Positions 1 to 64,000 of a stretch of 64,000 bases of DNA are shown here, one piece after another. A model generated the notes under the pieces. That model made no database searches, was not told the origin of the DNA, and was given only the letters and a program-made list of their open reading frames with translations. The number at the start of each line of letters is the position of its first letter. Within the stretch, counting starts at the first letter, position 1. The position numbers were made by a program, and so were the translations under genes. The stretch spans positions 83,520,686 to 83,584,685 of the forward strand of contig NC_090376.1 of NCBI RefSeq assembly GCF_036365525.1, read 5' to 3'. Source of the DNA: Heterodontus francisci. Lineage: Eukaryota.

Positions 1-119
1 CAGAACCCTTGCCTATACAAACAAGCTGACTATTCTGCACATTCAGAAACAGCAACAAGCACCAATTGTACAATCATTTATATTTATTGATGCTGCCTTG
101 CATCCTCCAAAGGAGCAGC

Positions 120-815
120 CAAGCAAATTTTGCCACTAGGGATGATCTCACTGCCGAGTTTGAAAACAGGACCCGACCCCGCACCAGTGGGACCCTGGAG
201 CAGCATTTTACCAGTGGCAACCAATTAACAGGCCACCCCTGGGACCCCTGTCCAAGTGAGGATGGTGGTCTGCCTCCCAGAACTGGCAGCCCAATCAGAG
301 AGCATGCAGCTCTGCAGCACCACTGCTAGAGGTGGCCACTGCTGAGGCTGCAAGATGAAGGAGAGAGCGCCTCCATGGAGAGGCACACTCGAAGACAAGG
401 TAAATTTTTTTTTAAATGAGCTGGGGCCAGGCAGGCCCTTCACGGCACCTTCAAGCAGGGGCACTGTAGCCTCAGGCATAGCATTTGCTGCTGGGGGCCC
501 CCTCTGTGGACCATGGAACATCCTTAAAGGAGAACCTCCCCCACCAGGAACACTCTGGGAGGCTGTCAGGGTTTACCTGGCAGTCTCCACACACAGCTTT
601 GGCCCACCCCGATGCCCGTAAAATGCCAGTGGAGGTGGGAGGTAGCCCTTAATAGGGCAATTAATTACTGCAATTGGTGCTGCTGACGTTCCCGCCCCTG
701 GTAATACGCCCTGACGGCGAAAAAACATCAGGCTCCCCTCCCAAAGCCTCCATCGCCATTTTACCAGCCCTTCACCTCCGAGTCTCTCTCCATTGGGCTG
801 GCAAAATCCAGCCCA
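120..815. mobile_element. Degenerate Harbinger-type non-autonomous element
   Basis: End reads ggcaaaatccagccc (~800-814), like other MITE ends in the window, with a subterminal palindrome cattttaccagccc...gggctggcaaaat. Left end uncertain. Confidence 0.4.
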
Positions 816-1111
816 GTCTGTAAGATACAGTTATATGCATTATAACACAATCAAATTCAGCAGTACAGTAATATAAAGAGGGTGTATTTTTAAAGCTCCA
901 ATTATATTGTACAAAATTTACAAATATACTTTTCCCATGGTAAGCTGTACATTCTTCATTAATATTCTTCCACTGTATTTCAGAATCTCCCAAAACACGA
1001 CTCGCACTCACTGTGCAAGATAGCTTCCACAGGCAGACCCTGCTTGTTAGTATTTAAAACTCAATCAATGTTGTGCTTGAAGTGACTAGGTGTAACATAA
1101 TTCAGGTTCAA

Positions 1112-1157
1112 CTCTGCCTTTTGGCTAAGATCAAGTGTAGTATCTGTTCTTATCAGT
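1112..1157 (+). ncRNA. RNU2: U2 snRNA 5' fragment (approx. nt 8-53); not a complete gene
   Basis: ctctgccttttggctaagatcaagtgtagtatctgttcttatcagt versus vertebrate U2 CTCGGCCTTTTGGCTAAGATCAAGTGTAGTATCTGTTCTTATCAGT: one mismatch. Includes the GTAGTA branch-point pairing sequence. No Sm site or 3' part. Confidence 0.95.
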
Positions 1158-1220
1158 GCTTACTTGATTGAGAAGAGACCATGATCATTGCCTTTTGATC
1201 CTGGGGAAGCTTTGAGTAAA

Positions 1221-2759
1221 ATGGCTATAACCAATCTTCGAGCTTCAGGCCAGGGAGTGCGCAACACCGTTCGGGTGGTCGTGAAGGACAAGGAAGGAGA
1301 TGCACCGGTTAATCACACCCTCTTCATCAAGAAAATTCTCTTCGATTGCTGCGGATTTCAAGCGACGAACGTCTTCTGCCTGCAGGATTTCACCAGCAGT
1401 GGATACTTCGACGTGACGTTCCGGAACGTGGCGGGATGCATCAAGTTCCTGAAGGCGTTCAAGGAGAAAGGGGACCGGGTGCCACTGTCGATCCTCACAG
1501 CGGAGCCGGTCTTCACGCTTCCGTCACAACGGGACCGGGTGGTGACGATTCACCTCTACAACCCCCATGTTCCAGTGGTGGATGTACTCACCTTTCTCGC
1601 CAGGTACGTCGAGGTGGCCGGCAGCAGCACTGATGTCAAGGACCCCTTTGGGATTTGGACCAGCAAGCAGCAGGTCAAGGTGACCTTGAAGGTCGATCCC
1701 AGTGGAGCCATCATCCACCCTCCCTCCAGCTTCACTATCGGGGGAAGTCGAGGCTTCTTGGTCTACGCTGGGCAGCCCAGAGTTTGCCGCACCTGTGGCA
1801 AATCTGGTCACGTGGCGGCCAACTGCAGCACGGTTGCTTGCAAGAACTGCAAGGAGGAAGGCCATCAGACCAAGGACTGTAAGCAGACTAAGTGTTGCAA
1901 CTTGTGCGGTGCGGCAGGCCATCTCTACAAAACCTGCCCCAAACGCTGCCTCAGTTATGCTCGGGCGGCAAGGTCCAAGGAAAGGCCGGGAGAAAGGTCG
2001 ACGAAGGCGTCCGGTGTTCGAAAGGAGACCAGCAACCTTCTCCGCAGTGAGGAACTTCAACCTGAGAAGGAGAAGGAAGGGCAGGCAGCTGAAACCAGCG
2101 ACCCAGCACCTACCCTGCGCCCGGAAACCCCTCCTCCACAGACAGAATCAATGGAGGAGGAGGCAGCAGATGGACAAACAAGTCAGTGGCAAGTGGTCCA
2201 GAGGAAAACCACAAAGACAAAACATCCCAAAGTGGAACAGACCACCACCCAAACCAGTGGCAAGAGGAGGCTATCTTCTGAATCAGACTGCAACAACTCC
2301 TCTTCACTGGACGGGGGAATGCTGGAACGACAGCCCCTTCAAAAGAGGCGGCAGAACTCCAAGGAGATGGAAGATAAAGCATCCCAGCCCCCGGGCACTG
2401 GAAGCTGTGATGGGCCTGGCGTGCCCCAAACCCAAAGCGCCACACGTAACGACGTGGCCAACGCATCTCAGCTCCGGGACACCAAGAGCAAAGACGCGTC
2501 TGGCGCACCTCAGCTCCGGGAAGCCGGGAGCAGTGATGTTTTCGAGGAGAAACAGATGGAAGCAGCAGAGGATAACCCAATCTTTGCTGCCTACAAGACC
2601 CCCCCGATGTCACCCCAGCGGAAGAACCCCTGCATGAAAAACCAGGAGGGGTTTCTGAGGCCAACTATTGTGAAACAGCTTGCTCACACGATGGGTATGC
2701 AGGAACATCCCGAAGGACTGGGACTAGCAAGGACAAATGGTATGGGAAGCAACAACTAA
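1221..2759 (+). CDS. Tx1 ORF1: ZCCHC3-like nucleic-acid-binding protein with three CCHC knuckles (intact ORF)
   Basis: CRTCGKSGHVAANC, CKNCKEEGHQTKDC and CNLCGAAGHLYKTC motifs, an N-terminal RRM-like FDVTF region, and a low-complexity C-terminus. Confidence 0.88.
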   Translation: MAITNLRASGQGVRNTVRVVVKDKEGDAPVNHTLFIKKILFDCCGFQATNVFCLQDFTSSGYFDVTFRNVAGCIKFLKAFKEKGDRVPLSILTAEPVFTLPSQRDRVVTIHLYNPHVPVVDVLTFLARYVEVAGSSTDVKDPFGIWTSKQQVKVTLKVDPSGAIIHPPSSFTIGGSRGFLVYAGQPRVCRTCGKSGHVAANCSTVACKNCKEEGHQTKDCKQTKCCNLCGAAGHLYKTCPKRCLSYARAARSKERPGERSTKASGVRKETSNLLRSEELQPEKEKEGQAAETSDPAPTLRPETPPPQTESMEEEAADGQTSQWQVVQRKTTKTKHPKVEQTTTQTSGKRRLSSESDCNNSSSLDGGMLERQPLQKRRQNSKEMEDKASQPPGTGSCDGPGVPQTQSATRNDVANASQLRDTKSKDASGAPQLREAGSSDVFEEKQMEAAEDNPIFAAYKTPPMSPQRKNPCMKNQEGFLRPTIVKQLAHTMGMQEHPEGLGLARTNGMGSNN

Positions 2760-2769
2760 CTTTAAAAAA

Positions 2770-5700
2770 ATGGGTGTAAAGTTTGCTTCCATTAATGTGC
2801 GTAGCATTAAATCTACTACGCGATGTGTTTCAACCTTGGATTACCTCGCCAAGGTCAAAGATGACCTACTGTTTCAGCAGGAGTGTGGAATACCACACCG
2901 CAGCACCTACAGGTAGTGGTCGCGATGGTGGTCCCACGGGCCATCGATCTGGTCGGGGGGTCATGATTGCTGTTCCTCCGGCCTGGGTATTCTGCTGCGG
3001 AGAGGTAACTTCACCATCTCCGTAGTTGAGGAGGTGGTGGGCGGTCGCCTCCTCGTGGCAGACGTAATGTACAACAACGCTCCGCTCCGGTTGATCAACG
3101 TGTACGCCCCGGTACAACGCAGCGAGCGGCTGACCGTCTTCCAGCAGCTCCCACTGCTGCTGGCGACGTCCAGGCCGGTCATCCTAGGCGGTGACTTCAA
3201 CTGCATCATCGATGCGGCTGGACGATCCGGCAGTGACGACAGCAAACTGGACGCTACGTCCAGATTCCTAATAGAAACAGTTAAAGATGCCAAACTGCAC
3301 GACGTCTTCAGCAAACCTGCAGACGGAGCGCAGCGCAGATACACGTGGTCAAGATCGGACGGGTCTGCCCGTTCCAGGATTGACTTCCTGTTTGTGTCCC
3401 GTGCTGTCACGGTCGGATCCACCGACGTCAAGCCAGTGTTCTTCTCCGACCACTGCCTCTTACTGGCCGACTGTCACTTACAGGACGACCAGCGGGTTGG
3501 CAGAGGGACGTGGAAGCTCAATGCTACACTGCTGACCCCAGAGAACGTTAAGGAACTCAAAAGGAATTACAAAGGTTGGAGGACCGTGAAACCCCTCTTT
3601 GAGTCTCCAGTTCACTGGTGGGAAGCGATTAAGGAGAACATCAAGAGGTTCTTCATCAACAAAGGTGTTCAGAGGGCGAGAGAGAGACAGAGGGAAATGT
3701 CCCGACTCCAGAAAAGTATGCAAAATCTGCTCCGGTTGCAGTCAATGGGGGTCGAGGTCAAGGAGGACCTCCAAGAGGTGAAGAGCCAGCAGGCCTCGCT
3801 CTTTGCCACGGAGGCCTCCAAGATCATCTTCCGGTCCAGAGTCCGCTCCATCGAGCAGGATGAGACGTGCTCGGGTTACGTCTTCCAAAAGGTACACAGA
3901 GAGAGCTCTGTTATCAGCAGCCTGAAGGAAGAAGATGGCTCGGTAACGTCTTCGCAGTCCGACATGCTAAGGATCAGTAAATCCTTTTATGCTGGGCTGT
4001 TTGACGCGAAGCCCACAGACAGCAGAGCCTCCCAGTCCTTCCTGTCATCTATCACAGAGGTCTTAGAGGACAGCAGGAGGGAGAGACTGGACAAGCCGCT
4101 AACTCTGGACGAGCTGACAAAGGCCGTCGAGTCCTTCGAGACGAGTAAAACTCCCGGAAGCGACGGTTTACCAGTCGAGTTGTACTCGGCCCTGTGGGAC
4201 TGGGTCGGCCCAGACCTGCTGGAAGTATACGAGAGTATGCCCCTGGCTGGCAGCATGTCAGAATCCATGAGGAAAGGCATCATCACCCTCATTTAAAAGC
4301 GGAAGGGGGAGAGGGCAGAAATCAGAAATTGGCGGCCCATTGCACTGCTTAATGTTGACTACAAGATTCTGTCCAAAGTCATAGCCAGTTGAGTCAAATC
4401 TGCTCTGGAGTTGGTGATTCACCCCGATCAGACCTGCACTGTACCCGGCAGAAAGATCTCTGATAGTCTCGCGCTACTCAGGGATACGATCGCCTATGTA
4501 CGGGACAGGAGGGTGGACACCTGCCTCATCAGCCTGGACCAGGAGAAGGCTTTTGACAGGATATCGCACATGATGGGGGTTTGGGGAGGGAATCTGCAAT
4601 TGGATCAAACTGCTCTACACAAACATCAGTAGCGCAGTCTCAATCAACGGGTGGGAATCGGAAAGTTTCCCGATCAAATCTGGAGTCAGACAGGGCTGTC
4701 CTCTCTCCCCTGTCTAGTTTGTTTGCTGTATTGAACCCTTTGCTGAGTCTATTAGGAAGGATGCGAGCATAAGAGGGGTGACAATCTCAGGCAGCGGAGG
4801 CACTCAGGTTAAAACCTCCCTGTACATGGATGACGTCGCCGTCTTCTGCTTGGATCCGCTGTCCGTGCGCAGACTGATGAGCATCTGCGACCAGTTCGAA
4901 CTGGCCTCGGGAGCCAAAGTTAACCACGGCAGGAGCGAGGCCATGTTCTTTGGGAACTGGGCTGACCGATCCTTTGTCCCCTTCACCGTCAGGTCAGATT
5001 ACCTGAAGGTGCTGGGGATATGGTTCGGAAGGGCCGGGCCTTGCACCAAAACTTGGGAGGAGCGAGTAGCCAAGGTACAACAAAAGTTGAGCATGTGGGG
5101 GCAGCGATCTCTCTCCATTGTGGGTAAGAACCTGGTCATCCGGTGCGAGGCGCTCACGTTGTTGCTGTACGTGGCGCAGGTCTGGCCCATACCCCACTCC
5201 TGCGCTGTGGCGGTCACCCAAGCCATCTTCCACTTCATCTGGGGATCTAAAATGGACAGGGTCCGGAGGGACACGATGTTCAAATCTCTGGACAAGGGCG
5301 GGAAAAATGTACCCAACGTGGCCCTGATCCTGATGACCACCTTCGTGTGCGGCTGCATCAAGCTGTGTGTCGATCTCCAGTACACAAACTCCAAGTGTCA
5401 CTACGTGCTGAGGTTCTATCTGTCCCCGGTGTTGCGAAGGATGGGCCTGGTCACATTGCCGGGGAACGCTCCATGCAGTTGGACCGTGCCGTACCACCTA
5501 TCCTTCGTGGAGCAGTTTCTGCGGGAAAACACCTTTGACCAGCGGTCCATCAGGCAGTGGTCTGCACGGAATGTCCTCAAGGCCCTACAGGAAAAGGAGA
5601 CGGGGGATCCTGTCGGATGGTTCCCCGAGCAGACCACCAAAGTCATTTGGCGGAATGTCTCATCACCAGAACTTTCAAACAAGCACCAAGATGTAGCTTG

Positions 5701-6154
5701 GCTGGTGATGAGAAGGGCCCTCCCCGTCAGATCCTTCATGCACGCCCAAAGTCTCGCCCCCTATGCACAATGCCCCCGCGGTGGCTGTGGTGGGGAAGAG
5801 ACGGTCACCCACCTCCTCCTGGAATGCGTCTTTGCAACGCAGGTGTGGAAAGAGATGCAGTGTTTTTTGTCAAGGTTCATCCCAAGCAGCTCTGTAACAC
5901 AGGTGTCTGTGCTCTACGGGCTGTTCCCAGGGACGCACACCGAGACAAACATCAACTGCTGCTGGAGGACTATCAATTCGGTGAAAGACACCCTTTGGTC
6001 TGCCCAAAACTTGCTGGTCTTCCAGCGCAAAGAGTTGTCCACGACTGAATGTTGCAGACTGGCACATTCCAAGGTCCAGGACTACGTGCTGAGGGACGCA
6101 CTAAAGCTTGGGGCAGCCACAGCAAAGGGTCAATGGGGAAAGACCACAGTGTAA
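2770..6154 (+). pseudogene. Tx1 ORF2 (AP endonuclease, reverse transcriptase, CCHC), disrupted
   Basis: Motifs MGVKFASINVRS, GGDFN, SRIDF, FSDH, LDQEKAFD, YMDD and CPRGGCGGEETVTHLLLEC. In-frame stops near 2914, 4294, 4390 and 4715, and a frameshift/deletion near 4572. Confidence 0.9.
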
Positions 6155-6949
6155 GGTCCCCCCCACCAAGCTGAACTGAGGGGCTGGATTCATGGGAAAC
6201 CCCTCAAACTGTATCAGGAAAATTCTGTGTGCTGTAAATGTAAAAATGTATGTGGCATGACAATGAAATGGAAGGGTTGTGAGGCAACTCAAAATTGTAT
6301 GGAAGGAAACTGATCACCTTTGCACTGTTTGTATTTTTTGACTTGATGCTGTTTTCAACTGTTTGGGAATGTAATTTTTACAGATTTTTATGAATAAAGT
6401 ATATTTTGAAAATAAAAAAAAAATAATTCAGGTTCAACAACACACCCTATCTTGGGTAACCACTGGAAGAGTGCAGGTTTGTCCACTCCTGACCTCTCAG
6501 GTAGGCAGAAAACCACTACATTGATAGGCAAAATTGTTCAAGTTAAAGCTACTAACTGGGCACATTGTAAAAAACAGAAAGTTAAATCTGCTGATAAAAT
6601 AGCTGTCACTGATGTCTTAAACAGTTTTATCTGACTAAAATAACAAAGCAATGCAAAATTCTTGGGAGTATCTCACCTCATAAAAGCTCTTATAGCCTGC
6701 GTCTTAGAAAGAGATGCTGGAAATATTGTAACATGGAGCTAAACAGTTGGAAAATATGAACTAACTAAATGGTGAAAGCTCAATCCAGAGCAAAGACACA
6801 ATGGAGCACCCCGAATACAAGCTAAAAATAAACTTCACACCTTGTCTAAACTCTATGCTTTGTTGTGGTATGTTTGAATCCATCAAAAGAACAGCTGTCA
6901 GATCAAAGCACCTGGTCTGTGTTTTGCAGACCCATTGATCCATGGCATT

Positions 6950-8180
6950 TTACTGTACTGAAGGAGGCCATTATGCCTATGTTGGTACTTTATTAGAGCA
7001 CTCCAAATTTAATCCTATTGGACTGCTCTCTCTGCATATACTTAATCCCTCATTGCTTGAAAAGTTTATCTATTCTTCTCTTCAGAATGGGTATCTGTCT
7101 CAACTACACTCTGTGGCAAACATTCCATGTCTAACAACCCTCTGTTTCAATAATTTTCTTCTAACTTGTCAGTGACAATTTTAAATTGATCATCTCTCAT
7201 TGCTGACTCCCAACAAGAGGAATTATTCTTCCCCTTTTCATCCTCTCAAATTCATTCATAATTTAAAAACAAATCTTATTAAATGTCCCCTTCTCCTTCT
7301 ATGCTTCAGTAGAAATAGTTCTAGTATTTCAAGCCTCTCCTTAATACTACAGTTTTCCATCCTTGGTACCATCCTGATGAATTTATGCAGTGCACTCTCT
7401 AGGGCTTCTTGGAGCAATAGATTACGCAAAACTACACATAGTATATCAACTGTAACCAAAGCATTGCAGTGTACAAATTCATGGGCCAGAATTTTACGCC
7501 ACCCCAGCGAGCCAGATGGTGGTGGGGGGGGGAGGGGTGGTGGCGTAAAATTGAGCAGGAGGCTCCGGAGGCCTTCCCAGACCGCTCCTGCCAGCGGGCA
7601 TCCAGTAGACATGAAAGGTTGCCCAGTGATACTTGGCGGACTCTCAGCGCATCAAGGGGTGGGGGTGGGGACCCGCTTCCCCATCCAGCCCCAGGACCCG
7701 AGACCCCCCCCTTCCCTCCAAATGACCATCCCTGCCTCGCCGGGCCGAGGCTGATCTACCCAACGAGGCAAACCAAACTTACCTCGGTACTGGCTCCATG
7801 TCCTTGGTCGGGCTGCAGTCCCAGCAGTGGCCACCGCTCCCGGTAGTGCTGGCCCGATAATTGGCTAGCAGCTCAATGAGGTGGGACGTCCTCCCTCAAG
7901 CGGATGGAAGTCCCGCCTCTGAACAATTAAAGGTCAGGGACCCATAAAATGTGGGTCGGATCCTTGGACTGGGCAGATGTGGGTTCGCCACCGACTTTTA
8001 CATTGGTGGCCAGCTCCCATCCACCTGGCGTAAAATCCAGCCCATCATAACCTCTTTGTTCTTATACTGTATGCCCGTATTCATAAAATCCAAATTAAAA
8101 TAGCCATTTATAGCTTTACATACCAGCACTTTCAAGATACGTTTGTTGCTCTAGATCTCTCTATTCTTGCATCCTTTTCC
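6950..8180 (-). mobile_element. Degraded CR1 LINE 3' fragment, interrupted by a MITE
   Basis: Minus-strand remnants LESALHKFIRMVPRMENCSIKERLEILELFLLKHRRRRGHL are typical of the CR1 ORF2 C-terminus. Confidence 0.7.
7483..8043. mobile_element. Harbinger-like MITE
   Basis: TIRs gggccagaattttacgcc / ggcgtaaaatccagccc with an apparent 2-bp AT duplication, inserted in CR1. Confidence 0.75.
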
Positions 8181-8389
8181 GCAAATCATGTGGTAAACAG
8201 TAATAGAAACAGCTACCACCTTACTATTAGTATACTCAAAACCATTCCTATATCTAGATTTGTAATGAAGGTCATTGAAAACATCAAAAAAAGCAACGCC
8301 CTTGATTAAAGGTCTACATTCAGAGATGTTTCTGAGTTGTTGATTCTTCTTTGAGTTATCAATCTTATGGGGTCTCTACCTGCTTTTCG

Positions 8390-9385
8390 AAGCTGTTAGT
8401 CAGCTGCCCCATAGCTTGAGATGACCTTGGCAGCCAAGGTCCTCTGTCATCTTGGCTACTCGAGACGCTGGAATCACTGGCAGAGGGACTGAGGAGCTGC
8501 TGTCCACACCAGGAGCGCCATGAGAGGAGCCCTCAGTAGTGGAAGGCAGCTGCTCCTCCTACCTTGCAAGGCACACTTATACCTTCCTGCTGACCTGAGA
8601 AGAACAAGTACCATGTGAAAACTCCAGGTGCCTTGGCTCCATCTCGCCTTGTCATTGCTTAACAGAGCTCCTGGACAACGTGATAGCATGCAGGTCTGCA
8701 CGCATCTCCGGCATCCACTAACTGGTCTGCTGGCTCTGGCTCTCCATGAAGATTGCCAATCTGACAATAAAGGAAGCCAAGTGTACACCCATCAGAGACA
8801 TGACATCACTCATGGCCTGAATGGACCCTCCATCGTCGGCATATGGGTTCGCATACCCTTTGGAAGTTCTGCCAGATGCTCCCTTACCTCCCGCTGGAGT
8901 TGCAGCAGTTGTTGTGTTGTCGACTCCTCCAGAGGCTCATCGTCAGCCTGGGGCTCAGCGTGGGACTGGCCTCCCACAGTCCTCTGACAGTCAGTGGCCT
9001 CAGGTGTCTCAACGTCCATCAGCTATTAGGGTGCATCTGTGATGTGCTCACCAGGTTGTGAGCCTGAATCTAATCGCGAGCGCCTATCCATCGTATCTGT
9101 GCTGGTGGAGGGTGCTGGGGAATGACGTGATACTGCACCCCCTGAGGTATCCTCCTCCTCCTCAGAGGTGGCCGGCTGATCCCGGGCTTCTTGAGCTCTG
9201 CGTGCTTTGGCCTGACCCTGAGACAACAGATACATTGAAGGATTAAGAGGTTCCAATTTCCTCATCCTGACTATCCCTGCTGTGGAGCTCCATGTACCCA
9301 GTGGTGGGCAAATGAGCACTATGCCTGTTGTGTGCTAGATGCACCCTTGTGCCACTGCACTCATTCACTCAGCCCCTTCGGTTGG
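8390..9385 (-). mobile_element. Harbinger element, 3' part of the Myb/SANT-like gene
   Basis: RTVGGQSHAEPQADDEPLEE...LQREVREHLAELP is homologous to the copy at ~50850-51200 (+). Confidence 0.65.
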
Positions 9386-10573
9386 ACCCTCACATTCTGG
9401 CCGGCGTATAATGGCCGCAATTCTGCAGCCACATGCACATCATGCACGTCTTTCATCGTATCTTGTTTCTGACATAACCGGTCTGGAATCCAGGACGACT
9501 TGGTGAGATGATAGCTTGGTAGTGCGGTTCTCACCAGTCGACCAAACAGAATCTCAGCAGGTGATGGCAATCCAGAGTCTAATGACGTTGCATGAAGATG
9601 TCATCACACAACTTTGATATCTTGCCCCGTTTCTGAACACTTTTTGATCAGCAATTTGACTGTCCTCATCATATGTTCAGCCAACCCATTTGAGCAAGGA
9701 TATCGGGGTGATGATGTGACATGGTTGATGGACCATCATTCATACATACCCTGGAACAGTTTTCCTGTATATTGTGGACCGTTGTCAGATACCACTTCTA
9801 TCAGGGCAACAAAAAGACTAAAGATGGCACGAACAGTGTTGGCCACCGCTGTGCTCGACGCGTCTCGAAACTTCTGCACAATAGGAAATTTGGAGTGAGA
9901 ATCAGCCACTAGCAGATAGTCTTCTCTGCCCACAGAGCACAAATCAGTTGCTATTTTGGTCTGTGGTGAAGATGGTATGTCATGCGACTGAAGAGTCTCT
10001 TTCTGTTGACTATCCTGGTGTTCCCAACACACATCACACGATCTCTGGTCATGTCTTTGCTGATGCTGGGCCAGAATACTGATTCACAAGCAAGTCGTCT
10101 CATCCTCTCTATTCCCATGTGTCCTTGGTGGGGCTGTCCAAGTACGTCAGACTGAAGTGTTGCTGGAATGAGTACTTAGCATCTTTTGAATAGTACTCCA
10201 TTGGATAAACCGATTTCATCTTGATATGGTCAATATGTTCTCAAAGCCGTAGGGATCTCCTGAATGTTCTCAGGCCAACCCTCTACAACGATCTGCCACA
10301 GAGTTCGAAGTATGGGGTTTTGAGAAGTCTCCCTCTGGAATTCTTCTATGTTGTTTTCACTGAAGTGCATGAGGACTACATTGTAGACATCCTCCAAGCT
10401 TGCACAGACTTCTTCCCCCTGAAGTCGAGTGATCTGTCTCGCACCTTCCCAGGGCTGAGCAGTGTACTTAGAGTGTCTGATAGGACCATCAGACTACCGG
10501 GTTTGTAGCCCTGAATCTTGATAAGTAACGTCTGGAGTCGAGGCAGTGCACTTGTGAGTGGATTTTTCCAGAT

Positions 10574-10889
10574 CAAGGTGTCTCCTGACAGATGGAAATC
10601 TATCCAGAATACTCTGCATCAATACATCAAGTGGGCGGGCAGAGACTGTGCAAGCAAAAACTATGCCAGGTATGTCACTAAATCAGTTTTCAATATAATG
10701 ACGAGAAAGTAAATCAATAAATTAGTCTTCTCATTTAAAGCTTCTTCACAAAAATGCACATTTGTTGTTGTTTTGATAGTAGGAAATATTTTTATGCCTT
10801 TATCTTTCTGAAATTTGCTCACTGGCCCCCTATGGAGGGCAAAAGTTGTAATGTGCCCCCCCCCCATGTGAAAAGGTTGGACAACCCTG
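10574..10889 (+). mobile_element. hAT non-autonomous element, 3' part (duplicated copy 1)
   Basis: Ends aaggttggacaaccctg. Flanked by ttccagat / caccagat and splits the Gypsy KPLEMIW|KNPL sequence. Confidence 0.7.
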
Positions 10890-11420
10890 CACCAGATCAT
10901 CTCCAGAGGCTTATGATCTGTCTCGATCATGACCTCTTTTCTGAATAAGTATGTGTAGAATCTGGTGATCCTGAAGACAAGAGCAAGAGTTTCTCATTTG
11001 ATATTGCAGTAATTTGCTTGTGCTGGTGACAGACCTTTTGAACCAAATGTGACAGGTTTGCCGTCCTGAAGAAGACATGCACCGAGACCTTTCTGCGATG
11101 CATCCACTTCTAATGTTGCCTTCTGAGGGCCACAGTATTAAGCACATGACCCAACTGACAGTGCTTGTTTCAACGCATTGAATGCATGTTTGTGAATGTC
11201 ATGTCATAGGAATGGTGTGTCTTCTTTTAGCAATTCTCTTAGTGGAGATGGCCGCTCTGAGAAGCTCGGTATGTATTCAGTAAGGAAGTTGAATAGATCT
11301 AGACACCTTTGAAGGTTGTCCTTGTCTTGCGGCGTTGGCATTGACTGGATGTCTTTGATCTTCCCAGGATCAGGCGGCCACCTGAGATTGAGTAAATTGC
11401 ACCGGAAAAAGTTATGTGAT

Positions 11421-11737
11421 TCCAGCGACCCGGGTTCAATTCTGGGTACTGCCTGTGCCGAGTTTGCAAGTACTCCCTATGTCTGCGTGGGTTTTCGCCA
11501 TGTGCTCCGGTTTCCTCCCACAGCCAAAAGACTTGCAGGTTGATAGGTAAATTGGCCATTCTAAATTGCTCCTAGTATAGGTAGGTGGTAGGGGAATATA
11601 GGGACAGGTGGGGATGTGGTAGGAATATGGGATTAGTGTAGGATTAGTATAAATGGGTGGCTGATGGTCGGCACAGACTCGGTGGGCTGAAGGGCCTGTT
11701 TCAGTGCTGTATCTCTAAAATAAAAAAAAAATAAAAA
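11421..11737 (+). mobile_element. HE1-like (V-SINE) SINE, 5'-truncated
   Basis: B box gggttcaattc, V-domain-like ccggtttcctcccac, and CR1-type tail gggcctgtttcagtgctgtatctct. Confidence 0.85.
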
Positions 11738-12204
11738 ATCTGCCTTAATGGAGCATTTTTTGCTGTTGAAAATCAAATCTTCGCATCTGGCGATCTCCAT
11801 TAATAAGTGTAGGTTTCTATAATGCTCTTCTTCGATGCATTCTACTACGGACCGCGGGCCAGAATCCGGCTCGCTGAAGGTTTCCATCCGGCCCGCCAAT
11901 CTGCCCCTGGCTTGGCTCTGATTGACGGCTGCCCTGTACGTCAGGCAAAGGGGGTAGGCAGGACCTGTGTCAGACAGGTGGGGAGGGGGACCCCTGTCTA
12001 TGATTGGTCACTCCCTGCGACTGACAGGGACTGCCTGGGTGGCATAAGCGCTGATTGGTGGAATGCGGCGCAGGCACCCTGAGATCGGCCGCCCCTGCTA
12101 CTTTCGCACGGTTCAGTGAATGGTCAGTATCCTGCAGAATGGGCAGGCTCCCATCTCCACTCACCCCAACTTAAATAAAACAAGCTTGGTAAGTATCCGG
12201 CTGT

Positions 12205-12800
12205 AGGGAACACTGAGCAGGCAGCGGGGAACACTGAGCGGGCAGCGGGGAACACGGAGCTGTGAGCAGGAAAATCGGAGCGGGGAGCGGAGAACACTGA
12301 GCAGGGAGAGGGAAACACGGCGTGGGAAGTAGGGAACACTGAGCAGGGAGTGGGAAACACGGAGTGGGGAACATGGAGAGGGAAACAGGGAACACTGAGT
12401 AGGGAGTGGGAAACACGGAGCGGGGAACATGGAGAGGGAAGCAGTGAACACTGAGCAGGGAGCACTGAGCAGGGAGCGGGGAACACAGAGCAGGGAGCGG
12501 GGAACACAGAGCAGGGGGCGGGGAACATGAAGTGGGGAACACAGAGCAGGAAGCGGGGAACACGGAGCGGAGAGTGGTGAACACTGAGGGGGGACGGGGA
12601 ACACAGAGCAGGAAGCAGGGAACACGGGAGATACTGTGGGAGGGGGGGAGATAGAGAGAGGGGGAGAAAGAGAGAGGGAGAAGGGGGGAGAGAGGGGGGA
12701 GAGAGGGACAGAGACAGGGGAGGGACAGAAACAGGAACAGAGAGGGGGAGAGAGAGAGAGAGAGAGCGAGAGGGGTAAGAGAATGGGGAGAGCCAGAGGG
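12205..12800. repeat. ~21-bp minisatellite (gggaacactgagcagggagcg variants) grading into GA-rich low-complexity sequence
   Basis: Repeated gggaacac(t/a/g)gagc units. Explains the repetitive CSVFPAP/PLPA ORFs. Confidence 0.9.
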
Positions 12801-12802
12801 TC

Positions 12803-13090
12803 ATAGAGTGATATATTTACGGCACAAATGGAGGCCATTCAGCCTATCAAGTCCATGCCAGCCCTCCACGTAGCTAGTCAGTCCCAATCGCTGACATGAT
12901 CCCCGTAACCCTGCAAGTCTATTTCTGTCAGGTGGCCATCCAACTTTCTCTTGAAGTCATTGATCGTCTCCACTTCCACCACCCTTGTGCGCAAAGAGTT
13001 CCAGGTCATTACAACCTTCAGCATAAAAAAGTGCTTCCTCATATTCCCCCTGAATTTTTTTCCCAAAACTTTCAATCTGTGTACCCTAGC
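12803..13090 (-). mobile_element. CR1 LINE 3' end
   Basis: KVLGKKFRGNMRKHFF...WNSL...VVEVETINDFKRKLD. Confidence 0.85.
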
Positions 13091-16000
13091 CCTAGGGGGG
13101 GGAGCGGGGGGGGAAGAGAGACGGAGTCATACACAGAGGGAGTGGGGGGAGAGGAGGGAAGGGAGATCAAGGTGTCTCCTGACAGATGGAAATCTATCCA
13201 GAATACTCTGCATCAATACATCAAGTGGGCAGGCAGAGACTGTGCAAGCAAAAACAATGCCAGGTATGTCACTAAATCAGTTTTCAATATAATGATGAGA
13301 AAGTAAATCAATAAATGAGTCTTCTCATTTAAAGCTTCTTCATAAAAATGCACATTTGTTGTTGTTTTGATAGCAGGAAATATTTTTAAGCCTTTATCTT
13401 TCTGAAAGTTGCTCACCGGCCCCCTATGGAGGGCAAAAGTTGTAATATGCCCCCCCCCCCCCGCCATGCGAAAAGGTTGGACAACCCTGCTCCAGATCAT
13501 CTCTAGCGGCTTATGATCTGTCTCGATCGTGAACTCTTTCCTGAATAAGTATGTGTCGAACCTGGTGATCCTGAAGACAAGAGCAAGAGTTTCTCATTTG
13601 ATACTGGAGTAATTTGCTTGTGCTGGTGACAGACTTTTTGAATCAAATGTGACAGGTTTGCCGTCCTGAAGAAGACATGCTCCGAGACCTTTCTGCGATG
13701 CATCCACTTCTAATGTTGCCTTCTGAGGGCCACAGTATTGAGCACATGACCCAACTGACAGTGCTTGTTTCAACGCATTGAATGCATGTTGGTGAATGTC
13801 TTTCTTCTGCAATTCTCTTAGTGGAGATGCCTGCTCTGAGAAGCTCGGTATGTATTCAGCAAGGAAGTTGAATAGACACAGACACCTTTGAAGGTTGTCC
13901 TTGTCCTGCGATGTTGGCATTGACTGGATGTCTTCAATCTTCCCAGGATCTGGGCGGACACCTGAGCTTGAGTATATGGTACCAGAAAAATTTATGTGAT
14001 CTGCCTTAATGGAGCACTTTTTGCTGTTGAAAATCAAATCTTCGCATCTGGCGGTCTCCATTATTAAGTGTAAGTTTCTGTCATGCTCTTCTTCCATGCA
14101 TTCTACGATGTTGATGCCATCCGCAATACACACACAGCCGGAGACTCATTCCATTGTCCGGTCCATATACTGTTGAAATATATCCTGAGTGACCGACAGC
14201 CCAAATGGTAAACAAAGGAAACAGCACCTGCCAAAGGGAGTTCTGAACGTTGTTAGCTCTTACGACCCTCTTGACAAGTGTACAGACCAAAATCGTTCTT
14301 TTGTGTCTAATTTGTGTCTAACATTGGGTTTAACTCTTCTAGTGTTGATATCTTAGGAGGACATCTCTTTAAGGATTTGTTTAGCCTCTTCGTGTCTAAA
14401 CATAGTCGAATTGAACCATCCTTCTTGATTGCAGTAGTGATGGAACTGCACCAGTCTGTGTGATGTTGCACATATTGAATGATTGTTTCTCCATTCCATT
14501 CAGGTCCATCTTCAACTTTTCTCGAATGTGCACGCTGCATTTTCACAGCGGATTGATTGACAGCATTGCACCTTCTTTCAGGCACAGGACTGCATCCCTG
14601 TGGAAATTCCCAACTGTGTCAAACCAGTCCGGGTACAATCTCTGGAGGTCTTGTACCGATCCAATGAGCGTGCACCTGTTTTGACTGCTGTGGTCTTCTG
14701 ACTGGGAGTCAGCTCATGAATGGTGACCATGTTAAGTTCATTGCATGCTCGCAGCCCTGCTACTGCTGGTCCTGACAGATCCACTGCGTAGAATATCTGA
14801 GTCAACCATATATACTCTTTGTACCTGCATCCCAAGTCTAGGGAACCTAGGCACTATATTGTTGAACCATTGTATGCCGTAAGCTTCATGTTTGTGTGTT
14901 GGACCACAGACTTCCATTGCTCGTGGTACATGACCTTCAGAATGTGGAAAGATAGAGTGTTGACACTTGCACCAGTCGATACCATCCAGCCTTATCAGGG
15001 CAGACGATCTGGAGTGTTATAAAAGCTTCCATTTTGCCAAGGTGATCGTATGAAATAGCCATTTATCTGTAGTGTCTTCACCTCAATCCACCTCAACCAC
15101 TTTGTTCAGGTGTTCCCCCATTTCATGGATTGGTCTATGCTTTTGGCAATGCCTGGAAGTGTCTCGCCTCCCTTTGCCTCTGAGTTGCGTACTTCTGCGG
15201 TTTGAGCGCTGCTCGCTCTGGCTTCTCCCCACGTTCGTACTGCTGAATCTTTTGCAAAGTTTGGCCTACTGCTCTCTAACCCTGCATGCCTTGCACGTGT
15301 CTGCATATGCCGGGATCTATGTGGTTGATAGGAGAGCCCTCAGTTAGTGCACACCTTGTTCAGCCTGGGTGCCTCCGGTATTATACCGACAGGCGTTTTG
15401 GACCCTAAGGCTTGCAAGAACTGTCTCCCTGTGATAATTGCCTCATATCTGCACCCTTTCTATAGTATGCTCTCCACGCCGTGTCCCTTCAGCTTTTCCA
15501 GGAGCTTTTCTGGAACATCTCAATAGAAGTGGAGGCGATAGCCAACTCCATAATTCAGTATCAGAGAAATTGCGTACTTTTGTTTTCTCTCTGCATCTGT
15601 TAGCAAAGTCGTCCAAGTTCTCGTTGGCTTTCTGTCTATACCTCATGACTTCCAGGTGGTGTACTCTGAAATTAAATTAATCCTAAGCTGAATTTCAAAT
15701 GTTGCCTATGGCTTTGATGGATCCTTCTGGTCAACATCAGATAAACCAGAGGTTTATCCTGTGCTGACCTTCATTTCCTATGGCGATCCTAATTTTTATT
15801 GCCTGCTTCTCTGCATCCACAACTTCGTAGTCTAGGAAGCATAGTTCAATCCTCTGCTTAAACAGTTTGAACTCACCTGGGACATCAGATGTTTTCCAGT
15901 CCATCTCTGAAATCTGGCTGCCATTGCCTAATCCTTCTACTTGTTTCTCTGCCTGAGGAGCAAACCTTGCTTTAAATGTTGCAGAAAGCTACGATGCCTG

Positions 16001-16599
16001 CAGAGCTGAGCAGGTGCCATGCCCTGAGCTGTGCTGCTGCAGTGCAAGCTTGTAAGCTTGTAGGCGGGAGGAGCCCTGGTATTGGGGTCGACTAATGACA
16101 CGCAAGTGCAGTGATGACAGGAAGGAATCTGCACCAAAACACAATGCTGCACTGATCTCTGCGACTGAAACTACCAGTAATTTATGTCTTGCCAGCTTGG
16201 AGCAAAGCCAGGAGTGCACCCAAATCATCTTCAATCTCAACTCACATCGTTGCTCTCCCGATGTGAGAGCTGTGATCCAGTCGCAGTGCTTCAGGTAGGG
16301 CTTCTGACTTGAATTGTCCTTTTCAGCTGCTGATCAATGCTGTCGGCTCACTACTGCTGGCACCATATTGTATTATCTCTTCCTAGACGAATATAAATGA
16401 AGCTGAAGGGCAGGCATAAAGCTTTATATACGGTGCTTTAATGGAGACTTGTTGCTTCAGCTTACACATGTTAACTGACTGTGCAAGAGAACTGAATCAA
16501 GTGATATTTCATCAATTCCTGTGATGACATATATATTAGCATAAACATATATTTAAATGATTATATTTAACATACTAACAGATACTCTATCATAAGTGT

Positions 16600-17690
16600 T
16601 CTCCTGCAAGCACAAGAAAGAATACTGTGTCACAGAGCCAAGCACAATGTCTATGCTGCCAGCAGCCTAGCGGTCGATGAAGGGGGCAAATCAATACGGC
16701 CACTCTCGAGGGTCTGCAATGAGAGACAGGCACCTCTCACCAAGATGCCTCTGACAGTTAATGCTGCTGCCTGACTCATTTCCACTGACTGGTTGGTCAC
16801 TCCCTCTCCATAAAACACAAGAGCAAGGCAGGAGACCTTCTTCCCAAGGGATGGGAAGAGGAGACTGGCCCGCCTGACCAAGTAAGCCTGGACAGAGATT
16901 GCAGAGGAGGTCAGCAGCCATGGAATCACCAAGCAAACCTAGATACAGTGTTGCAAGCACATTAACAATGCACCTTCTCACATGGCCTCATGCAAGGTCC
17001 CTTGAGGAGACCTCCTGCCTTGCCCTTGCAGCTTGGAGGAGAAACTGCATGGAGGCTTTGCTGGACCATGGGGCCACCTGGGGTCTTCGTTCTGCATTTC
17101 TTACTGCATGCTTCTGACCAGCTTCTTGCTTGAAGGCACCAGTCAGGCAGTGGACTCCAGTTTTAAGGCACCAGTCAGGAAGAGGACTCCAGTTTTAAGG
17201 CACCAGTCAGGAAGAGGACTCCAGTTTTAAGGCACCAGTCAGGCAGAGGACTCCAGTTTTAAGGCACCAGTCAGGCAGAGGACTCCAGTTTTATGGCACC
17301 ATTCAGGCAGAAGATTCTAGTTTCAAGGCACCAGTCAGGAAGAGGACTCCAGTTTTAAAGCATCAGTCAGGCAGAGGACTCTTCTGATCAGTCATCAGTG
17401 AATGCAAGGCTAGCAGCCCTTTAAATTTGGCGCTGCCACCTGCCATGGTGTCACCTAACGCCACATTACCGCCTCGCTTCCCACCTCTACACTTCAACTG
17501 GATGGCCCCCATGTCTCCCCTGAGTGAATTGTCTAGCCGCTGTGAGATCACGTGCGGCTGGCCTCTGAACGCCTGAGTGAAAGTGGCAACCACTTCCAGT
17601 GCAGCCTTGTCGCAAAATCCAACCCAATATTTCAGTATGGATGGGGTGTAGGGGCAGATATTAACAGAAATGATTGGCTGCAACCTTAAA
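16600..17690 (-). mobile_element. Harbinger element 5' part (Myb/SANT-like exon, rearranged)
   Basis: Minus-strand PQVAPWSSKASMQFLLQAARARQEV and plus-strand RARQETFFPRDGKRRLARLTK*AWTEIAEEVSS. Confidence 0.6.
17133..17381. repeat. 32-bp minisatellite, ~7.8 copies
   Basis: Unit aaggcaccagtcagg(c/a)agaggactccagtttt at 32-bp spacing, with no spacers. Confidence 0.95.
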
Positions 17691-18469
17691 GGCCAAGAAC
17701 CTGAACTTGTCAATTTACAGAGCAGTTAAGTCAAACACTGTTAAACTAAGGATTCAGTTGCCATTTTTATATGTTCACAATTATACAGTTAACATTCCAC
17801 TGGGATGTGAAGTGGAAGTAGCCTACTAACATACTTGTTTTAATTTTGAATTGATTGTTTCCTTCATGAATAGAGGTATTTATGCTGGTTAAGAATTCCT
17901 ATTCCCCAGTGCACTTGAAACATTGAGGAACAACTGAATATTTATAACGATTCTGGTCTTGCTTAGAACTGAAAAACAGCTTCCTAAAGCACATCGATTT
18001 CTAATTCCAAGCATCTCAACTTGATTATAATGGCCACATTTCCTTGTTTTTTTCAGCATTACAATGGTGCAATTACAATGCAATGCCAATTTTTTATATA
18101 TAGCACAGAAGATCAAGGAAATTAAGGCATGTGTGATTTCTGCAGGCTTTTACACAATGCCCAAATTTCCTCAATATTTTATGCCCATTCAGAGAAACCT
18201 TTATCAAAATTCTCTACCCTTCATTAATACAACATTTTATTCAACCAAGCAAAAGACCCGCTCACAAAAGTTTTGAGTGAGCTGTAAATTTATGCCCAAA
18301 CGTTAATGCAGAAGAGCACAAGTCAAAATTCTGGTATTTTATTGTAATTTTCTTAAACAATTATTTTTCTGATATTTAGGTAAACTTTTAGGATGCACCC
18401 GCCAAGTATTAATTGCTTTGTTAACGGAAATTAACTTGTGTCCCCCAGCACTCTTCTAATGGTTTAAAC

Positions 18470-20177
18470 TCGGGGTTTCTCAAATTGTGGTGCACATACC
18501 CCTGGAATACGGGAGACATCTCTGGGGGGTACGTGGGAGAGATTGTCTAATGGTGTACTTAATATCTAAGGCAAACAATAAACCATTCTTTTCCTTTTTT
18601 TTAAGTCATTACTTTTTTCATTGCATGTGTAAAGGAATATATAGTTACAAAGCTTCCTGGTAGATGTTTGCTCTGCCTGTTGTATTTTTCCCAAATGCTC
18701 GGGCATGCAGCGTGAACCACGGATGGGCTGGCGGCTTTGGTGCAGTGGGGGAGCAGTTTCCTGTGCCATTTGATCATCAGTGACCCCTCAGCCTGCTCTT
18801 TGAGCTTCCTAGCATGTGTTGGAGGTCTCCTTGGAGGACTCATCCTCTCCCAATCTATTTGGAGGTGGCAGCATCATCCGAAACGTCTGGGAGGAGGGGA
18901 TCATCACCAGCACTTACCTGACCTTTTGTCTGGAGAGACGAGACAAGCAGCCAGCAGTTTCCTGCAAGCGCGGGACTCCTGGTTGGAGCTGGATTTGCGG
19001 TGTCTGGAGGAGCAGGAGGTCAACTGCTCCATACAGCTCAACCGCCAACCAGAAGCACTGTGTCTCCAAGTTGGCCCTTCCGGGCTATGAGAGTGTGTTG
19101 TCTGTCCCCATGGCGAGTCTCTACACCCCAAGTGGAGCCTGATTCCTCCGGGATCCTGCTGCCGCTGATCAGCGCAAAGGAGCCAGGAGATGTCAGCAAG
19201 GCTAGACCATGTGAGGCAAGGTGGGAGACTCTGCTGAAAAATTCACCAACTTAGGTAAGAAATTCAGTGTTTTCATACATTTTTTTAAAATAATTTAATT
19301 CGCAATATCCCTAAATCAGAAAATCTACACATTATTTAACAGTCCATTAATAAAATATATCATTTACAGTTTATATAAATGTGATTATAATTGGTACCAA
19401 CATTTAAAGGGGTATTGTATTAATGAAACAGGTTTATCTGATTTGTGCGCAGATACAACACAACACAATAACCTGAATACCAAATTCAACAAAAGCTTGC
19501 ATTCAAATAGTGTCTTTAACGTGAAGAGAAACATTTCAAGGGACTTCACAAACGGAAGTTGGCAGGAAAAGGAATGTGAACCGTGGAGGGAGAGATTAGT
19601 ACGGTATGAACCAAAACCTGGCCAAAAAAATGTGTTTTGATAAGACTTTTAAAGGAGCAAAGACTGGTGGACATGCAGAGGAGGTTAGAGGGAGATCGAA
19701 TCCAATGAGTGGAAAACAGCTTGCGACTCAAACAATCACTCCAAACATTGTGCGCCTCTTCTTGTACAAACCACTTCAGTCTTTACATTAATGCCAACTA
19801 GTATCATTAAGCCAGTAAAATAAAAGCAAAATACTGCGGACGCTGGAAATCTGAAATAAAAACAAGAAATGCTGGAAATACTCAGCAGGTCTGGCAGCAT
19901 CTGTGGAGAGAGAAGCAGAGTTAACGTTTCGGGTCACTGAGCCAAACGTTAACTCTGCTTCTCTCTCCACAGATGCTGCCAGACCTGCTGAGTATTTCCA
20001 TCATTTCTTGTTTTTATATCATTAAGCCATTGTATATGTGTATTATAATTTGTACATTTTGTACAATTCTTGAGCATTCAAGGCGTTAAAATACTAAACC
20101 AGTATGCTGGTTGGGTTATGTGAGCAGCTGGTTGGTATTGAAGCAAATATGTAATAAGTAAAGTTTGGGAACCTCTG
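18470..20177. mobile_element. hAT (Charlie-like) non-autonomous element
   Basis: 8-bp TSD gtttaaac (18462-18469, 20178-20185) and imperfect TIRs tcggggtttctcaaatt / aagtttgggaacctctg. Confidence 0.75.
19815..20016. mobile_element. Fold-back Penelope pLTR mini-insertion
   Basis: Palindromic arms with 13-bp TSD tatcattaagcca (19802-19814, 20017-20029). Arms match the PLE terminus at 42849-42990. Confidence 0.85.
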
Positions 20178-20382
20178 GTTTAAACTATTAAGGCAATTTC
20201 TGAAACAGCACGTCCCTTTGGCTATTCGCAATAGGCAGAGTACTGACCGTACTCAACCAGCCTGTACTTGCAAAACTCAGAACACAATGTCAAACGTTCG
20301 CTGTGATTCCACGATTAGACAGCACTTACTGAACAATCCTAAGCGTGCTAAGAATTACACGAACAACCATTTAAGATTATCA

Positions 20383-20593
20383 TAAAAGCAAAATACTGCG
20401 GATGCTGGAAATCTGAAACAAAAACAAGAAATGCTGGATTCACTCAGCAGGTCTGGCAGCATCTGTGGAAAGAGAAGCAGAGTTAACGTTTCGGGTCAGT
20501 GACCGAAGAAGGGTCACTGACCCGAAACGTTAACTCTGCTTCTCTTTCCACAGATGCTGCCAGACCTGCTGAGTGAATCCAGCATTTCTTGTT
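20383..20593. mobile_element. Fold-back Penelope pLTR mini-insertion
   Basis: Near-perfect inverted arms with 14-bp TSD atttaagattatca (20369-20382, 20594-20607). Confidence 0.88.
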
Positions 20594-20861
20594 ATTTAAG
20601 ATTATCAGTCGGGCTCACAATGTGGCTTACTTATACTTTCTAGAAGCTTCATACAAAGGGACCTGTCCTCTGCAGGCAAAAAGAACATATCTAGGTGTTG
20701 CGCCTTTTCTGAATTAAACTAAGTGTGGGGGGCAATAGTTCCCTGATGTATTCTCCATGGCAACACCTCGAACAATCAGAGTCGACTTGCCAATCTATCA
20801 GTACCTTTTTCTCATGCAGTATAAATTGTTGCTCCTTTTGAAATTTAGTATCCTTACATCA

Positions 20862-20893
20862 GTCCTGATGAGTGCAAGATGAAAAGCTTCGAC
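20862..20893 (+). ncRNA. Minimal type-I hammerhead ribozyme-like motif (PLE)
   Basis: gtc CTGATGA gt-gcaag-at GAAA agct TC gac: core boxes, stem I gtc/gac, palindromic stem III. Confidence 0.6.
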
Positions 20894-20969
20894 AGCATGT
20901 CTCTTTTTTCTAATTCTACAAGCAATAAATAAGTTAACAACTTAAATTTATATAGCACCATTTAACATA

Positions 20970-21760
20970 GTCATGCAAGAAGGCACATTTAGTTGGGCAG
21001 TTGGAACCAGAAAGCAATTTTTCATGTGGGTATCAGGAATCAAAGAGAAATTTTAGGAGTTGGAGGTAATTAGTTTAAATTGCTATCTGGGACATCCCTC
21101 ATGTACCATGTGGCTATGGAGTTAGGTCTTGCCAGGGAGATGCCTTTTAGGTCAGGTTCTTTTTGGGTGCTTGCTGACGTAGACAGTCAGTTGGCTGTTG
21201 ATTTTGAAACCAGCTGGGCTCAGGAGCAAAGAGGTCATCAGAAACCAGGGGTAATTCTGTTTTGAGACAGGCCCATGCTCAAGCTGGGAAGTCCAGATTT
21301 TGCAGCTGTTAGAAAACTGGAGGTTTTGCCTAGCCGGATGCTAGAGGGAGAATCCCCTGGAAATCTGATACCTCAGAAGACAGCTGAGAAATTAAGAAAC
21401 TCAAAGTGAAATTCTAAAAGCTATTGTATACTTCAGATTGGTCCCAGGAGAAGTGAAGAAATCACCAAGGTCCTGTATTGTATAGGGGAACTCTTGAGGT
21501 GGAAGTAGCAGGCAGACAGGGAGTGTTCTGTTGAAATTTAAAGTTTAAAGTATTTGTCTTCATGTTCTGTTAAGATTTTAAGTTTAAGATCTGTGTTTCC
21601 AAGTTGTCATGTTAAGTTGGTAGTTTTTTGCTTTGCTTAACTCTTGTACAGTGAAGTATTTTTTGTTTAAAATGTGAAATCTTGTGTAATTCTTTCAGTA
21701 ATAACTGGGAATTTGACTTTCTCTTTTTAAAAGTTATTGGTCCCTAACGGAATCGTAACA
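20970..21760 (+). mobile_element. Probable solo LTR
   Basis: Ends ...ggaatcgtaaca. The 3' ~100 bp resemble 58130-58219. 5' end uncertain. Confidence 0.45.
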
Positions 21761-22516
21761 CATGCACCTGCCCTTTTCACCAGTTTGTCTATGTCCTCCT
21801 GAAGTCTGTTACTATCTTCCTCACTTTTTACTATATTTCAGAGTTCTGTGGTATCGCAAACTTTGAAATTATGCTCTGTATACCCAAGTCCAGGTCATTA
21901 ATATACACCAAAAAAGCAGTGATCCCAACGCTGACCTCTGGGGATACCACTGCAACACTTCCTCCAGTATGAAAAATAACCATTCATTACTACCTCTGCT
22001 TTCTGTCCCTTAGCCAATTATGTATCCAGACAACCACTGTCCATTTAATTCCATGGGCTTCAATTTAAGTAACAAGATCATTTCGTGGTATTTTATCGAA
22101 AACCCTTTGAAATGCCAAATACACATCGACCACACTGCCCTCATCAACCTTTTCTGTTACTTCATCAAAGAATGCAATCAAGATAGCTAAACATGATTTG
22201 CCTTTGACAATTCCATACTGGCTTTCATAATTAATGCATATTTTTCCAAGTGCCAATTAATTTTGTCCTGGTTTATTGTCTCTAAAACTTTCTCCACCAC
22301 CGTTAGTTTGACTGGCCTGAGGTTGCTGGTTTTATCTATCTCCCTCTTTTTGAACATTTGCAAACCTCCAGCCCACTGGCACCATTTCTATATCTAAGGA
22401 GGAATGGAAGATTGTTGCCAGAGCTTCCACTATCTCCACCCTTACATCGCTTAGCCACCAAGAATGTATCCCATCTGGACTTGGTGACGTTGCTGCTTTG
22501 TGCGCTGCCAACCATT

Positions 22517-23125
22517 TAGTTTAGCTTAGTTTTAGTTTAGAGATACAGCACTGAAACAGGCCCTTCGGCCCACCGAGTCTGTGCCGACCATCAACCACCC
22601 ATTTATACTAATCCTACACTAATTCCATATTCTCTACCACATCCCCACCATTCTCCTACCACCTACCTACACTAGGGGCAATTTACAATGGAGAGCCAAC
22701 TGTGCAACAGCCCCAACAAACAAATTTCTCTGCAGCACCTGTGGAAGAGCCTGTCACTCCAGAATTGGCCTTTATAGCCACTCCAGGCGCTGCTTCACAA
22801 ACCACTGACCACCTCCAGGCGCGTATCCATTGTCTCTCGAGATAAGGAGGCCCAAAAGAAAAAAAAAAGAAGACACTAATTCCATATTCTCTACCACATC
22901 CCCACCATTCTCCTACCACCTACCTACACTAGGGGCAATTTACAATGGCCAATTTACCTATCAACCTGCAAGTCTTTGGAGGTGGGAGGAAACTGGAGCA
23001 CCCGGCGGAAACCCACGCAGATACAGGGAGAACTTGCAAACTCCGCACAGGCAGTACCCAGAACTGAACCTGGGTCGCTGGAGCTGTGAGGCTGCGGTGC
23101 TAACCACTGCGCGACTGTGCTGCCC
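22517..23125 (-). mobile_element. HE1-like SINE with a nested RTE stub
   Basis: tRNA-like head gggcagcacagtcgcgcagtggttagc and a (ctaaa)n-type tail. Confidence 0.88.
22692..22872 (+). mobile_element. RTE-clade LINE 3' stub
   Basis: FLCSTCGRACHSRIGLYSHSRRC* (C2H2-like C-terminus typical of RTE/BovB), short 3' UTR, A/AAG tail, 76-bp direct flanks. Confidence 0.8.
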
Positions 23126-23914
23126 GCTGCAACATTCTTTTGACTACTATTTATACTTTAATATTTATAAGTTTAAAAAAGACTTTTGGGTTCCTTTTTA
23201 TATTACCCACTAATCTATTCTCATACACTCTCTCTTGTGCTCTTTTTAAAGTTCTCCTCTGCACTTTCTGTATTCAGCTTAGTTTTCTACTGATATTTAT
23301 CATAATCCTCCTTTTTATGTTTCATTTTAATCTCTGTATCTTTAGTTACCGACAGAGCTTTAGCTTTGGATGCCCTTCCTTTCCCCATTGTGGGAATGTA
23401 TACACAAACTATCTCCCCTTTGAAGGACTTCCATCGCTCACTTACGGTTTTACCTACCAACCTTTGATTCCAATCCACCTGGGCCAGATCCCTTTTCAAC
23501 TCGCTGAAATTAGCCCTCCTCTAGTTGAGTATTTTCATGTGATTCTTCCTTGCTCTTTTCCATAATGACTTTAAACCTAAGGATATTGTAGCCATTGTTT
23601 CCCAAATGCTTCCCCACTTTCCTCAAAATTGTTTTAAACTGTCAAAAATGTAAGAATATTAAAAGCAAAAATTAAATGCTACAAATTGGACAGTGGAGAT
23701 TATACAATGTACAATATAGTTATTCAGCTTATTAGAGCTATAAAATGATGAAGGTATATCTCTTAATGCGTTTCAGATTCAACCATGCTATCGTAATGAA
23801 GATCTCCTCCTCACAAATATAGACTTTCTTAACTATTCCATTTTGTGGGCACCCATTATATCAAATCTCTGCTTACACCCAGTCTGTTCTGGTGATGTAT
23901 ATTACAGGGAATTG

Positions 23915-26402
23915 CAACATTGTGGTTATGTTGCTGTATTACTAATCTAGAGGCTTGGATTAATGATACAGAGACATGAGTTCAAATCCCATCAAGGCAG
24001 CCCAGGAATTTAAATTCAATTAAATAAATCTGGAATAAAAAAATGCATGGGATTATCAAATTGTTGTAAAAACCAATCTGATTCGTTAATGTCCTTCATG
24101 GAAGGAAATGTGCTGTCCTTACTCAGTGTGGTCGATATGTGATTCCATACCCACAGCAATATGGTTGACTCTTACCTGCCCTTGGAAATGGCCTAGCAAG
24201 TCACTCCGTTGTATCAAACTGCTACGAAAAATTATAATAAAATAAAACTGGACTGACAACCCGGCATCAACTCAGGCACAGTAAACCCTGCAAAGTCAGC
24301 CTACTTACACATGGACATAGCTGCCAGACTGAGCCTGTGGCAGGTCATGAGAAAACCAACATGAAGGAACAACTTACTTGATCTTGTCCTCACCAATCTA
24401 CCTATCGCAAATGCAACTGTCCAGGACAGCACTTGTAGGAGTGACCACCGTGCAGTCTTTGTGGAGACGACCTTCTGTCTTCTTACTAAGGGAGCTCCCA
24501 ACATGTTATTTGGCACTACCACAATGCTAAATGGCATAGATTCAGAACAAATCTAGAAGCTCAAAACTTGGCATCCATGAGATGCTGTGGACCATCAGCA
24601 ACAGCAGCAGAATTGTGCATCACCACAATCTGTATCTCATAGCCTGACATATCCATCACTCTACCACTACCATCAACCCAGGGAATTAACCCTGGTTCAA
24701 TGAGGCCTGTTGAAGAGCATGCCAGGAGCACCAGCAGGCACACTTAAAAATGAGGTGCCAACCTGGTGAATCTACAACCCAGGACTACATGCATACCAAG
24801 CAGCAGGCTATAGACAGAGCTAGGTGGTTCCATAATTGAAAGATCAGATCAAAGATCTGCAGTCCTGCCACATCCGGTCATGAATGGTGGTGGACAATTA
24901 AACAACCAACAGGAGGAGCAGGTTGTATAAACATCTCCATCCTTAAAGATGACGGTGCCCAGCATGTGAGTGCAAAAGACAAGGCTAAACCGTTTGCGAC
25001 CATCTTCAGTCAGAAGTGCCAAATGAATGATCTATCCTGGCCTCCTCCTGAGGTCCCACCATCAAATCCAATCCAGCCAATTACTGCCCCATCAATTTAC
25101 TCACAATCTTCAGTAAAGTGATGGAATGTGTCGTCGACAGTGCTATCAAGCAGCACTTACTCACTTATAGCCTGCTCACTGATACGCAGTTTGCATTACA
25201 CTAGGGCCACTTGGCTCCAGACCTCATTGGAGGCTTGGTCCATAGATGGAGAAAAAAGAGCTGAATTCCAGAGGTGAGGTGGAGTGACTGCCCTTGACAT
25301 CAAGGCAGCATTCAACTAAGTGTGGCATCAAGGAGTCCTTGTAAAATTGCAGTCAATGCAAAACGGGGCGAAAACTCTCCACTGTCTGGAGTCATACCAG
25401 CACAAAGAAAGATGGTTGTGGTTGGAGGCCAATCATCTCAGCTGAGTACATTGCTGCAGGAGTTCCTCAGAGCAGTGTCCTAAAGCTAACCATCTCCAAC
25501 AGCTTTATCAATGATATTCCCTCCATCATAAGGTCAGAAATGGAGATATTAATTGCACAGTGTTCAGTTTCATTCACAACTCCTCAGACAATGAAGTGGT
25601 CTGTGCCCGCATGCAGTAAGACCTGGACAACATTCAGGCTTGGGCTGATAAGTGGCAAGTAACATGTGCCACAAGTGCCAGGCATTGACCATCCCACAAG
25701 AGTCTAATCACTTTCCCTGGACATTCAACAGTATTGTTATTGCCAAATTCCCTACCACCAATATTCCAGAGGTCACCACTGACCAAGAACTGAACAAGTC
25801 CAACCACATAAATACTGTGGTTACAACAGCAGGTCATAGGTTGGGTATTCTGTGGCGAGGAACTCACCTCCTGACTCCCCAAAGCTTGTCCACCATTTAT
25901 AAGGCACAAGTCAGGTGTATGAAGAAACACTTTCTACTTGCCTGGATGAGTGCAGCACTAACAATACTCAAGAAGCTCAACATCATTCAGGACAAAGTAG
26001 CCCACTTGATCCATCCACCACCTTAAACATTAACTCTCTCCACCGCCAGCATACAGTGACTGCGATGTAGAAGATCTACACGATGCACTGCAGGAACTCG
26101 CCAAGGCCTCTTCATCAGCACCTCCCAAACATGTGGCATCGAGAAAGACAAGGGCAGCAGATGCAAGGGAACATAACCACCTGCAAGTCACACACCATTT
26201 TGGCTTGGAAGTACATTGCCATTCCTTCATCATCACCTAGTCAAAATTCTGGAACGCCCTACATAACCTCACGGTGGGAGTACCTTCCCTGCACAGACTG
26301 CAGTGGGTGAAGGAGGCGACTCACCACCACCTTCTCAGGGCAATTAGAGATGGACAATAAATGCTGGCCTTGACAGTGATGCCCACATCCCGTGAATGAA
26401 TA
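23915..26402 (+). mobile_element. Internally deleted CR1/L2-group LINE with a tRNA-SINE-like 5' head
   Basis: B-box gagttcaaatcc (23978-23989), APE/RT remnants (NNLLDLVLTN, ALDIKAAF, GVPQSSVL) and tail gggcaattagagatggacaataaatgctggcc...catcccgtgaatgaat. Confidence 0.7.
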
Positions 26403-26580
26403 TAATTGGGCTCTAAGCCCTGCAGTGGCTACATTCAGTTGCCTGGAGGTTACTAAACTGGGATAAGCTTGTACTGCCAGTAGTTGCATTCTAAATGGGA
26501 GCACAATGTGGACCAAAGCTTCTTCTGAGGAGAACTAGCATATGCAAAGCCATATACTTTCACTGTTGCTCCTATATACT

Positions 26581-29364
26581 TGTCATGCTAAGCCCCCACC
26601 TGCTAAGAATGAAGCACATCAATTTTGTCATGAACATTGATTTTTAACTGTTTTTGGAGCAAGGAAATGACGCGTTAAACAGATCAGCTGTGGCTGGAAA
26701 AAAACATTTACATACTAACAGACATCGAAGTTGAGGAAGCGCATTCCAGGGCCTGCTAAGGAGGATACAATCCACAGGACTGGTTAGACCAGCTGGTCAA
26801 ATGACTACCTGGCTGTTCCATAGTTTCCTTTTGAACTGGCCACAGAGAGTTTGAAGGCAGAAAGTTTGTTTTGCTCCTGAACTGAGAAGATCTCTCCTGT
26901 CTGCTCCCATCTCTTTCTCACAAGCCTCAAAATCCACTGAAGACACATGAACCCCAAGAGAGAAAAAATCTCCTGCAGTGAATAAGGTTTAAGAAGAATA
27001 CTGGGCCCCAACGAAAAGCAAGATCTACCTACAATCAAGGACCATAAAACTCTTCAGATATTGCCTCAAACTTTTCACTTTATTTTTTTTCTGCCCTTTT
27101 TTGTTTCTATTTGCATGTGTGTTTCGCATATGCATGCTAGCGTGGGTGCGTCATGTATCCGTAGGCGTTAACCGAATTAGAGTTTAAGTTCAAGTTTAAT
27201 AAATTTCAATTTCTCTTCTTTAAACCTAAGAAAGCCTGTTTGTGCTGGTTTCTTTGCCTTATAATTGGAAAGCGTTGAACAAGGATTCACCAAGGGGGAG
27301 CTAAAAGAACAGTGTGTTTAAAATTAAACCCTGTTACAGTAAGACCAGGTGAAGGCTGAGAGGGATTCCTAGACACCTTTCTCACCTGGTCGTAACAGAA
27401 ATTTGCGTGCTAGCATCTGGGATTGATCCACAAACTGAGAAATTGGAAGTGGGAAGCCAAATGGTGCCCAATCAAAAAAGAGCAAGATTTCAATACAGGT
27501 TTTTTTGTGGTTGTGTGTGATTGAATACTAACATGTCTGCAACTGAAGTTAGTAGCTGTCCAAGCCAGGGTGAAGTAACTTGGGATAAGTTAAAAGCACT
27601 GTCTCTGGAGGAGTTGAGGAAAATGGCTGATCACTGTAGGTGGCAAGACTAGGAAGTCTAAACTCCTAAGGTGAGTGGCCAACCATTTTTCCATGGAATC
27701 TAAAGGAGCAGTAGCAGTGTTAGAAGTAAACACAGATAGGGTACTGCTAGCAAAGATACAATTGGAACAAAGGAAACTTGAATTAGAAGACAAGGAAAGA
27801 GAAAGGGAAAGACAGGGAAAATACAGAGAGAGGCAGGAGAGGGAGAAAGAAAGAGCCTTCCAGAAGGAACATGAAGAAAAAGAAAGACAGGAGAAGGAAC
27901 GAGAGAGAGAGGAGAGAAAGAATATTCTGGAAGGAATGCAAAGAAAGAGAGCTGAAGTGGTTTGAATTAAGTTGGGGGCAACAGACTAACCCCAGTGAAA
28001 GCATGGCCAATATGGAGAAGCATAATTCAGGGCTGGATACAGAATTAGTAAAACTAGCTCAATTAACTCCAAAATTCAATGAGGAAGATGTAGAAGATTT
28101 TTGTGTCCTTTGAGAAACTGGCAAGGCAGCTAAAATGACCAGCTGAGACCTGGCCTCTTTTACTGTAAAGCCCATGAGGTTTATCCCCTGTTGCCAGATG
28201 AGAGTTCATCAACTTATGAACTGACAAAAAGTGCTAACTGAAGGAGCATAATAATTAGCCTATCGCCAAAAGTTTAGAACCCTCAAGAAGCAAGCTAATC
28301 AAACTTATCTGGAGTTTGAAGGAAGTAAGCAGTTGGCTTTTGACCAGTGGCTGAGAGCTCTTAAAGTACAGCTCAGCTATGAGAATCTCAGAGAAGTAAT
28401 TCTGTTGGAAGAATTTAAACACTCTCTCCCACTTTCCATAAAGACCCATGTAGAGGAGCAGTGGGTTCAAAGAGCCCAGCAAGCTGATGAGTTTGCTTTA
28501 ATTTATAAGTCGGTTTCCCAGGGGAGAACCTTTCCTAGTCACCCCCACAAATCTGAAAAGGACAAAGGGTGGGAAGGTGATAGGAGCCCAAGCAGTCCTG
28601 GGAGAGAAAGGAAAGCAGGAGACACAGGGGGCCCTTCTCCAGCCAAAAAGGAAGATACTGTGAACAAGAGTGAGACCCAGAGACCTGTGTGCTGCCATTG
28701 TAATAAAACAGGGCATTTAAAAGCTGACTGCTGGAAACTAAAGGGAAAACCCGTAGGGCACACCCGCTCGGTGAAGAAAGGAGCCTGATGGAAAGCACAG
28801 CAGAACAAGCTGTGGTTTTAACTGCAGTAAGAGTGAGACCCAGGAAGCTTACTACTGCAAGTGCAGGAAAAGTTAATAGGATTCCTGAAGGTTATCAGGG
28901 TTTTGTGTCTGAAGGGAAAGTAACCCCATATTCCTCGAGTGGGGCAAGCAAGCCCATAGTAATTCTAAGGGACACAGGGACCACTAGATCCCTTTTACTG
29001 GGAAAAGGCTTGATCTTTCTCCCAGAGAGTGCAGTGAACACCAGAATGGTGGTGAATGGTATTGGTGGGCAGTGTATGCCTGTACCTGTACATCGAGTGC
29101 ACCTGGAGTGCGACCTAGTTTCTGGACTGGTAACTGTAGGGATTGTCCCTAGTTTGCCTGTGGATGGGGTTGACCTGCTCCTAGGTAATGATCTGGCGGG
29201 GGTTAAGGTGGTAGCCCCCTCTGTAGTGAAAGACCCTACAAGGTCAGAGAGACAGGGCAGTGGCAGGAAACGAACCCCTGCAGTTTTCCTGAATATGCTG
29301 TGGATCCTGCCATGATCAAATCAGGAGAGGGGCCCCTTGACACCTGTCTCACCTGGTCTTAGCA
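26581..29364 (+). mobile_element. Gmr1-like (SCAN-gag) Gypsy LTR element, with pol and most of the 3' LTR deleted
   Basis: 5' LTR tgtcatg...gtaaca (26581-27397), SCAN-like LREVILLEEFKHSLPLSIKTHVEE, CCHC CCHCNKTGHLKADC, protease LRDTGT...LLLGND, 3' LTR tip at ~29322-29364, 4-bp TSD tact. Confidence 0.85.
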
Positions 29365-30010
29365 TACTGCACCATAGATTGCCGTTCTCTCCATCTTTGC
29401 GGTAATACTGTAAAAATAATTTTTACGCATGTTGTATGACACATCGCTGCACATTTGGAAGGCTGATGTTCAATAACATTAAAATCCAATTATCGTCTCT
29501 TTCAGGTTTTTGATAGAATAAAGGAATGCAGTGATGTTCTGCAGATACTGTTCCCTAAAAATATTCAGGATAAAACAATTTTCCAATTACATGAAAACTT
29601 TTAAAAAGATTGTCAGTGGCTGTTAATTTAAAGAGAAATTTTGATAGCACTACCCAGTGAGAGGATAAATAGAAACACTTAGGTGCAATTCTGCTGCCAC
29701 TTTTACATTAGTATGAAGTGATTGCAGATGTGCCTCAACAAAAAAGTGGAAGTATAACTCCAAGTTAGGTCCCCATTTGACTGTGGAGTACACACAAGCT
29801 AAGAGGTGACAGACCCAGCTAGTCTAACTGTACGACATGTGAAGCAAATGATTGGACCTTCTGGGGACTTTGAAAAATGAGTTTATAATCTTTACAAAGT
29901 TAACAAAACGTATAATCTCTTGCATGTCCTTCTAATAATACAAATTAGCCACAAGGGAGACAGAGATCCGTGTGTGCATTCAATATAATGCCAAAGGGAA
30001 AAGGCAAAGA

Positions 30011-30710
30011 CGAGCGGCAAAATTTTCCCAGTTGGGTTGCAATCCCGCCATCAGAGCCAATTATGGGTCAGGTACCCAGCGGTCGTGATTTTCCCAGAGG
30101 CGACAAACTAAGAAGCCATCTCTGAGAGCCCCATCCAATGAAGGACGGCAATGGGATCAGTGAAGCGAGAGGCCCAATAGGACGGCCCGCAGCAATGGCT
30201 GGCAGTCCCAGCGGGAGAGGTGGGTGATGCTGAGGCAAGCAAAAAATTGTGAGGGCACCTCAAAATAGAGGCGCTCTCTGCAGCATTGGGAAAAATTTAA
30301 AGAAACATGGTGGCCACAGTTGCAAGGCCACAATTGTAAAGGGAGAGAGGATGGCTGGTGGTTGAAGCTGGTGCCCATTGGATCCCAACAGGTCCATGCC
30401 GGGTGATTGAGAGGAAGGAGCGGGAGGTTGCCTCCAGTTAATTGCCAGGCTCCAGCCTCAGCAGGGAGGTCCATCTGCCAGCAGGAAGATCCCAGCAGCA
30501 CCATCACCTGTCCCCCAATTTGCCCATTACTGGACCTAATTTGCTACCCACTGCTCCCAGGCGGGTAGCCTCTGCTGAATTAACCCCGCCTATGGCAAGA
30601 TAGCTTGGAGGCAAGAACATGCCAGGTGGCTGATCCAATGAGATATTTTACAGCTGTGCTCCCAGACCTGCCTCCTAACCCACTTTCACAGGACCTGGAA
30701 AATTCAGCCC
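30011..30710. mobile_element. Harbinger-like MITE (degenerate)
   Basis: Termini gcggcaaaattttcc / ggaaaattcagccc around a GC-rich interior. Confidence 0.5.
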
Positions 30711-32027
30711 AAGGATATCTAGAACGACAGCAGTATTTTGTTGAAAGCTATTTTGTTGCGTTAGAAATTTCAGTTTCCGAGACAAAAATGGTGAATAAAA
30801 TTTTATCAAAAGATAGTGATTCAATTGCTTCAACTGTTTTTCACTATTGGTAGGTTCTTCTGACTGATCATCCAAGATTGGTTGACTTCATAAGTTCTTG
30901 ATAATTATTCACGCGCAGATTCACTCGTGTTCTCTTTCTACCCATCTCCCCACAACACCCCCGACATTGTCTCTCATAAATGCTTGTCTCACTCATTTTT
31001 GTCATTCTTTTTCTCTCATTCTTTCTTTCAGTTCCTTTTTCCTGCACGTATTCATCCCCACTTTCATCTCTCCTCTCATACCTACTTTCCCCTATCTCTC
31101 GGTTACTGGCAGCAGTTCTTCATCTCAAACCTGACACTTCAGCTAACACAATCACATTTCCTGTTACAGAAGTCAGTAGCGTATTCCATGTTTGTGCTTG
31201 TGATGTTGATGTGAGCTGGTTTATTAGTTAAGAACAAAATATGTACAGCATGCTAAAATATAATATAATGGCTAAAATTAGTTTATATTGTGTCTATTGA
31301 AATATATATCGATGAGTTGAGTCAGAATGGGAAGAAAACTGTCAGCTTTATTGTGGCTGCCATTTTTTTATTGAGATGCCGTGTGTAAAGAAAACGTCCA
31401 ATGAGCACACTTCAACCACAAAAGAGCTATTTGCAGCTTGTGAAATGCCAGTTGGCCACCCTTGTTTCATGCAAATGGCAAAAAGAGGCAACACTCCCTT
31501 TGGGTACTTTACGATAGGCAGTGAATTTCTTGTCAATTAGCTCCTTATAGAAAAGGACTCAAGATGAATATCTCGAGGTTGGATTGAAGACTATCGGGTA
31601 TAGAGGGAATTATTGATAGCAGTGACAAGTAGTTCAATAACTATTTTAGCATCAAAATTCCATGACACCATTTGCAGTGCAGTGAAACAGTCATTCCACC
31701 AACTGCTTTGATGAGATCATGGCCCCACCCGACTCCTGGGAATGGTCACTTAAATACTATTTATAGGCATTGGTGCCTGTAGTGACAGGGTGTGGCCTAC
31801 CAATGGCCCAGAGACATCCTTAAGTTATGCCAGAATGTAAGCAGGGCAGGCAGAAAACCTGCCTTCCCCTCCCATCAAATCTCCTTCCCTTTTCTGAATA
31901 TGGCAGAAGCCCAGCAGAGTTGGTAGATGCAGTGCATGGCTGCTTCTTGAATCCGTGTGTCAAAGAAGCCATGATAAGTAATGCTCATCTTAAGCTGGTA
32001 TTCAGGAAAATCCCAAATAATGTATAA

Positions 32028-32340
32028 GGGCAACACAGTGGTGCAGTGGTTAGCACCGCAGCCTCACAGCTCCAGGGACCCGGGTTCGATTCTGGGTACT
32101 GCCTGTGCGGAGTTTGCAAGTTCTCCCTGTGACCGCATGGGTTTTCGCCGGGTGCTCTGGTTTCCTCCCACAGCCAAAGACTTGCAGGTTGGTAGGTAAA
32201 TTGGCCATTGTAAATTGCCCCTAGTGTAGGTAGGGAATATGGGATTAGTGCAGGGTTAGTATAAATGGGTGGTTGTTGGTCGGCACAGACTCGGTGGGCC
32301 AAAGGGCCTGTTTCAGTGCTGTATCTCTAAATTTAAAAAA
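32028..32340 (+). mobile_element. HE1-like SINE, full length
   Basis: A box gtggtgcagtgg, B box ggttcgattc, V-domain, CR1-type tail. Confidence 0.9.
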
Positions 32341-33333
32341 ATGGAAATTATAGGACACCTGTTGGAAAACGACAATAGAATGGTAAAGGTTAACACAAAT
32401 ATGGGAGTCTGAAATATCCAAGACCTCGTCAACATCTAGATAAAAGTAGCAAGATCCAAGATTTGAAAAAAATTGTGGCAGCAGGAACATGACTGGCAAG
32501 AAAATACAATAGAAAAATGTTGCTGCCTTTTTCGATCAAAATGTGTTTCTTAAAACAAGATCAACTCAGCATCAGGCATGATAATACTGTTGTACTTTGG
32601 CAAACTATAGATATACACTTGGGCATTTCCATGCAGAACTCTTGATATGCAATAACATGAGATAGAATTTCTATGGGGATTCTTCCAATCTCCTGCTGTA
32701 CCTTCAGCTGAACCCCTGCAGAAATGCCCATGTACAGCTTTTCCCCCAAGGTTTCTACAAAAGTTACAGCAGGAGATCACCAGCGGATATTTTGTAGACT
32801 ATAAAGGCCTTCTTTTTCACAATATACCTTTATAATTCTGCTCAACTACCAGTATGTTATTTAAAAGATGAAAATCTTAAATTGAACTAAATGTTCCCCT
32901 TCACTATTTAGCCTTGTTTCCATACATGCAAAGCTTTCAAAATTAATATTTAATTTTATTTTCCCACAGTAAATGGTGTCAAAACATCACAACTATTTAT
33001 TAACAAAGAGACATATGATTAAGTTTACAGGCTCCAAAAATGCTTCAGATCAGCAGAATTTGTTTCTAATTTAATCTTAGCCCAGTCACACATCAGTCTT
33101 GGAACTGATGTTAGTTTAGGGAGCCAAACACTGATTTAATTTAGAACATCCTCAATACTCCTGCCAAGTTTTCACCACGGGCATGCAGTTTGTAATCAAA
33201 ATACTCTAGTTCCTAATTTCTGCAAAACAAGATTTGTGTGGTCTGTAAGCGATACGAATCTTTAGCTTTGTAAATGTATGAATCTTCCTTAATGTCTTGC
33301 TTTGAAAAGCATAACAAGAATGATCGGACTTAC

Positions 33334-33396
33334 CGATGTGAGAGTAAAGGGATGGCTCTCAAATGCTGAGACGCTTGGACATTGCAGAACAATATA
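33334..33396 (-). CDS. NOX4: NADPH oxidase 4 exon (equivalent of human exon 11; HPFT FAD-binding motif)
   Basis: Acceptor catttcatttag, YIVLQCPSVSAFESHPFTLTS, donor gtaagt. 63 bp, phase 0/0. Confidence 0.95.
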
Positions 33397-33464
33397 CTAA
33401 ATGAAATGTGGGGAGAGAAGGGAGAAAGGAATTAGTGAATCCAAAAATAGTTATATTATGGTTA

Positions 33465-33720
33465 TTAGGAACATAAAAACAGGATTAGGCCATTCAGTCA
33501 CTCGAGCATGTTCCACCATTCAACTAGATCATCGCTGATCTGCATCCTAATTCCATTCACCCACCTTGGTTCCGTAACCCTTAACACCCTTGCCTAACAA
33601 AATCTATCAAGTCCAACTTTGACACTTTGAACTGACCTGGCTTCAACAACTATTCAGGGAAGAGTGTTGCAGATTTCCACTACTCTTTGTGTAAAGAAGT
33701 ACTTCTTATATCACCCATGA
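33465..33720 (-). mobile_element. CR1 3' end
   Basis: Plus strand reads ggccattcagtc...catt...gatttccactactctttgtgtaaagaagtacttc, the reverse of a CR1 terminus. Confidence 0.7.
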
Positions 33721-33721
33721 A

Positions 33722-36410
33722 CGATGGCGGCTGGAGTCACTGTGGTGCATCTGTGAGGCAGAGAACTATGTGGACAGCACATTTAGGGAGGTGTTCACAC
33801 CACAGGTTCAGAGCATGCAGGCAGATAGGGAATGGGTGACCGCCAGGCAGTCTAAGAGAACCAGGAAGGTACTGCAGGAGTCCCCTGAAATGATCTCACC
33901 TGCTAATCAATTTTCCATTTTGGATACTGGCGAGGGTGATGGTTCCTCAGAGGAGTGCAGTCAGAGCCCAGTTTGTGGCACCACAGGTGGCTCAGCTGCA
34001 CAGGAGGGGAGGAAGAAGAGTGGAAGTGCAGTAGTGATGGCAGATTCGTTAGTTAGGGCGTTTCTGCAGCCGTAGATGGGACTCCAGGATGGTGTGTTGC
34101 CTCCCTGGTGCCACGGTCAAGGACGTCACAGAATGGGTACAGGACATTCTTCTGGGGGAGGATGAACAGCCAGAGGTCATGGTCCACGTTGGCACCAATG
34201 ACAGAGGTAAGAAGGGGGATGAAGACCTGAAAGCAGACTTTAGGGAGCAAGGAAGGAGATTAAAAAGCAGGACCTCAAAAGCAGTAATCTCAGGATTATT
34301 CCCAGTCCCAAGTAAGAGTAAGCATAGGAATAGGAGAATTGAGTGATTGAACACGTGGCTGGAAATCTTGTGTAGGTGGGAGGGCATCAGAATTCTGAGA
34401 CACTGGGACCAGTTCTGGGGCAGATGGGACCTGTACAAGATGTAAGGGCTGCATCTCAGCAGGACTGGGACTAATATGCTCGCAGGGAGATTTGCTAGTG
34501 CTGTTGGGGCAGGTTTAAACTAGATTGGCAGGGAGATGGGAACCTGAGAGGGAGCTCAGATTAGAGGGAAGCAAAACCGGTAACTTGTGAGGGGTGTGGG
34601 AGCCAGGACCAAATATTAGAGAGGAAAACCAAGGTGCACAGAATACTGGGGAGATAGATAGCACTAGAGTAGGGAATATCAAGTTATTAGGTGGGGTCAG
34701 AGTAAGGGAAAAAGTAATAAAGTCTAAATCAGGGTTAATGTGCTTGTATGTGAATGCACGGAGTGTGATTAATAAGACTGGTGAGGTACAGGCACAGATT
34801 ACCATGTGGAAATATGATTGTGGCTATAACAGATACCTGGCTCAAAGAAGGGCAGGACTGGGTGTTAAATATTCCTAGATACAAGGTGTTGAGGAAAGAT
34901 AAGAAAGGGAGGAGTGGTTGTATTGATTAAGGAGAGCATTGCAGTGCTGGAGAAAGAGGATGTCCCAGAGGGGTTGAGGACAGAATCAATTTGGCTAGAG
35001 CTAAGGAACAAAAAAGGTGCAGTTACATTTCTCGGTGTTGTCTATAGGCCACCAACTAGTGGGAAGTACGTGGAGGAACAAATTTGCAAGGAAATTACAG
35101 AGAGGTGCAAAAATTATAGGGTAGTTATAATGGAGGATTTTAATTATTCAAACATAGACTGGGATAGTAGTAATGTAAAGGGCAGTGCGGGGCAAGAGTT
35201 CCTAGAATTTGTTCAGGAAAATTTGCTACAGCAGTATGTTGCTTGTCCAACGAGAAAGGAGGCACTGCTAGACCTGGTTCTTGGGAATGAGTTGGGCCAA
35301 GTGGATCAAGTATCAGTAGGAAAGGATTTAAGGGATAATGATCATTGTATCATAAGGTTTAGGCTGATTATGAAAAAGGACAAAGAGCAATCCAGAGTAA
35401 GAATAATTAACTGGGGGAAGGCCAACTTCAATGGCGTAACAATGGAGCTGGGACAAATAAATTGGAGTCAAAGGTTGGCAGGAAAACTGAACAATGGACT
35501 ACCTTCAAAGAAGAGATAGCGCAGGCAGAGTCAAGATATGTTCCCTCGAAGGGGAAAGGTAGGGCAAACAAATCCAGAGCTCCCTGGATGACAAAAGAGG
35601 TAGAGATTAAGATAAAGAAGAAAAAGTTTGCTTATCACAGACGCCAGGTAGAAAATACTATTGAGAACCAGGCTGAATATAGAAGGTCCAGAGGGGAAGT
35701 GAAAAAGCAAATAAAAGAAGCAAAGAGAGAGCATGAAAAGAGACTGGCAGCTAACATTAAAGGAAATACCAGAGTTTTCTATAGACCTATAAATAGTAAA
35801 AGGGTGGTAAAAGGAGGAGTGGGGCCGATTAGGGACCATAAAGAGGATTTACACATGGAGGCAGAGGGCATAGCTGAGGTAGTAAATGAATACTTTGCAT
35901 CTTTACCAAGGAACAAAATGCAACCCAGGCAATGGTGAAAGAGGAGGTAATTCAGACACCAGAGGCATTTAAAATTGATAAAGCTGATGTATTAGATAGG
36001 CTGTTTGTATTCAAAGTGGTTAAAGCACCAGGACCGGATGAGATGCATCCAAGGATACTGACGGAAGTGAGAGTGGAAATCGCAGAAGCACTGGCCTAAA
36101 TTTTCAGTCTTCTTTAGACTCGGAGGCAGTGCCAGAGGAATGGAGAATTGCAAACATTACTTCCTTGTTGAAAAAAGGGTGTAAAGATAACGCCAGCAAC
36201 TACAGGCCGGTCAGTTGAACTTCGGTGGTGGGGAAACTTCTAGAAAATATAATTCGGGACAAAATTAATTGTCACATAGACAAATGTGGGCTAATTAAGG
36301 AAAGCTAGCTTGGATTTCTTAAAGGAAAATCATGTTTAACTAATTTTCTGGAGTTTTTTGAGGAGGTAACAGAGAGGGTTGATGAGGGCAATGTAGTTGA
36401 TGTGGTGTGG
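33722..36410 (+). mobile_element. CR1 LINE (ORF1 SGNH-esterase-like, ORF2 APE and RT start), degraded
   Basis: VCCLPGATVKDV...VMVHVGTND, CLYVNARS, VVYRPP...MEDFN...LLDLVL...NDH, and NYRPVS. Confidence 0.88.
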
Positions 36411-36414
36411 TGCA

Positions 36415-37330
36415 AACCCTCCTGCGGTGGGGGGGGGGGAGGCTCTGGTTTTTTTCAGGCTAGCTTGCTAAAATGGAGGTGTCTCAGCTGTTCTCAAGTG
36501 TTCGCTGCTGTTATAATAGGCTTTTTTAGGGTTTTCCCCTTTGCTTGAGAAATTCACTTTGGTTTTTTTCAGGCTTGGTTGCCTTACTGGAGTGTCCCAG
36601 TTCTTGAGAGTTCCCTGCTGTTTAAATAGGCTTCTTAAGGGTTTTCCCTTTCCATTGAGAATTTTAGTTCGTTTTTTTCAAGCTTGCTTGCCTTAATGGA
36701 GTATCCTGCTGTGTTCGGGGATTTCCCGTGCGTTTCGACAGTTCGCATGCTTGTCAGGGGCTTCCCGCTCTTTGCCCTCACATTCAGCACGAGTGAAGGA
36801 TTGTTTTTACCCCCATTTTCTTTCCCTTCGAGCATGATGCCTTCAGAAAATTACTTTGTTTTCAAAGAGCTTTTAACTCACTAGATAGCTGGATTCTATT
36901 TGCAGGTGTGGACGCTTCTATTGCAGCTCCACAGTCTCTTCTGTAGCTAAGTAGTTTTCTTACTGTTCCGGGTTAGTATTTCTCTTCAAATTTCTTTGTT
37001 GTTCCCCTGGTGTTTCTTGTTAAGGTAATGAGATCTTCAAATTCTCCTGGTTGCTTTCACTGTTGCCACCTTGTTGCATTGTTGGGTTTGTATTAGTAGC
37101 ATTAGGGCATTCTAGAGAAAGTTGTAGTCTCCGGTAACAATTCTTTATTATTTAGTTACTATATAAACTCTCCGCACGCTACCTAAGTGAGCGTCCTTGG
37201 TGCTGCTAAACCTTCTTCTTTCACGCCTATCTCATGTGACTGTTACATCATCGCTCGTAAAGTGGGAGGGGTCTCTCTCAGTGTCTCGGTTATTACCCCT
37301 TTACATCCTTATATTAACTATCCTACAACA
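36415..37330 (-). mobile_element. Truncated LTR retrotransposon: 5' LTR, PBS and leader with a ~115-bp tandem repeat
   Basis: Minus-strand LTR tgttgtagg...aataaa...cccaaca (37330-37080), PBS-like tggcaacagtg (37058-37068), ~2.5 degenerate repeat units at 36445-36720. Confidence 0.6.
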
Positions 37331-37334
37331 AATT

Positions 37335-37840
37335 ACAACAACTTATGTTAATATTGTACCTTTAACATAATAAAACATCCTAAGGCACTTCACAGGAGCT
37401 TTACAAAATAAAATGACACCGAGCCACAAGAGGAGTTATTCAGTCAGATGACCAAAAGCTTGGTCAAAGAGGTCAGTTTTAAGGAGTGTCTTGAAGGAGG
37501 AAAGCGAGCTGAAGAGGCGGAGAGGTGTAGGGAGAGTACTCCAGAGCTTAGGACCGAAGCAACCAATGGAAACACAATTAAAATCGGGATGCTCAAAAGG
37601 CCAGAATTAGAGCAGCACAGATATCTTGGAGGATTGTGCGGCTGGAGGAGATTACAGAGATAGGGAGGGGCAGGGCTATGGAGGGATTTGAGAACAAGAA
37701 TGAGAATTTTAAAATCAAGACATTGCTTGACTGTGAGCCAGTGCAGGTCAGCAAGCATAGGGGTGATAGGGGAAAGGGACTTGGTGTGAGTTAAGAGGCA
37801 AGCAGCAGAGTATTTGACCTCAAATTTACAGAGGGTAGAA
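37335..37840 (-). mobile_element. L2-clade LINE 3' fragment
   Basis: SPITPMLADLHWLTVKQCLDFKILILVLKSLHSPAPPYL. Confidence 0.85.
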
Positions 37841-37844
37841 TATG

Positions 37845-38322
37845 GGAAAACAAGTAAAACAAGGAGACCTCCCTGCAGGCTTGTGGAGGGGCCTCCTCCT
37901 TGGGCAATCTGTGGCCCAAATAGGGCCCCCGCCTGGAAATAGCCCACCTACGTTAACCCCTCTCCCCTGCTCTCAATTCCCATCCTTTACCCCGCCCTCG
38001 ATGGGGCCTGCCGGTCTGGCCCCGGTGATCCCACCTCACTTACCTTGGGTCCAGGCCTGGATGCAAGGCGTCTTGAAGTATCGGCAGTGGCCACCATTCC
38101 CAGTGGCGCTGCTGATACTACACAGCTGCGGCCTTCTGATTGGCCAGCAGCTCCTGGAGGCAGGATCCCTGTCTTTAAAGGGACGGAGACCCCGGCACCA
38201 GGCACATAAGTGTCTTTGCGCCGTTAGATCGCACCGGGTAGGCTCTGCAGGGCTGAAGTGGGGCTCCCCTTGCCTTTTTGGCCCAGCACCAGGAGCCTCG
38301 CGGCGTGATAAAATCTAAACCC
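37845..38322. mobile_element. Harbinger-like MITE fragment
   Basis: Related to the interior of 7483-8043 (cagtggccacc..cccagtggcgctgctg). End reads gataaaatctaaacccc. Confidence 0.55.
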
Positions 38323-38548
38323 CATTGTGCAAGAATGTCCTTTTTCTCTCATATCCCGTAAGACTCTGGCTTTGGTCCTCTGATAATGGCAGATATGATA
38401 TTGTCTGACCTCTCAAATATCACTCAAATATCAGAAATAAGAGCAGAGGGTAGACCACATGGCCCTCAAAACAGCTCCACCATTTAATACGATCATGGCT
38501 GATCTTTGACCTCAGCTCCACCTTTCTGCCCAACCTCCATATTCCTTG

Positions 38549-38646
38549 TTCCGAAGAAGGGTCACTGACCCGAAACGTTAACTCTGCTTCTCTTTCCACA
38601 GATGCTGCCAGACCTGCTGAGTGGTTCCAGCATTTCTTGGTTTTCA
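38549..38646 (+). mobile_element. 98-bp Penelope pLTR mini-insertion beginning at the hammerhead-like motif
   Basis: 14-bp TSD ctccatattccttg (38535-38548, 38647-38660). Starts ttccgaagaagggtcactgacccgaaacgtta. Confidence 0.85.
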
Positions 38647-39372
38647 CTCCATATTCCTTGATTCCCTTGGAGTCCAAAAATCTATTTGTCTCAGCCTTGA
38701 ATATACTCAACAACTGAGCATCCACAGCCCTCTGGCATACAGAATTCCAAAGACTCACAATCCTAATTTCAGTCCTAAGTGACCATATCATGCTTCCTAG
38801 TTCTAGACTCTCCAGACAGGGGAAACAGCCTCTCAGCATCCACCCTGACAAACGCTCTCAGAATTTTGTATGTTTCAATGAGATCACCTCTCATTCTTCT
38901 AAATTCCAGAAAGTATAGGCCCATTCTACTCAATCTTTCCTCCAAGTACAGCCCCTCATCCCAGGAATTAATCTAGTGAACCTTCATTGCACCACCTCTA
39001 AGGCACGTATATTCTTCCTTTGGTACGGAGACCAAACTGTACATAGTACTCCAGGTGTAGTCTCACCAAGGCCTCCTACAATAGCAGCAGTGATCCTAAC
39101 TCTTGTATTCCAACCTCCTTGTAATAAAGGCCAACATATCATTTGCCTTCATAATTGCTTGCTGTACCTGCATGTTAATTTTCTGTGTTTCTTGCAAAAG
39201 GACACCTAAATTCCTCTGGACACCAACATTTAATACTTTCTCACCATTTAAAATATGTTCTGTTTATCTGTCCTTCCTACCAAAGTGAATAACATACTTC
39301 CACACATTATACTCCATCTGCCACTTTTTTGCCCACTCACTTAACCTGTTTATATCTATTTGTAGACTCTCT

Positions 39373-39579
39373 GGGGGAGAAATTTGTTCACATAGTGTTG
39401 CTTCTAGCAGCACTACACAGACTTACCTCGATTCACCAGGCCAAGCAGCTTCAATATTACGAAAGAACACTGTGCGGGCCACACAGGTAGAGGCCTGCAG
39501 CCGTGCCGGCACACAGGAAATCAACGCAAGTCTGCATAGGGCCATTAGAAGCAGTGCTGCACGAACAAATTTCTCCCCC
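39373..39579. mobile_element. 207-bp MITE
   Basis: Perfect 17-bp TIR gggggagaaatttgttc / gaacaaatttctccccc. Confidence 0.85.
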
Positions 39580-40107
39580 TTTGTCTCCAGCTCATAGCTT
39601 GCTGTCCCACCTAGCTTTGTATCATGAGAAAATTTGGATACATTGCACTCAGTCCCTTCATCTAAGTTATTAATATAAATTGTAGCTTTCCAGTGCCAAT
39701 GACATTGCCAGGTGTGTTGTTCCAAACAGGTTTATTCCTGCCCTGTGGGAAAGCTGTGCAGTGCATATTTTAGGGAATTGAAGGAGCATTAGTTTTCCTT
39801 ATTGTCTACTATTTATTTGAGTGCAACCTCCTGGCAAGTCAAAATCATATATGTTCCTCTCTATTATTTAATAACAGAGCATGATAAACTGACTAAACTC
39901 AGAAGGGAGTGGGGCACGTAGCCAAAGGAGCTCATACTCACACACCAAAACAATTCAATGGAAGGTAATATATTCTTTTGAAAGTCATTAGAAATTGTGA
40001 CCTTTAATATTTCAGTAAATCTACAATGATAAATTTATTTTTTTCCCTAATCAGTTTAATAATGACAAGTATATGTTAATACAGGCTAACTCTTTATTTG
40101 AACTTAC

Positions 40108-40272
40108 CTGACCAGGCCTTGCTCTAAAGTTTTCTTTCACCATTCGTATCTCTATCACATCACAGGGATGAGAATTCACAGAGACAATGGTGACTGGTTT
40201 GTTGCTCCGAATGTATCTGTACAGCCTTTCTGCACAATAAAGACATAGAGGTCCAGACACCCAAAGCCATGT
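40108..40272 (-). CDS. NOX4: NADPH oxidase 4 exon (equivalent of human exon 10; TM6 and start of the FAD-binding domain)
   Basis: Acceptor ccttttaag, TWLWVSGPLCLYCAERLYRYIRSNKPVTIVSVNSHPCDVIEIRMVKENFRARPGQ, donor gtaagt. 165 bp, phase 0/0, near-identical to vertebrate NOX4. Confidence 0.97.
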
Positions 40273-40938
40273 CTTAAAAGGAAAGAAAAAAATTTCTGTT
40301 AGAAAATGACAGATCTCTATTCTAAATAGAATCTGTTTTTATGTCAAACTGGTGAAACTGATTATTGCTTAAAATATTCCACACATTTGCTTCATGAAGA
40401 ACAATTAAGCCACATAGGAAGGATGGTTCCTCTCATAATTCTAGTATTAGTTTGAGCTACAAAATCTACAACACTTCTGCAACAAATGGATAGTTATGAC
40501 CCTCAGGAGAAATCTGAGCAAGGTTGAAGACTGGACATACAGTAAAAGGAAAGTACCTAAACTTCAATTTTTAACAGCACAACGGTGATATTATTCTTCA
40601 GGCCCTCAAAAATTAACGATTAGGTCTTTTTGCTACTATGACAGTCCAATAAGTGCCCTTTTTGCTCTCTCTAGAAGCAAGAAATTTAAAAAACGCAAGT
40701 CTGCACTAGAAGCATTGCTGCACAAACAAATTTCTCCCCCTTTGTCTCCAGCTCATAGCTTGCTGTCCCAACACAACACGACAATCAACATAGCCAACTG
40801 AATGTTCACCAGAGGAAGTCTTGATCAAGCTGTGCATTCTGAGCACTACAGTTCATTCTAGATGGCCATTACTGTGTCATCGGGCATACCACCATGTTTC
40901 CTCTACCGCCCCATGCACTGCATGGAAAGCTGTGAACT

Positions 40939-41618
40939 TATTTATTTATTTAGAGATACAGCACTGAAACAGGCCCTTCGGCCCACCAAGTCGGTGCCAA
41001 CCAACAACCACCCATTTATACTAATCCTACAGTAATCCCATATTCCCTACCACATCCCCACCATTCTCCTACCACCTACCTACACTAGGGGCAATTTACA
41101 ATGGCCAATTTACCTATCAACCTAGGGCGGCACAGTGGCGCAGTGGTTAGCACCGCAGCCTCACAGCTCCAGGGACCCGGGTTCGATTCCGGGTACTGCC
41201 TGTGTGGAGTTTGCAAGTTCTCCCTGTGTCTGCGTGGGTTTTCTCCGGGTGCTCCGGTTTCCTCCCACAAGCCAAAAGACTTGCAGGTTGATAGGTAAAT
41301 TGGCCATTATAAATTGTCACTAGTATAGGTAGGTGGTAGGGAAATATAGGGACAGGTGGGGATGTTTGGTAGGAATATGGGATTAGCGTAGGATTAGTAT
41401 AAATGGGTGGCTGATGTTCGGCACAGACTTGGTGGGCCGAAGGGCCTGTTTCAGTGCTGTATCTCTAATCTAATCTAATCTAAGTCTTTGGCTCTGGGAG
41501 GAAACAGGAGTACCCGGCAGAAACCCACGCAGTCACAGGGAGAACTTGCAAACTCCGCACAGGCAGTACCCAGAACTGAACCCAGGTCGCTGGAGCGGTG
41601 CTAACCACTGCACCACCC
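40939..41618 (-). mobile_element. HE1-like SINE (host copy)
   Basis: 6-bp TSD tgaact (40933-40938, 41619-41624); interrupted at ~41124. Confidence 0.85.
41125..41482 (+). mobile_element. HE1-like SINE nested in the opposite orientation
   Basis: Full head gggcggcacagtggcgcagtggttagc and a (ctaat)n tail. Confidence 0.9.
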
Positions 41619-42848
41619 TGAACTGTGCATCCCTTTTGCTTTGTGACTGGAACCCCCTTGCACCAGTTACAGCTCCATATGTTGCATGGTAGAGCATGTT
41701 TCCACCAATTTCTGCCTCTTTTGACCTGGATGACATGACTGTTTCAGTTCCATGACTGTTAAATTTTTGACTTGTCACTTGTGCAACTCAGTATCCCAGA
41801 TACTCACTATAAATTTGGGTATGTTGTAGCCAACTATTCTGTTTGGGGGCATCAAAATAGTTCAAGTAAGCAGATTGAGTATTTACCTTTATGGGAGTTG
41901 ACTCTTACTGCCCTATATCTACTTGTCTAATAGTGTGACGTGGTGGGGTCTAACAATAAAACCTGCTTGTGATTTAGACTAGATTTCTGACTTGGGTATG
42001 TGCATTTCTTCACTCTTTTTGAAGATGAACTGAATTAACCCTGGGAGATGAGCTTGATTCATATTACTAAACAACTTTATTTTGAAGTGGAGCAACAGAA
42101 TAACCCTAATGATCAGAGTCACTTGGGTTTAATCCATACCAATGTATCTTCATATAATGACACAAAAAGAAACTAACCTAACTGCAATGCTACCCCACTG
42201 TGATAGATCATCACACTTAAATAAAATAACCCCTCTGCATTCTGTCCGACAGTGTAAGATAGAACCTGCTCACCTCCCATCTTTTGCTGACTTTTGCTTT
42301 GTGCCTATCTGTGTTAGGGTCATATTTCTGAAAACCCTTCCGCCTTTTTGATGTCTGTGTCTGTCTGCTTAAACCCCACTTCACAAACAGACAGAAATCA
42401 TAGCGTTTTCCAACACAATGGGTGAGATAGGTTTTCCGAATTACCTAGACATACTAGCATTTATTGTTTAGTCAATGGAAAAAACAACTGCCACGCAGTA
42501 TATTAATCATCCCTTCTCTGACTGCCCATGAGAATATACTTTGCTTTTAAAAACCTAACATGAAAAAAACTATTTTTCCAAATCCTTTGTGGGGAGAAAT
42601 GATCACAAAATCCAGAAAGGTTACAGGAAAATATCTAATAGAAGGGTTATCTAATTAGAGTGATCTCCATCACGCATGGATATGTCTATTCGCTGTGTCT
42701 CATACCCAGGACTGTTCAGTTCCTGTATACTCCTGGTTCCTCCTCATATTCGATGAAATAGTGCAATTCATCCTCTTCAGAAGTTTGAGTGAGCCTTGCT
42801 TGAATTCAAGCCGAAGACATTCTGACACTAAGGCTGAATTTTGACACT

Positions 42849-44207
42849 AAAATAAAAGCAAAATACTGCAGATGCTGGAAATCTGAAATAAAAACAGAAA
42901 ATGCTGGAAATACTCAACAGGTTTGGCAGCATCAGTGGAGAGAGAAGCAGAGTTAACGTTTCAGGTCTGTGATCTTTCATCGGAACTGGCAAAGTTTAGA
43001 AATGTAATAGGTTTTAAGCAAGTGAAGCAGGGGTCAGGGGGGAAGAGAACAAAAGGGAAGGTGTGTGATAGGATAGAGCGCAGGGGAGATTAAATGACAA
43101 AGATGTCATGGGACAAAGGCAAAGGGAGTGATAATGGTGTGGTGAAAGGCAGAGCATTAGTCCAGACAGAGTGTTAATGACAGAATAATGAACAGCTCTG
43201 TCCAAAAGCACAAACATGAAAAACCAAGTTTAAGGCAGGCACATGGTTAAAAAATAAAATAAAATAAAAAGGCCAATCATGCTCTGAAATTATTGAACTC
43301 AATGTTGACAATGGAAGGCTGTAGAGTGCCAAATCGGAAAATGAGGTGCTGTTCCTCAAGCTTGCGTTGATGTTCGCTGGAACACACAGCAGGCCAATGA
43401 CAGAGATGCAGGTGTAAGAGGAGGGTGCCGAATTGAAATGGCAAGCAACCGAAAGCTTGGGATCATGCTTGTGGACTGAGTTCCGCAAAGTGGTCACCCA
43501 ATCTGCGTTTGGTCTCCCCATTGTAGAGGAGACCACATTGTGAGCAGCGAAGACAATACACTAAATTGAAAGAAGTACAAGTGCTTCACCTGGAAGGAGT
43601 GTTTGGGGCCTTGGATGATGAGGGGAGAAAAGGTAAAAGGGCAGGTATTACACCTCTTGTGATTGCATGGGAAGGTGCTGTGGGAAGGGGACGAGGTGTC
43701 GGGGATAATGGAGGAGTTGACTAGCATATCATGGAGGGAACGATCCCTTCAGAATGCTGACATAGGAGGGAAAGATGCATTTGGTGGTGGCATCACACTG
43801 GAGGTGGCAGAAGTGACAGAGGATGAACCTTTGGATGTGTAGGTTGGTGGGGGTGGAATCTGAGGACAAGGGGAACCCTGTCGCGATTCTAGGAGGGAGG
43901 GGAATGGGGAGGGGAAAATTGTGGGAAATGGGTCGGGCATGGTTGAGGGCCCAGTCAACCACAGTCAGGGGGACTCCTCAGTTGAGGAAAAAGGAAGACA
44001 TATCGGAAGTGCTGTTGTGGAAGGTTGCATCATCAGAACAGATCCATCGGAGACGGAAAAACTGGGAGAATGGAATGGAGTCCTTACAGGAAGCAGGGTG
44101 TGTGGAAGTGTAGTCAAGGTAGCTGTGGGAGTCGGTGGCTTATAATGAATATTAGTTGACAGCCTATCCCCAGAGATGAAGACAGAGACATCGAGGAAGG
44201 GAATAGG
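42849..44207 (-). mobile_element. Penelope-like element (RT C-terminus, Cys linker, GIY-YIG, pLTR), 5'-truncated
   Basis: IPFLDVSVFISGDRLSTNIHYKP, FPCNHKRCNTCP, CSQCGLLYNGETKRRLGDHFAE, VACHFN. The terminus carries ccgatgaaagatcacagacctgaaacgtta. Confidence 0.88.
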
Positions 44208-44639
44208 TAATGTCACCCTCTCCTTCTCCATATACCGGAGCAGCACACACTAATCGCAGTGGGACTGCCGACCAACCCTTCCCTTTGGCCACTCTGATTG
44301 GCCCTCATGCATCCAGTGTTCACCTGCCATCCTTAATTGCATGGTGAACACGGAGATGGCCTGTTAACTGGCTGCTACCCGTAAGCTCACGTCGGAGTAC
44401 ACACTGCCAACATAAGCGGGGTCAGGACCCGGAAATGGTCCCAAAGTGTGTAAGTATTTTAAGTGGAGAAAATTCCGGCCTAAGTTTCTGAAGGTAAATA
44501 CTTATGGCTTGCCTTTGGACAACTGCACGATTTAAGAACAGATGTTAAGTCAGGGAAAACTTTCTTAAACGCTGTTTTGAGGCTTGTAGTGGTTTGGGCA
44601 GATATTAGATCAACATTCCAGATTTGATTAGCTAGGTGG

Positions 44640-46720
44640 AAGAAGGAATATTACAAAGAATTACATAGAATATTCAGCACACTCAACTTGAGCTTCCTCC
44701 CATCCTTCCTCATCTAACTCTGTTATCATAACACACTATTTCCTTCACCCTTACATGCTATCGAGTTTCCGCTTAACTGTATCTATACTATTCAGTTCAA
44801 CTGCTACCTGTGGGAGTGAGTTCCAAGTCTGACCACTCTCTGACTAAAGAATTTTCTTCTGCATTCCCTATCTGATTTCTTAGTAACTATCTTATATTGA
44901 TGGTCTCGGGTAGGTCAAGACATTGACAGGGCCGCCCGCCGCACGGCTAATTGCGGCTGCGGCAGGAAGAGGCCCTTAATTGGGGGTTAGTTACCCAGTT
45001 AAGGGCCTCAATTGGCAGCAGTGCAGGATTTTTGTGGACTTGGGATGGTGGTGGAAACTCCTGCCTGCCACCATCCCACTTAATTTTATGCTCTCCCCAC
45101 CTCCAAACTCGCAACAGGGGACAGCATAAAATTCCCCCCTTTCCCTTTTGAAATCCATGTAGATTATTCATTATTATATTTTTGGTTACTAGAGGTTTTT
45201 TCTATTTTTTTCCTTTAGTAGGGATTCCATTATTTTTTCTACTGCCAATATTAAGCTGATTGGCCTATAGCTCCCTAGACATGTTCCGACTCACTTCTTA
45301 AGTATACGTATAACGTTAGCTGTCTGCCTGTTCTCTGGTATGACATCTTTTTCTAGTTGATTATTAAATATGTGTAATTGTAGCTCTGCTGTCTCTTCCC
45401 TAGCTACTTTTAGAATACGTGGGTTTCATCCTCTTTGAACTTAATTAGTTTATTCAATGTAGTTCCTTTTATTTTAAATACGGTTACATCATTTCTAATC
45501 TCATTTTATGATGTCTTGTCAATTTAATCCGTGTCTCTGGTAAATAGTGAAACAAAATAATTATTTAATGTTCCTACCATTTTGTTATTGCTGCCTGTGA
45601 TTTTATCCTGACCATCCCTTACTGGCCAAATTCCCAATCCAACTTTCCTTTTTTAATTTATGTGCCTCTAAAATACTTGACCACTTTGTTTTATGTTCCT
45701 TGATAATTTAATTTAATAGTTCCTTTTTGCCATCCTAATTGTTTTTTTGACTTCTCTCCTAGTTTCTTTGTATTCTCCCTGGCCTGACTCTCTCCTCTGC
45801 AGTCCAAATATTTAGTGTATGTCCCGTCCCTTACTTTCAATTTTTTTCTCATGTCATTGTTCATCCATGGTGTCATTAATGTTTATTTGGTTTTTGGTTT
45901 TTCGCAGAATATATCTTCCTGGGCTCCATTGAACACCATTTTAATTGTTTCCCAATGCTGTTCTACATCATTGTTAGCCAATATTGTTGTCCATTTTGTT
46001 TTCCCCAAGTTTGATTCTCAGCCCCTCAAAATCAGCTTTTCTTCTGTTCTCCTAATTATTATCCTAAACCCTCTTATAATTATTCCCTAGATGTTCCCTT
46101 ACTTTTACTTCTCTTATCTGCTCTGGTTCATTCCCCATTTACAGATCCAGTAGCAAATCCTCTCTTTTTGGGCTTCTTAGTTATTGGATTAGAAAGGAGT
46201 CCTGTGCACATTGTAGGAACCCCATTCCCCTTATCCCCTTTACCTACTTTTCAGGCCAATTAATTCCAGGATAGTTGAAATCACCCATGATTATTATTCT
46301 ATGTTTGTTACTCATTTCCTTAATTGTTTGCATTTTTCTTCCTCCACTTCCCTTCCAGTATTAGGTGGTCTGAGAACTATGCCTATTAGTGTGCGTGATC
46401 ATTTGTTGCCTCTTATCTCTATCCACATGGCTTCAATTTCTGTCTTACAGATGGCTTTTATGGTAACTCTAATAAGTACAGCCACTCCATCTCCTCTTTT
46501 TCCCACCCTTTTTTCTAAATGTGTTACCCCTTCAATGTTTAATTTGCAGTCCTGATGTTTCTGTAGCCAAGTCTCAGTAATCTTGACTATATTTGGTTCT
46601 TTTCCTCTTGTTCCTGTTTTATTACAAACACTGCATACATTGCTGTGCAGACAGCTCAACTCATAGCAGTTCCTCTCATTTTATTTTTAACTATCTTTTT
46701 ATACACCTGTTCTGTAATTC
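44640..46720 (-). mobile_element. Highly degraded CR1 fragments with a Harbinger-like MITE piece (~44905-45140)
   Basis: VKITETWLQ...GDGVAVLI...EAMWIEIR and TPWMNNDMRKKLK. Confidence 0.65.
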
Positions 46721-47146
46721 TAGTTATTTCCTGGTCATTTATGTCCAACCTTAGTTTAGTCTGTCCAATGCTCTAATTTCCTGTTCCATTTATACTTAAG
46801 CTTGCTTCATTTCTTGTAGATCACTCCCTCACCCCTCATATTACTATTTTAAAGCCTTTGTGACCTCCCTATTTATATTTTTTCCATATATGGAATATGG
46901 CAACAAGGTAGATAAATGTAATTAGGTCTATTTGCTTGCATGGAGGCTAAACACCAACACAGACTGGTTGGGATGAAAGGCCTGTTTCTGTGCTGTAAAT
47001 ACTACAATGACTAGTACCCAAATACCTGTTTTTGCAGTAAATGAAGATCTCTGTGCAAAAGAAGAGAAATTTCATGATACACTCTGAGGTAATGAACTGA
47101 AAACCAAAATACAAGTTGTAAAGATCTGGACCCTTTTTATTGATAG

Positions 47147-48179
47147 TGTTACGACCGAGGTGGGAGGAGTGCACTGTTAATTCAGTCCACTTCTCCACAG
47201 GTCACAGCATATCAATACATTTTCCCACTTACCAAAACAGCCAATGAGATACTCTATTTGTCCCCAGAATAAAGCACACTAACCAGGTTTCTTTAATAAA
47301 CAACAAAATTATCCGTTTATTATAAATCATGTATTAATCAATAATGAAGAAAATATATACTCAAATTGAAACATTAAAGCCCCATATTTTTTATATCCAA
47401 GCCCTTATACACACTCACATACATACAAAAACTGGTTAACTGGGAAAAAAGGGATTTTGTTTACAACTGTTACAAAGGAACAGAAGGAATAAAAAAAAAC
47501 TTTTACTGAAGAGAAGAGATGGAAGTTTTTTGTTCTGGCGAGGTGTCCCAAAGTCGAATAGTTGGCTGCCATTCGGAACTTTTCCAGGCAAGGTTGATGG
47601 ACAGTCTGTTTGGGTAGGTGTTCAATGAAATTCAACTGCAGAAGGCTTCACATAGGTCTTCCATCAGGTCTGCATCAACAGAAGTCCTTTTTAAAAATAC
47701 AAGGTTTCTGCAAGCATTCAGGATGTCTTCAAAATCACAGGAGGCAACAGTACAACTTCATACAAGCTTTTTCTTTTCAAGAGCAGGGATTCTTCAAAGA
47801 GAGGTAATCGCTTTCTTCTGAACTCCTGGCAGGTCCATCTCAAATTCCAATTGCCTGCTTTAGTCCAAACCCAATGGCTTTTAACAGTTCAAAATGAAAC
47901 TACTTTTCCAAGCAAGTCTCATGCTAATCATAAATTCTCTCTTATCACAACAAAGCATAGCTCTTAAGTCAACCCCTCTGTGGTGCTTACTTGATATCAT
48001 CTGTTTTCCAGTATTTGTTTACTGGTCAAAAACAGGAACCTCTTGTTGACCTTCCTCTTTTTAAAAAAAAAAGTATCCATAAAGTTCAGCCATCTCCAGA
48101 TTTTCCAATGCCCATGAATTTTTCTTTTTAAATATAGATTCCCAAATTTTACCACAAAAAAAATGGAAATTCCGTAACA
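47147..48179 (-). mobile_element. Solo LTR
   Basis: tgttacg...cgtaaca termini with 4-bp TSD atag. Confidence 0.8.
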
Positions 48180-48759
48180 ATAGTAATCAATGGAGTTAAG
48201 CTGATCATTACCAACAGCTAACCTGAACTAGAATTGACAGGATAATTAGAGCAGCTGCCAATTTTACCTTTTATTGACTTCAATCCATTCCGTTGATCCA
48301 GTCCTGTCAGTTTCCTGCTAGGTGGGCTTCCGTTAAAATAGCCCCCACTGGCTTTTAGGCTCGTCCAATTTTGTGAAATACTAAATGATCCTTTGCAGGT
48401 CCTGCAATCCCCCTTGCAGACCTTTTAGTTATTAATAATGTTGGGAGGGAATTCCTGCATGTTAAACGTACTTTTGTTACACAGCAGCTAATCATGGTTT
48501 TTACTACAGTGGTTGAAGTTTTCAAATTTGCACTTAATCATGTTTTCTCCTTCCTAATTGTTTACTTATGCTTTAGTTATTTACCATAATAACAAAAACC
48601 ATTCTCTCCCATCTCTCTCCTAAAATTTCTACCTAACTACATTGCAGCAAAAACTAACCGTCTGAATTAATGCCGGCATTACATTTCCCAATCAATCCCA
48701 GACTGAAGTTAGATAATAAAATTCACATATTTAAACTGATACTAAAGTGAGTAGATTAT

Positions 48760-51660
48760 TGGCCGGAATTTTACCTTTGTCGGCAGCTCCGTGTTCCAGG
48801 GGGCAGAAGTGCCAGTGTCACTCCCGCTCCGCGCCAAGCTGCAGCCCCAATCGAGCACTAACTAACCAATTTGCAACTCAGTGGTGTATTTTTGACAGAA
48901 AAGGGTGCACGCGGGCAGGAGGGTGAGTGTCGTGGGGGTGGAGCTGGAGCCAGAATAAGGTGCTAAAAGGACTTTCAGCAACCTCAGTGGCTCTGAGAGG
49001 CTTATCTGCAGCAAAGAGCACATTTGAAGGAGCAGCATATTAGAAGAAGGAATAGAACTGCCCGAGGGTGAAAGAAGTGCAAAAGGAATTAAAAGGGTGA
49101 CCCTTCCAGTAAATATTAATATACCCAAGACAGACCAGAAACCGCTTGCAGCAATGGCAGAGAGATGCAACCGCATGGCACCCAGGTTAGAACATACAGC
49201 ATAGAACATAGAACAGTAAAGCACAGCACAGGCCCTTCAGCCCACGATGTTGTGCCGAACAGTTAACCTACTCTAATATCAAACTAACTACCTACCCTTC
49301 ATTCTACTATCATCCATGTACCTATCCAAGAGTCGCTTAAATGCCCTTAATGTATCTGCTTCTACTACCACCACTGGCAGCGTATTCCACGCATCCACCA
49401 CTCTGTGTAAACAACCTACCTCTGACATCTCCCCGAAACCTTCCTCCAATCACCTTAAAATTATGCCCCCTGGTGATAGCCCTTTCCACCCTGGGAAAAA
49501 ATCTCTGACTATCCACTCTATCTATGCCTCTCATCATCTTGTACCCCTCTATCAAGTAACCTCTCATCCTTCTTCGCTCCAATGAGAAAAGCCCTAGCTC
49601 CCTCAATCTTTCTTCATAAGACATGCCCTCCAGTCCAGGCAGCATCCCGGTAAATCTCCTCTGCACCCTCTCTAAAGCTTCCACATCCTTCCTATAATGA
49701 GGCGACCAGAACTGAACACAATATTCCAAGTGTGGTCGAACCAGGGCCTTATAGAGCTGCAGCATAACCTCGCAGCTCTTAAACTCAATTCCCCTGTTAA
49801 TGAAAGCCAACATACCATACGCCTTCTTAACAACCCTATCAACTTGGGTGGCAACTTTGAGCGATCTATGGACATGGATCCCAAGATCCCTCCGTTCCTC
49901 CACACTACCAAGAATCCTGTCTTTAAGCCAGTATTCCGCATTCAAATTCGACCTTCCAAAATGAATCACTTCACACTTCTCTGGTTCAGGTTCTCTGAAG
50001 ATACCCTGGATATCCTCCTCCAGGTGGCTGAGGCAAGGCGGGAGGTCCTCGTCCCAGCAGACAGAAGGAGGAGGCCTCCCCAGTTCAACAAGAAGGCGTG
50101 GCTGGAGGTAGTGGAGGAGGTCAGCAGCTGTGGGGTAGTAAAGACGACATGGCTCCAGTGCCGCAAGTGGGTCAATGACCTTCTACGCTCTGCCAGGGTA
50201 AGGGGCATGTCGCAGTCATCGCAGCTTTTAACTGATACAGTAGGGTCAATGGATGCTGATGCTGCAAAGTTGAAGCCATCCATCTTCAGTAATAGGCTGC
50301 AGCCCAGCCTTGGGCCATATTCTGGGTACATTTGAGATGCACAATGGTGCAGAGGTATGCCAAGTGTGCACTTCAATGGCATTGGTTCCAGATACTGCAT
50401 GCAGCACAAGGAGTGAGTGGGTGTCTTTCGAGTCAAGGGACTGAACTAATTGCCTTGTGTTTCTACAAGAGAATAGGGCACAGAATGCCCGAGAGAGGGC
50501 CCGGACTGGTGGCAGGGTGGCCAACCTGGCATTTCTCACCAGTGTGGAGGAAGAGGCATTGATGCTTGCAGGGGAGGATGGAGGATTCTCTCTAGCTAAT
50601 GGTGAGGCTGGCGGACCTGGCCAGGAGGGTGAGTTCCTCAGAGTGTGGTCGAGGGGCAGGTGGGGGGGTGGGTGCAGGTGGCTTGGATCAAGCAATGAAG
50701 GTTGCTCGCAAGGTCAAAATCACACACATGTGGCCATTACGGCAGTCAATGACATGTCCTTCAGTCAGGAGTGCTGATCACAACTGGTCATTCTGTTTTC
50801 CCATGCAGGTGAAACACAGCAGCGGCCAGGCATCGTGTCCAGGGCTCATCTGTCCATCTCTGAGGAGGAGGAGAGGACCTTAAAGGGTGCAGCGACACAT
50901 CCTCGCACCACACCAAGCACCAGCTCAAAGACAGTCACCTCAGTTGGGCTTTTAGTCTCCTCGTGGTCACACAAATGCCGGACCAGCTGCCAAAGGCAAT
51001 ATCGGCTGAAGCCTCTGACACTTGGAGGACTGTGGGAGGCCAGGCCAATGTAGAGCCCTATGCTGACGAGGAGCCTCTATTCAGCGGGAGATGCTGCAGG
51101 TGCAGCATGCAGTGCGTGGAGATCTGGCGGAGTTACCAGAGACAATTCGTGCTCTGGCTCGGACTTTGGCGATCTCCATCCAGGCCAAGAGTAATGCACA
51201 GTCCCTGTCTTTTGTGCATGTGCCTTCCTCCATTGACCGATTGGTGGCTGGTGTGGAGGACCCGATCCTGGAGGCCCCACGAAACCTCAGAGAAAGTGAG
51301 CTCCATGGACCAGTGCCTTAGAGATCTGTCTATGAGGCTCCTGCGACATCCAGAATCTGCTCATCCCTCTGAGGTAAGCAGGGAGGCCCAATTGAGCCTC
51401 GAGGGGACACAGGAGCAGCAGCAGAATGAATATGGGGGCTCCTTTCAGGGTGCTCCTGATGCATTCAGCAGCTCCTTGTCCCCTCTGTCAGTGACATCAG
51501 CACCACATAATCCCAGGGCATCATAGGGTGGTCTTGAGACTGCTCAGGGTCCACATGGCCTCAGGCAGGCAGAGGACGCCCGACAAAGTCATCCAAAGCA
51601 GCGGGGCAGCCTGAACAGCCACTTGCCTCTGCCATGGCTGGCGGTGAGGGGTCGTCCACA
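48760..51660 (+). mobile_element. Harbinger element carrying a spliced Myb/SANT-like gene, disrupted by CR1
   Basis: TIR-like ggccggaattttacc. ATG at 49154: MAERCNRMAPRF|SEDTLDILLQ...KKAWLEVVEEVSS...TWLQCRKWVNDLLRSAR|gt. Second exon NARERARTGG...|gtgag. Confidence 0.8.
49189..49986 (-). mobile_element. CR1 LINE 3' fragment (young)
   Basis: 210-aa ORF ...LVRPHLEYCVQFWSPHYRKD..., (ttctatg)n-type tail, 6-bp TSD caggtt. Confidence 0.92.
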
Positions 51661-52508
51661 TGCGTGGGCAGAAAAGTGGTAGATGGAATTTAACGCTGAA
51701 AAAGTGTGAGGTGATACACTTTGGAAGGAGTAATGTGACATGGAAGTATTCAATGAATGGCCTGACACTGGGAAGTTCCGAGGAACAAAGGGACCTTGGC
51801 GTGTTTGTCCACAGATCCCTGAAGGCAGAAGGGCAGGTTAATAGGGTGGTGAAAAAGGCATATGGGACACTTGCCTTTATCAATCGAGGCATAGATTACA
51901 AAAGCAGGGAGGTCATGTTGGAGTTGTACAGAACTTTAGTAAGGTCACAGCTGGAGTACTGTGTGCAATTCTGGTCGCCACATTATAGGAAGGATGTGAT
52001 TACATTGGAGGGGGTGCAGAGGCTATTCACCAGGATGTTGCCCGGGATGGAACATTTAAGCTATGAAGAGAGGTTGGATAGGCTTGGGTTGTTTTCACTG
52101 GAGCAGAGAAGACTGAGGGGTGACCTGATCGAGGTGTACAAGATTATGAGGGGCATGGACAGGGTGGATAGGGAGCAGCTGTTCCCCTTAGTTGAAGGGT
52201 CAGTTACGAGGGGTCACAAGTTTAAGGTGAGGGGCGGGAGGTTTAAGGGGGATTTGAGGAAGAACATTTTTACCCAGAGGGTGGTGACAGTCTGGAATGC
52301 ACTGCCTGAGAGGGTGGTAGAGGCAGTTTGCCTCACTTCCTTTAAAAAGTACCTGGATGAGCACCTGGCACGTCATAACATTCAAGGCTATGGGCCAAGT
52401 GCTGGCAAATGGGATTAGGTAGACAGGTCAGGTGTTTTAATGCATCGGTGCAGACTCGATGGGCCAAAGGGCCTCTTCTGCACTGTATTATTCTGTGATT
52501 CTGTGATT
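51661..52508 (+). mobile_element. CR1 LINE 3' fragment (young)
   Basis: 252-aa ORF KCEVIHFGR...LEYCVQFWSPH... and an (attctgtg)n tail. Confidence 0.92.
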
Positions 52509-54195
52509 AAGAGTAGATTGATGGAGTGAATTGGCCAGATTGGATTTATTATGTTTTTTGTGGACATGAAGTACCTGGGCAATTTTCACTTTGTCGGGTA
52601 GATGCCAGTGTTGTAGTTCTACTGGAATAGCTTGGCTAGAGGTCAAAGCAGACCCCAATCCCCTGATTCAAGGCACTCAGAAAAACATTTCCAAATCCCC
52701 AAAATGCCCTCAAGCTTCCTCCAATTCCTTAAAAGTCTGAATATTGCCTGTGAAGGCATTCTGTGTCATCCACTTCCACAGGACTGAAGCAGAACAATTA
52801 GAGATGATAAAGGTTTATGCCGGACAATGAATGTATGTCAAGATACGAACACTTGTATTTAATTCAATGTCAATTAGTTTGTAAAGCTTTTCATTCCTTC
52901 AACATGAGTGTGATCTGTATTGCACAGCAAAAATATCTTTATGATGAATGGACGTTACACTGATTGAACATGATTTTTCACCTTTAACCAGTTATTGATT
53001 TATTTTTAAAAATCAAAACAACTATCCACAAGACTAGTTTTTGGGGATTAAAAATAACTTTTGGGGATTATGCTTATGACCTTAAACCACAATTTATAAC
53101 CTCAATCCAGAATCCGCCAATAAACCATAGGTACAACCAGATATTCAATGCAACACCAGTTATGCAACAAATATTTATATACTCAAACAGGAATTCTAGA
53201 ACCTGGATCAATCACCATGTTTCACAGTAAAAGTCACCCAAAATGTGAAAATTCTTTGTGCTACATAAAATCCACTGAAACATCAATGAAGAATATTCCT
53301 ATGCTATGTCTATCATTCAAAAATGCTCCAACAGCCCATAGTTCGCATTGGCTATTGTACCATTCTATGACCATATCTCAATATTGTGCTTGTGGAATAT
53401 GGTAAAACAAATACACATTGTGAAGATTCTTACCAAAGTCAATAGTGGAGGCTCTCACATGAGTATGTGCCAAACCCCATGCAAGAATGTCCTACCCTCT
53501 ACTGACCTCAGGAGTACTACCAATTAAAAAAAACTAAACTAAACATTCAGGGCTCTCTGATCAAAACCAGATGTTCTCAGTTTGCTATTGAGCATAGCCT
53601 TCTCCAAGGAGGTTTTCTTGGTATATTTGAACCTTTTTCCCCTGTCAGTTCCTTTTGTTGATGGAGATTGCGTTCAACTGCGAAATAATCTTCTTCCAGG
53701 CCTTCCTCTTGTTTTCTGGGTTAACGAAATTGAGGCCAGTTCTAAACTTTAAAGATCTTCCGTCTTCACAAACAGGGTCATCTCAGTGCCATGAGTCTGG
53801 CATCTTTCTTGTTTGTGAAATAGTTGTCATTTTCCAATCTGGCTAGTGGCAAAATTCTCACAAAGTGATGGGACCAAGTGCCTCATTTCCCAGTTTGGTG
53901 CTTAGCTGTAATTATTGAAGCTGTTTAATTTTAAGATATCTTACACTGCTGATGGTAAATTTCAATGCTATGCAGAGCATGGAGCATTGAATGGCTGAAT
54001 TATAAATGCCAGCACTTGTACCATATAGCTGTCTGCAATAAAGGCTTAAAAAAAGAGACCCAAGTAGGTGACTGTCTACTACACTTGTGCAAAAATGTCC
54101 CATGTTACACTCTTTAAAAATATTTAAGTAGTTATGGTCTGACATTCTATAAATTACTGCAATCCAACAACCAAATTACTTTTACATGTTACTAC

Positions 54196-54313
54196 CAATG
54201 TTCCCTCTCAGCTGTGCGGATGCATGGCCATGCGATCGTGCAGCAATCTAGAACAAACTGCATAGTGCAACAAACAGGCTGCGCACAACAAAGTAAAATT
54301 AAAGGGACCATTG
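54196..54313. mobile_element. 118-bp hAT (Tip100-like) MITE
   Basis: TIR caatgttccct / agggaccattg with 8-bp TSD gttactac/gttattac. Confidence 0.75.
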
Positions 54314-54379
54314 GTTATTACCAAAAATAAAAGCAAAATTAGATTACAGATGTGTCAACCTGAACACCCAAATTTTACA

Positions 54380-54584
54380 AAAGCTAAACACTGCATACGC
54401 TGGAAATCTGAAATAAAAACAGAAAATGCTGGAAATACTCAGCACGTCTGGCAGCATCCACGGAGAGAGAAACAGAGTTAACGTTTCAGTCAATGAAAGG
54501 TCATCAACCTGCAATGTTAATTTGGTTTCTCTCTCCACAGATGCTGCCAGACCTGCTGAGTATTTCCAGAATTATCTGTTTTTA
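54380..54584. mobile_element. Fold-back Penelope pLTR mini-insertion next to the NOX4 donor
   Basis: Inverted arms with TSD acccaaattttaca / acgcaaattttaca (54366-54379, 54585-54598). Confidence 0.82.
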
Positions 54585-54601
54585 ACGCAAATTTTACATA
54601 C

Positions 54602-54806
54602 CTCTTGTAAATTAGACTGAAATTTTGGGGCTTCAGTGCAGACTCTCTCAGAGTTGTTTTCCATCCCAGACTCTGGCTCAAAGTAGCCTTTTGGAAATGG
54701 CTCTGCAGGATTCTTGGATGCAGGGAAATCATCGATTAAGGTTTTATTCAGGTCAATGCAGCCAGGAGGGTGTTGATCCAAATTCGCCTGATATTTCAAC
54801 ATGCCT
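54602..54806 (-). CDS. NOX4: NADPH oxidase 4 exon (equivalent of human exon 9; extracellular E-loop)
   Basis: Acceptor tgtcttccag, then A GGC ATG TTG AAA..., translating GMLKYQANLDQHPPGCIDLNKT...EPFPKG...VCTEAPKFQSNLQE, then donor gtatgt. Resembles human GLLKYQTNLDTHPPGC...EPFPEG...ICMEEPRFQANFPQ. 205 bp, ends in phase 0. Confidence 0.93.
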
Positions 54807-55834
54807 CTGGAAGACAAGCAATAGTGCAAAGGTTTTTCCAAACTTGTAGTGTACCTTTCAAAAGTTTCTAAACTCATTAATGCCTCCTCACTTTAACTCT
54901 TGTTTTTTTTTAAAGCCACATTGAGTATTCAGGATGACCAATACTACTATATTCTGAACTAGAAATGAATGACATATATGAGCAGCTTTTTAAAAACACA
55001 CAAATCCACTTCACTCTTGTTACAAAATGCAAACAGTCTCACACTATTTATATAATTTGTACTGGGAGAAAAATGTTTGCATTGTAAAGTTTAAAGCTAC
55101 TGTGCCTCTCTTCTTACTATGAGTCATTGCCACGATTATACAAAGTCAAAGCTTTTCATTCAGTAATGTGATCAACTAAAGATATTGGCAGTTCTTACTT
55201 TTCTGTACAATAGTTTCACTATTGATATGCAATTGCCAGATACACCAAACAGGATCCACATGCCAGCCTTTAATAAGGACATGACGTCCATTCAACTAAC
55301 ATATACAGAGAAGTGACTACATTTGTCAAACATACCAATGCTTCTGGTGAAGTATTGCCCAGATGTTGTCGCCACAGACTTGTGGGAATACAAATTCCCA
55401 GTAAGACATACATTGTTACATTAAAAATACACAACATTGTTAGAGATTCTTCCAAACAAATGTCGCAGTATGTCTGCAGAGGAGTCAAAGTGGTGTCTCT
55501 TGGGGTTGTCTCAAGGAAATATGAGATTAACGTTTTTAAATTTTAAAAAAAGCAAAGCAAGTCCTGTTTACTTAGGAAGAGTAAAGATTTTTTCCCATAA
55601 AGCTTTCTTGGCTCTCATATTAAACAAATTCTCTCTGTCTGGAGAAAATAATTTCCTTCAGATGTCCATTGTTTTAAAAACCTATGTGCTTTTCAAATAA
55701 GAAACTATCGGATTTTTTTCTGTCTTCACTTTTCTTCCTCACCTTCAAGATAATTATTGCCTAATTGGAAAATGATAATATTAGTGTTGCTTTTACCTTC
55801 TGCTGCATTGACTATTATCAATGTGTGAGACTTG

Positions 55835-56690
55835 TGTTACAATCAGGTGAGAAAGGTGTCTAGGGGTCCCTTTTAGCCTTCACCTGGCCTTACTGTAACA
55901 GGGTTTTGTTTTAAACACACTGTTTTGAGCTCCCCCTTGGTGAATCCTTGTTCACCGCTTTCCAATTATAAGGCAAAGAAATGAGCACAAATAGGTTTTA
56001 TTAGGCTTAAAGAAGAAAAGTGAACTTTATTAAAACTTAAACTCTAATTCGGTTAACTTCTACGGATACATGCCACGACCCACACGAGCATGCATATGCG
56101 ATACGCACATGCAAATAGAGACAGAAAAGAGCAGAAGAAAAAGAAAGAAGTTTGATACAATCTCTGAAGAGGGGCTTTTGTAACTGTGCTTCAAGCTCAC
56201 TGTAGTCCTTGCTTGTAAGTAGATCTTGCTTTTCGTTGGGGCAGGGTATTCTTGTTAAACCTTGTTCACTGTAGGAGACTTTTCTCTCTTGGGGTTCATA
56301 TGTCTCAATGGTTTCTGAAGCTGCTGAGAGAGATGAGAGCAGACAGGACAGAGGCTGCGGAAAGCCAGCCACGAGAGGTATTTTCCAGTCCAGGAGCAAA
56401 TAGCTTTCTGCTTTCAAGCACTGTTTCTCCAATTTAAAAACTCCCCTAGTTGGCCAGCAGGTGATCACATGACTGATTGGTTTGACCAGGTCTCTTCTGG
56501 TTATTGGGGCAGGGACTGGTTCCTCTGTTCCAACACTGTCTGCTAGTACGAAAAAAAAGTCTTTCCAGCCAGGGGCTTCGCAACCCCTTGTAATAGGCCT
56601 TCTTTTCTTCCCAGTAACAATTTTAAAATTTAATGTCCATGTGGCGAAATATGTATGCCTCATTCTTGGCAGGTGGGGGCCTGCATGACA
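55835..56690 (-). mobile_element. Solo LTR of the Gmr1-like family
   Basis: Reverse complement of the LTR at 26581-27397 (tgttacaatcaggtgagaaaggtgtctagg...gggggcctgcatgaca). Flanks cttg/ctag. Confidence 0.88.
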
Positions 56691-57249
56691 CTAGTAAGTT
56701 TCCTTTCTCCAACTTAATGCTTTTTCCACTTGAAGGTATTGGCTGGGGTAAAACTCCCCTGCAACTGATTGCCCACATGGCAATTCTTCATGTCAGACCC
56801 CCAAAGGGAGTGAAGGCAAGTTATTCAGCTGTGAAGCATAACAGCCAAATCTAATTCTGTGCTCATCCAATGTCCAAACATAGCAACTTCTGGCAGAGAT
56901 TGTCGGAATCCTAATTGATTTTCCCTATGCCAATCTGCGGCACTGTGGATAATTGCAGTGCTCTGACACTGCCCTGAAAATCGAACTAGGTCCTTGCTTT
57001 ATGACTCAGATAGCGATGTTACCTTTGTTGCCAGTGAGAGAGGCCAGAAAGCAAATGACAGACTTTCCTGTTCCTTTGCTTGCATGTACTGGATCGCCTT
57101 GGTACAGAACATAGAGGAAAATCAGGTGGGGAATATCACATAGCTACAAGGAAGCCTGCATAATTTTCCATCCTTATGGGTGTGCAAACCTCCTCACCTG
57201 ATTTTACTCTATTTGACAAGATTCAACACACCCAGGCACAAGAACAATG

Positions 57250-58219
57250 TTGTGAATGCTGCTCTTTGTGATATGGTTATGTTTCAAAAACTGATCTTTA
57301 ATGCAGTGTAAAATGGGTTCGGAGGAGACATTTGACCTCACACCAAGTCTGCCCAGAGTCAAGCCACGTGTTCTGGTTACCATGAGAATCAGGAACCCTG
57401 ATCAAAGACCCTTTTGAAAGCAGAGTGTAGGGTTGATACACGTAATGGACAATGGATTTCACTCTTCCAGACTCTCACATTGTAAACAGGGAGCCAGGGG
57501 TGCTGAAAATGCAAATTCGAGTTGTAATCTTTAACAACCAGAAACAAAGGAAGGCCCAGGTGATTTTGCTATAGTTAGACATATGGACTCTGAATATAGT
57601 AAAAGCCAAACGACTATTGACTTCTGTTCTGGACAAATTCAACAGGATTCCCTCGATATGGCAGGCTGAAAGGAAGACACGAAGACGAGCAGTGGCAGCC
57701 TCAAAAGAAAGAGAGAGAGAAACAACAACTCTCAACAGATCACAGATATAGCAAAAGGCTATGAAGATTTGAAGCCAATTCAAAATTTGAGGTTTGTGGA
57801 GAAGAAAAGACCAATTGGATCAGCAGAAATTGCCTTATTAAGGGAAGTCCAGGTCAAATGTGCTTGGAAGAAGTGAGTGAGAAGGACACTGGCTTTGAAA
57901 AGGACTGGGAGAACCAATCCATCACAACTGGGAAGAGTCTGGGACTTTTAACAACAAGGATACCTTATTTTTCCTGAGAACACTGTAATGTATAAATGTG
58001 GTGTGGGGTTTTCAAGTGTGTTAATAAGTTAATGGGAAATACCTTTCTCTAATTTAGTGTATTAGCTACCTACTAAGTACTATTCAGTGAATGTTGATTT
58101 TGAGTTTAGTTGTTATAGTAAGTCTCAAAACGTGAAATCTTCTCATGTAATTCTTTAATTGTTCCGGGGAGTTCATATCTCTTGTTTTAAAGTTAACGAT
58201 CTCTACAGAGGTTGTAACA
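57250..58219 (+). mobile_element. Probable solo LTR
   Basis: Ends gaggttgtaaca; 3' part similar to 21670-21760. Confidence 0.45.
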
Positions 58220-59799
58220 AGAAACGCTGCCTCAGTCTTTGGGACTGTTGGAAGCTCCTGGATTTATTTGGAGGAATTGTACAATAGAAACTGTGTATTT
58301 TAAAGTATTGTTTGGGGGATTATGTAAGTGTTTGTGCTTGGGAAGAGGCATATCCACTCCAGCCAACTATGTCCTTTTAATCCGTGTCTTGAATGATTGA
58401 AGCATTGAATTCTTTTGCAAGTACTTTTCTAAACTCCAAACATGAACCAAATAGAATTTTCCTTTGTCAGCTATTCACATTAAAACTTATCTATACTGGC
58501 ACTGACAGCTCTGTGCAGGGGTCGCAAAATCAATCTCCATATGTCGATGTTTAAATTCTGCGATGTAATGAAACAAGTAGGCTTAGCCCAGAACACTTTG
58601 GCGTATAAAGCAGTAATGGATTCTGCCTGGTAGGTGTAGAAGTCATGCACACTGAATCAAAAAATCTGGAGCATAAAATGTTTCTTCTAAAAAAAAATGT
58701 CAACCCAGATTTTGCTGTCGCAGATCAACTAATGGCATCTGCTATTAGATGGACTTGCCCATGCATGTTTTGGTTTTTAAATTTTTTTGTGGCAATTTGG
58801 ACAGCGTGGGAAACCAAGCATCCAGGACCTGAGTGAACAGGGCAAGCAACTGTATATCTTCTTAACCTATCAGATTGTAAGACTGAGAAATAAATGAAGG
58901 AATAACAGAGAAGGAAGTGGAAATTAGAATTGTTGAATTCCATGCAAAATTAAATACAGAAAGAGAAATACAGAAGGGGAAAGAAATATGGATAATTTAC
59001 GAGACAGGAAAAAGAGACAAAAAAGGACCATGCTGAACATCATTTTGGGTATGGCGTCAGTGCATGCGCTACGGACATGCGGCGGAAGTATGCAGAGTAG
59101 ACATGCTGTGACATCGGTCAGCATGTAATGCTGATTTGATTCTAGCAGTGCCATTTCCGGCCTCTACACTCCAATTAACGCCCTCTCTTAATCTGAATAT
59201 ACATTCAGGAACAGAAATATGTCCACCTGCGCTATTTATACGGATAAAAAGCCACTTTTAGATTAGTTGCTGATAGACTTTTGCTTGCTGCTGCTGAGTT
59301 AGTAGAACTGTTTGGAGGTTTGTACTGCTACTTAAAGTTGGTGAAGTCTACAGGGAGTGGTGTGGCATGTGGTGAAGGCCTTGGTTCTCTCTTCAAGAGT
59401 TCTGCTCTCATCACTTGCTCCCTGTTGTGGGTGTTGTACTTTTGATCTCCCTTAGCCTGCAGCATGACAGAGAGAATGAGCAGAAATGACACCGAGGAGG
59501 AAAAATTGCTCGAAGATGGAGGAGGAGAAGGAGGGGAGAAGGGCACTTAGCAGGAGGCCATAACCACAAAGGGTCTTCAAGGAACAATTCTCCTTTCTCA
59601 ACCTCAGTGAGGTAGAGTGTGCGCGAGGGTTCTGTTTTACTAAGGAGGTGCTCACTGAATCTGCAACCCATTGCAAGCAGACCTGCAGCCTCAGAGCAGG
59701 GTGAGGACGGCATTACCAGTGGCTGTAAAGGTGACCATGACCATGAACCTCTTCACATCAGGCTCCTTCCAGGCTGAAACAGGCAACATCTCCAACATT

Positions 59800-59940
59800 T
59801 TGCAATGTTCTGATGAAAGGTCACAGACCTGAAACGTTAACTCTGCTTCTCTCTACACAGATGCTGCCTAACCTGCTGAGTATTTCCAGCACTTTCTGTT
59901 TTTATTTCAGATTTCCAGCATCTGCAGTATTTTGCTTTTA
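59800..59940 (+). mobile_element. Penelope pLTR mini-insertion with canonical hammerhead core
   Basis: TSD tccaacatt (59791-59799, 59941-59949). gtt CTGATGA a aggtc-aca-gacct GAAA c GTT aac at 59807-59841. Confidence 0.8.
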
Positions 59941-60498
59941 TCCAACATTATACAGTTCACCATCCACTGTTGTCTGAGGGAGGTCACTGATGCTTTGTAT
60001 GCAGAGAAGAAAATATATTGCATTCTTTCTTTCCAGACAGAAGTAGGCAGAGGAATAATGCAGCTTTGCTAGGATTGCAGGCTTTCCCATGGTGCAGGAT
60101 GCTATTGACTGCTCACATGCCCCTTTTTTGGGCGCTGCATGTAAATACAGAGAGATACCATAACCACAATGGGTTCCACTCCTCTCATGGGCAATTAGAG
60201 AAGGGAAGCAAATGCTGGCCTTGCCAGTGATGCCCACATCCCATGTAAGAATTAAAAAAAATGTCCAGCTCATGTGCAACCATACACAGCGCATCATAAA
60301 GGTGAATGTCTAGTATCCTGGCAGCAGTCATTATTCTGCAGCAGTCCACTGTACCGTAAGCATTTGAGCCACCATGAGAAACCAGAGGGTGGCTACTGGG
60401 TGACAAGGGCTGTCTGCTGACCAACTGGCTCATGTATCCAGTCTGCAACCCAAGCACGCATAGGCATCATGCATATAACAAGCTCCATGCTGCCGCAT

Positions 60499-62002
60499 GA
60501 AATTATTTTCCATAATTCCTTAAATTCAGGAATGGTCCCTTCAGATTGGAAGTTGTCAAATGTTACACCACTTTTCAAGAAAGGAAGTAGAGAGAAAACA
60601 GGGAACTACAGGCCAGTTAGCCTGACATCAGTCATTGGGAAGATGCTGGAAACTATTATTAAAGAAGGCTTAACATTGCACTTGGAAAAGCATAGTATGA
60701 TTAGAACAAGTCAGCATGGTTTTACTAAAGGGAGATCCTGTTTGACAAATTTATTAGAGTTTTTTGAGAATGTTAACTAGTAGGGTAGATAAAGGGGAAC
60801 CAGTAGATGTAGTATACCTGGATTTCCAAAAGACATTCAATAAGCTGCCACATAAAAGATTAATAGGCAAGATAAAGGCTCATGGTGTTGGGGGTAATAT
60901 ATTAGCATGGATAGAGGATTGGTTAACAGTCAGGAAGCAGAAAGTGGGCATAAATGGAGCATTTTCAAGTTGACAGGCAGTGAATATTGGGGTGCTGCAT
61001 GGATCAGTGCTGGGGCCTCAGCTACTTACACTCCATATTAATGACGGATGAAGAGACAGAGAGTAATGTATCTAAGTTTGCTGATGATACAAAGCTCGGC
61101 GGAAAGGTAATCTGCGGGAGGACGTAGAGAGGCTACAAAGAGATACAGACAGGTTTAGTGAGTGGGCAACAAGATAGCAAATGGAGTATAATGTAGGAAA
61201 GTGTAAAGTTGTTCACTTTGGTTGTAAAAATGGAAAAACGGAATATTTTTTTAAAAGGTGTGAAACTGGTAAGTGTTGATGTTCAGAGAGACTTGGGGGT
61301 ACTCATACAAGGAATGCACAAAGTTAACATGCAGGTGCAGCAGGCTATTAGGAAGACAAATGGCATGTTGGCCTTTATTGCAAGGGGATTGCAGTACACG
61401 AATAAAGAAGTATTACCGAAACTGTACAGGGCGTTGGTGAGACCGGACCTGGAATACTGTGTGCAGTTTTGATCTCTACATTTAAGAAAGGATATACTTG
61501 CACTGGAGGCAATGCAGTGAAGATTTATTAAATTGGTCCCTGGGATGAGGGGGCTGTCCTATGATGAGAGGCTGAGTAAATTGGGCCTATATTCTCTGGA
61601 GTTTAGAAGAATGAGAGGCAATTTAATTGGGACATACAAGATTCTGAAAAGGCTTGATAGGGTAGAAGCTGAGAGATAGTTCCCACTGGTCAGGGCATCT
61701 AGAACACGGGGACATAGTTTCACTATAAGGGGCCAATCATTCAGGACTGAGATGAGGAGAAATTACTTCACTCAAAGGATTGTGAATCTTTGGAATTCTC
61801 TACCACAGAGGTTGTGGATGCTCCATCATTGAATTTAAGGCAGGGATAGATAGATTTTTGACCTCAAGGGGAATCAAGGGATGTGGGCAGCGGGCAAGAA
61901 AGTGGAATTGATGCCCAAGACAGGCCATTATCGTATTGAATGGTGGAGCAGGCTCGATGTGCCATATGGTCTACTTCTGCTCCTATTTCTTGTGTTCTTG
62001 TG
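60499..62002 (+). mobile_element. CR1 LINE RT and 3' end
   Basis: GMVPSDWKLSNVTPLFKKGSREKTGNYRPVSLTS, VYLDFQKTF, FADDTKL. Confidence 0.92.
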
Positions 62003-64000
62003 TCATCACGCAGATCATTGGGGTGCTTAATAAACACTTCCACTGTCTGGAACATTCTGCACAAGCCCTACACAGTGATGTCATGATTTGTTGTGGTCTT
62101 CTGTATCCTACACAAACTCATCATCATGAGGCGACAGTCCTTACCACCAGGTATACAATGAGCAGTTGAGGAGGAGGAGAAGGAGCAGGAGGACGAGAGG
62201 AGACAATCACCACATCTCATTTCCAGCCGGGCAGTCACGATTGGCTCCAAAGTACCGACTTTGGTACCAGCAAACGCAACCCCGATACTCCATTCAACAA
62301 CAATCCCACACCTTACATTCCCTCTGAAACTGACCATCAGAGCAACCTGTTGGCCGCAATGCTGAAATAAAAGCCACCAAAAAACAGACATTCCAAATCC
62401 ACTTTATCAATCAAACTATCCAATATTCCATACAAAAGTTAAATAATCACCCTTGTACATTCCCTTAGTGCCTATCTTCTGTGTACCATTACTGACCTAG
62501 TGTTCTTAAGCAGTGCTACCCAGTAGCTGCAGAATGGCTGGTAGAAGGCTGTTGACTTTCAGTGGGGGAGACTGCACGTCGCCTTGCAGGGCGATCTTGA
62601 GCAGCTCTGGCCCTAGAAGTTCTGCACCACCTTGGCACTGGCGGCGGCAGTTTGGGCTGGCTGGATGATAGGCAACAGCAAGTCCTAAGAGACGACTACA
62701 AGATCATGCTCCACAGAACCACTGCCACTCCCTTGGGCCAGAATCTCCACAAACCTAGCAATGAGGATAAATTGCTGGACTGCTGTGAGAATCTCTAAGT
62801 CGCTTTGCACTCTGGTTTCCAGAGTTATGATTGCAGAAGTCTGAGCATTTGTGGTAAAAACCTGAGCTTGCACGACTTCAGGCTGAGCTTTCACAGAAGC
62901 ACTTAGATGTTGGGTGGCTTCTGTTTATATGGCAGCTGAAGCTGAGACAGCAGCCATCATACGCTGCATCATGGCTCGGTCCAAAAGTGTACTAATGAAG
63001 TTGACGAACACTTCCACGCTGGAAAGGATGGGCTCCAAGCTCTGTGCAAGGTTGGTACTGGATTCTTCCATGCTCCTTGACAGTGACAGCAGGCTGTGGG
63101 GTAGGCCTGCCAACACACCCCATTTCTGTTTGCCTATCCATCAGCCTTTTTCTAAATGCCACATAAGTCTTTATCTGCAACCTCTGTAGCAGAGCTTGTG
63201 TGGAACCTCACTTCCGACAAGCAGGCACTGGCTACAGATCCTGCCTTTAGGTGCACGTAGTGTCAGTATCTGATCTGGTGGCTGTGGTTGTGAGAGCAAG
63301 TGTCGGTGTTTTATCATCATCACTGTCTTCCTACTGTTCCACTCTGGTACTTCCACCACTGCCTTGACCTGAAGGCAGTTCTCGGATATCTGAAAGGAGA
63401 AAAGCATATAGGGTTTCAGGGAGTTGTGGGTGGGGGTGATGAGTTGGGGGGGGAGCGGCGGGTGTTGAAACCAAACAGCTGTATAATCAGACCATCTGCA
63501 GCGGGAGTTTGTGGGATGAGGGGTAAGAGGGATGTGAGGAGGATTAAGTATGAGGATACCGTCACCTTCGATGTTTTTAGCCCCACCACTCATTACCGCC
63601 TCAGTCACGGCCATTCCAATGATGGAGAGCGCCGTCTCCTCCAACTGCGTGAGGACATGCTGTTGTGTCTGTCCCCTGCCAGCTAGGTGCTACTGCCTTC
63701 AGTGTGAGCCACCTTGCCCTGCAAGAGAGAGGGAAGTGTGTCAGTGAATGTGGTGCAATGTGTTTGGCTGATATTACTGTCATGGTTCAATAGCTGGTAG
63801 CATGTGCAAGCTGTGAAATGCAGGTGTGAGGCTTGCAGACGTGCTAAATGTGTGAAGGTGTGGTGAAGCTATGAATGTGGGGTGTGAGTCCTGGTTGATC
63901 GAGATTGCTGGAAGGTGAATTATGGGGGTATGGTACATTAAGCAGAGCATGAGGCTAGTGGTGCAGTTGGTAGGATATGGCATTTGAAGAACTGTTAACT

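Follow-up and report, generated by a model that had tools for sequence, protein, structure and literature searches.

Very probably, as the sequences compared here argue, the U2-headed LINE of Heterodontus francisci is a leaky element of the Keno type, whose donor copies reside in the arrays of U2 snRNA genes and borrow U2 transcription. The copy lying in the window (the whole stretch of 64,000 nucleotides analyzed) is a dead, scattered member of this Keno-type Tx1 LINE family. The initial annotation of the window had proposed that the donor sat inside a U2 gene and that the U2 head was carried off target; this idea is in agreement with the constant junction at U2 nt 53, with the copies harbored by U2 genes, and with the export of array DNA, all described below.

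The Element in the Window

The organization of the copy is reported in Table 1. As described in the initial annotation, an exact 16-bp TSD (ATAATTCAGGTTCAAC) encloses a U2 piece and a full-length Tx1 LINE, the insertion site is not U2, U2 sequence is absent downstream of the tail, ORF1 is intact, and the lesions of ORF2 are few: four in-frame stops (2914, 4294, 4390, and 4715) and one deletion region near 4568-4576, where 6 + 17 nt are lost with a frameshift. The initial A of the TSD may be derived from the tail instead. The head had been placed at U2 nt ~8-53; nt 9-53 are indeed matched (44 of 45 positions identical to the U2 genes of the same genome, with one mismatch), whereas nt 8 coincides with the final base of the TSD. 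The Rfam U2 match (1107-1213; 43.5 bits, E 4e-6) is slightly below the gathering score of 46; the other Rfam matches near the element (snoU2-30 and two miRNAs, E 0.27-0.6) were discarded as chance or antisense to U2.

ORF2 matches the Pfam domains Exo_endo_phos, RVT_1, and zf-RVT, the RVT_1 match being weak (E 8e-4) because the ORF is broken. When compared to the array copy L032, ORF1 shows 89% identity, and ORF2 shows 93% identity to an open ORF2 of 1135 aa. The insertion had also been regarded as recent, which was overstated: the copy is mid-aged, with its nearest array copy 4.6% away and a terminal branch of 0.022, and in the tree it ranks among the older 21 of the 43 scattered copies.

Table 1. 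Features of the U2-headed LINE copy in the window.
Feature	Position	Strand	Basis
Left TSD, 16 bp	1097..1112	+	repeats 6423-6438 exactly
U2 snRNA head, U2 nt 9-53	1113..1157	+	Rfam RF00004; genomic U2 genes; family-invariant nt-53 junction at its 3' end
Own 5' UTR of the element, 63 nt	1158..1220	+	adjoins U2 nt 53 in array copies
ORF1, 512 aa, open	1221..2759	+	two ZCCHC3-type RBDs and a zf-CCHC zinc knuckle
ORF2 (AP endonuclease, reverse transcriptase, zf-RVT), broken	2770..6154	+	Pfam domains; comparison with L032
3' UTR; AATAAA at 6393-6398	6155..6408	+	sequence; 34-nt end piece repeated in the genome
A-rich tail	6409..6422	+	sequence
Right TSD	6423..6438	+	repeats 1097-1112; no U2 after it

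The U2 Head throughout the Family

The family comprises about 7,450 3' ends (7454 exact genome matches of the last 34 nt of the 3' UTR), and a 33-nt piece of the 5' UTR has 769 exact matches genome-wide. Among the first-listed copies found via their own 5' UTR, the U2 sequence ended at nt 53 in 30 out of 30 full-length 5' ends; its start fell within nt 1-11 in 29 of them and at nt 24 in the remaining one, and in none of the 30 did it reach upstream of U2 +1. Ten further loci were read from a search for U2 whose sequence gives way to a non-U2 base beyond nt 53, and each of them runs into the full-length 5' UTR; no U2 head was found on 5'-truncated scattered copies among those whose 5' ends were read. 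A head present throughout the family with an invariant junction rules out a one-off chimera, a possibility that the initial annotation had wished to see checked on the 5' ends of other copies; the rarity of U2-headed copies that it implied does not hold either, as hundreds of scattered ones exist. Variants common to at least three copies occupy 0 of 41 head columns vs 7 of 55 UTR columns (p 0.02), a comparison biased by the choice of the copies, partly made by head similarity; this suggests that the head might track the U2 sequence of the host.

U2 Arrays as the Home of Young Copies

U2 tandem arrays with a 577-bp unit, in which the upstream spacer measures 388 bp, hold the element as U2(1-53)-element-A tail-U2(38 or 35 to 191); U2 genes are thus occupied by family members at the site known from Keno, as the donor model anticipated. 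In 400 kb of contig C41, a region selected because insertions are present there, we counted 82 intact U2 genes, 74 5' parts, and 73 3' parts; nearly half of the units are interrupted, at two main positions, by many distinct truncated copies. In the same region, U2 resumes at nt 33-39 after 83 of 89 tails (nt 38/39 in 61 cases, nt 35/36 in 17, and nt 33 in 5), and the 3' junction after nt 37 agrees with the Keno target given in PMC6136364. At the 5' side, all 44 full-length array copies are joined at nt 53, vs 7 of the 39 truncated ones, whose junctions span nt 34-59. The truncated junctions also gather at nt 50-53, so the second nick may just fall close to nt 53.

Both ORFs (508 aa and 1135 aa in array copies) are open in 29 of the 42 array copies vs 5 of the 43 scattered ones (Fisher p 5e-8), the array set including duplicates due to array turnover and hence not being made up of independent copies only. 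The five scattered copies with two open ORFs are possible donors. The copy tree is ladder-shaped, with the array copies (mean pairwise distance 0.9%) at its young tip; six scattered copies are nested within the array clade, one of which (L050) is only 0.1% from an array copy. Mid-aged scattered copies form small supported clades without array members, and since no array relatives of the older scattered copies survive, the origin of these copies from the array would be an extrapolation.

Off-Target Sites and Transduced Array DNA

On-target junctions number 340 vs the 7454 tails, that is, about 95% of the standing copies lie off target, and U2 follows the tail in only 1 of 30 sampled tails. Thus, the restriction to U2 genes typical of Keno was not observed among the standing copies. 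The analysis of 34 off-target sites revealed no cryptic U2-like targets (6.06 matches vs 6.37 in shuffled sequences, p 0.83). The only motif shared by these sites is an A at -1, present in 29 of 34 and favored by the alignment of the tail itself. Most off-target insertions have TSDs.

Array DNA was carried onto other contigs. Fourteen scattered loci contain such DNA (3' part of U2, spacer, and, in one case, a whole U2 gene), within TSDs in 9 of the 14. Twelve of them are the loci where the tail is joined to U2 nt 38 away from the array; all 12 show the array structure, with an outer TSD of 8-16 bp in 7. In the other two, spacer is found with the 5' part of U2 and a truncated element, inside 11-bp TSDs read by eye. 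All the transductions seen are array-derived, the search being aimed at these only. Loci L283 and L284 show that some of the RNAs started upstream of the +1 of a unit.

Start of Transcription

A G precedes U2 +1 in 38 of 73 exact complete scattered heads (contigs C1-C38), a frequency exceeding the 22% expectation (p 2e-8), and the array has a C at this position. An extra G of this kind can stem from reverse transcription of the cap; the G before U2 +1 is a likely cap trace, and the RNA of the element would likely start at the U2 start site, from the U2 promoter. Upstream of the array U2, we found no promoter element common to both classes of U2 genes (the 100 nt upstream being no closer than shuffled sequences, 463/1000) and no octamer-like motif; the same 100 nt are CpG-rich (o/e 0.99 vs 0.31). 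Parts of the window occur in 13 of the 16 sequencing runs listed, in all cases as assembled contigs and mostly of unsure kind, and one of the 13 is recorded as RNA (share 0.08).

Origin of the U2-Headed Copies

The following scenario very probably accounts for these data. With the element lodged in the array as described above, a polymerase starting at U2 +1 of an occupied unit would produce a capped U2(1-53)-LINE RNA, so that the element would need no promoter of its own and, since the RNA begins with U2 nt 1-53, the head would be carried wherever it inserts. At times, as the DNA products show, the RNA extends beyond the tail, through the 3' part of U2 and the spacer to the following unit, and is inserted elsewhere. 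At a U2 target, the cDNA might anneal through its U2 head with the part of the cut gene lying upstream, an interaction that would hold the junction at nt 53 and avoid a doubled head, similar to the model for R2 and 28S; off target, the head is copied whole or nearly whole inside the TSD, of which the window copy is an example, at sites without U2 similarity except for the A at the nick. The scattered copies would lack the upstream U2 promoter and mostly be dead ends, and the array would represent the nursery of the family.

Other explanations can be proposed. The finding that two ORFs are open in some scattered copies, along with the scattered-only clades among the mid-aged ones, would fit a mixed source, in which the array makes copies and scattered U2-headed copies are substantial donors as well, either through an internal promoter in the head and 5' UTR, which would equally give a cap at +1, or through host read-through processed at U2 +1; the crocodilian Tx1-11_Crp, U2-headed and belonging to Tx1-Mar, a group said to prefer Mariner-N4_AMi, also fits it (PMC4494074). 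We consider this unlikely: shared variants are absent from the head and present in the UTR, six scattered copies are nested in the array clade, and the transductions, although only array-derived ones were sought, all come from the array.

It is hardly credible that every insertion acquires its head anew from free U2 snRNA, through template switching or through RNA ligation as in U6-L1 chimeras and with no U2-gene donor, when scattered (30/30) and array (44/44) full-length copies share the nt 53 junction, which is the end of the on-target duplication. Each of the ten extra loci has a full-length 5' UTR next to the head, no head is present on the truncated scattered copies read, and the published cases of template switching have variable junctions, up to 22 nt (PMC4494074). 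In favor of this explanation, template switching is the model proposed for SINEU heads (PMC4494074), and capped U2 snRNA would also yield the starts at +1 and the G. As for the alternative of the initial annotation, that is, a U2 head fixed long ago with U2 targeting lost and U2-gene copies present by chance, the excess of off-target copies, the near absence of U2 after the sampled tails, and the unlikeness of their sites to U2 would speak for it; however, the interruption, at two main positions, of almost every second U2 unit of the selected 400 kb and the youth and integrity of the array copies make it very improbable, and, as stated, it is refuted, targeting being persistent but leaky.

Returning to donors in the U2 arrays, a broader reading, to which we give slightly less than an even chance, is as follows. 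The LINE would have no promoter of its own, the U2 array would be its only productive home, and the head would be renewed from the host gene at each cycle and guide precise re-entry into U2; the ~7,000 scattered copies would be spill-over. This route, rather than template switching, might found U2-headed LINEs and SINEU-type heads, and the same read-through might bring entire U2 genes, along with the spacer upstream of them, onto new chromosomes.

Comparison with Known Systems

Each part of this scenario is already published, namely Keno, U2-headed crocodilian Tx1, and R2-style co-transcription; in the literature searched, outside of which lie Repbase entries, figures, and supplements, we came upon no description of scattered, U2-headed Keno copies with donors in U2 arrays. 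A single family here displays the whole chain, from young intact donors in U2 arrays to the invariant U2 1-53 head, the likely cap trace, and the array transductions, so that promoter borrowing becomes directly testable. It is a site-specific LINE combining heavy occupancy of the target array with thousands of copies spilled genome-wide, and it moved a complete U2 gene together with its upstream spacer. Donors in U2 arrays and unrelated landing sites would be a simple route to U2-headed mobile elements.

The top 120 protein matches include the fish ORF2s BAD04856 (40%) and BAC82621 (38%), presumably KenoFr1 and KenoDr1; in accession look-ups, only AB111948 was linked to Keno_Tn, and BAD04856 was linked to Takifugu. 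In an RT tree of 115 rows, whose outgroup and Keno labels are unverified, the family falls into one group with ORF2s of newt and frog (SH-aLRT 99), and the teleost clade that contains BAD04856 and BAC82621 is separate from it. Two ORFs, APE and RT in ORF2, a Tx1-like nature, and U2 insertion after nt 37 are shared with Keno, a U2 snRNA gene-specific, APE-type LINE of the Tx1 clade (Kojima and Fujiwara 2004, as cited in PMC4494074, PMC4640811, and PMC6136364). In contrast to that described specificity, about 95% of the H. francisci copies lie elsewhere, at unrelated sites; its full-length scattered copies carry the U2 1-53 head, and array DNA is transduced.

The crocodilian Tx1-Mar elements, reported along with SINEU, are likewise Keno-related Tx1 LINEs with snRNA heads, U2-derived in Tx1-11_Crp, outside U2 genes (Kojima 2015, PMC4494074). 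The same paper describes them as old (85-87% to the consensus), preferring Mariner-N4_AMi, with heads ascribed to template switching; dependence on flanking promoters is raised there as a possibility, and the way in which SINEU and other snRNA-headed retroelements are transcribed when they have no internal promoter is presented there as an open question. Tx1-Mar and SINEU have U1- or U2-derived heads, as have the 30 sampled H. francisci copies; no U2-gene donor is described for the former, whereas the H. francisci arrays hold young intact ones. Chimeras of the U6-L1 type differ in being a minority of copies, on variably truncated LINE parts, whereas the H. francisci head is on all sampled full-length copies, with one junction, and is lacking on the truncated scattered copies read.

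R2, whose endonuclease is restriction-like, also has a tandem RNA-gene array as its home; the H. francisci family differs in its APE, in an RNA likely beginning at the host cap site, and in its massive off-target insertion. R2 is co-transcribed with the 28S rDNA array and has a self-cleaving ribozyme (Eickbush, Burke and Eickbush 2013, PMC3774820), and the target sequence on the 5' end of its RNA has been proposed to anneal to the target, giving uniform 5' junctions (PMC3774820). This pattern is also observed here, with junctions uniform in full-length and variable in truncated on-target copies. Finally, the RLE-type Utopia targets the identical U2 site, and its reptile families are weakly specific, with many copies outside U2 genes, at sites often similar to the U2 one and rarely with TSDs (PMC4640811); the H. 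francisci family has an endonuclease of a different class, and its off-target sites are unlike U2 and mostly flanked by TSDs.

Structure of the window copy

The initial annotation had described a 16-bp target site duplication (TSD) enclosing a U2 piece (nt ~8-53) together with a LINE, and this observation is real. No U2 sequence lies 3' of the tail of this copy. The head is identical to the genome's own U2 at 44 of 45 positions; its RF00004 match stays below the gathering score of 46, and no other Rfam family attains its own gathering score in the window either. ORF2 carries stops at 2914, 4294, 4390 and 4715, as well as a loss near 4568-4576 that causes a frameshift.

Features of the U2-headed LINE copy and other repeats in the window
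Feature	Position	Details
Direct repeat (TSD)	1097-1112 and 6423-6438	16 bp, exact
U2 snRNA nt 9-53	1113-1157	Rfam RF00004, E 4e-6, 43.5 bits
5' UTR	between U2 head and ORF1	63 nt
ORF1	1221-2759	open
ORF2	2770-6154	endonuclease, RT, zf-RVT
3' UTR, then A tail	between ORF2 and right TSD	
Minisatellite	12206-12797	purine-rich
Tandem repeat	17133-17381	32 bp, 7.8 copies
Repeat	36446-36706	110 bp
Distant LINE reverse transcriptase fragments	60505-61042	28-29% identity, E 3e-8

The U2 head across the family

The genome searched comprised 6.0 Gb in 2306 contigs. A 34-nt piece from the 3' end of the family has 7454 exact matches, and 29 of the 30 first listed align at 85% or more to the family reference around the tail, the remaining one resembling an older relative. 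A 33-nt piece from the element's own 5' UTR has 769 matches; in the first 30 of these, a sample in whose choice U2 played no part, U2 ending at nt 53 directly precedes the UTR in every copy. The head begins with nt 1 in eight of them, within nt 1-11 in 29 and at nt 24 in one, and DNA from upstream of U2 genes precedes it in none of these 30 full-length copies. Ten more loci, retrieved by searching for U2 that gives way to a non-U2 base past nt 53, all belong to this family at 86-98% identity to the reference, so that older subfamilies share the nt-53 junction. The U2 head is a trait of the whole family. Moreover, variants common to at least three of 43 copies, chosen partly by head similarity, are absent from the head and present in 7 of 55 UTR columns (p 0.02), a pattern in which, with this selection in mind, the head appears to track U2 rather than the element.

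Copies inside the U2 arrays

On contig C41, U2 genes are arranged in tandem, repeating every 577 bp; exact matches to upstream DNA plus U2 number 1074, four of them on contigs before C41. Within the arrays the arrangement is U2(1-53), element, A tail and U2 from nt 38 or 35 to 191. Junctions between an A tail and U2 number 340 genome-wide, with 12 of the first 100 listed outside C41. In 400 kb of array, picked for having insertions, we counted 82 intact U2 genes, along with 74 fragments from the 5' side and 73 from the 3' side. After 89 array tails, U2 continues from nt 38/39 in 61, nt 35/36 in 17, nt 33 in five and later positions in three, three being without assignment; nt 38 matches the Keno site that PMC6136364 quotes. 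The nt-53 join is present in each of the 44 full-length array copies and in 7 of the 39 truncated ones whose U2 start could be read (the others lying at nt 34-59), a set including some duplicates from array turnover.

Some U2 units hold elements in tandem with U2 nt 35/38-53 between them (L171-L210, L032 and L034 on C41), which implies that the U2 part before a resident copy was itself re-targeted. In array a3 (about G000:C41:6.63 Mb), U2 nt 129 is followed by a full-length copy whose head is U2 8-53, apparently an insertion away from the usual site but within the array itself, and in array a1 (about G000:C41:6.36 Mb) orientation flips inside a U2 3' part between two elements. The genome has two U2 gene classes (L051-L058, at G000:C41:21.6-22.0 Mb, versus L059-L080), 90.6% identical and with unrelated upstream DNA: one is the invaded 577-bp tandem class, and in the other the genes are spaced by about 23 kb or more. 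All eight loci examined of the latter are intact, and about 1 kb downstream of them, on the opposite strand, lies the 3' end of an older Tx1 element (about 80% to the family).

Origin of the scattered copies

Of 42 full-length array copies, 29 keep both ORFs open, against 5 of 43 scattered ones (p 5e-8; 45 scattered candidates, two excluded for having no tail within range). The tree of these 85 copies is a ladder, with scattered copies leaving along the trunk and array copies at the young tip, where the latter differ by 0.9% on average. Six scattered copies nest within the array clade, one of them 0.1% from an array copy. Array copies thus look like the donors; that scattered copies, some of which retain open ORFs, have been substantial donors as well seems rather improbable. 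The insertion in the window had been called recent, which is overstated, since this copy is 4.6% from its nearest array copy and falls in the older half. At least 98.5% identity to an array copy was found in 6 of 30 sampled tails, so off-target insertions are probably the more numerous even among young copies, a rough estimate given that insertions are purged from arrays.

Array DNA itself has reached scattered sites. Twelve scattered loci with a junction between tail and U2 nt 38 all have array structure: in six, U2 38 to about 55-64 lies between the element and a second, truncated one; three others carry U2 from nt 38 up to 130, 132 or 191; and the last three continue through U2 38-191 and the entire spacer into the following unit. 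An outer TSD (8-16 bp) and a separate A tail mark seven of these loci. Array-made RNA has therefore been inserted off target. Two further loci carry spacer, the 5' part of U2 and a truncated copy of the element within 11-bp TSDs (identified by eye), and such spacer-headed insertions imply that part of the array RNA began upstream of a unit's +1 (U2 nt 1). Of the three loci that reach the following unit, L265 (G000:C4:38.48-38.49 Mb) holds an entire U2 gene, 100% identical to array U2, together with all 388 bp of the spacer upstream of it, bounded by a 10-bp TSD; this locus is a U2 orphon made by the LINE.

Among scattered copies, 4 of 30 full-length ones (L114, L126, L133, L140) have another's tail just upstream across a few-base gap. 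Further head-to-tail pairs are L048, L050, L089, L095 and L235; in L048 and L050 the two members are of unequal age, suggesting that a later insertion hit the site again. L036, L037, L042 and L048 are broken by 330-360 bp of foreign sequence, probably SINE insertions.

Proposed RNA start and mechanism

Exact complete heads number 241, of which 73 are on C1-C38. The base before nt 1 is G in 38 of these 73, the array base being C (p 2e-8 against an expectation of 22% G). In three TSD-resolved cases (L039, L044, L217) a G stands between TSD and nt 1, and in two others a different base does. In L1 work an extra G is read as the trace of a reverse-transcribed cap, and the G here is likely such a trace. 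The array spacer is CpG-rich (o/e 0.99 versus 0.31), and a search of it for a promoter motif found none.

From these sequence comparisons, we consider it very probable that U2 arrays are home to this Keno-type LINE and that its transcription would start at U2 +1, giving a capped U2(1-53)-LINE RNA. The earlier proposal of a donor within a U2 gene is supported by the constant nt-53 head, the copies in U2 arrays and the array DNA at scattered loci. On target, the head would likely anneal to the cut U2 gene on its upstream side, by analogy with R2, for which PMC3774820 reports an annealing role proposed for upstream 28S sequence; this would account for the invariant nt-53 junction. Off target, the head would be copied within the TSD.

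Template switching, to which the crocodilian work ascribes head gains (PMC4494074), is a very remote prospect for a family with a single junction. Hardly any probability attaches, either, to a head that became fixed as U2 targeting was lost. The 34 TSD-resolved off-target sites have no excess of U2-site likeness (6.06 matches versus 6.37 shuffled). The family is thus two-moded, with precise insertion in U2 genes and near-random insertion off target.

Comparison with known elements

Keno is described as U2-specific in PMC4494074, PMC4640811 and PMC6136364. Our family resembles it in its two-ORF structure and U2 insertion site but lacks its strict specificity; as the RT tree does not discriminate Keno membership either way, we call it "Keno-type" rather than an established Keno member. 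Kojima 2015 (PMC4494074) reports a U2 head in the crocodilian Tx1-11_Crp and leaves SINEU transcription as an open question, with flank dependence raised as a possibility; weakly specific reptile families are mentioned for Utopia in PMC4640811. PMC4746887, PMC4889948 and PMC4275248 were consulted for accession numbers. Kojima and Fujiwara 2004 and Repbase aside, we found no published account in which donors in U2 arrays give rise to scattered copies with a U2 head. Among named ORF2 sequences, the nearest relatives come from amphibians (49%) and teleosts (about 40%), the closest being P0001 and P0004 (Pleurodeles) and P0003 (Ranitomeya). The newt relatives cluster in 37 and 99 members spread over several long contigs, and that genome may therefore hold an off-target expansion of the same kind.

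Follow-up and report, generated by a model that had tools for sequence, protein, structure and literature searches.

The closest described relatives of the inserts studied here are the EN+ Penelope-like elements (PLEs) of the Penelope/Poseidon type, for which the accessible parts of two accounts (Arkhipova et al., 2013, PMC3846280; Craig et al., 2021, PMC8557442) report, as found here, 5′ truncation, head-to-head inverted pLTRs, a 30-40-bp tail at one end and insertion into other PLE copies. The same sources give target site duplications (TSDs) of 8-10 bp and palindromes of 18 and 38 bp at the 5′ end of the pLTR. For Poseidon of Anolis carolinensis (PAc), the available text of Frangieh et al. 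(2024, PMC11167929) describes, in features that parallel those discussed below, two internal in vitro starts of reverse transcription (RT) that set the limits of the tail, nicking as well as extension of both strands, the use of uncleaved RNA as template, ribozyme cleavage not being needed in vitro, and a hammerhead located about 90-125 nt upstream of the RT starts; neither hairpin products nor clustering of 5′ ends at the hammerhead appear in this text. Animal non-LTR retrozymes are likewise short, non-coding, pLTR-related and hammerhead-bearing, but occur, according to the parts available, as head-to-tail tandems with a hammerhead in each unit and as circular RNAs (PMC7229834; bioRxiv 10.64898/2026.07.22.740005). 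The shark inserts, in contrast, are single or head-to-head, are flanked by TSDs and have no second motif on the same strand. In twin priming of the L1 retrotransposon, two cDNAs from opposite nicks are joined by microhomology, resulting in an inversion inside one TSD, and the two segments derive without overlap from separate stretches of a single RNA, whereas both arms of the shark hairpins span the same pLTR sequence from fixed starts.

The window, a stretch of 64,000 nucleotides from Heterodontus francisci (NC_090376.1, 83,520,686 to 83,584,685), contains five short Penelope/Poseidon pLTR inserts with TSDs of 9-14 bp, each ending in a minimal hammerhead: three hairpins (H1-H3) and two linear inserts (here L1 and L2). 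An earlier note had proposed these five inserts, and all were found where it had placed them, with exact TSDs; its inversion points in stem II or the core box of the three hairpins and its linear starts 2 nt (L1) and 10 nt (L2) before the box were also observed.

19802..19814, plus strand: left TSD of H1, 13 bp exact, right copy at 20017-20029
19815..20016, no strand assigned: hairpin insert H1, 202 bp, with tailed antisense arm 19815-19936 and tail-less sense arm 19931-20016
19931-19936: H1 junction, 6 nt common to both arms, in stem II
19937: H1 central base, agreeing with the sense strand of L1
20369..20382, plus strand: left TSD of H2, 14 bp exact, right copy at 20594-20607
20383..20593, no strand assigned: hairpin insert H2, 211 bp, with tailed antisense arm 20383-20504 and tail-less sense arm 20503-20593, the latter beginning at the core box
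20505-20511: unpaired centre of H2, sense, next to a junction of 2 nt common to both arms
38535-48 / 38647-60: TSD of L1, 14 bp exact
38549..38646, plus strand: linear tail-less insert L1, 98 bp, beginning 2 nt before the core box
54366-79 / 54585-98: TSD of H3, 11 bp exact, or 14 bp with one mismatch
54380..54584, no strand assigned: hairpin insert H3, with tailed antisense arm 54380-54496 and tail-less sense arm 54493-54584, the latter beginning inside the core box
54497-54500: unpaired centre of H3, sense, next to a junction of 4 nt common to both arms
59791-99 / 59941-49: TSD of L2, 9 bp exact
59800..59940, plus strand: linear tailed insert L2, 141 bp, beginning 10 nt before the intact core
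59810-59838: intact hammerhead core of L2

Among 3000 random pairs of 36-mers at comparable spacing, exact matches of at least 9, 11 and 13 bp occurred by chance in 0.87%, 0.2% and 0.07%, respectively. The A+T content of the TSDs was 72% compared to 55% for the window, and the target site of H2 is an endonuclease-like remnant of a second PLE family.

The hairpins are asymmetric, as one arm carries a 3′ tail of 36-40 nt and the other ends without it; both states also occur among the linear inserts, L1 being tail-less and L2 tailed. Invariably, a tailed antisense arm is paired with a tail-less sense arm that extends further 5′ (3/3 hairpins in the window and L016, a distant hairpin of animal PLE type with the same anatomy). 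On the strand that begins with the tailed arm the unpaired centre reads as sense, with an exact match to the L1 sense strand for H1 and H2; for H3, a 12-nt test gave no exact match, and 11 of 12 nt agree with the sense strand of L2. Since the centre is sense, neither arm lies wholly within the other. Within the hammerhead the arms share 2-6 nt of junction microhomology, but the junctions differ in all three window hairpins, none of the three pairs having one in common. Over 75 nt, the arms diverge at two positions within H1 and one within H2, compared to 4-7 between H1 and H2. An inverted pLTR with a one-sided tail of 30-40 bp and a TSD, as in EN+ PLEs, was thus present in 3/3 hairpins. Unlike in the EN+ PLEs of the accessible accounts, however, the body between the inverted pLTRs is missing, so that the whole insert comprises 200-210 bp, and the junctions are located in stem II or the core box with uniform arm polarity, which was not found stated in the available parts of PMC3846280 and PMC8557442.

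A sixth copy, absent from the earlier list, extends across the hammerhead into sequence that codes for endonuclease and RT thumb; it provides the reference numbering for the motif.

42845..~44230, minus strand: copy 6, 5′-truncated Poseidon-type PLE, about 1.35 kb, left end approximate
42951..42987, minus strand: minimal type I hammerhead of copy 6, with the architecture given in the accessible parts of PMC4209133; helix I 5′ strand 42987-84, core box 42983-77, stem II 42975-63, G12 42962
42955/42954: predicted cut, between these two positions
42852..42887, minus strand: 36-nt tail between two putative RT starts, with loose read ends at 42887 and 42848-55
~42887-90 and ~42848-54: putative RT start positions for the tail-less and the tailed end, respectively

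In copy 6, RT-thumb and GIY-YIG remnants that contain stops and frameshifts are followed by a tailed pLTR, which is the order (RT-thumb, EN, pLTR) expected of an EN+ PLE. Its fragments share 84% identity over 50 aa with a shark protein that carries the annotation PF26215, and 69% with an RT-bearing protein; the GIY-YIG match is weak (E = 0.06, a 40-aa piece). No TSD was found in the flanks of copy 6, and protein searches, which are weak as negatives, yielded neither a full-length ORF nor a protein beginning with the pLTR-encoded frame. Judged from RT with GIY-YIG at the C terminus, upstream of the pLTR, the inserts can be assigned to an EN+ PLE, and the minimal type I hammerhead that characterizes the pLTR of these elements is also present in the window. 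From the style of the motif, we take the family to belong to the Poseidon clade.

The hammerhead was recognised with a custom descriptor and by visual inspection. In its strict form the descriptor matched twice in the window, in L1 and L2, and a relaxed core-box scan of the window gave 12 matches, five of them within this pLTR family. No Rfam hammerhead family reached its gathering score in the window, and at E≤10 none of six weak matches over L2 was a hammerhead. As expected for this motif class, minimum-energy folds do not return the hammerhead monomer, and folding energy was therefore not used as support. The motif resembles the PLE hammerheads in the available parts of Cervera and de la Peña (2014, PMC4209133) in the core boxes, the extra base before stem II, the 5-6-bp stem II, the short helix I, the palindromic positions 15.2-16.2, a helix III without loop and the occurrence mostly as single motifs in truncated copies; for Schistosoma, the same parts describe opposite-strand motif pairs 100-700 bp apart. 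In contrast to these hammerheads, the L1/H2 subfamily carries C at position 4, and self-cleavage of the shark-type motifs is predicted.

In the window, 5/6 loci, or 8/9 arms, end at the motif. Under a uniform null, at least 5/6 ends would fall into the 44-nt motif with a probability of 0.14 if they are spread over 150 nt, 0.0012 if over 300 nt and 3e-7 if over 1350 nt. The clustering is thus not significant from the window alone under the shortest null, and beyond the window the claim is carried by the read-depth profile, for which three of four public runs were used; the RAD library X22 was dropped as a few restriction-site starts dominate it. Depth was flat along the pLTR body and decreased by about two-thirds across the hammerhead, the loss per nt amounting to 0.0002 in the body, 0.017 across the motif and 0.0011-0.0018 upstream. 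In the capture library (X21), the loss across the motif was about ten times the upstream rate, a ratio inflated by mapping bias, as the depth reference is one diverged copy on which other subfamilies are clipped. Depth troughs at 43026-45 and 43226-65 were such clipping artefacts, peaks of loose ends at 42916, 43025 and 43385 were put down to differences private to the reference and rejected, and the last 3 of 30 depth bins (43386-445) were left out because of a break that is also private to it. In contigs, depth just upstream of the motif was 11% (X1) and 3% (X17) of that in the body, with the main non-artefact 5′ loose ends at 42981 (258, X1) and 42985 (19, X17) and with mixed flanks; a reference-private mismatch at 42982 pools nearby ends at 42981. 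The reads also show discrete tail-less (42887) and tailed (42848-55) ends. Together, the window arms and the read depth bear out the proposed clustering of 5′ ends and inversion points at the hammerhead, to which copy 6 and the long inverted arm of a distant locus (L015) are exceptions. A sequence at 42985-87 with a short match to the consensus of an initiator or splice acceptor was weighed as a candidate cause of the 5′ boundary and set aside.

The inserts are probably by-products of target-primed retrotransposition by a Poseidon-clade PLE, the hairpins being products of two-start joining. The element protein would nick both target strands 9-14 bp apart, and RT would begin inside the pLTR RNA at either of two sites 36-40 nt apart. 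A single start would leave a linear stub, tailed as L2 or tail-less as L1, whereas two starts, one per nick, would give two antisense cDNAs, which may join at the self-complementary stem II or core box to a head-to-head hairpin, made anew at each locus. The template RNA would not be cut by the ribozyme, and the clustering of ends would reflect a template end, or a stop of RT, just upstream of helix I. We favour run-off at the RNA 5′ end, with initiation in the cap-proximal pLTR, over stalling of RT at the folded ribozyme; run-off fits the position of the tail-less and linear ends, which lie at the motif's far (5′) edge, at least as well as an RT stop does, and the earlier idea that RT stops at the ribozyme is a possible alternative. 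In D. virilis, the transcription start lies upstream of helix I by about 120 nt in the RNA before splicing (46 nt and an intron of 75 nt), which by analogy would count against the run-off version. The family, TSDs, tail asymmetry, end positions and junction microhomologies of the two-start model are demonstrated, and the remaining steps we infer from them. Its base-level support comprises four hairpins, the polarity of H1 is read from a single base, assuming a donor like L1, and the overlap of just 2 nt at the H2 junction is a point against it.

Two RT starts joined by hammerhead microhomology fit the hairpins better than self-priming, in which one strand (antisense RNA or first cDNA) folds at the hammerhead and copies itself and an endonuclease trims one tail. 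Such a snap-back, close to the model of Arkhipova et al. (2013), is in our view unlikely, even though the junctions are located within a short hairpin-forming sequence and the H2 arms differ at 1/75 nt and have rare variants in common; in the accessible parts, palindromes at inverted junctions are interpreted as self-priming (PMC3846280) and a tail from endonuclease resolution is suggested (PMC8557442). However, snap-back of a tailed cDNA predicts an antisense centre, found in 0/4 hairpins, and that of a tail-less cDNA cannot make the tail; in addition, the linear tail-less L1 exists, and both ends agree with the in vitro RT starts in the available text of PMC11167929. The single cDNA fold-back put forward earlier does not account for a tail on one arm and an unpaired centre from the other. 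If the tail-less cDNA made a short fold-back and then paired with the second cDNA, the resulting sequence would be identical to that from two-start joining. A point against two-start joining is that 0/4 hairpins use the 6-nt perfect palindromes at helix III, indicating that the best microhomology does not by itself set the join; the helix III dimer interface was rejected as join point, as 0/4 hairpins are centred there.

Still less probable is that the ~200-nt hairpin or a ~100-135-nt stub is a non-autonomous element that is transcribed and that the PLE protein inserts again. Non-autonomous derivatives of PLEs are known, short arms far outnumber ORF sequence (depth 37,000 versus at most 7,200 in X21), and the H2 sense arm and L1, which belong to one subfamily, have starts 2 nt from each other. 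Opposite-strand joints to 42981 occur in at least six X1 and at least two X17 contigs (high summed depth in X17), but such recurrence is also expected under repeated microhomology joining. The stereotyped palindromic unit of the earlier note was not borne out, as 3/3 junctions differ and the arms of H1 and H2 are closest to their own partners; in addition, L1 and L2 carry no host sequence from a parent locus.

That the ribozyme cut defines the inserts, through retrozyme-like circular or cut RNA intermediates, is very unlikely. Circular intermediates have been proposed (accessible parts of PMC4209133), and the top raw-read joint among those listed, supported by 700 reads with 212 starts and a 2-nt ambiguity, runs from 42954 back to 42887 and connects the predicted cut site with the tail-less start; the 3107 loose ends at 42887 have a consensus that terminates at the same base. 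This joint is, however, found in one X1 contig and in none of X17 or X22 among the joints listed; in the capture library X21 single loci can give thousands of reads, and the joint perhaps represents one captured locus. The 68-nt tandem joint in reads omits the hammerhead core. All 8/8 window arms reach at least 8 nt beyond the cut, and the six measured sense and linear ends lie 21-39 nt upstream of it or beyond, so that they are not cleavage products; unit ends set by ribozyme cleavage were thus not found. For PAc, Frangieh et al. (PMC11167929) detected no RNA-seq reads with an end at the cut. The window has no tandem units, head-to-tail units with a complete hammerhead occurring at 0/6 loci, which together with the differing junctions argues against a retrozyme and the retrozyme-like propagation proposed earlier.

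Twelve distant PLE loci comprised one hammerhead hairpin (L016), one long inverted arm (L015), not joined at the hammerhead, and one unrelated palindrome (L014). Pattern scans gave no family copies in viral or metagenome contigs, and four bacterial loci were rejected as chance, matching over just 21-34 nt; motifs of the L016 type were absent from viral contigs by pattern scan and from phage by blastn. We found no paper mapping PLE truncation or inversion points to the hammerhead in a literature search that covered subscription papers thinly.

The origin of inverted and tandem PLE ends and the in vivo role of the hammerhead are stated as open questions in the accessible parts of PMC8557442, PMC4209133 and PMC11167929. 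As inverted pLTR and tail architecture are already published, the value of the present inserts is a sharper positional and polarity rule rather than a new kind of element. Tentatively, the hammerhead might organise integration besides cutting RNA, with priming at both pLTR start sites on opposite nicks and cDNAs stitched through ribozyme self-complementarity giving one rule for inverted PLE pLTRs and hairpin stubs across animals, and some germline templates being ribozyme-cut with tandem junctions at the cut site. If so, these junctions would be a genomic record of in vivo minimal-hammerhead cleavage, unseen by RNA-seq. The stubs are numerous (77,294 reads aligned from 1.7 Gb of X21), short enough to be read whole, and retain both RT start sites, junction and TSD, so that a census of one shark assembly would test two-start joining against self-priming and would reveal any ribozyme-cut templates.

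Short hairpins of this kind could be mis-annotated as MITEs.

All five short pLTR inserts of a single Penelope-like element (PLE) family described in the earlier note were found where it had placed them, each flanked by an exact TSD. Among 3000 random pairs at like spacing, exact matches of 9 bp occurred in 0.87% and of 13 bp in 0.07%. A sensitive BLAST of the window revealed nine family arms at six loci, the sixth of which (copy 6) was absent from the earlier list:

19815-20016, hairpin insert H1, 13-bp TSD
20383-20593, hairpin insert H2, 14-bp TSD
38549-38646, linear tail-less insert L1, 14-bp TSD
42845 to about 44230, minus strand, copy 6, which reaches beyond the hammerhead into disrupted coding sequence
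54380-54584, hairpin insert H3, 11-bp TSD
59800-59940, linear tailed insert L2, 9-bp TSD

Only one other match below E=0.1 occurred in the window, at 54324-54339 (E=0.012) and 40 bp upstream of H3. It is a tail-like stretch of 16 nt that resembles the very end of the tail and is either an ultra-short stub or due to chance. A 53-aa piece of copy 6 matches a Heterodontus francisci protein at 84% identity and an RT-bearing protein at 69%, and GIY-YIG is weakly matched by a 40-aa piece (E=0.06). This makes the family an EN+ PLE and a cartilaginous fish the likely source of the window. We presume the family to be Poseidon, a label that follows motif style rather than a phylogenetic tree.

A strict descriptor of the minimal type I hammerhead matched twice in the whole window, in L1 and L2 only, and the architecture of both agrees with the minimal type I hammerheads of PMC4209133. 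An Rfam search of the window did not detect this hammerhead. In the numbering of copy 6, the predicted cut lies between 42955 and 42954. The sense or linear 5' ends, placed by hand, are located at -21 (H1), -29 (H2), -27 (H3), -31 (L1) and -39 (L2) relative to this cut. As these ends thus lie 21-39 nt upstream of the cut and the tailed arms of the hairpins stop in stem II, all insert arms in the window were copied from RNA that was uncut at the predicted site. The pLTR also contains a frame (59813-59938; 42 aa in L2) that starts at a core-box ATG and stays open through the tail; it is likewise open in copy 6, while the L1/H2 subfamily is without this ATG; a protein search with this frame gave no match. 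The same stretch holds two tracts which we take to be splice-acceptor-like.

The proposed clustering of ends at the hammerhead was borne out and is very probably real, as five of the six window loci end in the motif (P = 0.14, 0.0012 or 3e-7, set by the length assumed for the null) and read depth falls there as well. Four of 24 public runs (X1, X17, X21 and X22) were aligned, at a likeness of 80%, to a 600-bp stretch of copy 6. In the raw reads of X21, a capture library, summed depth was 37,300-37,900 across three body bins. It then dropped through 33,600, 23,600 and 13,500 to 10,400 in successive bins that span the motif and end shortly beyond it, and did not exceed 7,200 in the endonuclease region. 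The loss per nt was 0.0002 for the body and 0.0011-0.0018 upstream of the motif, but 0.017 within it. Summed contig depth directly upstream of the motif was 11% (X1) and 3% (X17) of that of the body, which is not a copy number. These figures give a maximum for the drop, since X21 is a capture library and the reference is a single old copy on which reads of other subfamilies are clipped at divergent places, visible as depth troughs at 43026-45 and 43226-65. The depth argument leaves out X22, a RAD library dominated by few restriction-site starts, and the last three bins, where a break is private to the reference. With reference artefacts set aside, the 5' loose ends among those listed fall at 42981 (258 contigs, X1) and 42985 (19, X17), both with mixed flanks; because of a reference-private mismatch at 42982, ends that lie a few bases further on are also counted at 42981. 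These positions fit the start of L1 and those of the H2 and H3 sense arms.

RT stops are expected at the near edge of an RNA structure. The observed ends are at the far edge of the motif, past the copied stem II, and this position favours run-off at an RNA 5' end just upstream of helix I, with a cap-proximal pLTR start yielding cDNAs of 100-135 nt. Run-off would also account for the flat body depth, the sharp end and the stub excess; however, in D. virilis unspliced RNA starts at a site some 120 nt upstream of helix I. Stalling of the RT at a folded or dimerised ribozyme is the second explanation, which fits ends at the far edge less well.

One raw-read joint may point to ribozyme cleavage. 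The best-supported joint in X21, among those listed, goes back from 42954 to 42887 (700 reads with 212 starts; ambiguity of 2 nt). It is a head-to-tail joint of 68 nt between the tail-less start and the predicted cut site. At 42887 there are 3107 loose ends whose consensus terminates at the same base, and a rough mixture estimate assigns 800-1240 of them to the joint class. As a lead only, this is the product expected from a template jump off the 5' end of cut RNA; the chance of a single random end meeting the 3-nt target is about 2-7% (3/140 or 3/44 nt). Because the joint was otherwise seen in a single X1 contig and was absent from X17 and X22, and another X21 loose end (42854; 4438 reads at an agreement of 0.59) has the look of one captured locus, the joint may represent one locus or array.

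In H1-H3, the antisense arm carries the full 3' tail and the sense arm ends 36-40 nt short of it. Both end types are discrete in the reads (tailed, 42848-55; tail-less, 42887) and also exist as linear copies (L2 and L1, respectively). On the strand beginning with the tailed arm, the unpaired centre is sense: it is exact to L1 sense for H1 and H2, the H1 polarity being based on one base, and in H3 has no exact 12-nt match but agrees with L2 sense at 11/12 nt. Therefore, the tail is confined to one arm and the centre to the other. The junction nucleotides common to both readings number 6 (H1), 2 (H2) and 4 (H3), and six-base palindromes at helix III are unused as join points, indicating that position counts more than microhomology length. 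A Poseidon protein nicks and extends both strands, and its RT begins at two internal sites delimiting the tail, with no need for ribozyme cleavage (PMC11167929). Two cDNAs, each started separately and joined within the motif, would account for the one-sided tail and the sense centre. Short fold-back of a tail-less cDNA, then pairing with the other cDNA, would give the same product. Self-priming with later trimming is possible (cf. PMC3846280), but fold-back of a tailed cDNA predicts an antisense centre where a sense one is seen, and fold-back of a tail-less cDNA is unable to produce the tail.

In one case, the H2 target (20594-20603) matches the element's own tail just past the tail-less start at 9/10 nt, as if target-RNA pairing had aided priming there. 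The target itself is what remains of a second PLE family (20220-20910): an endonuclease-like frame flanks the insert on either side, and hammerhead-like core boxes belonging to this remnant lie near 20866-20895.

The suggestion that the hairpin is a stereotyped, self-propagating palindromic unit found no support in the three window hairpins, as their junctions all differ. Over some 75 positions, arms differ from their own partner at 2 (H1) and 1 (H2) positions and at 4-7 between H1 and H2; H3 is too decayed for this comparison (11 differences within, 7-13 between). Opposite-strand joints to 42981 occur among those listed (6 contigs in X1 and 2 in X17, but 1 read in X21); any recurrence would be expected from repeated joining by microhomology as well. 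None of the six loci holds tandem units that each carry a hammerhead, as a retrozyme-like element would.

At one of 12 distant PLE loci on metagenome contigs, a hairpin of the same anatomy as H1-H3 was met unsought in the flank of an RT match, to whose family it may belong:

L016, 4157-4383, hairpin insert of 227 bp with a 13-bp TSD, on an animal-type contig

A 59-nt extension is confined to its antisense arm; its centre holds a hammerhead, the sense arm begins at helix I and the unpaired centre is sense. In the counter-example L015, an inverted arm of 540 nt is joined within coding sequence. Downstream of a further PLE RT match, L009:2043-2430 consists of two tandem 194-bp units (98% identical), in which no hammerhead was found.

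Inverted pLTRs, one-sided tails, TSDs and junction palindromes of PLEs are already published (among others, in PMC3846280), and the same holds for the hammerhead and the two RT starts. In the main texts of open papers, among them PMC6155905 and PMC6765202, we found no PLE breakpoints mapped to the hammerhead and no account of arm polarity. The hammerhead-centred inserts are real and their architecture is mostly known; added here are a positional rule that is sharper and a proposed mechanism that can be tested.

Two other repeat types occur in the window. At 40938-41616, a tRNA-like-headed repeat, presumably a SINE, is nested in a copy of its own family on the opposite strand, with further copies at 11421-11729, 32027-32342 and 22521-23125 (interrupted, with an internal duplication). 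A non-LTR retrotransposon at 1185-6154 contains a 524-aa ORF1, which we take to be of zinc-knuckle type, and a broken, presumed endonuclease-RT ORF2.
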